Assembly (NCBI RefSeq): GCF_006345805.1 | Contig: NC_043015.1 | Span: 20,026,001-20,090,000 of the forward strand | Direction: 5' to 3' | DNA length: 64,000 nucleotides | From: Octopus sinensis | Lineage: Eukaryota | Shown here: in pieces, positions 1-64,000 of the stretch | Layout: every line of letters begins with the position of its first letter | Position numbering within the stretch: position 1 is the first letter of the stretch | Translations under genes and position numbers: made by a program | The notes under the pieces: model-generated | Told to the model about the DNA's origin: nothing | Databases searched by the model: none | What the model saw: only the letters and a program-made list of their open reading frames with translations

Positions 1-1859
1 ACCACTCTGAGAGTGTAATGGGTGCTTTTACATGCCATATGCATGACACCAGTATCTACCATGACTTTGATTTTGCTCAGCTTGAAGGGTCTTCTCAAGC
101 ATGACATAATGCCAAAGGTCTTGGTCAATGCCTCTATGAGGCCCAATGTTTGAAAGGAACTCAGCTACCTCACCTCTGTGAGGCCCAACACTCAAAAGGA
201 ATTCAGCCACCTCGCCTCAGTGAGGCCCATTTGAAAGGAACTCAGCCACTTTGCTGTTAGAATATTTTGTGTAATGAAGAAGTATAAACAATTTGTTACA
301 GATAAATTTTAACAAAATCTTATATGGAAACAAGTTGGGAAATACTGAATTAGAACATTCTGCTTGAATGTAAATGGTGGTTTTAGAGGATAATCTATTT
401 GTGAATATATTAAATTTCGGCTGTGCTTTGGTGCTTAGTGCAATTTCCAGAAACAGATGGACTGAAACAAATTAAGAACAACTAAAAAGCAGATCAAGTG
501 CAGGTTTGTGTTCAGAGTTTGCAACTAATATCATCATCATCGTGATCATTTAGTGTCCATATTCCATGCAGGCCTGGGTTGGATGGTTCAACGGGATTTG
601 ACTGGCCACAGGTAATATTGACCTAAATGTTGTGACTATAACAATCAAAACAAGGACCCTAATCCAAATATCATTATCATTTTAACATCTACTTTTTCAT
701 TCATGGGTCAGAATTCACTGACTGCCAGATGCCTTCCCTTTTTTGGCAAGGTTTCTATGGTTGGACACCCTTCCTAATACCAACCACTTTTCAGAGTTTA
801 CTCTTCTTTTTGATAACTACATATAGCCATCTGAAATGAGTCTAAGGCCCTGTCCATCAGTTGTTAGATATATTCATGCATGTGGACACAATCAGGATGC
901 CTGCTGCATCCCTTCCTGCTGGTCACAGCTTCATAGTTTCCATTACAGCTGTCCATGTCACATCTTACAGCTTTTATAATGTTCACAGAGCATCATCATT
1001 ATCGTTTAACATCCGCCTTCCATGCTGGCATGGGTTGGACGGTTTGACAGGAGCCTGCACCAGCCTTCTTAAAGAAACAAGATCTGCACTGTTTTTTTCT
1101 TTCGGGTGGAGGTGGGTGGGGGAATCAGGTCATTGAGTTAATTGCCATGTGTTTTAAGAAGTTCTCTTTCCAAGCGTGTGATTTTGGGCCCAATCCTAAC
1201 ATGTGGCACATTGGTCAACTGTCTTCTCCTTTAGCCCTAAAACCAACACACTGCTTTTACTGACTTACCTTAATATGTACACTAAATGAAGTCAGATTTT
1301 TATCAGTCAATGGTTTATACAAGATGTTTGGGTTAAATTTGATGATTTTTACTATGTTCCCTTGAAAAAAAATTTGAGTAAGGTCATTGCCAGTGCCACT
1401 GGACTGGCTCCTGTGCAGGTGGCATGTAAAAACACCATTTGAGCATGGCCGTTGCCCATACCGCCAAACTGGCCCTTGTGCTGGTGGCATGTAAAAGCAC
1501 CCACTACGCTCTCGGAGTGGTTGGTGTTAGGCAGGGCATCCAGCCATAAGAACCATGCCAAATCAGACAGTCTGGTGCAGACTCCTGTCAAATCGTCCAG
1601 CCCATGCTAGCATAGAAGGCGGATGCTAAATGATGATGATGATTATCTGTGAACACTGTAAAAGCTGTGAGATGTGACATGGACAGCTGTAATGGAGACT
1701 ATGAAGCTGTGACCAGTAGGAAGGAATACAGGAGGCATCCTGATAGCGTCCACATGCACAAATACATCCAACAACTGGACAGGGCCTTACATTCATTTTA
1801 GATGGCTATATGTAGCTGCAGGAGACTGTAGTCAAATCCTGGCTGGAGAGGTTTGCTGC

Positions 1860-2150
1860 TGGAAGACCATATGTGTGGCAGCAGGATTTGACTCTTTGAC
1901 ATATCTCTAGAAAGAGTCAAGTGTTGTTGGAGAATTTCTACAACTTCACCGGCCCCAATTTCTGGTCTCCTAATTCCCCTGATTATAATCTCCTGGATTA
2001 TTATGTGTGGGGCACAGTTGACAAAGACACCAGCCACTCTCCTAGCGACACCAAGGCCAAGATCAAGGAGGTGTTTGAAGATCTTTCCAGGGACACACTG
2101 AGGAATGCATGCACAAGGTTCTGGAGCCATTTTAAGGCCACTCATTGATA
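1860..2150 (+). mobile_element. Tc1/mariner superfamily (maT/DD37D-like) transposase fragment
   Basis: RPYVWQQD...ENFYNFTGPNFWSPNSPDYNLLDYYVWG...RNACTRFWSH. Confidence 0.7.
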
Positions 2151-3999
2151 CTTTGGGACTTACCCCACTGCCCAGAACTGCTGGCCTTGTACCAAAATTT
2201 GAAACCATCATTATTATTTATAAGGTTGGGGAGCTGGCAGAATCATTAGCATGCTGGGCAAAAATGATTTTCATCTGTCTTTTTGTTCCGTGTTCAAATT
2301 CCTCTGAGGTCAACTTTGCCTTTCAACATATCAGGGTCAGTAAATTAAGTACCAGTGAAACACTAGGGTCAATGTAATCAACTAGACCCTTTCCTCTAAA
2401 AAATTTCAGGCTCCCCCACACACATCTTTTGTAGAAAGAATTATTATTAATATTATTATTAGTAGTAGTAGTAGTGGTATGTTTAGGCAATACTGCTTTG
2501 TACTGGCATTGTGATACTATTATAAAGACATTGTTTAAAAGTGCCATTATCACTAAAAGTAAGACTTTTAAATACCAATAAAAATGTTATAAGCAGCTCA
2601 TGAAAATTCCAGACATTTGCCAACTCTTGTCCTGAAAAATCTCTTATCAAAGCAGGCAATGACTAAGGCCTTTGGTATTATGTCATGCTTGAGAAGACGA
2701 CCCATCAAGCCGAGCAAAATCGCAGTTGTGGCAGATACAGTGTCATGTAAAAGCACCCATTATACTCTCAGAGAGGTTGGCGTTAGGAATGGTATCCAGC
2801 CATGGAAAAGCATGCCAAATCAGACTGGAGTCTGGTGCAGCTTGCCAGCCCAGTCAAACCGTCCAACCCAAGGACAACGGGTGTTAAATAAAGATGATGA
2901 TTTTATAAATATATATACATATATATATATATTGCAATAATCATAACAAATACAAAAATAAAATACAAAATATTTTATTACAAAAACTTATAAAGATACT
3001 TTTTTTCAAACGTTTCATTATTATATATGTGTTCATGTATGTGTGTGTATTACATACATATATATATATATATATATGCATAAATATATATACACATACA
3101 TATATATATATGTCTGTATAGCTATGTACAAATTTAGACAGAACGATATAAAAAGAAAACCACAATTGCAAGTCTACATTTCACAAAAGTGAATGTTTTA
3201 AAAAAAAAAAAGAATTTCTAAGAAATTAATATTTATTTTTTTGTTAATTTTAATTGAAATTTAATTTTTTATTTTATCATATTAACCTCATATGTGATAC
3301 CAGACTAAGACCATCTCTGGCCTTATGATACAAATTCCTATTCAAAATGCTTTGCATTAAAACCTTTCATTGAAATATCATGAATTTATATTTCCCAAAC
3401 TAAGGTAAGAATTATTTTCATAAACTCCTCTTTAATTTCAAAATTAATTGAAGTAAAAACAGTTTATTTCAAGAGGAATATGGTAAAAGAAGAGCTAAAA
3501 GGAGGTAGGAACAAAATTTATATAATATCTGAATTTTTTTCAAAGAAATATATAATTGATACAAAGATGAAGTGGGTTGATAATGACCTGGCCAAGTCTA
3601 TAGCATTGACCTGTTAGTTTCAGTGTTTTGTACAAGTTCTAAAGAGAGGAGGTCGGATGAAATATATTAAAGGTGCCAACAGGAGAGGGGGGTGTCTATG
3701 GCAAAAATGATTAATTTTCCAAAGAACTGTTTTGCAATACTTTTTAAAAACAGGAATCGACCAGTAGTTTGGTACTTTTTTTTTTTACTTATTTCAATAA
3801 CTGAATCATGACCATGCTGGAGCACTACCTTGAAGGGGTTTTAGTTGAGCAAATCATCCCTACCCCCACTAGTACTTATTCTGTTGGCCTCTTATGTTGA
3901 ACCACTAAGTTATGGGAACATAAACAAACTAACACCAGTTGTCAAGCAGTGGTGGAGGACAAATACACACACACACATGTATATGTGTGTGTGTGTATG

Positions 4000-4038
<39 letters not shown>

Positions 4039-5657
4039 TCTTCCACATATTTTCCCCTTGCCAAGGCTTTCGCCAGTCCAGGGGTGATAGAAGACTCTTG
4101 CCCAAGGTGCTAACCACACAGCTATGGCTCCAATGAGGAAAACCCTCTGGTCCTGTGATACAAAGACCCTACCCCACCCATTTTTAAATATTTCACATTA
4201 AAATTCAAAACTCCCGTCACAATTTCAAGTTATGTTCCAAACGCATCAATTTAACAATGAATAAATTTTGTTAAATCCCATCCACCAAATTTCTCGTTAT
4301 TCTCAAAATTAATTCTAACACTCTTTGGTACAATGACACAAGACCCCAACACACCCCATCAAATGTTTATATCAAAATTAAAACCTCCTGTTAAAATTTC
4401 AAGCATTATTTCAATCATATCAGCTTAATAACGAAAAAGCCATTTTGTTAAATTTCCATTCTCCAAACCTATTTTTTCATTTTTGCTTTCCTTCAAAATT
4501 AACTGAAAATACTTTTCCTAAGAAATATGTCAAGAAAAGATTTTTTTAAAAATCAAGGGAAAGTATACTTTCATTTAAGTTGGTATCAAAAGTGCTAAGT
4601 AAATATCTCAGGTTGTTTTGTTTATTGTTTATCGTCTTCATCATCATTTAATGTCTGTTGTCCATGCTTCCAGCGTGCCAGCCCAGTCAAACCGTCCAGC
4701 CCATGGCAGCATAGACAACAGACGTTAAATGATGATAGTAAACAATAAGCAAGACATCCTGAGATATTTACTTAGCATTTTCAATACCAACTTACATGAA
4801 AGTATCCTTTCCCTTGGTCCCAAGACACAAATCCCGCCATTAAATATATTCTCCGTACCTTCTTCTGCCTTGTTCTTTGATTAAAATTCAACTCATCTCA
4901 CCATTTAGCTAGTAATGATTATCTCCCTTACAATAACTGGCCAAGGAAAATAGAATTTCGTTGGAATGGTTAAAAGGAAAATAATGGGTGTTGAAAAAAA
5001 CCAAAAAACTATGAATATAGTATAATATATTATACATTTCACTTTTGACTTTGTCTAAAGAATATTTGCAACTTTTTTGCTTGTTTTTGTTTCATTGATT
5101 GGAAGTTAAAATCTGCATTTATTAAAAGAAAAAAATTATTTTTTAATCTGGAAGATTAAAAAAAAACAAAAAACAAACGATATAACCTAATGAGAACTAA
5201 AGTATTTCAAATACAAAATAAGACTTAAAACTATGGTGGTTGAGTGGTGGGGTGTGTGAGGTTTTACTATTTTTTTGTGAAAATATTTGAAGGAAACATT
5301 TTATCTTGTCTTAAAATAGACATGATCTAGAGAATATATTCAAAAGGATGGAGGCAAAAAGAACAAAAAAAAATGAATTAAAAAGTGACGTGTGTGTGTG
5401 TGTATATATATATGGACAAACAATATAGCTGAGGGAAGAAAAAAGACTTAGATTCCTGGCTATTTTAGATGTTTGGGATTTTTAAAAAATTTCAAAAATT
5501 ATTACAAAATAGAATATTTAAAGAATCTTGTTAAATCTATGTTTGTGTTTGATAGGTATTTCTTCAAATGAGAAATAAAATAGAAAGAATCATACTACAA
5601 ATTTACTAAGCAACAGATTATACAAAAATATTCTTTGGAAAAAAATATAGCTTAGAT

Positions 5658-5760
5658 CTACAGTTGAAACATTTTTATGTACAAAATGGTTAAAATTACA
5701 AGAATCCAACTTATTCTGGAAGAAGCAGCACCACCAATTCGGCATTTCAATGTATCATAC
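5658..5760 (-). CDS. GPR158/179-like protein, last coding exon (GPI-signal-like tail)
   Basis: Acceptor ttcttttttag, phase 2. Encodes YDTLKCRIGGAASSRISWILVILTILYIKMFQL*. The seven exons sum to 2655 nt = 884 aa + stop. Confidence 0.85.
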
Positions 5761-7692
5761 CTAAAAAAGAAATAAAACAGAAAAACAATCATAAATGTTA
5801 GTGATGGCATGAACATCACAACTCTCCTCTCATCCTCGAAGTTAAATGGGCGGATAACTTGCATCCCAAAAGATGAAGCAACTTCCCTGAAGCTCGCTTC
5901 CCAAATGCATGGTTTTGGTTTCAAACCCCACTGCATGGCACCTTGAGCACTTGTCTCCAATAGCTCCAAGGTGACCAATGCCTTGTGAGTGAATTTGGTA
6001 AATGGAAACTGAAAGAAGCCTGTTGTATAAGTGTATATATACATGCGTCGTCGTTTAACATCTGCTTTCCATGCTGGCATAGGTTGGATGGTTTGACAGG
6101 ACTGGCAAGCTAGAAGGCTGCACCAGGCTCCAATCTGATCTGGCAAAGTTTCTACAGCTGGATGCCCTTCCTAACGCCAACCACTCCAAGAGTGTAGTGG
6201 GTGCTTTTACATGCCACCGGCACGAGGGCCAGTCAGACATTACTGGCAATGACCAAGCTCAAAAGGTGTTTTTTACATGCCACCTGCACGGGAGACAGTC
6301 CAGTGGCATTGGCAACGACCACGCTCGAATGTTGGGCAGTGTTAATAACTTCGCATTAAAATTCAATACTCAAATGCTTCAAAGAAAAGCATTAATTGAG
6401 CAGAGAGGATAATGTGAAATTACATAAATGATGAGAGAAAAGGAAATTACACAATGAATTTCATTAGCTCACAGCTGTTTCTGCTATGAGATGCAGAGCA
6501 GTCATAACTAAGTGCTTGTACGTCACATTTACAGCTTCAGTGGAGCTTCTAAAATGAAGTACAAGTTTATTTGGGGAATCATTTATATTTGCATCTTACA
6601 GCAGAAACAACTGTAAGCTATTGAAACTTATTAACTAGTTTCCTGTTTCCTTGTCATTTATTTAATTTCACACACACAAACAATCTGCATGTGTGTGTGT
6701 TGTAACTTCACATCGTGAGATAGTTGTAACTAAGTGTCACCATTCTATAAGCAGTGTTCTGGGAAAACAGATCTGGCCAGGAGGAAATATTACCTCACTT
6801 GCAGACAGGCAGGAGTTGGCAACAAGAAAGAACAACTGGGTGTAGAACATCTACCTCAACACATTCCTTCGTTCTGACCCATGCAAACTTGAAGAAGTAG
6901 ATGTTAAAATGATGATGGCAACAATGATAAGCATATGTGGCTGTGTGGTTAGAAGCTTGCTTACCAACCACCTGATTCTAGGCTCATACACTTGCCCAAA
7001 CTGTGTGGCACCTTGAGCAAGTGTCTTCTACTAAAGCCTTGAGCCAACCAAAGCCTTATGAGTGGATTTGGTAGATGGAAACTGAAAGAAGGCCATCATA
7101 TATGTGTGTGCGTGTATGTTTGTTTGTTCCCCACCATCTCTTTTCAACTGGTGTTGGTGTTTTTATCTCCCCATGTCTTAGCAGTTTGGCAATAGAGATC
7201 AATAGAATAAGTACCGAACTTTTAAAGGGGAAGTACTGGGGTCAACCAAAAAAACTTAAGATTCTTGAAGGTGATGCCCCAGCATGGCCACAGTCTACGG
7301 ACTAAAACAAGATAAAAGATAACATATTCATAAACCTGAAATATATCTGATTAAATCTAACTCAATGCTAAATCCCCTTCTGTGTCTGATTTGGCGTGAT
7401 TCTTATGGCTGGATGCCCTTCCTAACACCAACCACTCCGAGAGTGTAGTGGGTGCTTTTACGTGCCACCGGCACAAGGGCCAGTCAGGCGGTACGGGCAA
7501 TGGCCACGCTCAAATGGTGTTTATGATGCCTTTACTCCCATGCATCCCCTTTTATGAGATTCTGAAGAGAATTATGGGTAGGGCACTGCTCTTCATTCTC
7601 AGACAAAGCCTTTTTTATATTTTTTTTACCATACAGCTCAAAACATATTTTACCCATTTCTATTTTTGTTGTAGCAAAAATACTGATCTTAC

Positions 7693-7850
7693 CTGTTTGG
7701 CTCATTGTTCATCTTTTTCTTGTATTCATCAACCATTGTCTGACCGTTGTAATACCACTGCAGGTCCTTAAATGGGTATTCATAGCCCTGCTTACATTCA
7801 CATTTGTAGGAACCTTCTTGGAATTTCAAATGGGATTGCAATGGAACACA
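7693..7850 (-). CDS. GPR158/179-like protein, coding exon 6 (EGF-like segment 2)
   Basis: Acceptor ctgtttccag and donor AG|GTAAGA. 158 nt, phase 0 to 2. Encodes CVPLQSHLKFQEGSYKCECKQGYEYPFKDLQWYYNGQTMVDEYKKKMNNEPN(R), paralogous to exon 3. Confidence 0.9.
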
Positions 7851-9084
7851 CTGGAAACAGAAAGAATTAACTCTTATTGCATCATATTGTTTCTGATCAA
7901 AATCACCGAAAAATATTTAAAAACAAAAATATAGAACAATAAAGAACTAGGAATCTAAAATAGATCATAAAGGCAAATAAAAATAATTAGTGATCCAAAC
8001 ATGATCAATGCGAGGGCTGCCTGACTGGTTCCTGTGCCCATGGCATGTAAAAAACACTCACTACACTCTCAGAGTGATTGGCATTAGGAAGGGCATCCAG
8101 CTGTAGAAACATTGCCAGATCAGATTGGAGCCTGGTGCAGCTGCTAGCTTTCCAGACCTCAGTCAAACCGTTCAACTCATGCCAGCAAGGAAAATTGATG
8201 TATGATGATGACAGCACATCTACAAGAGATGTTATTTGGAGAAAAACTGCAGCATCTTGCCTGTCAAGGGTGTATTAATATAAAGTATGACACGTAGATG
8301 GCTGTTTTAATTTTATGCTTTAATTGCATACACTGAGTTTTGATTCAGCTCAATGGCTATTTGCAATATCAGTGAACGTATTATTAACTGTTTACTATAT
8401 TGGATGAAAAAAAAATCTTATCTAGGAGTGTGACATGTCATTGACAAAACCAATAAGGCTAAAATATATTCCTGTGTTCTCTCCAGCTGCTGCCACAATG
8501 ATTTTTCATCTTTCGTTGAGGTATATATATACACTCATATGTGTATGTGTGCTTGTAAGTGCAGGTTGTGTAATAAGAAGCTTGCTTCCCAACCACATGG
8601 TTCTAGGTTCAGTCCCATTAAACCACTGGATAGCACCTTGGACAAGTGTCTTCTACTATAGCCTCGGGCTGACCAAAGTCTTGTAGGTGGATTTGCTAGA
8701 CGGAAACTGAAAGAAGCCTGTTGTGTGTGTGTATGTGTGTATTTTCAGTTAAATCAAGGATATAAAAACTTCTTAAAGGGATGTCAGCATCCAATTTGCT
8801 GGATTTCAGATAAGTGCTCTTAATATGAGGGATGTCTAAAACCTTGAAGTTATTTAGTGATTCAATTAGAGCGATTACGTATTAGAAAGTAAAAGCAGGA
8901 AAAATTACATCATAAAAATCACAATAGAGACATGTCCATAATATGAATAATATTGTATAAATAAATAAATAAAGTATAGCTATGATTATTTAAAAAGGTT
9001 TGAAATGTCTTACGATATCTTATAATCATAGTTATCCCTGTGATTTTTATGATGTAATTTTTCCTGCTTTTACGTTCTAATATG

Positions 9085-9290
9085 ATAGTAGTCCACTTGT
9101 GACTGAGGAAGACCATTGCTGACCTTCAGGAATATTGTGCGCTCTAGGACTAACTTATGTTTTGCATTTGTGACTCCGTTGGTGGCTAATGAGCCCTGCT
9201 CTTGACAAGTATACACGACTGCAAACATTGCAAACCAAGCTTAAGTCCTTCATAAAGAATACGTACTCTCTCAAAAGTGTCGCCCCCCTC
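9085..9290 (-). mobile_element. RTE-like LINE 3' terminal fragment
   Basis: LVCNVCSRVYLSRAGLISHQRSHKCKT* followed by a short 3' UTR-like tail. Confidence 0.55.
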
Positions 9291-10656
9291 CCCCCACCTT
9301 AACCTGCTTCCTCCATCTGTGGTGATTACAGGCATTGTTCTCCCCATCAGTCTCCTGCATATCACAGGCCTTTAATGGGGACTTGACTTGAAGGACTTGA
9401 GGACTTCTAATATATATATATATATATGATACCTGTGCTGGTGGCACGTAAAAAGCACTATCCAAAAGTGGCTGATGCCATCAACGCCATGACTGGCTTC
9501 CGTGCCGGTGGCACATAAAAAGCACCAACCGATTGTGGCCGTTGCCAGCCTCCTCTGGCCCCTGTGCCAGTGGCACATAAAAAGCACCCACTACACTGAT
9601 GGAGTGGTTGGCATTAGGAAGGGCATTCAGCTGTAGAAACACTGCCAGATCAGACTGGAGCCTGGTGCAACCTCCTGGCTTGCCAGACCCCGGCTGAACC
9701 ATCCAACCCATGCTAGCATGGAAAACGGACGTTAAATGATGATGATGATATATATATGAAAAGGAGACAAAAAGTTGTCCTAGAAACAAGTGAGACACTT
9801 GTCTTGGCAGCAACTATCGAGACACTTGTCCAATGTTCCATACAATGGGACTGAATCCAGAATCACATGGTTGGTAAGCAAACACTACTTAACAATCCAG
9901 TCATGCACAATCTAAATACAAACTTACAAAGCTCACAGATATGTATCAACTCTATAATGAACAGAATCCAAAGAGACTTATGTAGTTTGTATTGAAAAGA
10001 CTTGAGTAATTTAGTACAATCAACAGAAAGAGTGCAGTGAACTTGCTGTGGGGGAATGGAAAATCCAACATTTCGGATTGAGTTCTTCTTTATAAAAAAG
10101 TTGACTGAAGAGGAATTCAAGAAAGAGAGCAGAGCTTTACATCCTCTCTCAATACTGCAACTTCTCTAAACTCTTTTTGTCAATTTTACCATGTAAGGAA
10201 CAGACTTATGCACAGATGGAAAGTATCACAAATAATAGAAAAACTACACAGAAGCTAAAACACACACACACATACACACTTATGTTAACTCTTTTGATAC
10301 CAACCCACATGAGTTCACCCCTGCTGGTTCTATGATACAAACTCCCCGTTTTAAAGTGATCTAAGTCAAAGACTTCCATCTAAATTCCTTGTTAATTCAT
10401 GTTCCAAACACCAGCTTAATAACGACCAAGTTATTTTACTAAATTCTTCATTATTTTCAAAATTAATTGAGATAAAATCAGAATATCTCAACAGAAATAT
10501 AACAAAATGGTTAACAAACGTCTATAACAATGAACCTACAAAAAACACACAACATATGTATTGTATATACAAATGCTGGCACCGGTGATACTAAAGATGG
10601 TGATTCTGCTATCAATAATATTAATTTGCTAGCATCACGTAAAATAAATGTCTTAC

Positions 10657-10774
10657 ATATGTGCTCTCATAGTCACAACGAGCAGTGTTCTTGAAGGCGT
10701 TGGCAACATAAAAATCAGCAGGGCACTGGTCTACATCCAAATGTTTGATGTCAACATCAACTGTGACAACTCCC
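10657..10774 (-). CDS. GPR158/179-like protein, coding exon 5
   Basis: Acceptor cttaatttcag and donor |GTAAGA. 118 nt, phase 2 to 0. Encodes (K)GVVTVDVDIKHLDVDQCPADFYVANAFKNTARCDYESTY, clearly paralogous to exon 2. Confidence 0.9.
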
Positions 10775-13527
10775 CTGAAATTAAGAAAAAAAAGGTGTGG
10801 AAAATATTAGTAAATGATATATATAACAAGGGTTGAACTGAAGAGGTGAGGAGGAAGAGAGTGAAAAGATTAGTTGAAATATACTTATAGATTAACTAGA
10901 AGAGCAATACAGATTAGTAAGGAGCTGCGAATAAATAAGGTAGATAGGTATAGACTAGTAAGAATGAGCTGTAGATTAGTAAAAGTGACAATAAAGATTA
11001 GCAAAAAAGTAAGTACAGAATAGCAAGAAGGAAGAATAGATTAGCAAGAATATGGATGCGTGAACTAGATTAGCAAGAACATACAAGCGTGATCATTGCC
11101 AGAGCAACAAGCTGGCCTCCATGCCAATGGCATGTAAAAAGCACCATTTGAGTGTGATTGTTACCTGCATCACCTTACTGGCACTAATGCTGGTGGCATG
11201 TGAAAAAACATTCGAGCGAGGTCGTTGCCAGTGCTGCTGGACTGGCTCCTGTGCAGGTGGCACATAAAAAGCAACATTTGAGCATGGCCGCAGCCAGTAC
11301 TACCTGACTGGCCCTTGTGCCGGCGGCACGTAAAATCACTCACTACATTCTTGGAGTGGTTGGTGTTAGGAAAGGCACCTAGCTGTAGAGACTCTGCCAG
11401 ATCAGATTGGAGCCTGGTGCAGCCATCTGGTTCGCCAGACCTCAGTCAAATCGTCCAACCCATGCTAGCATGGGAAGCAAACGTTAAACGATGATGATGA
11501 TGATGGATATAGATTAGGAAAATTATAAATCAAAATTAGCAATACAGAAAGTATAGATTAGCAAAATCTGGGTTTAGATTAGCAAGACGACAGATATTGA
11601 TTATCAAGGAGCTAGGAATAAAGTAGCAAAAAAAGAGTACTAAAAACTTATTAAAGATAAGAACATAAGAATTAGCAAAAATAATGAAAAAGAAAATCAA
11701 ACATTTAAAAAAAATAATCAAGAATAACAAGAATTTGATGAGATTATTGCTAATCTGTTTTTGTTCTGGGTAGGACTTTAATCAGTATCCAGTAACAGAA
11801 CTTAACCCTAATCCTGGTTCTGGGGTTTTCAAAGTTTTGAAAAGTATGAAACCACTTCTTAACGGCTATTGTCCTTGGGTCAACTCTGATATGAGAGTAG
11901 TAATACTATAAGTTAAACAGCAAGTAACTACCCAAACCAGGTTATTTTGAAATCAATGGACGCAGTATGATGGATGTGAACAAGAAACCAACAGTTAACA
12001 GCCATGATAAACCAGTTCAGTTAGCGAACTACTATCATTATAAGCTGTGGAGTACACAGGTGAGATACTTCAGCTAGCGAAAGAGCAATGTGACTAAAAC
12101 TTGGGTCAGGCATTCGTGCCTAATCACTCGATCAGGTTGTCTGGTGTGGAAGAATTACACATAGGTCTGGGTAGATTGTCCGACCTGGATGGTGAAAATA
12201 TCAGTAGAGACTATCACTGCCAATCACTTGAGACTAATTTGCTACTGCTGTTGTTGTTGTTGTTACTACTACTACTACCACCACCACCACTTCTACTACT
12301 ACAATAATAGCAAGCTTCTACTTTAAGGAATTAGCTACATGACTTCACCACAAAGAAACCATTACTTTTCCTTTCATCACTTTCACTGTTTTGTCACCTG
12401 GTCCCAAGAATTCACTACCCACTCCTATCTTTAATCCTTGACATACTTCAGTCCTTAGACTGCAACCATGCTGGAGCACCACCTTGAAGGGTTTCAGTCA
12501 AACAAATTTACTCAAGTGGTTATTTTCTTTTGAGCCTGGTGCTTGTTCTACTGGTCTCTTTTGCTGCCAAACCACTAAGTGACATAAACAAACCAACACC
12601 AGTTGTCAAGTAATGGTAGGGGACAAATACACACATAAATATACAGGTACACACACACACAATGGGCTTCTTTCAGTTTCCATATACTAAATCTACTCAC
12701 AAGGCTTTGGTCAGCCCAGGGCTATCGTAGAAAACACTAGTCCAAGATGTTGCACAGTGGGACTGAACCTTTGATCACAGGGTTGCAAAGCAAGCTGCTC
12801 ACCCACACAGCCACACCTTGTTACATTTTTTTCTGCAAACATTGACCTACAAATGTTGATACTGAACATCAGCCACATTAATGTCTGCATCATGGGACAA
12901 CCTGAAAAGATCACAGGCACTATTTTGTTGCTTCTGATAAAATGTTTTGTCTTTATTATTCTTTCACTAAAGCGGTGAGCTGGCAGAATCGTTAGCACAC
13001 AGGGCAAAATGCTCAGAGGCATTTCATCTGTCTTTACGTTCTGAGTTCAAATTCCACTGAAGTCAACTTTGCCTTTCATCCTTTTGGGGTCAAATGTGAT
13101 TTTTATTTATGCCCCATAACAAAGCAGTTCAACAGAGACTGATAAGATAAGCACTAAATCTAAAAATAAAAACTGGGGTCTGGATCAATACAATCACTCC
13201 CAAATCCTTCAAAATGGTACCTCCAGCATGGCTGCAGTCCAATAACTGAAAAATGGGAAAGACAGACAAAAAAAATAGCAGAATTGGTTTGAATCATTAC
13301 CATATTTGATGGCATAAAAGACACACAAGTATATTTAAATGCACTTAAACATACTCAATTTTAGCAGCATGTTATGCAAGAGCAAAAAAATTAGTGCGTT
13401 AAAGTGAATGGAAAAACCAACTTTGCACACAGGACCCAGGGTGGTTTTTAAGATATTTGCTTTTGAAACAAAGTGCATCTAATAATCCATCAAATATGGT
13501 AGGTTAATTAGCAAAGAGGCAACTTAC

Positions 13528-14527
13528 TTAAACTCAATTTGAGTCTTCAATGTATTCATTCCAAAGAATGGAACAACATAAGTGAGGACCCAAGCATCAA
13601 CTCTGCCATCACACTTAAAGACAGGACGTAACCATTCTCCATCTTCATATTTTGGTGCATGGTATGTGAGTGGATAATACTCAAATCTAATCAAGCTGGA
13701 TCCATTGATATCTGACCGAATCATTGGACGAGTTATAAATTTTTCCAGTGATTGATAATTAGTTGCCCAACGAGATTTCATGTCAGTAAACCAGCGCTTA
13801 TTTGTGTAACGCTGCTTGAAACCTGCAAAATCAATTACTCTGGCAGTTGTTTTGTCACCAGTTTTCCAAGCAAACGGACCAAAATATTCTCGTGTTACTT
13901 CATTAACATAGCGTGGGTCAGTGTTATTTCCGGGTGATATCCGGTATTTGTATTGGTCAAAGAATACACCAGCACCAACGATCTTGAAGTCACCCATGAC
14001 AGTAGCAATAACCTCTCCATACATCTGGGTATCATGTAAGCGTCGATCACCTCGAAGAATACCAAATTCTTCATACTCATCAACATTTTGAAGAAAATTA
14101 CTGAGAAAGTGAGCCAGCCTCAGTGCAGTACGTCCTTGTGATTCAAACTGCTTCTCAGCACCGAACCCAGCATCTCCTGGAAGAAGCAATTGGTTTGCTG
14201 TGCGGCTTCCGCAGTTGTCTTTGTTGGTGTTTTCTTTACGTTCAAGGATTTCTCGCATTCTCATCCACATGACATTATCAAAGAGATCACGTTTCTTACG
14301 AGAAAGAAGGTCTTCTTTTGGAACATGCCGCCTATATCTACTGGTCCGTAATGGAATGAAATCTTTTGAAGTGTATTTTTTATTTGATTGCAGCCATCTG
14401 AGACTCCTGTGGGACTGAGGAAATATAAGTTTCAGAAATTCGTCTTTCTCAGAACTATAAGATGATATAGACCGTTTCTTCATATTCTCAATAATAGTTG
14501 GGTTCTTCTTTGGGATTACCTGAGAAA
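13528..14527 (-). CDS. GPR158/179-like protein, coding exon 4 (basic linker + Cache-like module 2)
   Basis: Acceptor tttttgtttctag (phase 1, matching exon 3) and donor AA|GTAAGT. 1000 nt. Contains RYRR and RKKR|DLF, then NKDNC, QGRTALRLAHFLSNFLQ, GAGVFFD, YFGPFAW, RWF and WLRPVFKCDGRVDAWVLTYVVPFFG. Confidence 0.9.
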
Positions 14528-16059
14528 CTAGAAACAAAAAATAAAAAATAAAATTAAGTGAATTTTTATCAATCTTTCCTAAAATATCCACAAAACAAAC
14601 AAACAAAAAACCCATCGTCCTTATTATCATCATTTATTATCTGTCTCCCATGCTGGCTTGGGTTAAACAAAAAGACAAACTACATTGGTTGTTTAACCAA
14701 AAAAGATCAGTATTCTTTCAACCAAGATGTACTCAAATGTACAACAGCCTAATCATAGCTTAGTTGGCTGAAACTTCGAAGTCACTGTCAGTACAAATAC
14801 TATTCTTGTTTACATTTGTAAATAATGTACATAATTCCTCATCTCTCAAATAAGGAACTGTACTATTCTTGATAATGGATATTAAATAATTAAATAAGTA
14901 GATACACACACACCAGGCTTCTTTTAGTTTCCATCCACCAAATCTACTTGGCTTTGATTGGTCTGGAGCTGTATAAGACATTTGCCCAAGGTGCCATGCT
15001 GAAGGATTGAACCTGAAACCAAGTGGTTGGGAAGCAAACTTCTGAAGCTCACAGCTATGCTTGCAACCATTCTTAAGGTTAAAATTAATTTTATTATTAT
15101 TATAAGGTGTTTAGCAGCATTTCATTTGTCCTTATGCTCTGAGTTCAAATTCCACCATGGACAACTTTGCCTTCCATCTTTTCAGAGTTGATGTAATCAA
15201 TTTATTCCCTTCCCACAGAATTCCAGGCTTTGTGCCTATAGAAGAAAGGATTATTATATGGTGGTGGTCAGTTGGCTGAATTGTTAGCACATCAGACAAA
15301 ATGCTTAGCATCATTTCGTCGACCTTTATGTTCTGAGTTCAAACTGTGCTGAGTCAACTGTGTCAAGTGCCAGTTGAGCATAAAAAAATAAAACTAGATA
15401 TTTGTTTCCTCAAGCCATACCAAGTTTGTGAGGACCAGTTTCCTGGTTTCATCATCATCATCATCGTTGTTTAACGTCCACTTTCCATGCTGGCATGGGC
15501 TGGATTGTTAAACTGTGAACTGTTAAATCTGATCTGGCAAGGTTTCTACCGCTGGATGCCCTTCCTAACGCCAACCACCTCAAGAGTGTAGTGGGTGCTT
15601 TTTACATGCCACTGGCACAGAAGTGGGGGTGGTAGTCAGGCGGCACTAGTATCAATCATGCTCGAATGGTGCTTTTTATGAACTACTGGCACAGGGGCCA
15701 GTCAGGCAGCAGTGGCACTGACCATGCTTGAAAGGTGATTTTTATGAGCCACTGGTATGGGTACCAGTCAGACAACACTGGCATGTCAGGCAAAATGCTT
15801 AGTGACATTTCACCCATGACTATGTCTGAGTTCAAATCCCGCTGAGGTTGACTTTGCCTTTCATCCTTTTGGGGTCAATAAATTAAGTACCAGTGAAACA
15901 CTAGGGTCGATAATACAGTTCTATATTTAAGAGATGAGGAATTATGTACATTATTTACATTTGATGGATATTTGTCCTCATCTTGTTTGTTGTTATACCT
16001 GATATACCCTCAAGCCTTCATCAGGTGTCGAACCTGTGTTCTCATTCCTAAGGTATTTT

Positions 16060-16400
16060 TCATTGTTGTTGTTGTTGTCATCAAAGACACAAGACAAAAA
16101 CCATACCTGTTAATTGATATGACAGTATCTACTGATACATACATCACAGCAAAGGAATTTGAAAGACTATCAAAATAGAAGGACCTTGAGATTGAGATAT
16201 CTAGGACGTGGCAATTAAAAACCAAAACCATCCCTGTTGCTGAAGGTACTCTAGGAATGATCAAGAAAGGTACTGACAAATTTTTTGACCAAATCCCTGG
16301 GAGACAAACAATCTATTAGACTCCAAAAATTGTGTTGATATCAACTGCCTACATTCTCAGGAAATTTCTCTCCATCACCTGGGTCCCTGGTTGAGACCTA
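16060..16400 (+). mobile_element. RLE-type LINE 3' fragment
   Basis: DMTVSTD...KEFERLSK*KDLEIEISRTWQLKTKTIPV..GTLGMIKK...LQKIVL..TAYILRKFL, the C-terminal endonuclease region. Confidence 0.65.
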
Positions 16401-17299
16401 GTCTGAAGATGAAATTTCAAATTTTGGTATAAGGCCAGCAATTTCAGGAAGGGGGTAAGTTGATGGCATTGACCCCAGTACACAACTGGTACTTATTTTA
16501 TCAATCTTGGAATTTGAACTCAGAAAGTGAAGACATATGAAATGCTGCTAAGCATTTCGCCTGGCATGCTAACAATTCTGCTAGCTTAAGAATAATAATA
16601 ATAACAAGAGCACAAACCTCTGCCAAGACAACATCAATGTCCTCTCAACAATTAGGCAGAGATGATTTTTAAAATGAGAATATCTGAAATAAACTCAACT
16701 ACTCTCACAAGTGAGGATACTAAAACTGAACCCAACCTCTCTCAAAAATTAAGTTAAAAAAACAGGAAAAATAATCCAAAATCTAATCAGTCATGAGGCC
16801 AAACATCTGTGAAAGTTCCATCTGAATCCATCCAGCGGTTCTCAAGATATCTTGTTCACGAATAAACAAGACTGAAAACAATACCTCAACCTTCGCTAAG
16901 GCAGAGGTAATAATAATACAGATACATGATCCTTTATCTGGAGACCCTGGAGACAGTTGTGTTCTGAATTTTAGACTTTTTTAGATTTCAGAAGAAAAGC
17001 CAGCTGTCCTACACTGTAAACTAGACATCAAAACAGACATCCAGCTATGGTAGCAAAAACACATATTATATGTACACACAGTGGGAAAAATATAGGGTAA
17101 TATACTGATAAATGAAACGGTGAGATAATTAAGATCAGAAGTAAAATACACAGAGTGGGATAATTTAAAATAAAAATACATGATCCACAAGTCTAGGTAT
17201 ACACATTACCATAATATTTCTGTACAGAGACACATTAGTATTCACAATAATTTGAATAAAGAAAGACTACAAACTGTATTACAAACTCGGCTAAATATG

Positions 17300-18701
17300 T
17301 AACTTCAGTTAAGTTGTAAAACAGGGCTTGTCAGTGTCACCAACATTGTCATCAGGTTGCAGGCAAACTTCTAATGATGGGTCAGAAACAAGATTCTCAA
17401 CTGACGAAGTTGCACTACAAGAGAGGTCATTTTTAAAGGCTTCATCAAGTGTCATCTGTTTCATTAGCATAGGTTTCTGTCTGAGCAATGTCTCTTTAAT
17501 TGAGTAAACTTCCATAAATAATTGCTCACTGATAAATGCACGTTGTTCAAGACCAGCTTTACTCTTTTACTTGTTTCAGTCATTTGACTGTGGCCATGCT
17601 GGAGCACCGCCTTTAGTCGAGCAAATCGACCCCAGGACTTATTCTTTGTAAGCCTAGTACTTATTCTATCGGTCTCTTTTGCTGAACTGCTAAGTTACAG
17701 GGATGTAAACACACCAGCATCGGTTGTCAAGCGATGTTGGGGTGACAAACACAGACACACACATATATATACATATATAGAATTGGCTTCTTTCAGTTTC
17801 CGTCTACCAAATCCACTCACAGTGGGACTGTACCCAGAGCCATGTGGTTCGTAAGCAAGCTACTTACCACACAGCCACTCCTACGCCTATGATCACAAGT
17901 TTTCATTATATTGTCTGTGGGAATTTTTTCACCCGTGTCCTCAGTGTCATCATCACTACTGTTTTCATTCTTATCCGTATTTAACACCATTTCAGCAACT
18001 TCCCCATCACTCAAGGAATGCACAAGTTCATTACTGCCAATGTTTACCGTTTCTTCAATGTCTGCTTCTTCTAGATCACTTCCACAGGATCAATTTTTCA
18101 TGTACCAGAAGCATGAGCTGATTGCAGGCAAGCTGGACTGGAAGAAAACTGTAAAATTCTATTGTTCCTAGACAACTGCTCTGCACATCTTCCTGCTGAA
18201 GTTCTTGTGAAAAGTAATACTTTCAGCGTTTAGTTGCCTCCCAATGTTTTGATATCATCTGCTTCTCATTAGAGACACAAAATCCTCAAAACTAGTTATC
18301 TATAGGGTTGTTTTCATTAAACATCGTTACTGACCATATTCTGTGCCAGGCATTTGTTACTGTTGATTTATCAATATCTTTCCAAGCATTTGGAACTGCA
18401 TAGACGGCATCCTTAACAGTAAACTCTTTCAGGTAGTCTTGCATTCTCACTCCATTGTTTGACTGCATCAAACACACAGTTCATAAAATTATTTTTATAG
18501 TTGTTCTTCATGGAGCGTTAAATTCCTTGGTCACAAAGCTGTAAAACAGATGTCACATTGGGAGGCAACTAAACACTGAAAGTATTACTTTTCACAAGAA
18601 CTTCAGCAGGAAGATGTGCAGAGCAGTTGTCTAGGAACAATAGAATTTTACAGTTTTCTTCCAGTCCAGCTTGCCTGCAATCAGCTCGTGCTTCTGGTAC
18701 A
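17300..18701 (-). mobile_element. Tigger/pogo-like transposase remnant, interrupted by a SINE and an internal inversion
   Basis: KILLFLDNCSAHLPAE...LPPNVTS (DDE_1-type), KEFTVKDAVYAV.NAWKDIDKSTVTNAWHRIW, acidic LSDGEVAEMVL..., and KQMTLDEAFK. A SINE is inserted at about 17570-17890. Confidence 0.75.
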
Positions 18702-19097
18702 CCCATTTTGTCCAGTGTGCTAACAATCTACCAGCTCGCAATAATCATCATCGTTTAACATCTGTTTTCCATGCTGGCATGGGTTGGACGGTTTGACTGA
18801 GGACTGGCAAGCTCCAATCCAATCTGATCTGGCAAGGTTTCTACAGCTGGATGCCCTTCCTAATGCCAACCACTCCAAGAAATAATGATAATCCTTTCTA
18901 CTATTGGCACAAGGGTTGATTACTTTGACCCCAATGCTCAACTGGTGCTTATTTCATTGGCCCCCAAAAGGATGAAGGGCAAAGTCGAACTTGGTAGCAT
19001 TTGAACTCAAAACATAAAACTGGAAGAAACAATTCTGCCAGCTTGCTGCCTTACAAATAATAATAAGATAAATGAAATAACTAATGAATTTCCTTAC

Positions 19098-19263
19098 AAT
19101 CAACTTTGAGACAATCAAAGCCAGTTTCATATTCTTCTTTTGTAGCAGCTTCTATTTCTACTCCAAGGAATGGTCCATCATGCCACCAGGGATATTTGTA
19201 TCCAGGTAGGCATGCACACATGTAACCACCACGTCGGAAACCAAAACCACTCAAAGGTTCACA
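19098..19263 (-). CDS. GPR158/179-like protein, coding exon 3 (EGF-like segment 1)
   Basis: Acceptor tttctttcag and donor T|GTAAGG. 166 nt, phase 0 to 1. Encodes CEPLSGFGFRRGGYMCACLPGYKYPWWHDGPFLGVEIEAATKEEYETGFDCLKVD. Confidence 0.9.
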
Positions 19264-20614
19264 CTGAAAGAAAATACAAATCAGTTTATTATACATGCAT
19301 ATATGTAAACACACACACACAGACAGTGGCTGAGCATCCTGTCCTTGGTGGGCAACTTTTAAAACACAATGCCTTGGCAGAGTTTCGGGATAGCACACTC
19401 ACATAAGCTGGATTTTCTCTATTTTCACAGACATTTTTCAAAATTTTTTCCACTACATCCTTTACAAACGATGAAATGAAGCTTTTTATGAAAAAATTCT
19501 TTGAAAATGCATGAATCTTTCTTCCCCACTTCCAGACTGATTTTGTTCAATTTTTTTTGCCCTATGCACTTACAATGGGAAATAAATGCAATTTTGGTAA
19601 AAAAAAAAAAAAAAAAAAAAAAGTAATTCTTTGGAAAATTAAAAATTTTTTTTGGTAAAAAAAAAAAAAAAAAAAAAAAAAAGTAATTCTTTGGAAAATT
19701 AAAAATTTTTTTCAAATCTCACTCCCCCACTGAGTTCCAAATTTGGCCAATTTTTTTTGTTGCCTTGAAGGTTTGAAAGAAGAAAAAAAATTGGAAATGG
19801 CAATCTCCACTTCCTTTATTTTCAAACAGAAAATACAACATAATACTGGAATCTTCAATTTTTTCATTAACCTTTCTTTCCCATCCATAAATTCTGAAAT
19901 TTTCATTAACCCTCCATAAATCCTAAAATTTCGATTTTTTACTAAAATTTTTCTTTAATCATAGTTTTAAAATACAAACAGTCTGAATCTGCAATTTGCT
20001 TCTGTTTATGAGTTCAAAATAATTTTCAGACAAAAATGTGTATGATTTAAGGGAGGCTAAGCTGTTGTTTCTAACACATCCCACAACCACCTGCTACCTT
20101 ATGCATTTCTTTGTCACTGTGACAATATCCATTAACAAGAATAGTACAGTTCTATATTTGAGAGAAGAGGAATTATGTACATTTTTTCAATATACCCCCC
20201 CCCCCCCAACATTTTCTGGGATGATGCTGTGGTGGTCTATAGCTAGTATATAAGGCAACAAAAACAACAAAATTTTTAATCCACCATCCTACATCAGGCA
20301 AACCCATGTGTGTGTGTTTAAGAAAAATCATAATTACTAACATAAAAGTATGCTATTAAAATAAATTATCATTTACATACCTTTTGCAAATCACACTGTC
20401 ACCCTAATGAAATTCCATACATACATGCATACACACACACTCAGCATAAGTGATATACTTTTATAGAGAATGAGAGAGAGTGTGATAAAAATGTGTAGAG
20501 AAGGGGAAAGTTTACCATGAGAAAAGCAAAATCGATTTTCAAATTTGGTATATTGATGTACTTTTTCATGCTGAATATGAGTTTGTGATTTGTTTATTCC
20601 AGCAATATTCAAAA

Positions 20615-20651
<37 letters not shown>

Positions 20652-20694
20652 CGAAATCGATCAATGGAAATCGATCAATGGAAATTGCAGATGT

Positions 20695-21050
20695 GTTACC
20701 AGTGCCGGTGGCATGTAAGAGAACCTTCCGTTTCGCGACCGTTGCCAGCACCGCACTGTTTCGTGTCCATTGCCAGCCTTGCCTGGCCCTCGTGTCGGTG
20801 GCACATAAAAAGCACCATCCGTTCGTGGCCATTTGCCAGCTCTGTCTGGCACCAGTGCGGGTGGCACGTAAAAAGCACCCACTACACTCACGGAGTGGTT
20901 GGCGTTAGGAAGGGCATCCAGCCGTAGAAACACTGCCAGATTTGACTGGGCCTGATGAAGCCTTCTGGCTTCACAGACCCCAGTAGAACCGTCCAACCCA
21001 TGCTAGCATGGAAAGCGGATGCTAAACGATGATGATGATGATGATGATGA
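20695..21050 (+). mobile_element. SINE/LINE-tail repeat with GGAAGGGCATCCAGC core and (GAT)n tail (family 2)
   Basis: About 20 copies, e.g. 1375-1640 +, 6045-6335 -, 9425-9750 +, 11090-11505 +, 15455-15785 -, 37840-38190 - and 62930-63450 -. The 3' end resembles RTE-clade tails (inference). It accounts for most spurious WLDALPNANHS-type ORFs in the track. Confidence 0.8.
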
Positions 21051-22448
21051 TATATATATATATATATATAGCAATAAGAAAATGGAAGGGATCAATAGGT
21101 GGTTCATCAATTTTTAGACATTATATTGTGTCAATTTATTTATACATGTATGCATATTCTTGTAATTGTCATTTTAGTAAATAAATAAATAAATTGACAT
21201 AATATAATGTCTAAAAGTTGATGAACCACCTATTGATCCCCTCTATTTCCTTATTGCTCTATAAATTAATGGTAAAATAACTCTTTACCCTCACCCATTT
21301 AGTACACTCAGTAATGTAATTGCAATGCAATAAAAAACACTTGTGTATTAATAATTGGGTATTCTACCAGCAGTATAATGGATAGATATTATCCCTTAGT
21401 GGGTTGGATTCACAACCTCTAATTTTCTTGGAATTAATATATATATATATATATGAGGTTTTGGTATCCAGAGGACCCAAGAGGCAGGTAAGGCTAAATA
21501 AGCACTATGGAAGGACTGCTGTTAAACTCCTGGTTCAATAATAGTATGACTGTGGAGTCTAAGGTGGGTCGTGTCTGAGCATGTATATGTTAAATAAAAT
21601 GAGATAACAAGGCCAGAGCAAAGTGATATTTCTAGGACATTTATAAAGAAGGTGGTCTTACAGTTGTTTCAGGGAAATAAATGATATCCCATCATCAGAG
21701 ACATGTTAAGAGAAAACTCTCTTAACAACTTGTCTCTGATGATGGGATAACATTTATTTCCCTGGAATAGCTGTAAGCCCACCTTTCTATTCATAAATTG
21801 CCTTGGCCGTGTTATCTTATTTTAGTTAACACACACATATATATCATCATCATCTTCATCATCAAATGTCTGTTTTCCATGCGGGCATGGTCTGGACAGT
21901 TTGACCAGAGCCAGTAAGGTCAGAGGCCACCCACCAGACTCCATCAAAGAATAAGTCCTGGGGTCAGTTTGACTAAAAAAAAACCTTTAAGGCAGTGTTC
22001 CAGCATGGCCACAGCCAAATGACTGAAAAAATTAAAAGAATATGTATATATTATAGTAAGTTATGGTGTGTAACAATTTCTATTTTCACAAAACTTGTAA
22101 TCTTTTACAAGACCTTTTAACGTTTACATTTCTTTTACAATTCTGTGGCAAACAGACAATGATGTCAATGTGTCTTCATAAAAAAAAAATATTTGCTTTG
22201 TTCTGCAGTGATGACATTTAAGTTGACACTAATTAAATCGAGATATACAACACAATTGAGACTGGCGATAATAAAATTGACAGAAATGGTGGTGAATTCG
22301 AGTTTGACATCAATGAAATCAAAATTGATGAAATTGAGGAGAAAACTCAGTAAATCTCAACACATCATACACCTGCCACCAGTATTCTTCTCTCAAACCC
22401 TCACATTTCCTTGCATTTACTCAAAGACTTTAAAGGAATCGTTCTCAC

Positions 22449-22575
22449 TAAAGTGGTGGGTTTGCATCGAGCTGTGTTAGCAAAATAGTTTGGTGAGGGA
22501 TTTCCGTCAGCTATTGGACATGGGTTAAAATCAATACGTTCAAATTCCAAATCAACAGTCGTAACAGCCACAAAT
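22449..22575 (-). CDS. GPR158/179-like protein, coding exon 2
   Basis: Acceptor tttcttttag and donor |GTGAGA. 127 nt, phase 2 to 0. Encodes (Q)FVAVTTVDLEFERIDFNPCPIADGNPSPNYFANTARCKPTTL. Not in the ORF track; found by reading the minus strand. Confidence 0.9.
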
Positions 22576-23084
22576 CTAAAAGAAAAAAATATATAACAAG
22601 AGAGTAAAATAAGATAAACAAATAAAACAAAAGCAAATCTTGCAATTTATGAAATTATGTATTTTTTTTATTAAGCACTGGAAGACTACACTCTCTGTCT
22701 TGAGCAAGAGACTTCATTTTATGTGGTTCTTGTCCACTCAACTAGCAAAAATGAGTTGTACCTGGAATCCAAAGGGCCATGGAGTACTCGGCCACTTACA
22801 TGTTAATTTCAGGAGCTGGCTGTTCTGTTGATCGGATTGACTGGAACACTCGTAACTAACAGAGTGACAGTTTTACAAAACACACACATATATATATATT
22901 TTTTTCTTTTACTTGTTTGTCATTTGACTGCAGCCATGCTGGAGCACCACATTTAGTCAAGCATACTGACCCCAGGACTTATTTATTGTATTGGTCTCTT
23001 TTGCTGAGCCGCAAAGTTACGGAGACGTAAATACACCAGCATTGATGTTGTGGGGGACAAGCACAGACAAACATATACACACAT

Positions 23085-23128
<44 letters not shown>

Positions 23129-23378
23129 GATCGGCTTCTTCCAGCTTCCATTTACCAAATCTACTCACAAGGTTTTGGTAGGCTCAAGGTTATATTAGAA
23201 GACTCCTGTGCCCCTATATATATATATATATATATATATATCACCGTGTCCGACAGGCTATCAGATGTTGCTACACATCGCTGGTCACAATGCGCTTCGC
23301 ATTGTTTTAGTCTTCAAATGATGCCACCCCGCTGGCTAAGCAAGCAGGCCATATATATATATATATTATATATATATA

Positions 23379-23423
<45 letters not shown>

Positions 23424-23919
23424 TATATATAAATAACTGCCACAATTTGATGCTAGAACAAACCTGCCAGTCTTGACTCCATTTACAAAGATACTTCAAG
23501 AACAATTTGGAGTTGTTTGTTATATTTGACTCGAGTTTAAAATTCTGATGCTGTGCATTGCTTCTAAGCTGCACCAGGCTCCCATCGGATCTGGCAAGGT
23601 TTCTACAGATGGATGCCCTTCCTAACACCAACCACTTCGAGAGTGTAGTGGGTGCTTTATACATGCCACCGCCACAGGGGTCAGTCAGGTGGTCCTGGCG
23701 TTGATCATGTTCAGATAGTGCTTTTTACATGCCACTGGCACAGGAGCAAGTCAGCAGGTGCTGGCATTGGGCATAGTCAGATGGTGCTTTTTACATGCCA
23801 CCAGCATGGGATTCAGTCAGGCAGACCTGGCATCAACCACAACAAAACACAATTGTTTCTTAAGAGACTTTCTTGTGACATAAACATGGTACAGGCAGGC
23901 ATGCAGTATATATATATAT

Positions 23920-24800
23920 ATAAGGTTAATCCAAACGGGAAAACAGAAAAAACAACAACACAAGGAGGTAGAATAATTAAAGTATTATTATTAGGCGCTC
24001 AGGAAAATGGGAAGAAGGAATATATATATATAATAGAAATAATTTACAAAAAGAAAATAGAAACTACACATGGAAATGTAAGGGGAAAGTAAGAAGAAAA
24101 ATAAGCGAAAATGCACATTGGAAATCGAAAAAGTAAAGGCTTTTTATGAAAAGTAACAATAGATATATACAATTAGATGAACTGAGGTAGGAATAAAAGT
24201 AATAAAAGTCATTATTGTGAATTGTTAAAGAGATTTAAAAACATACTGGTTTCGTAAATTTACTAATCATTGCTTTGAATGCACACCAATTAATGAACAG
24301 TGTCAGGTCTACTAGTCCCTGAGTAAAAAGATTATGAGTAAGGGAGGTAAGTAGTTCTGGTTTTGGTGTAATTAGGGTAGATATAGATCTATAATGTGAA
24401 TGGTGTATGGGATGTATGTGGGTTTGTATTAATTGAAAAGTTAGTAGTATTCTGTATTATGTTATGTGTTCATATTGAGTTGGGGAAGATATTTATAGAT
24501 GAAAGTTGCCTCTGTATTCCTTTTTTGTTGTACTGAGGTGTTCTGTGAACATTGATAGAAGGGGAAAATTAGGAAATTAGGATTAAGATTCCTAGCACAC
24601 CTTTCTATGTGTTCACTAACCTGTATCTATCTGTATTGTGGGTGGCGAATTTGTTCTTTGTGGAGAGTGGCTTTTCGACAGAGTGATATTCCTGCTTGGC
24701 CAATATAATTATTACCACACCCTAAGCATGTCATGGCACAGATTAGATTTTCTGAAGCACAGGTGAAATTTAATTTGATCTTAAATATTTCACCTTCACT
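23920..24800 (-). mobile_element. Penelope-like element remnant (GIY-YIG endonuclease and 3' region)
   Basis: Minus strand 24790 to 24471 reads FTCASENLICAMTCLGCGNNYIGQAGISLCRKATLHKEQIRHPQYR*IQVSEHIERC...KRNTEATFIYKYLPQLN, the PLE-type GIY-YIG with CxxC insert. Confidence 0.8.
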
Positions 24801-24859
24801 TTAAACAAGGTTTGACCACTTCCTGTACCTATATCTTAGAACCATCATGGCCATCCGAT

Positions 24860-25350
24860 GTGGCTTTTTAAACCAGACAATGTTCTGAAAAGATACCCAC
24901 ACAGATTGCATATCTGATTTAGACCACCAAGAGCTGCAGATAAGTTCTGATCTTTGTGGATCTTAAAATGTCTTTTGAAGCCTCCTTTGGATTTGCAAAC
25001 CTAGCATACGCTGCATTCAAAGGTGTGCTCAGACATATAGGCAGAATAATTGGTGGAAATTCGTTTTCCATGGGTTCACTGATGAGATTTGAGTCCAGCA
25101 AAAGACAGGTATGGTCTGTCACAGACTGTGCACACAAAAAGGTCATTGTTATTCACCTTCCTGATAGTTACATTCTTCTTTAGATCTCTGAGTCCTACAT
25201 GCACTATCCTGGGCTCTTCAAATGCTTTCACTCCACTCTACACTTTTATTCGCCATTCAACTCGATCCGAAGCAAGGGTTTCTATGTCTTCTGGATCCAT
25301 TCCAAGTGACTTCATAGTAGTCCTTAAACATCTTTTTTAGGTTTACGCCA
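24860..25350 (-). mobile_element. RTE-like LINE 3' end with C2H2 zinc fingers
   Basis: CTVCDRPYLSFAGLKSHQ*TH and ICNLCGYLFRTLSGLKSH resemble the C-terminal fingers of RTE-like LINEs. Interrupted by stops. Confidence 0.55.
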
Positions 25351-25540
25351 ATAGTGTTTCCCCTCTGCAAGATCTGTTTTGGCATGCACTCATCTGCCAT
25401 TCAAACAATCTGGCCACACCATCTCATTTGCTTCCTCAAAATCATAGCTTCAATTGAGGTGATGACTGCAGATGCAAGGACATCTGTGTTTGGGATAAAA
25501 GGACTCCATTTAATTTTTTTAAAAAGTTTACATACATATA

Positions 25541-25925
25541 GGCGCAGGAGTGGCTGTGTGGTAAGTAGCTTGCTAACCAACCACATGGTTCCGGGTTCAG
25601 ACCCACTGCATGGCATCTTGGGCAAGTGTCTTCTGCTATAGCCCCGGGCCGACCAATGCCTTGTGAGTGGATTTGGTAGACGGAAACTGAAAGAAGCCTG
25701 TCGTATATATGTATATATATATGTGTGTGTGTGTGTTTGTCCCCCTAGCATTGCTTGACAACCAATGCTGGTGTGTTTATGTCCCCGTCACTAAGCGGTT
25801 CGGCAAAAGGAGACCGATAGAATAAGTACTGGGCTTACAAAGAATAAGTCCCGGGGACGATTTGCTCGACTAAAGGCGGTGCTCCAGCATGGCCGCAGTC
25901 AAATGACTGAAACAAGTAAAAGAGA
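25541..25925 (+). mobile_element. tRNA-head SINE, near full length (family 1)
   Basis: Head GGCTGTGTGGTAAG...GGTTCAG with A/B-box-like elements, a microsatellite middle, and tail GCTCCAGCATGGCCGCAGTCAAATGACTGAAACAAG. More than 15 copies in both orientations, e.g. about 6935-7320 +, 12455-12815 -, 17570-17890 -, 22910-23220 -, 39410-39665 + and 57415-57790 -. Confidence 0.8.
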
Positions 25926-26666
25926 AGAGAGAGATACATATACACGTGTTGCCTGAAATCTGATGAAAAGATTGGCGGAGAGTAACAGACATGACATATC
26001 TGAGGAAACTCAGAAATTCGACAGTGTTTGATTACATTCCACATGAGGAAACATCAACATACAACTGTTGCTGAAGGATATTTATATAGTAATCCTAAAG
26101 AATAATCTGAAATAATGATATATAGATGTAAACAGGGCAACTTAAAGCTAGGCGTCTGGCGCAGAAACAAATGTTGCATTTTGATACTACTTCCATGTTC
26201 GTGTTATATGTCATCATTATCATCATCGGTTAACATATAATATTCTACTTTGATAAAGGGTTCAACCAAAATGCCATTCTCTTTTCCTTTACTTTTTTGG
26301 CGAAAGGTGCACAACTTTGATTCTTATTTTTTGTGTGTGCTTCTATATTCTGTCCATCACTTCTCGAATATTAGATCGACTTGTAATCTCTCACGTTGTC
26401 CATTTGTACATTACTTATTCCCCCGCGTTCTATTTTTCAAATATAGATATGTAGGATAGATATCCAGGAATTTCAAAGTGGAACAGTTGGACTAGCAGTC
26501 GAGTGTGCCCAAAGTAAAATAAATGCGTCATTAATTTAAAGTGAAATCATACACATAGCTATAAACTCGATCCTAATTATTTAACTAAAACTTAATTCGC
26601 ATTTGTATATTCTTAGGAACATAAAATATGAAAGAGAGAAATATAATATAAATATAATATACTTAC

Positions 26667-27649
26667 TGAGGTCTTCTTAAATGAGTAAAATTCGAATATC
26701 GAGGCATAAACTCAACAACAGGAGATGTTGCACTAACAATCCATTTATTTGATCGTCCACAATCAAAATAAGGATCAGTGAAGACAACAGGAAGGATCGT
26801 CATTTCTTTAGTACCCGGTTGAGGTGGGCCAAAGAAAGAGGATACTTGGAAAGTGTCGGTAAGAAATTCACCTGTCTTTTCTGACCGTCGAATACCAATA
26901 TTGTAGGTATATTTCCTCAGTGTATCTAAATTACTGTTGAGATCAGGTAACCATTTAGAGTACCAAGGGCTGTGTTTGTAGGCAGAGTTGGTATAATTAC
27001 GACTTCGACCGGCTCCAAAATCGTGAATGTCAATCGTATTGTTTGTAGGTTCCCGCAACCAATTTGTGGGTTCGTTGTAGTCATCCACTCTCCAGGCTTT
27101 GGGGCCAAAAAGGGGTAAAGTACCGTTGATTTTCATCGTCGTGTACCAATTAGGATATGAACAGTTGTTGTCAAAGAACAGTCCACTACCATTTATCATA
27201 CTAATTCCAGCGGAAACATCAGCGGCCAAAGAGAAGTAGATATATTCAAAACCTGGTTGTCTACCTAAGGCCTCGCTCTTGTTAAGTTCCTGATAGATAT
27301 AACTGTAGTAAAATGCCCTATTAAGGGCCAAGTTGTGAGCGTGCAACAGAGAAGATCTATTTGTGTAATAAACAGTCGACAAGAATTTATTATAACGAGG
27401 TACTTGGGATATAACACCTTTTTTTAGTTCTGTATCCAAACGAAGATCTGTGTAGTGTTTCGAACGACAATTTTCTCCAGTTACCGATGTAAACTTATCC
27501 ATTATTTCATCAAAATTGTCTTTTGAAGAAAGTTCGAAAGGTTTTCCATTACTTGAAGAATCACTCCAAGAAAATGAAAATATTAAAATACAAACAAATA
27601 CCACAAATGCCGAGCTGGGGAAGCCGATACAACTCGGCCTTCTCTTCAT
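26667..27649 (-). CDS. GPR158/179-like double-ectodomain protein, coding exon 1 (signal peptide + Cache-like module 1)
   Basis: ATG at 27649 (the track's start at 27703 is a TTG). MKRRPSCIGFPSSAFVVFVCILIFSFSWS resembles a signal peptide. It is followed by VTGENC, LALNRAFYYSY, GLFFD, LFGPKAW, PWY and FTDPYFDCGRSNKWIVSATSPV, motifs typical of GPR158-type ectodomains. Donor CA|GTAAGT at 26666, phase 2. Confidence 0.9.
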
Positions 27650-28619
27650 TTTTTCCGCCTTTTTCTCCTCTTCTTTTGTAACTAATTTTCTTTTACAATA
27701 CAATAATAATCCCGTTAAACGTTTTACAGTTAGTAACTACATCAAAAATGTAGAACACCTTCGCAGTACACACCTTGAAATACCTGAAACCAGTTCAAAA
27801 TGGCTTCTGGTTATTAAAAAAATATAACAAAGAAAAGAATATAGTGAAAAAAAAAGAGAAAAAAAAAAGCAGCAACAACAATGTCACAAACCGCCTTCAA
27901 TAGGTGAGTAATGATGACCTACTAATCGAGTGGCAGGTGATAAAATAGGTTTCATTCTAAATCAATCAGTTTTAGAAGACAGTCCTCCGAAAAAGTAGAT
28001 GTTGAAACTTCTTTAAATGTTAACAGTCTTGTCTTGCTTTATCTTCTGTTTTTTTAAATAATATCTATACAAACTTTCTGTTCAGGACGAGGACGACGTT
28101 TATGAAATACAACAGTTTGTCATTAGTATATATTCACCTGTGACCGATGTCCAACAGGTGAGAAGAAGACGGGAAGTAAAGGACAAGTCCCCCTCCTCTT
28201 CCTGTCAACATACATTACTCCATTTACAAGGTACCCGAGAAAAGAAATTTAAAAAAGTCCTATGTGGGGGGTAAACATTGTGGTGTGCGACCTGTTGCGT
28301 GTAAATAAATGTTTAATTTTAAAATTTGCCAGCAAAATCTTATACAATGGCAATGTTCTGAAAGCTGTACAAGTCTATATGTTATATATGGAAATAAAAG
28401 TATTTTATACACTAGTTTAAAAAAATGTATTTAGCAGATGCAACAAAGAGACCCAAGGGCCGTGAGTTTCGTGCGTTGGCACTCAGCTATTGAAGTACCT
28501 GTTATTTCTGCTAAGTATTAATTAATTCTTTTCTTATTTCTGCTAAATATTAATAATAATATACATATCCTCATATTTTGAGTTCTATTTTTCCTGCCCG
28601 CATCACCACACACACATGT

Positions 28620-28621
28620 AG

Positions 28622-28689
<68 letters not shown>

Positions 28690-28940
28690 TTTATATATAT
28701 ATATTAGATATATATAGATAGATTTTATATATACATATAGATTTTATATATATATACATATAGATTATATATATATATATATATATATAGATAGATTTTA
28801 TATATACATATATATATATATATATAGATAGATAGATTTTATATATACATATATATATATATAGATTTTATATATACATATAGATTTTATATATATATAT
28901 ATTTACTAATTTATATATATATATTATATATATATATATC

Positions 28941-28983
<43 letters not shown>

Positions 28984-29560
28984 CATATAGATATATAGAT
29001 CCTATATTAGATATATATAGATTTTATATATATACATATAGATTATATATATATATACATATATATAGATTTTATATATATACATATAGATTATATATAT
29101 ATATATACATATAGATTATATAGATCCTATATTAGATATATATAGATTTTATATATACATATAGATTATATACATATATATATATATATAGATTTTATAT
29201 ATACATATAGATTATATATATATATACATATATATAGATTTTATATATACATATAGATTATATATATATATATATACATATAGATTATATAGATCCTATA
29301 TTAGATATATATAGATTTTATATATACATATAGATTATATATATATATACATATATATAGATTTTATATATACATATAGATTATATATATATATATATAC
29401 ATATAGATTATATAGATCTTATATTAGATATATATTGATTTTATATATACATATAGATTATATATATATATATATATTTAGTGAAGAGTAAACATGACGA
29501 TTATATATATATTAAATAGATTTTATACATATATATATATACACACAAATACATATATTA
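28620..29560. repeat. Compound (TA)n/(TAGA/TACA) microsatellite block
   Basis: About 900 bp of ATAT/AGAT/ACAT with recurring ATAGATTTTATATATAC and GATCCTATATTAG higher-order units. Confidence 0.9.
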
Positions 29561-30455
29561 TGTTAATATAGATAATTTACACACACACACATTAGATGTA
29601 TGTACCTATAAACATATACATAAACAAATGTGCCCCCCTCCCCGCCACCCGCATGTTTGAATGAGGTAAATAGAAAAAATAAAAGAAAACAATAAAAACA
29701 CTGCTAAAGTGATCAAGATAAAATTTAGGCGGAATGAGGTTGAGAGAGTTAATTTGAACAGAAAAGTGTGATAAACACTGATACACACACAAATGATCTT
29801 ACACTTTGATCCCCTTATATGTTGGATCAACAGACAAAAAAAAAATGTACTCCTACAAGTATTTGTAACTCTTATTTTCTTACTGTATACATTGAATAAT
29901 AAATTTACATACATCTGCACACATAGGTGTGTGCGTGCTGCCAATACTAACAAGGAAATATTTTATATGAAAGTATAACTTTCATTTCTTCTCGTGGAAA
30001 AACTTTAGGTTTTGAGGTACGGTGAGACGTTTTTTAAGAAATAATATTTATTTCCATGTTTTTCTTTCAAAAGCCCCCTTTGTTTTTAAATTGAAAATTT
30101 GGAGTAATTGAACTACATATATAACATGTATGGATATGATACATATATAATACACAAATTGGTTCCTACAGGACAAATTTCAAAATAGACTTTAATTATT
30201 TTAGTTAACAATAACCTCAAACAAGGCCGGATACCTTGTTATTTCTCGAATCAGTGATGTAGAGTGGCTCAGATCTATGCAAGTACTACGGAGAGGCAGG
30301 GCAATATATTTATTTGTTATTTCAGTTTTTTTTTTTGCAATTTTGCGCCCAGGGCAACTGCCTATGCTGTGTGTGTAAGTGTGTCCTCCACTCACCACAT
30401 GACAAGTGGAGTTGGTGTGTTTATATACTTGTAACTTTGCGGTTCCACTAGAATA

Positions 30456-30959
30456 GTACCAAACCCTTCAGAGTGGTGCCCTATCATGGCCGTACCAAAC
30501 CCTTCAGAGCGGTGCCCTATCATGGCCGTACCAAACCCTTCAGAGCGGTGCCCAAGCATGGCCGTACCAAACCCTTCAGAGCGGTGCCCAAGCATGGCCG
30601 TACCAAACCCTTCAGAGCGGTGCCCTATCATGGCCGTACCAAACCCTTCAGAGCGGTGCCCAAGCATGGCCGTACCAAACCCTTCAGAGCGGTGCCCAAG
30701 CATGGCCGTACCAAACCCTTCAGAGCGGTGCCCAAGCATGGCCGTACCAAACCCTTCAGAGCGGTACCCAAGCATGGCCGTACCAAACCCTTCAGAGCAG
30801 TGCCCTATCATGGCCATACCAAACCCTTCAGAGCGGTGCCCAAGCATGGCCGTACCAAACCCTTCAGAGCGGTGCCCAAGCATGGCCGTACCAAACCCTT
30901 CAGAGCGGTGCCCTAGCATGGCCATACCAAACCCTTCAGAGCGGTGCCCTAGCATGGCC
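30456..30959. repeat. 36-bp minisatellite, 14 copies
   Basis: Unit GTACCAAACCCTTCAGAGCGGTGCCC(AAG/TATC-variant)CATGGCC; 504 bp / 36 = 14 units. It runs directly into the SINE family-1 tail (GCCGCAGTTGAATGAATGAAACAA). Confidence 0.95.
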
Positions 30960-31849
30960 GCAGTTGAATGAATGAAACAAACGAAATTTTAGATTATACA
31001 ACACACACACACATACATATAGGCTTGGTCAGCTCAAATTTGTTTATTAATAGCCAAAATATATAGGTAAAATAAGTACATTTAGTTTTTACCTGTATGT
31101 TATAGATATTAATGAATTTGGGCGAGGCCATGTACCATTGCTGTATATATATATATGTATGTAATGGTTGGTTAATTTGCTTTGTAAAATCACTAAGATA
31201 AACAGGTTTCCTGTCATTCGAAACTTACTTAAATATAAATAAAAAGGAAATACAAAACGAGACGACGTTCAGATGAAGTGTTAAGAATGGGGGAAAGAGT
31301 GCGCGCAGTGGTTGGTGGAAGGACGGTGGTTATGAAGTATATTTTATTGCAACAATAGACATATTTGAATTGAATAGATAAGTATTTTCAACTAAAATCT
31401 CTTTTTGTGTTTCACTATTAGTGTGTGAAATATCAGTTTTTTCAAGAAACGTATGAATTACAAAAGCAAAGCAGTAAGGTATGTTTGTAATTTTTTAAAT
31501 TCTTCCTCTGAGAGAGGAGATAGTTTCTAACAAAGTTACAAAGCTCCATTGTTGGAATGAAGATAAGTAAAACACTGTCACATTTTAAACTTGAGAAATG
31601 TCTTGCATATTTTTATTGTTTGATTTACAGAGAGTATCTATAATGCACGAGTTAGTATGTATGCATGTGTACTTCTCTCCAATTTGTTTCCTCTTAACAT
31701 TCAGAAAAATACATATCTTTTGATAATTTTTTTTTAGATGCCTTTTAAATTGTTAAAATTACGATTATATTGGAATATAATGTAAAAATAAAGAAAAATC
31801 ATGGGTACACACACACACACACATAAACAGTGATGTTGACAGACTCTAC

Positions 31850-32445
31850 CTAAGAAGAAAGGAAGGTGGTAGAGGCCTGAGATCAGTGCAAACGGCCTTT
31901 GAATGCCGTCTGGTATCACTTAGGTAGCATCTGCTAAACAACAGCAGCAAAAATAAATGTATGAATTGTGTGAAAAGTGAAGTGAGTAACATTGTACGAG
32001 TTGGCAGTGAACTCCTCAAGAAACACTCTCTTCCTAATGATCTCCTATACAGCCCCAAAACAGCTGAACTCTTTTACCTCAGAGAAGACCTGGATGGAAA
32101 GTAGTCAGCATACAAAAAACAAAAAAAAAAGAGACTATGCATGGGTATGTTACCTGGAAGCTTGAAGAAGACAGTAGAATTGGCATGAAACGCAGCCTCT
32201 CTTGGACACAAGACCACTTCATTACATTAAACTTTGAAGGTTATGCTTTTGCAATCCAGGAACAGGAGATTGCCACAAAGTACCTGGTGAACAAGAGAGA
32301 CAGTAACGCTCTTGTAATCCCGAGGTGCAACTGCATATGTAGGCTATGTCCCGTTTGTGTAGAAGATATCACGCATGTGATTAGCAGCTGTCCTAAAATG
32401 TCATAATACTACCTCCCTATGTGGCACGATGTCGTCGCTAAAATT
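31850..32445 (+). mobile_element. Separate fragment of an RLE-type LINE (zinc-knuckle region)
   Basis: EGYAFAIQEQEIATKYL...CRLCPVCVEDITHVISSCPKMS, a CCHC knuckle region. It lies upstream of, and is not collinear with, the adjacent element. Confidence 0.7.
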
Positions 32446-32469
32446 GAAACAAACAGTAGTTTGTCCAAA

Positions 32470-34750
32470 ACAGGCAGAACTATTCATTTCAGTTAGGGAA
32501 GTGAAGGAAATCAACAAAAAAATTAGCAACTGGAAGGCCCCGGGACCAGATGGAGTTCAAGGCTACTGGATCAAATGATTTGGTGAATGCTATGCATGAA
32601 TAGCTGCACAACCCAACACATTGTTAAATGCCAACCAAGCAACACCAGAGTGGTTGACAATGGGTAGGACAGTGCTGTGCTTGAATAAACATCGGAAAAG
32701 GCAATACGGTAGACAATTACAAGCAGATATCCTGCTTGCTACTTATGTGGAAATTAATTAACTGGAATAGTCGCAGAGTCAATGTACAGACATCTGGGGA
32801 AAAAAAAATAGAGTCCTGCCACATGAGCAGAAGGGTTGTAAGCATAAGTGCAGAGGTACCAAGGATTAACTCCTGATAGACAAGAGTGTACTTAGAGACT
32901 GCAAGAAGAGGAAAACTAACTTAGCCATGTCATGGATTGATTATCGTAAGGCATACAATATGATCCCACATTCTTGAATTATGGAATGTATGAACCTCTT
33001 TGGTATTGCATCGAATGTTGAGCGATTGCTTGGAAAAAGTATGGCCAAGTGGAAGATGGAACTGACAGCATATGGAAGAAATTTAGGGATAATAGATATC
33101 AGGAGAGGCATCTTCCAAGGGGACTGCCTGTTCCCACTGATCTTTGTACTGTGCATGATACCACTAACACTGATTCTAAGGAAAGTAGATGCTGGGTGTG
33201 TATCCAAAAGCTGCCAACCATTTGTTATTCATGGATGACCTCAAACTTTATGGTAAAAATGAATCCCAAGTCACTTCCCTTATTGATACGATGTATAGTT
33301 TCAATGCTGATATCAGAATGGAGTTCGGACTGAAAAAGTGTGCTGTGTTAGTCTTGAAGAGAAGCAAAATCAAATGTATGGACGGGCTATCGATACCGTC
33401 AGGGGAGGTTATGATGAAGAGAGAAGAGACAGGCTATAAGTACCTAGGGATTTTGGAAATGGAGAAAGAAATGACAGAATAATTTAAGGTGGAGTACGTG
33501 CGCAGACTGAGACTGGTCCTTAAGTCGAAATTAAACGGACAGAATAAGATTGAAGCTATCAACATCTGGGCCATTTCACTACTTAGATATTGAGCAGGAG
33601 TAATCACACGGACAGTAGTTGAACTAAACAGCTTAGACAGAAAGACAAGGAAGTTGGTGACTAGACATGGGATACTCCACCCAAAAAGTGATACAGACAG
33701 ACTGTATGTACTAAGAAAAAGAGGAGGAAGAGGACTGATTGGATACAAACACAGCATTAGAGCAGAAGAAAACAACATAGCATGGTATGTAAAAAAGAAC
33801 TGCTATTATTGGAAGTAAGAAGGTCAGGCTTGTATAGGATGGAAGATTACAAAGATAAAGCACTTGAGAATTAATGAAACTGAAAATAGATGGATTAAGA
33901 AAAGAATGCATGAACAATTTCATAGGGATGTTGAAGATAAGACAGACAGAGAAAAAAGATGGCTATGGATGACTAAAAGTGATTTAAAACCAGAAACTGA
34001 GGCTCTAATCTGTGCTGCCCAAGAGCAAGCATTAAGAACCAATTACAGCAAATACAGAATAGATAACACATCAGAAAGTGATAAGTGCAGAATTTGTGGA
34101 CAAATTGGTGAAACCATATGGCATATTACAGTTAATGTAGGCCACTAGCCCAGAAATAATATAAGAGAGATCATGGCAATATAGCAAGGATTGTCCATTG
34201 GATACTTTGCAACAAGTATGGACTTGACAGAGCAAAAATTGGTATGAACATAAATCCGAAGGCATCATCGAAAATAATAATGCAAAGATCCTGTGAGATT
34301 TTATGATTCTGTGCAACCATGAGATAGAGAAAAGGAAACCAAACATAGTCTTAATTGAGAAAGAAAGCAAATGATGCTGGATCATAGATATAGCATGCCC
34401 AGCTGACAATAAGGTATGCGATAAGGAAGAAAGAAAAGCTGATAGATATAACAGGTTAGCTTGGGAGGTTAAGCAATTGTGGTTCATGAAAAAGGTGGTA
34501 GTAGTACCAATAATTGTAGGAGCCCTGGGAACAGTAAGTAAAAATCTTGAGAAGTACATGGAATAAATAAGGGTAGAGCACTTGCAGAAAAAAGCAGTGA
34601 TTAGAACCACTTGAATACTCCATATGATGCTCGAAAATAAGGGGTGTTGCCTTAGTTCACTGGTAGTGAACAGCTGACACTGTAGTACATCTGCAGCATT
34701 AGAAGCAGTGCAAAGACAATAAAATAATAATAACAATAATAACAACAATG
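32470..34750 (+). mobile_element. 5'-truncated, decayed non-LTR retrotransposon, R4/Dong-like (RT + CCHC + restriction-like endonuclease)
   Basis: Fragments across frames: GPDGVQGYW, WIDYRKAY, RGIFQGD.L.PL.F, HLLFMDDLKLY, YKYLGILE, CRICGQIGETIWHI, KPNIVLIEK...IIDIACP and PIIVGALGTVSK. Many stops and frameshifts. Ends in a (TAA/CAA)n tract. Confidence 0.85.
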
Positions 34751-34968
34751 TTCATGCTGTTCTTGGTGGTGAATAACAACAATGTTCATGCTGTTCTTGG
34801 TGGTGAGAGCAGCAATGATGCAACAGTGATGTTGCAACAAAGAATATATTATGGCGAACCTGTGACCGCATTTCAAAATATTTGTTATTTCTGGTTAAGG
34901 AATAAGCTTTTTATTAATGTCTTCTATGCAGCTATAAATACACATACATCTATATATATTTATGTGTG

Positions 34969-35001
<33 letters not shown>

Positions 35002-35262
35002 GGAACTAAGGCATGACAATGAATATCATTGTATGACAGTAGCATTGAAATTAGAGAGAAATAGTTATTTATTTTTTATAAACAGGTCAAGAACATCCTA
35101 TTCAATTTCATGACAGTGACATTGATATTGAAGAGATACAAACGTACACACAGCTAGTTCTTTTATAATAGTTTCAATAGGAGTGAAATCATGCGTTAAT
35201 ACTTATGCACAAATGAATGCATATATACATACATATATATATATATACATAAATATACATAT

Positions 35263-35310
<48 letters not shown>

Positions 35311-35449
35311 TACATATACACACACATAGACATGACAGAAGTAAATAGACACCACATAAAATATCGTTTTATGTTTATTCTAACTTGTAAAGGTTTATAT
35401 TTATTAATCAACATTTTTCTGTCTCAGGTTCTATATGTGACTGTTTAAT

Positions 35450-36160
35450 CATGCCAAATACAAAATAAACCTTCATACTGTCTGAATTTTAAAGAGGCAA
35501 TTCACCTGAGAGGGAAGGAACCCACATCACTTCACCCAGGTTGACCAGGGCACTCTGACAGGACCCTTCTCTTTGCTAAGAGAAGTTTGGAGGATAATCC
35601 TCATTGCAAGGCCTCTGACATAATAGAACAAATTGATGTCAGTCCCTGAACAGCTGTCAAGTATCTCCACAAACTTGGTTACTATGGCAGAGCAGCAAGA
35701 AGGAAGCCACTTCTTCGATCAGCCAACATCAAGCAGAGTAAAGCTTGAGCCAGTGAGATGGTGGAAAGACCACTTGCATCTTAGGACACTGTCATATTCT
35801 CTGATGTGTCCAGATTTGCTGTATTTCCTATCAGTAGCCGAGTGTGAATCTGGAGACTCTGTGATCAAGAATTTGATGTGAAAAGATTGCAGCTAACAAT
35901 GAAATACTGCAGCTATTCTGTGATGGTCTGGGGAGCAATGGTTGATCAGAGCTAGTGGGGTGTGAAGGAAACATAAACTCAGATAAATATGTGTCCATAT
36001 TGCAGAAAGGATTTCCTCTAATCTTTTCCAGTGGTGAAATGGATTAAAGAAGACTCTTTATTTATGGAAGATGGGGCTCCTTGTCACATGACTAAAATGA
36101 CCCCAGATTTGTTGGATGAGAATGGCATTAAAAAACTTCCATGGCCAAAAAGCACTTCTC
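35450..36160 (+). mobile_element. Tc1-like transposase remnant
   Basis: YLHKLGYYGRAARRKPLL, VIFSDVSRF, SVMVWGAM, GNINSDKYVSILQ, FMEDGAPCH and LPWP, with stops and frameshifts. Confidence 0.85.
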
Positions 36161-36613
36161 TAGAACTGTTCTGACCTTGTCTACAGAATTCATATTTTTT
36201 CCACCCAAATGATCTTGAAGTCTGCACAATAAATGATAATCAGATGGAGCAATGTCCAACAAATATGGTAGGTGGGGCATCATTTCCTATTCAAATTGCT
36301 CCAGTCTTTAGAATATCATTTCCACTGTATGTGGCCGAGCATTATCCTAATGGAAGAACACCTTTCGTCTTGAGACCAATTTGCTGACTTTTCTGATGGC
36401 ATGCAGGTGTTGATGAATGGTTGAATGAAATTTTGGGGGAGAGGACTAGCTGATTACATTGATGCCAGTGTGTAACTGGTACTTGATTTATCGACCCTGA
36501 AAAGATGAAAAGCAAAGTCGACCTTCATGGAATTTGAACTTAAAATGTAAAGAAGGACAAAATACTGCTAAGTATTTTGCCCAGTGTGCTAATGGTTCTG
36601 CCAGCTCACTGCC

Positions 36614-36660
<47 letters not shown>

Positions 36661-37633
36661 CCTTTCTACTATAGGCACAAGACCTGAAATCCGGGGTGGG
36701 GTGGGGACTAGTTGATTACATCAACCCCAGTGTTTCATTGGTACTAATTTATTAACCCCAAAAGGATGAAAAGCAAAGTCGACCACAATGGAATTTGAAC
36801 TCAGAATGCAGCAACAGGTGAAATACCGCTAAGCATTTTATCCAGTGTGCTAATGATTTTGTCAGTTTGCCACCTTAATAATAATAGTAATAATAATAAC
36901 GATGATAAGAAGAACAACAGCAACAAGAAGAAATATAATAAATTTTTTTATATCAAATTTCTTTGAAAATTGTAAATAAAAAAATTCTTAGCAAAATTGT
37001 TGCTTATTTACCTTGAAACTTGTTAAAAAAATTTTTAGCATTAATTTAATGACTTCAGATTTTTTTGTTTTCATTTTGCAAAAGGTGAAAAACAAAAAAA
37101 AAACAAAAAAAAATTCAACAATAATTTTATTGGAGTAAAGATTATTTGCCAACATAACATGGCAGTCCTGGTTTAGGACGAATGTTGCTGTAATTTAGTC
37201 CCAGGAGACATTGTCTCCTGCTAGCTATATGACATGATCTGTGTCCTTATATTTTTGAACAAATAACCCAGAAATCGTGATACACAGATATTGTTTTGAG
37301 CTGAGTGGAGGTGCTAGATTCTCTTGTTCGAAAATATAAGGACACAAATCATGTCGTATAGCCAGCTGGAGACGATGTCTCCTGGGGCCAAATTACAGCA
37401 ACGTTGATAAAAATCTTTACTCCAAAGTACTGTTGCTGAATATTTCTCATTGTGAGATTTACAAATGGTAATTTTTTAATAATTTTATTTCTTTAAATAT
37501 AAAACTCCCCAGATATATAAAAAGAAATCATTTCCACTCTTCTTTATTTTTTGTTTTTGAGGGAGGAAAATAAGGGTCAAGATACAAATAATAGTTGGAG
37601 GTAAGTAATCTCTTCAAGGTTGTGTTTGATTGT

Positions 37634-37775
37634 TCAAATAAAGCAGTTTGATAGAGTGGACTTCAGTTTGGAAATATCCTCTGGATATACACGGCAGCAA
37701 CCTCCGATCCAACTGGCACCACTATTTATCCATTCCTTGCTGTACTCAGTGATACTTTTGACACCACCATGCCAC
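37634..37775 (-). CDS. HMT: Homocysteine S-methyltransferase, exon 7 (last)
   Basis: Acceptor gtttcttgcag, phase 2. Encodes WHGGVKSITEYSKEWINSGASWIGGCCRVYPEDISKLKSTLSNCFI* with the zinc-binding IGGCC. Total CDS 927 nt = 308 aa. Confidence 0.9.
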
Positions 37776-38462
37776 CTGCAAGAAACAATCAAAGAGAACT
37801 TTAAACAGGAATTTAGTTTTACCCTTCAGCATTCATCATCATCACCATCATTGTCATTTAACGTCCGTTTTCTATGCTGGCATGGGTTGGATGGTTTGAC
37901 TGAAAACTGGTGAGCCAGAAGAGCTGCACCAGGCTCCAATCTGATTTGGCAAGATTTCTATGGCTGGATGCCCTTCCTAATGCCAACCACTCTGAGAGTG
38001 TTGTGGGTGCTGTTTACGTGCCATCAGCATGGGTGCCATTGACCTAACACCGGCATTGGCCACGACGAAGTCTCACTTGGCTTGACAGGTCAACATAAGC
38101 ATGGTATATCGCCAAGGGTCTTGGTCACCTGTCACTGCCTCAATGAGACCCAACACTCGATAGGTGCTTTTTACGTACCACTAGCACAGGTGGCAAATGT
38201 AAATCTTACTTATCCACCTTGCTTTTGAATTAATCATATCTTATCTCTTTGTACTTGTTTCTGTCATTTGGCTGTGGCCATGCTGGAGCACCACCTCGAA
38301 AGTTTTTGATCGAACAAATCAACCCCAAGACTTATTTTTAAGGCTAGTACTTATTCTATCAGTAACTTTTGCTGAACTGCTAAGTTATGGAGACCTAAAT
38401 ACACCAACATTGGTTGTCAAGTGGTGATGGCAGAAGAGACAAACAATGACACAAACACACAC

Positions 38463-39293
38463 AAAAAGTAATGCCATTTTGTTTAGGACAGGTATAATTA
38501 CCAACACAGGAACATGTATCATACATCAAAATGAAGCTGGTACTCTGTTGATCACATCCCTACTTCTCAATAGCAATGTTCCATCTTGGAATGAGAGCAT
38601 GTATCCCTGCCCCGTAAAATTCTGTTGACTGTTCTTTGAGCGAGTTCTTCACAACAGTTTTCACTTCCTCATCACTGGAATAATGTTTGCCTCTCAAACC
38701 CTCTTTCATGAGGTCGAAGTTCAAGATGCAAATGTCAGCTGGAAAAATCATGGCTACTGTCTTTTGGGATGCTCAAGGTGTCATCCTGGTCGATTTCTTG
38801 CCAAAAGCAAAAACAATAAACTCTTTGGCCTACATGAGATCCTGAAGAGGCTCAGGGCAAGAATCCAATGAGTAAGACCCAACTTGCCAATCGACAATGT
38901 CCTCCTGCGTGACAATGCTGGCCCACACACAAGCATCAGGACAAGGGAGACAATCGCCTCATTTGGGTGGACAATTTTACCACACCCTCCATACCAGATT
39001 TAGCACCTTCAGACTATCATCTTTTCGGCCCCATGAAAGAGGGTTTGAGAGGCAAACATTATTCCAGTGACGAGGAAGTGAAAACTATAGTGAAGAACTC
39101 GCTCAAAGAACAGTCAACAGAATTTTACGGGGCAGGGATACATGCTCTCATTCCAAGATGGGACATTGCTATTGAGAAGTAGGGATGTGATCCACAGAAG
39201 ACCAGCTTCATTTTGATGTATGATACATGTTCCTGTGTTGGTAATTATACCTGTCCTAAACAAAATGGCATTACTTTTTGACTCACCCTCGTA
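38463..39293 (+). mobile_element. mariner (DD34D) remnant with long inverted terminal duplication
   Basis: SAGKIMATVFWDAQGVILVDFL, LLRDNAGPH and PDLAPSDYHLFGPMKEGLRGKHY. Right TIR ...TTACTTTTTGACTCACCCTCGTA. The left arm 38463-38710 is the reverse complement of 39032-39279. Confidence 0.9.
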
Positions 39294-40266
39294 CATGTGG
39301 TCACCCCAGTTTGATTCTACTGACTGAATTTCCTGCTCTCTAGTTCCCACACTTGTCTTTGTCCTTTGTTTTCTGTAAATTTGAACTATATATCCTAAAA
39401 CCATTAGATGGGAAAGCAAGTTTCTTACCACACAGCCACACCTGCGTTTTGTGTGTGCGTGTTTTTGCATTTGTCTTCTACCACTGCATGACAACTGGTG
39501 TTAGTTTGTTTCCTTAACTGTAACTTAGCAGTTTGACGATAGAGACTGATAGAGTAAGTGCAAGGCTTGAAAATGAATACTGGGGTCAATTTATTTGATT
39601 AAACCTTTGAAGTGTGTGCTCCAGCATGGCCTCAGTCCAATGACTGAAACAAGTAAAAGACAAATGAATTGGATTACTTTCATCAAATAATGGAGAGAGA
39701 GGGAGAGGTGACAGTGCACCAATCTACGTCCTTTCTATACATTGTGTTGAGACAGGATCAAGGCAGAGAACTCTGTTTTATTCGGATCATTAACTGAGTA
39801 AAAAGAGATAACCACTTCGATAGCATGTTTGTTGTTGTTATTACTGTTATTGTTTAGCTGCAGTTCATCCCTAATCTAGTATTCCATCCATGACCGTCCA
39901 GTCTTTTAAGACAAAATTTATCCAGGACAATAGTATCCAACTGGTGCTTCCCATTTGAGGACAGTAGGGTATAATCTGAGGCTGATCTGACTGTAATTGG
40001 ATTATTGACATTGAGGTTAGCAATGGCAGGAGTTATTGATTAACGAAGTGGTTGTTGTTTAGTCTTAAGTCACATTCGACCATTAGTCTGTTCAATCTTA
40101 GGGATGACCTGAAGTTCAAAACAAAAAACAGCAACAACAATAACAACACCAATGAGAAGACAATGTTAGAAAATGGCTTGATTACAAATGTTTCCCAAAT
40201 GACTGACGAAGGTATTACAATTACGACAACAACACCACTGGGAGATGAGGGTGGGTCGGTACCTAC

Positions 40267-40469
40267 CCCTGTGCGACATTCCATGTTTCACCACTGTTTG
40301 GCTTAACAATGACTGGTTTAGTCAACGGTATGGTCTTGATGCTGTCTAATAAATCATTAATGTATTCGGGACTTGTACAGTTAACTCCTGCAGCTATCAC
40401 ACAGCTTGAAGACATAACCTGTTTTATTGCATCACAGAAATTATCTCCACCACACGTCTGCTTTCCGTC
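40267..40469 (-). CDS. HMT: Homocysteine S-methyltransferase, exon 6
   Basis: Phase 0 to 2, donor GG|GTAGGT. Encodes DGKQTCGGDNF...AAGVNCTSP...IVKPNSGETWNVAQ, containing the zinc-ligand GVNC and the PNSGE motif. Confidence 0.9.
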
Positions 40470-40840
40470 CTGAAGATTACAAAAACAAAAGAAAATCATC
40501 ATCATCATTTAACGTCTACTTTCCATGCTGGTATGGGTTGGATGGTTAGACTGAAAACTGGTAAGCCGGGGAGCTGCACCAGGTTCCGATCTGATTTGGT
40601 GTGGTTTCTATGGCTGGATGTCCTTCCTAATGCCAACCACTCCATTGGCAAGGTGTCATTGACCTGACACTAGCACCGGCCACGACTATGGTATCACTTG
40701 GCTTCACAGGTCTACACAAGCACGATATATCACCAAAAGTCTTGGTCACATGTCACTGCCTCCATGAGGCCCAAAATAATAATAGTAAACATTATACATA
40801 CATACATACACACACACACATATACACACAAACACACACG

Positions 40841-41042
40841 TGCGAGGGGGTGCTGAAAAGTTCCTGGCTTTGGGTAAAAGAAAATACAGGAGGATCAGTT
40901 AATTATGATTTTATTCAACATATTCCTCTCTCAAATTCACAGTTATTGCAGCAGCCCTGTAAAGGAACTTGAAAGGTTGGGCCTCCAACTAGGCCTTTCA
41001 CAATACCCTTAAAACCAGGAACTTTTCAGCATTCCTTTGTAT
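40841..41042. mobile_element. mariner-derived MITE
   Basis: Imperfect TIRs CGAGGGGGTGCTGAAAAGTTCCTGG / CCAGGAACTTTTCAGCATTCCTTTG, about 200 bp, non-coding. Confidence 0.7.
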
Positions 41043-41719
41043 ATATGTGTATGTTTGTGTAACATATATGCAGCCAATCTGTTTATATATGCAACAATTC
41101 TAGTAGCTACAGAACACTGCAGCTACTAATTAGCATATCATAAGTTTTAACCCTTTATTTTTAATTATCAGAAGCCTCATCATCATCATCACCATTTTAA
41201 CACCCATTTTTCCATGGATGGAGTTTATTGAGGCAAATTTTTCTCAGGCCGGATGCTCTTGTCATCAACCCTCACCTGTTTCCAAGTAAAGTAACAAATG
41301 ACAGTATGCATGATAGCGACACTCACAACTATTGCACAGTATAAAAACAAGGACACACACTCACACTAATATATAAAGGGCTTCTTTTCAGTTTCTGCCT
41401 ACTGAATCTGCTTGCAAAACTCTAGTTGGCTCATAGCTATAGTTGAAAACACTTGTGTAAGGTGCTTCACTGAGGGACGGAACCCAAAACATGGTAGGTG
41501 GGGAGCTAACTTCTCAACCACACAGTCATGCATGGTTTCTACAGACAGTTCCAAAACTGGTAAGTTTTAAGAGAGAGGTAGTTGAATATATCGACCTCAG
41601 GATTATTGGGGTATTTATTTTGATAGACCCCTGGAGAATGAAATGTAAAGTCGACTTTAGTAGAAATTGAACTCAAAATGTAAAGGATAAAAACTCAGGA
41701 AACATGAAAATCCAGAAAC

Positions 41720-41881
41720 CTTGCAAGAAAAAGTCACCCATCCACGACAGTTTGGAATTTCATTCATGATGTCTAGGACAACAAGAGCTTCTTTGAGAGA
41801 TGGAAAGGTCTCCACAGCTAGCATATCCACACCTGCTTCCATCAACAAATCTATTCGAGATTTGTGCCAAGACTTTAGTTC
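41720..41881 (-). CDS. HMT: Homocysteine S-methyltransferase, exon 5
   Basis: 162 nt, phase 0 to 0. Encodes ELKSWHKSRIDLLMEAGVDMLAVETFPSLKEALVVLDIMNEIPNCRGWVTFSCK. Confidence 0.9.
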
Positions 41882-41943
41882 CTGTGGAAAAGAGAAATCA
41901 AAAATTCTTAATGATGCAGCAACTTTTCATGAGATTTCATTAA

Positions 41944-42171
41944 CCCTTTCGTTACCAACCCAGATGTGGCTCTGAAGTACAAATGTCTTGTTTTCATAAG
42001 TTTTGAATTAAAGTCTTTCACCAAGCCTTAGTCACAATTAATGTTCCTAACACTAACTTAATGATGACTAAGTTATTTTACTAAATTCTTTGTTATGTTT
42101 AAAATAATTGAACCCCCCCCCCACAAAAAAAAAACCCCAAGCATCTCAAAATAAATACAGTAACGAAAGGG
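41944..42171. mobile_element. piggyBac-type MITE
   Basis: TTAA|CCCTTTCGTTAC ... GTAACGAAAGGG|TTAA: perfect 12-bp TIRs with TTAA target duplication. Related, more decayed copies at about 61742-61968, 10285-10520, 3270-3500 and 4140-4500. Confidence 0.8.
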
Positions 42172-43784
42172 TTAAGTTGCTTAGTGTTGCAGCCAGTCAT
42201 AATATCCAACTAAAACAGTCTGTCATAGCCAGTCACAAATATTCCATTCACCGTTTCACTGCAGAAATCAGATAATACATCCATTCAAAATTTCATTACT
42301 CTTAACTGGGAAAAGCTTTTTTATATACCAGTTTATTTTCTTTGTTAAAAAAATGTCACGCTTGAAACTACATACTGTTGAGATATATATATACACGACG
42401 GGCTTCTTTCAGTTTCTATCTACCAAATCCACTCACAATTCTTTGGTCAGCCCAAGGCTATAGTAGAAGACACTTGCCCAAGGTGCTACATAGTGGGACT
42501 GAACTCCAAACTATGTGGTTGGCAAGCACCCATAATTTTCAGAGACATTTTTCACACTCAGAATTGTCAAAGCATAGAATAAACTGTATAAGTTGTTTGC
42601 TGTTAGAACACTGCAGTCCTCAAAAATTCCATGCCTCCCAACACACCTATGCACTTTTCCCTCTTTATGGCTCTCATCCAATTAACTGATCTGTCTCTTT
42701 TTTTCTCTTTTATTCTGTGTGCTGTGCATGTCCTTCAAGCTATTACTGCTGTCTTTCTTTGCATGACTGGTTACTTGCCCTTCTTTTAACTTTTCTGACA
42801 AGTCATGGTGCACCTCAGCACTGTATACAATAAGTTGGTTATTATTATTATTATTATTATAATTATTATTATTATTAGCATTAAGGCAGTGAGCTGGTAG
42901 AATCACTGGACAAAATGCTTAGCTATATTTCGCCTGTCGCTACATTTTGAGTTCAAATTCCGCTGAGATCGACTTTGTAATGCAATGGCTCTCATATTGA
43001 GTCTTTCACCATTTGAGACTGTAAAGTCAATTATCTGGCTCTTTCTATATTGAATTTTGGACCCCCTGCACCACCTATTCCTGGGCTCTTGGGTATAAGT
43101 CTATTTAACAGGGATACTCAGAGCATGTCTGGTAGGAATCGCTCTCAGTTGATTCACACCAACTTTGGTACATGATTGATATTTATTCAATAAAACTTGG
43201 AGGGATAAAAGTCACAGTTAATCCACGTGGGATTTGAACTCAGATTGAAAAGAGATGAAACTAAATATTGCACAAAATATATATTTACTATTCTACCTCA
43301 TTCTAAGGTAGATCTGATAGTGAAGGGGACAGAATGCTTGATGTCAGCTTTGTCTTTCATCCTTTCAGGGTTGATAAATTAAATACCAGTTGAGCATTGG
43401 GGTTGATGTTATCGACTTGTCTTTTCCTCTAAAATTGTTGACCTTGTGCCAAAATTAAAATGGTAGAATATTCTACAGTAGAACAGTCTACCTTCTATTG
43501 CAATTCTATTCACTTCTAGGAGGTTTTAAAGGAATATTGAAATCAATCCCAGGAAGGATGAAAGACAAAGTTCATCTTGGTGGAATTTGAACTCAGAATG
43601 TAAAGGACCATAACAGTATATCACAACCATTTTGTCCAATGTTCTAACAACTCTGCCATTGGCACAAAACCACAAATTACCAATTTAACAGACCTGGGTA
43701 CTTGCATTGGTACTTTATCTCATCGACCCTGGGAAGAATAAAATGCAAGATATTTAATCAATCCCTCCACAGATTTTGTCTTCA

Positions 43785-43818
<34 letters not shown>

Positions 43819-44203
43819 ATACCACCACCAAGTATAATGATAATGATCCTTTCTAGTGTAAGCACAAGGCTTGATTTTTAAGGAGAGGGAGACAGTTTAT
43901 TACATTGACTCCAGTGTACAATTGGTACTTTATCAACCCCAAAAGAATGAAAGACAAAGTCGATTTCAGCGAAATTTAGAACTCAGAACATCAAGAGCTG
44001 AAAAAAATACCACTACATTCTCTCATATGCTTCTTCCTTACTTTAGACAGTAGTAACTGCAATTTAAGGGACATTTGGCTGCTATTTCTAGCAGGTCAAG
44101 CAACCATGTAGAGGCTATTAACTTTGGTGGTGGTGATGTGAAACTATAAGCAATAAACCCTCCCTAATAATCAGACACACGAGAAAATATACTTTTAACT
44201 TAC

Positions 44204-44307
44204 GTTGATCTGCACTGTATTCATGTATTTCCCCGTATACTCGGATCCATCATGTAGACAGGCACCATAGGGACCAACGGAGCCAGCGACCAGCAAATGT
44301 TGCAGAT
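44204..44307 (-). CDS. HMT: Homocysteine S-methyltransferase, exon 4
   Basis: Phase 1 to 0, donor |GTAAGT. Encodes (D)LQHLLVAGSVGPYGACLHDGSEYTGKYMNTVQIN, including the hallmark VAGSVGPYGA.L.DGSEY.G.Y motif. Confidence 0.92.
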
Positions 44308-44599
44308 CTGTGCAGAAGATGAAGAAAGGGAGAAAGGAAAGAAGAAAGAAAAGAGAAACTATTTGGAAGAAAGGAAATTTTAATAAGTAAAAAGTATTAG
44401 TGTGTGTGTGTGATGGTTGATATATTTGTGTGTCTGTGAACATTTGAGTATTTTGTATGCATGTATACATCTGTCTATCTATCTACCTGCTAGCCTGTCT
44501 ATCAATCACTCTCTATATATATATACACACACACATCAAAAGGAGCATCATAAAGTGTAAAACATAACCATAGATTAGGCTTGGTATGGGTTTCACAAC

Positions 44600-44905
44600 T
44601 CCACTCTGGTATCAAGGGGGGATGTGTGAGTGTATATGGGCATTGTGTTGTGTTCTTGAGCAAGACACTTTATTTCACGTTGCTCCAGTTCACTTGGCTG
44701 TAGAAATGAGTTGCGATGTCACTGGTGCCAAGCTGTGTCGGCCTCTTTGCCTTTCCCTTGGGCAACATCGATGGCATGAAGAGGGGAGGCTGGTATGCAT
44801 GGGTGACTACTAGCAATCCATAAATAACCTTACCTGGAATTGTGCCTCAGAAGGTAACTTTCTAAGTGCAATCCTACGGTCATTCATGACTAACGGAGGT
44901 CTTTC
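44600..44905 (+). mobile_element. Fourth SINE-like family (GTGTTCTTGAGCAAGACACT core)
   Basis: A homologous stretch occurs at about 52490-52720, with shorter matches at 22690-22760 and 53390-53410 (minus). Confidence 0.55.
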
Positions 44906-45110
44906 TTTTATATGTATGTATGTGTGTGTGTGTGCATGGACGGATGCATAGATGGATGATTGTATGCATGCATGAATGCATGTGTGTATTTGTGTGTGTG
45001 TGGTTGAGAAGTTTGCTTCCTAACCACGAGGTTTTGGGTTCAGTTCCACTGTGTTACATCTTAGGCTAGTGTTTTCCACAATAGCTTCTGGTTTGACTTT
45101 TGGTTCTTAC

Positions 45111-45277
45111 CTGGGTTTTCCTTTTGAACTTCACACCGAGCTTGTTTTGCTAAATTCACCCCAATCTTCATCAGGTTTTTGGCCTCCTGTTCAGTCATCT
45201 TGAGATGTTTCTGGAAGCCTTCAACACTTGCTTGATATGTTGCTGTTACAACAACATCAGAACCAGCAAGGTAAAAT
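45111..45277 (-). CDS. HMT: Homocysteine S-methyltransferase, exon 3
   Basis: Phase 2 to 1, donor G|GTAAGA. Encodes FYLAGSDVVVTATYQASVEGFQKHLKMTEQEAKNLMKIGVNLAKQARCEVQKENP (AG.D.I.T.TYQAS motif). Confidence 0.9.
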
Positions 45278-46001
45278 CTGGCAAAATGTTAGAAGCAAAT
45301 AAGCATATCTTTAGAAACAGATTTTTAAAAATGGAGAAAGCAGGACAAAGTTTTTGTTGCCCTTTTTTAAGGGTCATTTAGCTCCAAATTAGCCCTGATT
45401 GTGCAGACCTATGATTGGCTGTGAACACTTGGTCTGTTTTTCAGACAATCATCCATCTTAGCTTTTGAACACAGGCAATGGCTGTGTGGTTAGGAAGCTT
45501 GCTTCCCAACTACATAGCTTCATGTTCAGTTCCCTGCATGGTACTTTTGGCAAGTGTCATCTTGGGTTAATCAGAGCCTCGTGAATGGATTTGGGAGATG
45601 GAAACTGAAAGAAGTTTGTCACAAATTTGTGTGTGTGTTTATTTGTCCCAACATTGTGCAATACATGTAAATGAGTCTTTGTAGTGTCATTCATTTCCAA
45701 TCTTCTGTGAAAACATGTTTGGCCATGAGAAATATAACCTTATTTGGAAACAGGTGAAGGTTGGCAACAAGAAGGGCATTTGGCCATATAAAATCTGCCT
45801 CAACAAATTCTGCCTGCCCAACGCAAGCATGGAAAAGTGTTAGCTAAAATCATGATGAAAGAGAAGTTAAAATCTAAAGATCCCAGAGAGGCAAAAGGCA
45901 ACAAAGTTGTCCTCATTAGGATTTGAAATCAAGACTCAAGTACATACTGCATGGTATTTTATCAGATGCTCCACTGATTCAATACATTATAGAAGAATGA
46001 A

Positions 46002-46216
46002 AGGCAGTAAGCTGACAGAATAGTTAGCATGGTGGGGGAAATGCTTAGCAGCATTTTGTCTGCTCTTACATTTTGAGTTCAAATTCCACCGAGGTCGACT
46101 TTGCCTTTCATCCTTTTGGGATTGATAAAATAAGTACCAGTTGAGCAACTGGGGTCAATGTAATTGACTTAACCACTTCCCCAAAATTGCTGGCCTTGTG
46201 CCAAAATTTGAAACCA
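46002..46216 (+). mobile_element. SINE with Nin/Sauria-like central domain (family 3)
   Basis: AAGGCRGTGAGCTGGCAGAA head with GAGTTCAAATTCC B-box-like motif, then GACTTTGCCTTTCATCCTTT.GGG.T.GATAAAATAAGTACCAG. Copies at about 2225-2400, 12970-13100, 15785-15910, 36660-36880 and 56880-57000. Confidence 0.65.
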
Positions 46217-46258
46217 ATACATTACAAAAGAATAAAGAAGGTAAAAAGAGAAACAAAC

Positions 46259-46326
46259 TTTTTATGGCATTCTTTGATGGCTTCTGGGTTTGTGGAGATC
46301 AGTTTGGCACTAAACAGTGCATCTTC
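46259..46326 (-). CDS. HMT: Homocysteine S-methyltransferase, exon 2
   Basis: Acceptor atttttcag and donor AA|GTTTGT. Encodes EDALFSAKLISTNPEAIKECHK, the LWSA..L..NP..I...H motif region. Confidence 0.85.
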
Positions 46327-46726
46327 CTGAAAAATGATGGAAATGGAAATAATAATAATAATAGCAAAAAAAAAAAAAAAAGTGCCATTGTCATCAAGTG
46401 AACGATATTTCAACATCTCGTGTGTCTTCCACAGGTTCAACAAATAAACGTGTCAATGAACTTCATTTTGGTTAATATTTATAGAATTGAGGTTACTCCT
46501 GCAGAAGGTATAGAAGCGAAAAAATGAAGAGTGCTTCTATACCTATTTCTTTACTACCCACAAGGGGCCAAACAAGGACAGACAAAAGGATTAAGTCGAT
46601 TATATCGACCCCAGTGCGTAATTTAGTACTTAATTTATCGACCCCGAAAGGATGAAAGGCAAAGTCGACCTCGGCGGAACCTTCTGGAGGAGTTACCTCA
46701 ATCCTTTAAATATTATCATTATTATT

Positions 46727-46763
<37 letters not shown>

Positions 46764-46793
46764 TTAATAGACAGCTAATTCCGTGGTAGTGCC

Positions 46794-46825
<32 letters not shown>

Positions 46826-47829
46826 TACTAAATTTGAAATTGTAAAAATAAATCCCTTAAAACTTGAAATTGTGAGAATTTGGAGTATGCAAACTGTAAA
46901 GGGTGCACTTGTAATAATTGGTGAGTTGGGAACTGTAAGTAAAGATATAGACAAATGGTGGAATTCTACTTTGGAATTTTCAGAAAATTTTTGTGAATTT
47001 ATATTCTACACGTAGGAATTCAGATGTGGTTAATTTTTCTTTTTAAATTACAGTTTAAAATTCGTAAAGTCCGAATTTTTGGCTTAAATCACAGCAATAG
47101 ACAATTATATGTATTTATGAGAAGAATATTGAAAAACACCAATAAGTCGGTGACAAACAAACGATTCGAGTTTTAAAATGTTTCAAACACAGGAACAAGG
47201 TCAGATGTCGATCATATTAATAACCTTAATTGGCTAATACTTTATTTTATTGACCCCAGATCGATAAAAAGCAAAGTTAACCTCTGCGGAATTTGAACTT
47301 AGAATGTAAAAGACCGCAAGGACACTGAGAATTCTACCAAATCACGACTTTTCGTGTTCTAAAATATTTATTTGTTATATATGCACAAATACCAGCAATT
47401 TTTGAAGGGAGGAACTGGTCAATATCATCGATTCCGGAGGGATAACAGGCAAAGCTGACCTCAATGAAAGAAATACCGCACAGCAGTTGTTTCCGAAAAG
47501 AAATTAACAAAACAGAATGACGACAGTGAAATACACACAGAAAGATAAATGACTGAAAGCAAATCGTATTTGATGGAATATAAATTCTTTTTCCCAAAAC
47601 CTTACCCAGGGTCCTATATAAGAAATCGGATCAATACTACGTGTACAAAAGATTAGTCTTCCCCTTATTATATGCACTGCTAAAATTGGGGAGCATCTAA
47701 TTGATATTCCATCAAATATGGTACATAATATGGAAATAAACAATGTATAGAATGAACAGGTATTTACAAAACATAACAATCATTGATACAAGAAATGAGA
47801 TTCGCGAAGAGGTTTTCACGACTCCTGAA

Positions 47830-48830
47830 CCTATTTCTTCACATAAGCTCGTGTAGATGGGATGTAAACAAAGCCACATTGGTTCCATAGTGTCGCTCGA
47901 GGTTTTTCTTGGCCATCATCCACGGCCCTTCATCGATGGTCTCTGTATGGTTCACAATTTCACGAGTATACATATTACCTAAACAAAGATCAGACATCCA
48001 CTCATCGAAGACCAAATGGGTCCCTGGTAATACCCATTGCGTTATTATGGACTCGAGTGTTTTGTGTGTCCGATCGGGGACCTCAATCAGACAACATTTG
48101 CCTGTGTCCCTGTCTACTGCACTAAATACCCAATGTCCCCTTTGCCACTCTCCTCGCTGATACTTTCGGTGCATCTATTTGGAGTCATTTGTTTCGACGG
48201 TAATGGGAAATCCTTTCTCTCCCAACCCACCGTGTCGCTGTGGATGAGCTTCTAGGTATTGCTCACATAAATCTCTCGTGTAACCGCACCAGTTAATAAA
48301 TGGTATTGTTATTGAGTTGCAGTTAAAAAATCATCTGAGTCTGAGAGTAGTCTCTTACCCATATGTACGGTACATGAGTTGAATTAAAATGGGTAATGAT
48401 AGATGACTTTTCTCGAAAAAGCAACCAGCTCGGATACTACGACTGGGTACTACTTAAGAAAAGTGGTCCCGGTGCGCGTACTCGCTCACCCGCACTAGCT
48501 AGTCGACCCTTACTTTGTGCTTTTGTTTTATTTACTTTGTGTAAAAAAAATTATTTATTTTGTGTTTTATTTACTTTGCTAGGTAGTCGTTGTAGGATAG
48601 ACTAGCTAGTAGTCATGACTAGCTAGCGCGAGTACGCGCACCGGGACCAGTCGCGAACAACTCACTAATCTGGTGGGATTATTACATCGATCACATATCA
48701 CAGTGTTGGCCAACATGTGACGAGATGTGAGCCACAGAACCGCCTGTTCGGTGGTGTTCGTCGCTGAGATTAATATGTCGCAGCGGTGTACTTCAGCTGC
48801 TAATATCACCAATGCTTAAGATTTCATCAG
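47830..48830 (-). mobile_element. Merlin (IS1595/ISXO2-like) DNA transposon remnant
   Basis: N-terminal EQAVLWL..RHMLANTVICDRCNNP finger. DDE region reads TVETNDSK*.HRKYQRG..WVFSAVDRDTGKCCLIEVPDRTHKTL..II.QWVLPGT.LVFDEW...IVNH. Confidence 0.8.
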
Positions 48831-49159
48831 AATTTACAAGACGCGTCGGTGCATATAGAGGGGGCATGGTTTCGATCGACGAAGAGCTTGGTTACGTGAT
48901 ATTACAGGATTTCAGTTAACTCCTTTCGGTTTGTTAGCTTTTAATCTCTTCTATTACAATGAATTTCGATTATTTCAGGATACAAAACCACATGTTTAAC
49001 CTATCACAACAGAATTTACAATACCACGTTGTTGGTATTTCCCGCTGTTTACAAACGTGGTGTCTACCGTAAGTGGGTTACTGTCGTGAGTGTATAAATA
49101 TATATACATATATATATATATGTCTGTAAATCATAAATCCGGAACAGAAGCGCACTCTA

Positions 49160-49545
49160 AGTTATAGAGCAGTAGAGTATTTGGATCTTTTCGGTTTGAA
49201 CGGCAGTTTTTTTCTAGCGGTGTCAAGTGAAATTGTCACCCATAATTATGACCCTAGTATCGATCTATTGCATTTCAATCTGTTTTAGGGTTAGTTAGGG
49301 TTAGTGGTGGGGGGAAGGGTATCTTTTTTTCTTCACAAATGTAAATAAACCCAATCTGTTTCTTAAACGAGGGACATATTCATACGGCACAGAATGTTTT
49401 CTTTTACCTCAATAGACGTCATTGATTGATTGAAATTGAAGAAAAACAACAACAAATATCTTACAAATTATAGAATTTTCTCAATAAAGCCAAGAGAAAA
49501 AGATGTTTAATAAACACATGCTACCAGTATACGAAGTCTAAAAGT
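49160..49545. repeat. Interspersed repeat with internal TTAGGG motifs (class uncertain)
   Basis: Contains TTTTAGGGTTAGTTAGGGTTAG followed by a G-rich stretch. Only one copy in the window; resembles a non-autonomous element I recall from mollusc DNA but cannot verify. Confidence 0.35.
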
Positions 49546-50075
49546 GGGTACTAGTATCGTAGACTGGACCCGGTTTGCGCACACGCAACTGGGTCCAGTC
49601 TACGATACTAGTACCTTCATTTTCATTGATTCCCTCCACCCCCCCCCTCAGTGGGTGTGCATGTACCTCCTTTTCCCGAGCCTGTGCTCGTGACCATCCC
49701 GTTATAATAATTTTTTTTTTTTTGTCCAGATGTAGTGTATCTACAATTCTATTAAGAAATTTTAGAACTTGGCACTTGGTTGCCCTATTTCGTTATTATT
49801 GCGTTACGTAATATTATTCACATTTAGAAGACAATAGAATGTGGATTACGGGAGACTTGCTTGCGATTTCTGGCAGGTCGTGCCACTACATAGAAGTTCC
49901 CTTATATGTATTCACACACACATATTTAATTTTTGTATTTGGTTTGCAAGATTCTTTATGTAAATTCATGTGCAGGAGCATATTTTGTTGTTCCTGGGGA
50001 GAGTCATTCTGTTTAAATGCCTTATTAATTAACGCACTCACCGGTTCAGTTTCCACTCATGCACATATTTATTTA

Positions 50076-50153
<78 letters not shown>

Positions 50154-50384
50154 CACACACAGAACCCTGCATGTATGCAACTGCCATATACTTTATTATT
50201 ATTATTAAAGCTGCAAAATATCACACACACAAAAACTGCTACTTCACGTTCCCGTTCGTCAGGCAGTTGTGATGAAGAATCTTGTGATGTTTTCGCAGCT
50301 TTAATAATAATAATAAGTATATTACCTTACCTCCGCTATTCGAGCACTATTTTTCCACCTTGTTCCGCAATTATGTGCTTACTA

Positions 50385-50468
<84 letters not shown>

Positions 50469-50520
50469 CCTTGTGTGTGTGCGTTTATATATAGATGTTT
50501 TATTATAGGGAATAACTTAC

Positions 50521-50601
50521 ATCTACTTCTGTAAATCCCATCCGTACAAGTAATGTTCCTGTACCTCCATCTAATATTTTCATTTTCTCACCTTCCATCA
50601 T
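50521..50601 (-). CDS. HMT: Homocysteine S-methyltransferase (mmuM/HMT type), exon 1
   Basis: MMEGEKMKILDGGTGTLLVRMGFTEVD carries the N-terminal LDGG motif. Donor |GTAAGT, phase 0. Confidence 0.85.
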
Positions 50602-53600
50602 GTTATTATTGTTGCTGTTGCTATTTAACGATGTTTTTCATTTGTTTCAGGCTCTCCTCATGGAGAAGCACATCCGTTAAATATTGTTTTGTAATGTCAA
50701 GTGGACTATTGTATTGCGTGGCACTGCTACAGCAAAATATAAACCTGGACAAATCGAAGTCACTGTATATTCTGAATAAAGCGACACACGATCGATTTTC
50801 TTTTATTGTTAGTGGTTGAGGTGGTAGTAGGGTGGTCTATTCGTGTTTAAGGAAAGGTAAGCTTCTTGTTGAAGAAATAAAAGTGAAATATCACTGATTC
50901 AGAAGAAAACTGGCGCCCCCCATCATATATATTTATATAGAGGGAGAACTAATTTAGTAACCGGGACAAAATGAGTAACTTGCAATTTCTCGTTATTTGC
51001 TCCCCATCTGTTTGAAATCATTACATTGCAAGTACTGAATCATAATTCTATACTGTTGTATCATCTTTTGGAGTAAAAATTGGTCAACATAATTATTGTT
51101 GAAGTTCAGAAAGTCTGAAACATAGATGGTAGGTCCCCTTTTTTGAAGTAATTTTCCCTCAACTTTCATCCGATTGTGATTGGGGTTACTAATAAAATAT
51201 CTGGATAATTTTTGGTGTTTAACAATAAATATTCTCCACTCTATTTGGATTCCAAGTCAATTTTCCCACACTAATGTCTAGTTTGATCATTTTCAAGTTT
51301 CAAAACATGATGTCTAAAATGGGGTAAAATGAGTAATGTCTAATTTCAATAATTTTTCATTAACTGCATGGTGAGTAAATATGTCACAAAGAGGACATTC
51401 CCTGCAGATCGTGAAGAAGATATAAATAATATTTTATGCTGAGTTTTTTTCTTATTTAGTCGAGTTTCATTAATTTCATCTTGTGTACCATTTTTCCCCA
51501 ATCCCCTTTCATTTGACCTAGATGTTTAAAAATTCCTTTGCATTTCTGATCTTTTTGATTTCTACGGATGGATATTGACATGCATGGGTCTTCTTTCTGG
51601 AGAATTGATGCAGCAAATTTACCTAGCCAAATTTGTCTTTTATATGCTCAAAGAGAACAATGATAATTATCTGAAATAGTGATCAGAATATTTTATAATG
51701 CTTCTAATGCATTTAGGAAAAGCCGTTTGTTTAGCTGATATAGTTTTTGTAAGGTAGAGAACATTTGTAAAAAAATATATTTTGTCTCAAAGTCTATCCT
51801 CCACATACATCATATTTGTATGGGACTAATTGTAATTTTTCTTTTCTTAAATAAGGAAATATAAAATGCTGAATTTCTCAAATTATAAAAACTGTATTTG
51901 ATGACATAAAAAAACACAGGTAGGTACCCCTGACTTCAGCTGTGCATAATCAAGAAAAAAGTTTTTAAAGCATTAAAGCAGTGATTCTCAACAAGTGTCC
52001 ACATGACCCTTGGGGGTAGGGGTCCATATAAGATTTTGTTGCCAAAGTTGATGTAAAATAAATTGTTTATACTTTTACAATACACAAAATATTTTGACAA
52101 TAGTTTTTAATTATCAAAACATTATGGGACGTTTTTCAACATTGATTTTTTTCGTCTTGCAAGTACTTGGTGACTCTGTCAGTGCAGGTGCCACTTAAAA
52201 GCATCCAGTCACATTGTAGAGTGGTTGGTATTCAGAAGGGCATCCAAATATAAAAACCTTGCCAAAACTGACCTCGCCTGTGCTTGTGTCATGTAAAAAG
52301 CACTAAGTCCACTCTGCTGACTGGTTGGTGCTAGGAAGGGCATCCAGCTGTATAAAATCCTGCCAAAACAGTCACAGAAGTCTGGTGCAGGCTTCAGCCT
52401 GGCCAACTCTTGTGAAACCATCCCACCCATGCTAACATGGAAGGTAGACATTAAACAATGATGATGCTGATGAATGTTTATGAGAGTAGGGAGTTCAATT
52501 CCCAGACTGGGCTGTAAGTTGTGTTCTTGAGCAAGAAACTTTATTTCATGTTGCCTCAGTTCACTCAGCTATAGAAATGAGTTGCAATGTCACTGGTGCC
52601 AAGCTCTATTGGTTATTGCCCTTTGTTTGGATAACATCTGGTGTGGAGAGGACGAGGATGGTATGCAGGGGCAACAGCTGGCCTTCCATAAACAACTTTG
52701 CTCAGAAGGTAACTTTCTAGGTGTTTTATCTTTACCTGACTAAAATAGGAATTAAAGGGGTCCATAGGCAAAAAATGGTTGAGAACCATGTTATTGCACA
52801 TTTAAAACCTAGGGTGATTTTTTTGGAAAAATAGAGCATCTGATACGTTATCAAATATAATAAATTCATTCGTTTTATGTCCATTTTCCCCCATGGATTG
52901 GTAGAATACGTTGCTTGAGATATTGATGTCCAACCGGATGCAGTTCCTGATGCTAACACTTGTTTGTCAAGTGAAAAACCCCTCATTGCACATAATGTTC
53001 AAATGCCACAATTTGTCAACAGGAGAAACTGACAACACCTGCTGCCCTTATATACAAGTGATTGAAGCCCCATTTTCTTCTACCTCTAATGGCACTCTCC
53101 CCATGGTTTCTCTGCCCCTCCCCTTCTTCAATGTTTCTGAAGATTCTCCCTTCCATCCATAATTGTCCTTATAATGTTGGATAGTCCTATATACCATTCT
53201 ACAAAACATACTCTATCATCATCATTAACCCTGAACATTGTTGTTTTGCGTTGTAGGGCTCAGAGAGCCAGTCAACTGGTTTCTATGGCATATAAGGGAC
53301 CAAGTTCACAACAGTCCTCTTGAACAGGATGGAACTCTGTCAAAGGGTTACTTGTTGACAGCTGAGTGGACTGGAGCAAAGCATAAAGAAGTGTCTTGCT
53401 CAAGAACACAATACACACCCAGCCTGGAAATTGAAACCCTGATCTTATTACTGTGAGTGGAATACTTAAACCACTAGGCCACATGACTTGGACCCTACCC
53501 AGAAAATACATACGCATAAGAAAGAAAAACCAAACAAACAAAACTTGATTTCTTTGCAAATTTATTAAAATTATAATAAATGTAATAATTTTCTTTTAAA

Positions 53601-54538
53601 TGAAAAGTAAAAAAAAAAAGACTAGAAATTCAATATGAATTAAGAAGCAGTCAAAACAAGCAGCATTTTTTATCTTTCTTTTTAGAAGCTGATGTTGCAG
53701 CAACAACAGATAGCATATACATACACACATTCTTGAGTCACTGGAATGGTTAGAGGTTATAAGGATCTTCATGAAAGATTATTTTTAAAATTCATTCTTC
53801 CCAAACTACAATTCTGGGTTGGACAAAGCTCTGAATTTTGGATGTTTGCATGACATTTAAAATTTTTTTTCCCTTTGAGCAGATAGTTCATGACAACGAT
53901 TTTTTCCAGCCCCTTGTATTTGTTTTGTCAATGTGGGTTGATTACAATGTCAGGAAAACTAATTCCTGTTTTGTGGACTCCGAGCAAGTCACATAAATAA
54001 AAGAACTACCTCCTTAAGTTTCACTACTTTAACTGTAAAAAAAAAAGTTACTATGGAAACTGAAAGAGCCTTAGAGTTGTCATGAGCCCTAAGGACTCAT
54101 AAGGCCTAAAGCTTCACTGTTTCCATTGCATATGACAGATTACAATGATCCCTCCTGGACAGGATGCCAGTCCATCACAGGGTTAACTCTCCAACACATA
54201 CTGGAAATGATTTATATAGTTGAGCAGACTTGAGCAAAGTGAAATGAAGTGTTTTGCTCAGAAATGCAATATTCTAGCCATGAGACCATATTCCCTCACA
54301 AATGGGGGAACGAAAGAAAAGGACTAAAGAAAATCAATCCTCACCAAAACTGAATGAAAATAATAAAAAAAGTAAAAAACTTTTTGAAAATGTTAATGAG
54401 ATGTTATGTTCTTTTCCTGGCATTAATATCACATTTGGTAGATACAGATAAAGAAAGAATTTTATTCTCAAACGCAGGATAATGCTAATATAGCATGAAT
54501 AGGATAAACTATCCATATTTTGCAGGAAAATGTGTCAG

Positions 54539-54612
54539 TGGCCAGCCATGAGACTTGAACTCACATCCCTGTGATTATGTGTCAAGTACTTTACCATTAA
54601 ACTAAACTGCCC
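54539..54612 (-). pseudogene. Degenerate tRNA-like sequence (CAT in anticodon position; tRNA pseudogene or SINE head)
   Basis: GGGCAGTTTAGTTTAATGGTAAAGTACTTGACACATAATCACAGGGATGTGAGTTCAAGTCTCATGGCTGGCCA has A-box-like TAGTTTAATGG and a T-arm GTGAG-TTCAAGT-CTCAT, but mismatched acceptor and anticodon stems. Confidence 0.4.
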
Positions 54613-57240
54613 ACCAACAAATTCTTCTGCAATTTTAGGATATATAAATCTAGCTTTATAAGATGCTATCGTACGTTAAATTCAAAACTGTGAAGTTAAG
54701 GATGTTTGAATACCAGATACTGACCCCATAATGTCATATGTGTAAGTTCAAATCTTATTCCAGTCCTAGTGTTTCTTATCCATTTTAGTGAGGCACTTGG
54801 GAATCAGTAAAAAATGGCAACTTTGCATCAAAAGTTAAAAAACTTCTGGCATGCATTCTATCATCGTCATCATTTAGCACCCATCTTCCATGCTGGCATG
54901 GATTGGATGGGTTGACCGGAACCGACAAGCCAGAGAACTGTACCAAGTTCTACTGTCTCTTTTGGCATGGCTTTTTATGGCTGGACGCCCTTCCTAATGC
55001 CAACCACTTTATAGGGAAAGTTTAAAAGTTACCAGCACACTTTTCACCACAGGTGCTTTTAGGAAGTTTTAAAAACTCTAACCAATGATACATGAGAAAT
55101 ATTTTTTCAGGATTTCATAATCCAAAGTTAATGACAAGTGTTGTATATGAGTGATTATTATAATATATAATTTTGAATGTTATCTTCTACTCTGTCCATA
55201 ATGTGGCTGAAAGAACAATTGCATAGTTTTTCTAAAGGAAATCTAGCAAATCTTACAACATTACCAGATCTATTCCTGAGATGGATTGATGGCATCCTCA
55301 TCACCATGATAATAGTAATGCACAACTTTCTGTGCGTGCATGGATCAGACAATTTATTGAGGCTGATTATATATAGCTGGATGCCTTTCCTGCTGATAAC
55401 CCTCACCTATCTCCTTATGACCAGACGTTTTTCATGAAAGACTGGAAACAAACGTTACTTATAAGATGGTGATGCTCATTTTCACAAACATCACATGATG
55501 TCAAGACAAAGCTCCACCCACACATATATACAATGGGATTCTTTCAGTTTCTGTCTTCCAGATCCATTCAAAAGGCTTTGGCTGGCAGTGGGACTGAACC
55601 CATAACCACATGGTTGGGAGGCAAGCTTCTTAACCAGACAGCCGTGCCTACACCTATAAATATTTATATATGTGTGTGTGTGTGAGGGCACATGGCCTAA
55701 CGGGTACGGTGTTGTACTGACTACCTAGTAATTGTGGTTTCAATTCCTACACCTTGTGGTGTGTTCTTGTGCAAAACACTTCATTTCACTTTGTTCTGCG
55801 ATTAATTTGGCAACATCGTGTGTTATGGAATGTCTGAGCAGGAGACAGACTTTGCAAGTTGAATTGTAGATGCAAAACATGTAAGAACCCCCCCCCCCAA
55901 GTGGCTTCTGCCATGTGTGTGTGTGTGTGTGTATAATGATGTGAACCATGGCTGGTGATGAAACCCGTTTTAATTCATGCCAGTATGGGAAAAAACACCC
56001 ATCTAAAATTATCAAATGATGATGATATGGAAATGATTATCTTTTTAAATATAAAATTATATCATATACACACACATATATATATTATGCATGTAAGTAT
56101 TATTTTTAATGGGCAGAAGTTACAAAGGGACTCAGAAGCCAAAAGCTTCAGGCATAGCACTTATTAAACTACCTTCCATACATGAAACTTTCTATCTATC
56201 TATCTAGAAAGATATATATATATACAGATAGATAGATAGGCAGACAGATTAACTAACGAGATATACATACACACACAAATGTGGTTCTAAATGCAGGTTT
56301 TTTTTTTAACCATTACCATCATGTTTTGGTTTGTTTGTCAGTTAAATTTTGATTTAGTCCTTTTTTTTTTTAGGTCAGTTGTCACATGTTAATTAGTTCT
56401 GTCACACCAAAGCTAATATTTTTTTTACTAATTGCTTTGAATTTGCCACTCTTTGGTCATCAAATTCTTCAGATGTGTGTGTAGTATCTGCAAGTTATAC
56501 CCATTCCCTACCAAACTTAATTTCGATGGAAACTAAGTCCACATTCACAAATGGAATTAACAGCAGACAGGCGTTGTGAGAAATCAATGATGACTTGCAG
56601 CAAACATTTTTTTTGGTAATGGCATCAAGTTCTTACTTACATTTGCAAAATTCACACATATCGAAATTACTGCCAATAAAATAACAACAAAGACAAAATA
56701 AAAAAACAAAACAAAACAAAGCAACAACAAACATTCCCCCCACTCCTCTCCATTACTGTAAAAACTTAAACCCCAATTTTCACAGGAAGAACACTGATAT
56801 TAAGAATGACTCAGAGATTCTTGTGTGGCACTGAGTTGTGTAGGAATAAATATTAGTTTCAAGTGTTTTGGCACAAGGTTAACAATTTTTGTGGGGAGGG
56901 GTTGAGTCAATTACATCGACTCCCCAGTATTCAACTGGTACTTATTTTATCAACCCTGAAGGGATGAAAGGCAAAGTCGACCCTGGCGGAACTTCAATGC
57001 AGAACGCAAAATTGGAGTAAATGCAGTTCAGCATTTGGCCCGGTGAGGTACCTTGAGGGTAGGAATAAAACATTAGACACAGTCACCAGAAGTTGTTTCA
57101 ATGCAGAGGTTTCTTCACACAGTTCAGACATCAGGATCTCTTTATATGTGTGTGCGTCTGTGTATTCATTATTTTCTCTCTCTCGACCTCCTCGCAAAAA
57201 AAAAAAAAATCAAAAAAAATCAGCAAAACAAAGCAGATTG

Positions 57241-57312
57241 CTAAAACGATAAGCTTTCTTGTTTGGATGCCGTCTGACTCCAACTAATATTTATATCCAG
57301 CAACGACACAAC
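57241..57312 (-). CDS. LTO1: LTO1, last exon
   Basis: Acceptor ctattttcag. Encodes VVSLLDINISWSQTASKQESLSF*. The terminal L-S-F fits the [LIM]-[DES]-[WF] CIA-targeting tail of Lto1 and favours LTO1 over YAE1. Confidence 0.85.
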   Translation of the reverse strand, partial: VVSLLDINISWSQTASKQESLSF

Positions 57313-58179
57313 CTGAAAATAGAAACAAATAAACAACAGATTAAAAATATAGGTAAAAAAAAATTGGTAGAATTGGTAGAAAACTGGACAAAATATCTTA
57401 GGGCATTTTATCTTTTTTCTTTTATTTGTTTCTGTCATTGGACTGTGGCCATGCTGGAGCACTGCCTTGAAGAACTTTAAGTTGAAGGAATCAACCCCAG
57501 GGCTTATTTTCCCCATTTTTAAACCTGGTACTTATTATATTGGTCTCTTTTGCCAAACTGCTAAGCTACAGGGACATAAACACACTAACACCAGTTGTCA
57601 AGCCGAGCTGGGGGACACAGATGCAAAGAAACTCACACACATAATGGGCTTCTTTCAGTTTATGCCTACCAAATCCACTCACAAAGCTTTGGTCGGCTCC
57701 AGACTGAAGTGGAAGGTACTTGCCCAAGGGGTCATGCTGTGGGACTGAACTAGGAACTAAGTGTGTTGGGAAGCAAGCTTCTTAAGGCAGATTTTGTACA
57801 GCTAGATGCCTTTATAGTTGCTGAGCCTCACCAGGTAAGGAAATATTTCATTCTGGTCAGACATGTCTTTCAAGGAAAACCAGAAATGAACAATTCACTT
57901 GCAATGATAGCAACATTCATTTACAATTGTCACACAACATCAAGACATATCTATACACACACAACAGGTTTCTTTCAGTTTCCATTTACCAAGTTCACTT
58001 ACAAGGTTTTGGTCAACACAAGGTTATAGTAGAAGACAATTGCCAAGATGCTACACGGAGGAAATGAACTTGAAATCATGTGCTTCTGAAGTACACTTAA
58101 CGACGGAGCTACACCTGTGCCTATAAAGTTATAGAAAGAAATCACACTCTAAGCAAAGAACGTAGCAGGAAAGACAAAC

Positions 58180-58291
58180 CTTTTTAAATCTTGCTTGGAT
58201 CATTTTCAGGTCTGTGACACACGTGCTATTCACAGTTCCAAGAGGATATTTACCAAGAAGAGTTTGCAGAGACGTTAATGCCTTGGAAGTT
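58180..58291 (-). CDS. LTO1: LTO1, penultimate exon
   Basis: Phase 2 to 0. Encodes TSKALTSLQTLLGKYPLGTVNSTCVTDLKMIQARFKK, matching the LTO1 pattern ..L..L..L...FP.......L..IR.KFK. Confidence 0.8.
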
Positions 58292-58777
58292 CTAAAATGG
58301 AAAAGAAATAATATATATTTGCATGTATGTATTTATATATATACATATAAATGTATTTAAGCATCTTTTTTTAAAGCCAAAACAATGCAAGTTACAAAAA
58401 TAATACAGGTCAATGGTTTTAACTGTTATGTCAATGTTACAGGGTTAGCCATTGTTCAGGAAATCTTTGTAGAAGCGGTGTCATTAGCTCACTTCTCTTG
58501 TCATGTTTTGTTCTCTACCACAGTCACCTGCCACTAATACAGCAACCACAGACACATTATAGTGCTTATCCCTTCCCAACACTCACCATATATCTACATC
58601 AAATCACAAAGGAAAAAGAAATCAGCTAACAACATTATTTCTCCAAAGATTTCCTAACCCTGAAATACTAGGTATAATCATCAACCTTATTATTTTTATA
58701 ACTTACATTGTTTTGTCTTAAAAAAATTAAAAACATTTATATATATGTGACAATACTTCATGCAAACTATACAAACG

Positions 58778-58819
<42 letters not shown>

Positions 58820-59939
58820 ACTCCCGTAGATTTTGATGTATGAGAGTTTTGTTTGATCAACATTAGTTTCTTGGTGTATTACAAGAATCTATTCTTCAAA
58901 CAAAAACAAAGGTCCATGAACATCAAAAAGAAAAGAAAGAACAGAAAAAAAAACTATTATAACAAGTGTTTAGCTTTTGTCCTTTAAGATTGAGTGTTCA
59001 ATTCCTCCAGGATTGATGTGTCACAAACAAGCAGAACAGAGGGAATACGAATTGCCCTGGAATAAAAGCTTAACACTTTGAACAAGACCTTTAGTTAGTT
59101 TGTTAATGGGAGAAAGAGAGAGAAGGGTTTGAACAGCTTTTTATTGCACCTTTGAACTGCTTTTACTATCACAAAATTTTAGTTTCATCAGATGCAACTA
59201 TTTATAGGGTTGAGAAGATTGGAGTGGCTGGGTATAAAGTGTGCCAAGAGAAGATAACTGTGTTGTGATATGGGCAGAGAATGAGTATTGGGGAGAAGTG
59301 TGCACTATGTGCGTGTGTGTTGCATTGGTGACAATCAATCATGGGAGAGAAAGAAGCAAGAGGAAGTGAGGCCAGACTTCAAAACTCACAGATGAGTATC
59401 TTCATTACCATCGTTTTAACACCTACTTCTCCATGCTTGCATGGGTCAGACAGCATATACTGAGGTTGAGTCTCTATTGTCTCATTCCCTTGCTATCACT
59501 AATCACAACCCTTTTCCAAACAACGCAATATTTCCTCACAATATTTTTTCTATGAAAGACTGGCAAAGAAAGAGCGAGGGCGTGTGTGCACACACACACG
59601 CACATACATACAAGGCCTCTTTCAGTTTCTGTCTTCCAAATCCACACAGAAAGTTTTGGACAGCCTGGAGCTTTAGTAGAAGGAATTTACCCAAGGTACT
59701 GTGTAGCAGGACTGAGCCCAAGTAAACTTCTTAATCACACAGCCATGTCTTCATTGACCACACTAGGACTTCCTTATCTAACACGTCCCTCCTGTTTTTA
59801 AGATGGTGGAATACGATTTGAATGACGTTTGGTTATTATTTCTAGCAGGTCAAGTGTCTAATCACATAGTGGTTGCACCAGTGGCCCAGGGTAGATATTC
59901 AGATCACAACAGTCGTGAAGTATCTGGTTTAGTACTTAC

Positions 59940-60010
59940 TTCTCTTTAGTATCAGGAGATTGGTCAAGTAACGCCAACCATGTTGAGACAAATCCCTTTA
60001 GGAAGCCGAT
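59940..60010 (-). CDS. LTO1: LTO1, next exon
   Basis: Acceptor actctttacag and donor AA|GTAAGT. Encodes IGFLKGFVSTWLALLDQSPDTKE(K), resembling the LTO1 IGxYxGF..W segment. Confidence 0.85.
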
Positions 60011-60624
60011 CTGTAAAGAGTAAACAAGAACACTTCAATGAGATTGTGTGTGTGCACGCGAGGTCATCCTTAACATCATCAGGACTCTACAGTTCTATAT
60101 TTAAGATATTATGTACATTATTTACATTTGACGGATATTTGTTATTATCTTGTTTGTTGCTAACACATTTCAGCTGATGTACAACAAACAAGATGAAGAC
60201 AAATATCCGTCAAACGTAAATAATGTATCATCATGACTGTTTCAGAGTCCACTCTTCAATGCTTGCTTTGGTCAGAAAGAATTTGTTGAGGCAGATTTTC
60301 TATGGTTGGATGCCCTTCCTGTTGCCAGCCCTCACCTATTTCTCCATAACCGAACATGTTTTCACAGAAGACTGGAAACAAGAGACTCTGCTTGTATGAA
60401 GGTGACACTCATTCATAACCAGCCTATAGTGGTAAGACAAAGAAACACACACATATATGGCAGGATTCTTTCAGTTTCCGCTTACCAAACCTACTCACAA
60501 GATTTTTGAGGAACAAACAATGTTTCCATCTTTCTGAAAAATGCCTGTTAAGGTATTTACATTTTAAATCTAAATCTTGCAGTGATTATTACATTATTAA
60601 ACACCATCTGTGTATTATTCTTAA

Positions 60625-60679
<55 letters not shown>

Positions 60680-62090
60680 CACTGAGAGGTGTGATGCCGT
60701 GATTTTTGTCTGAGAGAAAATCCCTTCATAAACTTGTGTTAACTCATTAGCATTCAAATTCCTGTTAAATGTAATCCATATTTATTCACATTGTTTTGAA
60801 TTAATCATGCATTCTATTGTAGCTTTGATATTTAAATGATATAATAATTTATTTTAAGAATGTCATTGTTAGGTAGGTGCGAGAGGCTGGATCTGGTTAG
60901 CTTAGACATAAGACAAGAATATATTGGCCAGATATGGCTGGTTTAAAGGCTAAAGGATTAAAACACATGTACCTTACCTAAACATGTATGTCCACACATG
61001 TATATATATATATCATCATCATCATCATTTAACATCCATTTTCCATGCTCGCATGGGTGAGACAGTTTGACAGGAGCTGGCTGGGTAGAAGACTGCACCA
61101 GACTTCACCATCTGTTTCAGCATGATTTTTATGTCAGTAGAGACTCACAAGAATGCTAGAAGCATTTCACCTTTCTTGGAGTTTGTCAGTGAAGTGTAAT
61201 GTGGAGGCATGTATTTATACAAGGGCAATACATGTCTTGCATTCCCACGAGCCACTGTTGGATGATGTTCAACTAATTACAACATGTATTGTATTTTTCA
61301 CAACACAACATGTCAAGAGATATTCTCTCAGACAAATCCACAACACCATACCTTTCGAAGGTATGACAGGTAGTGTTTAATAATTTAATGGCATTTTAAT
61401 TGCATATACTGAGTTTATTTTAGTCCTGGAAGCTTTCCACAATATCAGTGAATGTATTATCCACTGTCTGTTATATATTGGAAGTGACAGATTTCATCCA
61501 ATCCTGTGACTACAGGGTACATGTCATTAACAATCCTCAAGAAAAGCAAAATGGATCAGGTTTTCCCATGTGTCACTGTTAGGGCTTGCTCTCACACATA
61601 TATTGTTTTTAACACAAGTCTATGAAAAGATGTTCTTTCAGACAAAAACTGTAACATTATGCCTGTTGATGGTGTATATCCATTATGTATGAAATAAAGG
61701 TGATGTTTATGCTCTTTCAGTAGCATACACCAAGTCTTTTATTAACCCTTTCGTTAATGGTTAGAGCTGAAACTCAGGCTCTGAGTACAAATGTCTTGTG
61801 TCCATAAGTCTTGAATTAAAATCTTCCACCAGACCTTAGTCACAAGTTATGTTCCTAATATTAGCTGAATGATAACTAAGTTACTTTACTAAATTATTTG
61901 TTATATTTAAAGAGTAATTGAAAGAAACACAGAGCATCTCAAAATAAATACAGTAACGAAAGTGTTGAGTTATACGTTTATTTCACAAAACCTCTCAAAA
62001 TTCCTCATTATTTTGAAAATAAAATACAGAATGCAGAAAATGTATTTTTGTTAGAAATATAGTTGCCAAAGAATTAAGAGATCTGTATAC

Positions 62091-62196
62091 CTCATTTCCA
62101 ACACTGCATCCCAAGGAATATCCAAGTTGATAACCATCTTCTTGACCCTTTTCAGTACCATGGTTCAAACCAGCCAAATAACCTGCCTTCACAGAA
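62091..62196 (-). CDS. LTO1: LTO1/ORAOV1 (ABCE1 Fe-S maturation adaptor), internal exon; first exon not located in window
   Basis: Acceptor cttttctcacag and donor GAG|GTATAC. Encodes SVKAGYLAGLNHGTEKGQEDGYQLGYSLGCSVGNE, the GxxxG-repeat motif of the Yae1/Lto1 family. Confidence 0.85.
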
Positions 62197-63099
62197 CTGT
62201 GAGAAAAGAAGGGCCTCATTAAAAATTGGAAACATCATCAGAAGTTAAAATTTACACAAAGATAGACATTCACATATATATATATACATATTGTCTTTGT
62301 TTCAGTGACTGGACTGCAGTCATGCTAGGGTACCATACTGAAGTGTTTAAGTCAAACAAATTGACCCCAGTACTTTTTTGAAGACTGATATATATTCTAT
62401 CAGTCTCTTTTACCAAACCACTAAGTTATGGGGATGTAAATAAACCAACACTGGTCGTCAATCACCGGTGTGGGGGTATGAGTTACATGGACACAAAGAC
62501 ACACATGACGGACTTTGTCCTCATTCATTATATTTCCCACTCTCTCACTTCTACTCACCTTGTACCTTGAGGCTCCACCCAGACACCTGATCGCCACCAT
62601 CTTTATCTCTTCTCAACCCCATCCTAATCACCCCACATATCAACCACAAGGTTCACCCTTGTTTGGCACCCACTACTTTCACCACCACCCTCATATACAA
62701 CCATCTGTCACTCTTATATTCTTATGAAATTATCAAACCCTTCTCCCCCACCCCGGTCCACTGTCCGGATGCCATTTCGTCGCCAACCTTCACTAGTTTC
62801 CTAAGAAGGTTATGTTTACTTCCTCCCACCACCATACGACTGGACATGTTTTCAAGGAAGACTGGAAACGAATGACACCGCTCGTACAACAGTAATATTT
62901 ACAACTATCACGCAATATCATACATATATATCATCATCATCATCATCATCATCATTTAGCGTCCGTTTTCCATGCTAGCATGGGTTGGACGGTTCAACTG
63001 GGGTCTGGGGAGCCCGAAGGCTGCACCAGGCCAGTCAGATCTGGCAGTGTTTCTACAGCTGGATGCCCTTCCTAACGCCAACCACTCCGAGAGTGTAGT

Positions 63100-64000
63100 G
63101 GGTGATTTTATGTGCCACCGACACAGGTGCCAGACGAGGCTGGCGAACGGCCACGCTCGGATGGTGTTTTTATGTGCCACCGACACAGGTGCCAGACGAG
63201 GCTGGCAGACGGCCACGCTCGGATGGTGTTTTTATGTGCCACCGACACAGGTGCCAGATGAGGCTGGCAGGTGCCAGACGAGGCTGGCAGACGGCCACGC
63301 TCGGATGGTGTTTTTATGTGCCACCGACACAGGTGCCAGATGAGGCTGGCGGACGGCCACGATCGGATGGTGTTTGTTACGTCCCCAAAGCACGGAGGCC
63401 AGTCTATGCGGTACTGGCTACGGCCACGTTCGGATGATTTTCTTGTGTGCCACCGGCACTGGTACCACAAAGATACAAATTCCATTTATGCTCATCTATT
63501 TTGGTTTGTTTTGATTTGATTTGATTTTCACTTGCCTCAACAGGTCTTCACAAGTGTCACTTGCCTCAACAGTTCTTCACAAGTGTCACAAGAAGGAAGG
63601 TATGCACAGGTGGACTGTCTACGTCGCCGGGTCTTCGGATGGTGTCTTTATGTGCCACCGACACAGGTGCCAGATGTGGCTGGCGAACGGCCACGATCGG
63701 ATGGTTTTCTTGTGTGCCACCGGTACTGGAACCACAAAGATACAAATTCCATTGATGTTCATCTATTTTGATTTGTTTTGATTTTCACTTGCCTCAACAG
63801 GTCTTCACAAGTGTCACGCGTGTCCTTGTGTGCCACCGGTACTGGAACCACAAAGATACAAATTCCATTGATGTTCATCTATTTTGATTTGGTTTGATTT
63901 TCACTTGCCTCAACAGGTCTTCACAAGTGTCACGCGTGTCACACACTTGCCTCAACAGGTCTCCACAAGTGTCACACACTTGCCTCTGCCTCAACAGGTC
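63100..64000. repeat. Tandemly amplified segments of a family-2 repeat
   Basis: A ~60-bp unit (TTTTATGTGCCACCGACACAGGTGCCAGA...CGGCCACGCTCGGATGGTG) is repeated about 4-5 times. A ~100-bp unit (CCACAAAGATACAAATTCCATT...CACTTGCCTCAACAGGTCTTCACAAGTGTCAC) is repeated 3 times. The array runs off the window end. Confidence 0.85.

What the first reader, a model, noticed from the sequence alone, without database searches (positions are those of the whole stretch)
5658..27649. 7TM-less, double-Cache/EGF GPR158-like protein with a GPI-type tail: candidate ligand-binding co-receptor or decoy
Seen: a complete 884-aa, 7-exon CDS with a signal peptide, two paralogous modules (exons 1-3 versus 4-6, e.g. DFNPCP...FANTARC versus DVDQCP...FKNTARC, and GGYMCACLPGYKYP versus GSYKCECKQGYEYP), no transmembrane bundle, and a small-residue + hydrophobic C-terminus (GGAASS-RIS-WILVILTILYIKMFQL). 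Established: the GPR158/GPR179 ectodomain is a Cache + EGF-like unit; in GPR158 the Cache domain binds glycine and sits on a class C 7TM. Inference: this gene keeps only the sensor domain, duplicated and lipid-anchored, so it could sense or sequester amino acids, or act in trans as a synaptic or chemosensory partner. Similar 7TM-less proteins probably exist in other invertebrates as uncharacterised predictions, so the function rather than the sequence may be what is new.
Basis: partly seen in the sequence, partly recalled or inferred. Interest (0 to 1): 0.7.

Follow-up and report, generated by a model that had tools for sequence, protein, structure and literature searches.

The report
Lipid-anchored double GPR158-type sensor protein
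This octopus gene encodes a cell-surface protein made of two copies of the sensor domain of the glycine receptor GPR158, with no membrane-spanning signalling part and a predicted lipid anchor instead; the gene is real and already annotated, and it belongs to an old, strongly conserved, unstudied family that flies also have.

Summary
A 7-exon, 884-aa minus-strand gene (27649-5658) splices with six GT-AG introns. Its product is 100% identical to RefSeq XP_029648182.1, "uncharacterized protein LOC115222177", Octopus sinensis.

It has a signal peptide, two paralogous Cache + EGF-like modules (BLASTP E 2e-19; two shared intron positions and phases) and no 7TM bundle. After the last invariant Cys come 26 residues that look like a GPI-attachment signal.

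Each module separately matches the ectodomains of 7TM "metabotropic glycine receptor-like" proteins. An AlphaFold model of the 94%-identical orthologue finds GPR179/GPR158 first in the PDB, then bacterial dCache sensors.

The protein is not lineage-specific. Hundreds of same-architecture orthologues occur in molluscs, annelids, flatworms, rotifers, tardigrades, nematomorphs and arthropods (Drosophila 807 aa), alongside the 7TM paralogue. I found no functional study.

New here: 54 of 56 spiralian members, octopus included (R502-K-K-R505), carry a furin-type motif at the start of module 2; 0 of 22 arthropod members do. High pTM (0.82, 0.85) suggests the modules pack rigidly.

GPI anchoring, cleavage and any ligand remain predictions.

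The parts
26667..27649 (-). Exon 1 (aa 1-327 plus 2 nt): start codon, signal peptide and the Cache part of module 1
   Evidence: ATG at 27649 is the first ATG of the ORF listed (26663..27703), which by that tool's definition begins just after a stop codon. Donor GTAAGT.
27563..27649 (-). Signal peptide, aa 1-29 (MKRR / hydrophobic core AFVVFVCILIFSF / SWS before DSS)
   Evidence: Most full-length homologues have an N-terminal hydrophobic segment. Helix 12-29 has low pLDDT in the model. No SignalP run was possible.
22449..22575 (-). Exon 2 (aa 328-370): last Cache strand and first part of the EGF-like stalk of module 1 (DFNPCP...FANTARC)
   Evidence: Entered in phase 2 and left in phase 0, as for exon 5.
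19098..19263 (-). Exon 3 (aa 371-425): EGF-like part of module 1 (GGYMCACLPGYKYP) up to the invariant C421
13528..14527 (-). Exon 4 (aa 426-758): disordered basic linker and the Cache part of module 2
   Evidence: Linker pLDDT is below 50 at 440-499.
14289..14300 (-). Predicted proprotein-convertase (furin-type) site R502-K-K-R505, with cleavage expected before D506. A second motif, R489-Y-R-R492, lies at 14328-14339.
   Evidence: The motif sits 20-40 aa before the first Cys of module 2 in 54 of 56 spiralian homologues (2.9 expected by shuffling) and in 0 of 22 arthropod homologues.
10657..10774 (-). Exon 5 (aa 759-798): DVDQCP...FKNTARC of module 2
   Evidence: This is the region most similar to GPR158/179.
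7693..7850 (-). Exon 6 (aa 799-850): EGF-like part of module 2 (GSYKCECKQGYEYP)
5658..5760 (-). Exon 7 (aa 851-884 plus stop codon): last invariant Cys-Arg (C857 R858) and the C-terminal signal
5661..5738 (-). Predicted GPI-attachment signal IGGAASS-RIS-WILVILTILYIKMFQL: candidate omega sites G860-S864, a short spacer, and a hydrophobic tail that runs to the C-terminus
   Evidence: The rule-based features are conserved across phyla while the tail sequence itself is not.

Best explanation
Shown: the gene encodes a secreted-pathway protein with a signal peptide, two tandem paralogous GPR158/179-type ectodomain modules (Cache fold plus a 6-Cys EGF-like stalk; 8 invariant Cys per module), no transmembrane bundle and no cytoplasmic part. 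It belongs to a protostome-wide orthologous family that exists alongside the 7TM GPR158-like receptors.

Inferred, in order of decreasing certainty:
1. The C-terminal 23-26 residues are removed and replaced by a GPI anchor attached in the GGAASS cluster. Module 2 would then sit on the outer leaflet just as the GPR158 ectodomain sits on its 7TM domain.
2. The two modules pack against each other as a rigid intramolecular pseudo-dimer, the single-chain counterpart of the Cache-mediated ectodomain homodimer of GPR158/179.
3. In octopus and other spiralians a furin-type convertase cuts the disordered linker at R505/D506. This would give a two-chain protein whose module 1 stays non-covalently on module 2 or is shed.
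4. Having no intracellular part, the protein cannot signal alone. It most likely works as a membrane-tethered binding subunit that presents or captures an extracellular ligand (small molecule or matrix/HSPG protein) and acts through a partner in cis or in trans, on the logic of alpha2delta or GFRalpha co-receptors.
For: Gene model and architecture:
- The gene model is identical to the RefSeq protein.
- Module paralogy is E 2e-19, with shared intron positions and phases.
- There are 8 + 8 invariant cysteines. Octopus-fly identity is 43% (module 1) and 41.5% (module 2).

Homology to GPR158/179:
- The family profile hits only GPR158 (E 7e-20) and GPR179 (E 7e-17) strongly in the PDB.
- Octopus module 2 matches the ectodomains of 7TM 'metabotropic glycine receptor-like' proteins at E 1e-28 to 1e-36 over 270-364 aa. 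Module 1 matches them at E 1e-18 to 1e-23 over 120-169 aa.
- AlphaFold models of the 94%-identical O. bimaculoides orthologue (pLDDT 84.4, pTM 0.82) and of a fly-type orthologue (84.2, 0.85) both retrieve GPR179 (E 1e-11 and 1e-10; TM-score 0.59-0.62 against the ectodomain-only chain 8d1b_A), GPR158, and then bacterial dCache ligand-binding domains.

No 7TM:
- The hydropathy control separates this protein from 7TM relatives.
- A polyadenylated transcript of a relative ends after the tail.

GPI signal:
- 98 of 103 homologues have only 23-35 residues after the invariant Cys-Arg: a small-residue cluster, a spacer, and a hydrophobic tail to the C-terminus.

Furin site:
- 54 of 56 spiralians against 2.9 expected by shuffling; 0 of 22 arthropods.
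- The linker is disordered in the model.

Pseudo-dimer:
- pTM above 0.8 for a two-domain chain implies a confident inter-module orientation. GPR179/GPR158 ectodomains dimerise through Cache helices (PMC11437087). The long helices of both modules are among the most conserved stretches.
Against: - No experiment supports any step, and no dedicated GPI or signal-peptide predictor could be run.
- A short tail-type transmembrane anchor cannot be excluded. The same ambiguity is discussed for alpha2delta (PMC7351808).
- Inter-module packing is inferred from pTM only. Coordinates and PAE were not available, so the resemblance to the GPR158 dimer interface is untested.
- No ligand pocket could be compared. 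Sequence similarity to human GPR158 is detectable only from about residue 189 of the receptor onward.
- Arthropod orthologues lack the furin motif, so cleavage is not essential to the family's core function.
- No partner protein is known.
Confidence: 0.6

Rival explanations
1. Trans-acting adhesion or matrix-organising molecule. The modules would bind heparan-sulfate proteoglycans or laminin-G-domain matrix proteins on the neighbouring cell or in the cleft, as the GPR158 ectodomain binds glypican-4 and the GPR179 ectodomain binds pikachurin. No small-molecule sensing would be involved.
For: The two vertebrate ectodomains have documented protein or HS partners (PMC7928303; PMC11437087). GPI-anchored surface proteins are common synaptic and adhesion organisers. 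Conservation is very high over the whole surface of both modules, not just a pocket. Three invariant N-glycosylation sequons lie in module 1.
Against: No partner was identified, and nothing is known about where the gene is expressed. The fold is a ligand-binding Cache fold whose nearest non-receptor matches are small-molecule sensors. This reading overlaps with the best explanation (a binding subunit) rather than excluding it.
Confidence: 0.3
2. Amino-acid sensor or decoy. One or both Cache modules would bind glycine or another amino acid, either buffering it at the surface or passing the signal to the 7TM paralogue. Module 1, shed after furin cleavage, could act as a soluble sink.
For: The GPR158 Cache domain is reported to recognise glycine and taurine (PMC12834959). 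The nearest bacterial structural matches are amino-acid, amine and cytokinin sensors such as PctD, TlpQ, McpU and AHK4. The 7TM paralogue coexists in the same genomes.
Against: GPR179, the best structural match, does not respond to glycine and has a different pocket (PMC11437087). The pocket residues could not be aligned. There is still no glycine-bound mGlyR structure.
Confidence: 0.2
3. Single-pass, tail-anchored type I membrane protein rather than a GPI-anchored one. The C-terminal hydrophobic stretch would stay in the bilayer.
For: Many homologues end with 2-5 polar or basic residues after the hydrophobic stretch (e.g. ...LLLWKH...PYNRR), as a stop-transfer would. The same debate exists for alpha2delta.
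Against: The octopus hydrophobic run is only about 16 residues and contains a Lys. The small-residue cluster 8-10 residues upstream is conserved across phyla although the tail sequence is not, which a TM anchor would not require.
Confidence: 0.12
4. Annotation artefact: a GPR158-like receptor gene whose 7TM exons lie outside the window or were missed.
For: Only 5.6 kb of sequence lies downstream of the stop codon. Several database names call homologues 'G-protein coupled receptor 158'.
Against: The in-frame stop directly follows a conserved tail in more than 100 orthologues from many phyla. Intronless polyadenylated RNA contigs from 116 blocks of the contig collection encode the complete 865-aa relative, with a 1.6-kb 3' UTR and no further ORF. 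True 7TM paralogues are separate genes in the same taxa.
Confidence: 0.02

Closest known systems
GPR158 (mGlyR) and GPR179, class C orphan GPCRs
   Same: Each module has the ectodomain design of these receptors: a Cache fold with one conserved disulfide, followed by a Cys-rich EGF-like stalk. The sequence motif FKGVVTVDV-L--LDINQC...C...C-P...GSYKCEC matches GPR158 residues 261-360. Foldseek puts GPR179 and GPR158 at the top. The membrane-proximal position of module 2 is the same.
   Different: There is no 7TM domain and no cytoplasmic RGS7-binding tail. It has two ectodomain copies in one chain rather than a homodimer of one. Its stalk has 6 Cys rather than the 10 of GPR179's Cys-rich domain. 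A GPI-type tail replaces TM1. It is a separate ancient paralogue found only in protostomes in these searches.
Protostome 'GPR158/179 extracellular domain-containing protein' predictions (e.g. O. sinensis LOC115222177, D. simulans GD20036, Aedes AAEL002869)
   Same: It is this family. It is 100% identical to the O. sinensis entry, with the same length class (800-1000 aa), the same two modules, the same 16 Cys and the same tail.
   Different: Nothing differs. The family exists only as automatic predictions, and no name or function was found in the searchable literature.
[quoted passage not shown]
   Same: These are extracellular, heavily glycosylated, Cache-containing proteins that are cleaved post-translationally into two chains, most likely GPI-anchored, and act as auxiliary subunits without a signalling domain of their own (PMC7351808). 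That is the working logic proposed here.
   Different: This protein has no VWA/MIDAS domain. Structural similarity is not significant (alpha2delta chains at E 0.03-0.3). alpha2delta chains are disulfide-linked, whereas here the cysteine count suggests that all disulfides are intramodular. This is an analogy, not membership.
Bacterial and plant dCache/PDC sensor domains (soHK1S-Z6 3LIC, PctD, TlpQ, McpU, AHK4)
   Same: They share the fold of the Cache part (Foldseek E 6.5e-6 to 1e-2, TM-score 0.35-0.48; profile hit to 3LIC at E 2e-4).
   Different: Sequence identity is 7-15%. They have no EGF-like stalk, they are periplasmic domains of transmembrane kinases or chemoreceptors, and ligand-motif conservation was not tested.

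Membership tests
GPR158/GPR179 class C GPCRs | Extracellular Cache domain followed by a Cys-rich EGF-like stalk | tested here: met
   PDB phmmer and profile hits reach only GPR158/179 at E 3e-10 to 7e-20. Foldseek top hits are GPR179 (E 1e-11) and GPR158. Both modules separately match 7TM-type ectodomains. Pfam PF22572 is recorded on the orthologues.
GPR158/GPR179 class C GPCRs | Seven-transmembrane class C domain | tested here: not met
   Only the signal peptide and the C-terminal tail are hydrophobic. The same scan finds 4-7 TM segments in 14 7TM-type relatives. No 7tm_3 Pfam domain is recorded on any orthologue. The transcript of a relative ends after the tail.
GPR158/GPR179 class C GPCRs | Cytoplasmic C-terminal region that recruits RGS7-Gbeta5 | tested here: not met
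   The protein ends 27 residues after the last ectodomain Cys.
GPR158/GPR179 class C GPCRs | Glycine-binding pocket residues of the mGlyR Cache domain (e.g. S172) | not testable with these tools
   Alignments to GPR158 start at about residue 189-261. Model coordinates are not returned, and the primary paper is not held.
Two-module, 7TM-less GPR158/179-EC family of protostomes | Signal peptide, two paralogous modules with 8 + 8 invariant Cys, and an invariant C-R followed by a small-residue cluster and a hydrophobic tail | tested here: met
   100% identical to the O. sinensis member.
GPI-anchored proteins | N-terminal signal peptide plus a C-terminal signal: small omega, omega+1 and omega+2 residues, a 5-10 aa spacer, and a hydrophobic tail reaching the C-terminus with no cytoplasmic domain | tested here: met
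   A rule-based scan gives octopus GGA/GAA/AAS/ASS candidates 21-24 residues from the end and a best 12-residue window with mean Kyte-Doolittle hydropathy 2.49. 98 of 103 homologues pass. This is a home-made rule, not NetGPI or PredGPI.
GPI-anchored proteins | Release by PI-PLC or chemical detection of the anchor | not testable with these tools
   Experimental only.
alpha2delta / CACHD1 | VWA domain (MIDAS) combined with Cache domains | tested here: not met
   No VWA match appears in any PDB sequence or fold search. alpha2delta chains appear only at non-significant E 0.03-0.3.
Furin/proprotein-convertase substrates | An accessible R-x-[KR]-R motif in a disordered segment, conserved in position | tested here: met
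   R502KKR505 lies in a segment with pLDDT below 50. 54 of 56 spiralians carry the motif, against 2.9 expected. Actual cleavage is untested.

The most novel reading that the evidence does not exclude
The family is a previously unrecognised class of protostome surface receptor subunit. It would be a single-chain, GPI-anchored pseudo-dimer of GPR158-type Cache sensors, matured by furin in spiralians. It would capture an extracellular ligand and modulate a signalling partner such as the coexisting 7TM GPR158-like receptor (CG31760 type), a channel or a synaptic organiser. That would make it a Cache-domain counterpart of GFRalpha or alpha2delta that vertebrates have lost.
Probability: 0.25. Interest if true: 0.8.

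Novelty: new variant of a known kind. Interest (0 to 1): 0.55.

Why it matters
GPR158 (mGlyR) and GPR179 are medically important orphan-type receptors, linked to depression and night blindness. How their unusual Cache ectodomain works is still unclear, and there is no ligand-bound structure.

This family offers the same ectodomain in a natural, soluble-domain-only, tandem form. It is 41-43% identical between octopus and fly and more than 90% identical among higher flies. Such conservation argues for an important function, yet no study has addressed it.

Because Drosophila has one orthologue alongside the 7TM paralogue CG31760, the function is directly testable by genetics. The two-module chain may also be a convenient single-chain model of the ectodomain dimer for ligand screening and structural work. 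For cephalopod biology it is a candidate surface component of neural or chemosensory tissue, but no expression data were available here.

Tried and rejected
I used the 94%-identical O. bimaculoides orthologue instead.
2. A database search with the GPR158 fragment taken from the PDB alignment, meant to retrieve full-length GPR158, returned only short fragments. That search was wasted.
3. Mapping the mGlyR glycine pocket failed. Laboute et al. 2023 is not held. The only pocket residue named in the passages I read of the held papers is S172. Profile and phmmer alignments never reach GPR158 residues below about 189, even from an insect 7TM orthologue.
4. I considered and rejected the reading that the gene is a truncated receptor model.
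5. I considered filing it with alpha2delta and rejected that: no VWA domain and no significant structural match.
6. An Rfam scan of the window found nothing.
7. Four literature searches found no paper on the 7TM-less family or on its locus names.
8. The alternative exon 3/4 junction (model B, 879 aa) was rejected, because model A equals the RefSeq protein.
9. The D. melanogaster CG number of the orthologue could not be recovered with these tools.

Full report
**1. The observation**

The region holds a minus-strand gene of seven exons: 27649-26667, 22575-22449, 19263-19098, 14527-13528, 10774-10657, 7850-7693 and 5760-5658. All six introns begin with GT and end with AG, with good donor consensus (GTAAGT, GTGAGA, GTAAGG, GTAAGT, GTAAGA, GTAAGA).

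The spliced product has no mismatch to RefSeq XP_029648182.1, "uncharacterized protein LOC115222177 [Octopus sinensis]". It has 6 mismatches to the O. vulgaris protein and 50 to O. bimaculoides LOC106873574. The window is therefore Octopus sinensis, and the gene is already annotated, as an uncharacterised protein. An alternative exon 3/4 junction (879 aa) was discarded for this reason.

**2. Anatomy**

- Residues 1-29 form a typical signal peptide: MKRR, a hydrophobic core, then SWS before DSS.
- Residues ~34-424 (exons 1-3) and ~506-858 (exons 4-6) are paralogous, with 26% identity over 341 aa and E 2e-19.
- Two of the three intron positions fall at the same aligned residue and phase in both halves: RRPQ|F and IEFK|G in phase 2, and TTL|C and STY|C in phase 0. 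The duplication was therefore a genomic duplication of an exon block.
- In an alignment of 31 sequences from molluscs to flies, each module keeps eight invariant cysteines: C61, 297, 347, 365, 371, 386, 388, 421 in module 1 and C531, 731, 776, 792, 799, 815, 817, 857 in module 2.
- Three N-glycosylation sequons of module 1 (N97, N153, N175) are invariant.
- Both modules are about equally conserved. Octopus against Drosophila is 43% identical in module 1 and 41.5% in module 2.
- The signal peptide, the inter-module linker and the tail are poorly conserved in sequence.

**3. Relation to GPR158/179**

At the sequence level the protein, and a 64-sequence family profile, hit only GPR158 (E 3e-10 and 7e-20) and GPR179 strongly in the PDB. 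The match runs through the end of the Cache domain and the EGF-like stalk of module 2, with a weak hit to the bacterial PDC sensor 3LIC.

An exhaustive profile search found 1578 representatives at E 1e-3 or better. The long ones carry 4-7 hydrophobic segments, at least five in all but one, right after the matched region. They are named "metabotropic glycine receptor(-like)" or "CG31760-like", from a nematomorph, a hemichordate, a butterfly and a wasp. They align only to the module-2 half of the profile.

In direct BLASTP comparisons:
- Octopus module 2 matches these receptor ectodomains over the whole Cache + EGF unit (E 1e-28 to 1e-36, 270-364 aa).
- Octopus module 1 matches over the C-terminal Cache strands and the EGF part (E 1e-18 to 1e-23, 120-169 aa).

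Each module is therefore independently homologous to the receptor ectodomain. The membrane-proximal module 2 is the less diverged copy.

AlphaFold2 models were confident for the 94%-identical O. bimaculoides orthologue (pLDDT 84.4, pTM 0.82) and for a fly-type orthologue (84.2, 0.85). In Foldseek searches of the PDB both retrieve GPR179 first (E 1e-11 and 1e-10; TM-score 0.59-0.62 against the ectodomain-only chain 8d1b_A). GPR158 and bacterial or plant dCache/PDC ligand-binding domains follow. The "no Cache-fold match" refutation test is passed.

**4. No 7TM**

A Kyte-Doolittle scan finds only the signal peptide and the last 26 residues as hydrophobic segments. The same scan finds the TM bundle in every 7TM-type relative used as a positive control.

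None of the roughly 240 homologue clusters listed carries the class C 7TM Pfam domain. The 5.6 kb downstream of the stop contains only repeat and transposon-like ORFs.

A 70%-identical relative (865 aa) is encoded on intronless RNA contigs listed in 116 blocks of the contig collection. The longest (5184 nt) carries the full ORF, a 1.6-kb 3' UTR without any further ORF, an AATAAA signal and a poly(A) tail. The missed-exon explanation is effectively excluded.

**5. The tail**

After the invariant C857-R858 the octopus protein has 26 residues, IGGAASS-RIS-WILVILTILYIKMFQL. I applied a simple rule:
- omega residue in S/N/D/G/A/C and omega+2 in G/A/S/T;
- 15-32 residues from the omega residue to the C-terminus;
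- a hydrophobic 12-mer with mean Kyte-Doolittle hydropathy of at least 1.8;
- no more than 40 residues after the Cys-Arg.

Under this rule 98 of 103 homologues that retain the Cys-Arg pass. They come from molluscs, annelids, a brachiopod, nemerteans, flatworms, rotifers, insects, a horseshoe crab and springtails. The small-residue cluster ([AS]G[AS][AS]) is conserved, whereas the hydrophobic tail is conserved only in character.

This is the signature of a GPI-attachment signal rather than a transmembrane anchor. It remains a prediction: no dedicated predictor was available, and a tail-anchor reading keeps roughly 10% plausibility.

**6.

The linker between C421 and C531 is disordered in the model (pLDDT below 50 at 440-499) and variable in length (55-214 aa in spiralians). 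Even so, 54 of 56 spiralian homologues carry an R-x-[KR]-R motif 20-40 residues before the first Cys of module 2, against 2.9 expected from composition-preserving shuffles. All 56 have at least one such motif in the linker, against 17 expected.

In octopus the sites are R502-K-K-R505|D506 (window 14289-14300) and R489-Y-R-R492. Many relatives also have a second site about 20 residues after C421. All 22 arthropod orthologues examined have a short linker (62-74 aa) without the motif, and that linker is predicted to be helical and ordered.

The spiralian proteins are therefore probably matured by a furin-type convertase into a module-1 chain and a lipid-anchored module-2 chain. With eight cysteines per module, the disulfides are probably all intramodular, so the chains would be held together non-covalently, or module 1 would be shed. 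This last step is inference.

**7. How it most likely works**

The architecture leaves no way to signal autonomously. The pTM values of 0.82 and 0.85 for a chain of two equal-sized modules imply a confidently predicted fixed orientation between them.

GPR158 and GPR179 ectodomains are obligate homodimers through their Cache helices (PMC11437087). The long helices of both modules here (HLHNMALNRAFFYSY and ARTALRLAHFLSNFLQN) are among the best-conserved segments.

I therefore propose a single-chain pseudo-dimer of GPR158-type sensors, tethered by a GPI anchor. It would act as a binding subunit for an extracellular ligand and work through a partner in cis or in trans. The closest working analogy is alpha2delta: extracellular, Cache-containing, proteolytically processed, most likely GPI-anchored and an auxiliary subunit (PMC7351808). 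It is not a member of that family, because it has no VWA domain and no significant structural match.

What it binds is open:
- The vertebrate ectodomains bind both small molecules (glycine or taurine for mGlyR; PMC12834959) and proteins or glycans (glypican-4 heparan sulfate; pikachurin).
- GPR179, the best structural match, does not respond to glycine.
- I could not map pocket residues.

**8. Distribution and novelty**

Same-architecture proteins of 800-1000 aa occur in:
- molluscs (two paralogue groups), annelids, a brachiopod, nemerteans, flatworms, rotifers and an orthonectid;
- a tardigrade and a nematomorph;
- crustaceans, chelicerates, springtails and every insect order sampled.

Drosophila species have an 807-aa orthologue that is more than 90% identical to those of other higher flies. 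No deuterostome or cnidarian two-module member was seen among the named hits, whereas the 7TM type does occur in a hemichordate. All members are labelled "uncharacterized", "GPR158/179 extracellular domain-containing protein", or mislabelled "GPR158" or "Fras1-related".

Four full-text searches found no study of this family or of its locus names. So the sequence is known and the domain label exists. The architecture as a family (tandem, 7TM-less, GPI-type tail, furin site), its age and its conservation appear undescribed.

**9. Verdict**

This is a new variant of a known kind. Interest is moderate (0.55). It is not a discovery of a new gene, but it is a clean, testable lead on an unstudied, deeply conserved relative of a medically relevant receptor, with a Drosophila orthologue available for genetics.

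Noticed in passing
window 14289-14300 and 14328-14339 (-), within exon 4: Furin-type R-x-[KR]-R motifs (RKKR505, RYRR492) lie in the disordered inter-module linker. The position is conserved in 54 of 56 spiralian homologues and absent from 22 of 22 arthropod orthologues, whose linker is short and predicted to be ordered.
   Followed up: yes
window, e.g. 1369-1636, 5981-6420, 8002-8201, 9491-9756, 11207-11494, 20761-21032, 23568-23770, 37853-38038, 62949-63228: A roughly 290-bp interspersed repeat (71-92% identity between copies, both orientations; 37 further BLAST matches, whole copies and fragments) is scattered through the window, including five of the gene's six introns. It looks SINE-like. 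It also produces the recurrent spurious ORFs '...LGRASSCRNLARSDWSLVQ...'.
   Followed up: partly
window 30456-30960: A tandem array of 14 copies of a 36-bp unit (95% matches) is open in three reading frames, giving spurious ORFs of 147-187 aa. It lies about 3 kb upstream of the gene's start codon.
   Followed up: no
window 28614-29513: A roughly 0.9-kb (TA)n-rich low-complexity block (GC 0.22 in the 28-30 kb bin) lies about 1 kb upstream of the start codon.
   Followed up: no
window 1921-2148 (+): An ORF ending '...NFWSPNSPDYNLLDYYVWG...' resembles the C-terminal part of a mariner/Tc1-type transposase. It is probably a transposon remnant downstream of the gene. This is judged by eye only.
   Followed up: no
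window 33049-34148 (+): Several broken ORFs carry a reverse-transcriptase-like motif (...LLFMDDLKLYG...). This is probably a decayed non-LTR retrotransposon. It is judged by eye only.
   Followed up: no
P0057 (O. bimaculoides LOC106882646, 846 aa), not in the window: A second octopus paralogue (45% identical) ends at '...RKKRGLINR', just where the last small exon encoding the Cys-Arg and the tail would begin. The model probably lacks its final exon. Molluscs in general have two paralogue groups of this family.
   Followed up: partly
database labels of homologues: Many 7TM-less orthologues are named 'G-protein coupled receptor 158', 'putative G-protein coupled receptor' or 'Fras1 related extracellular matrix protein'. 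These names are misleading for proteins without a 7TM domain.
   Followed up: no
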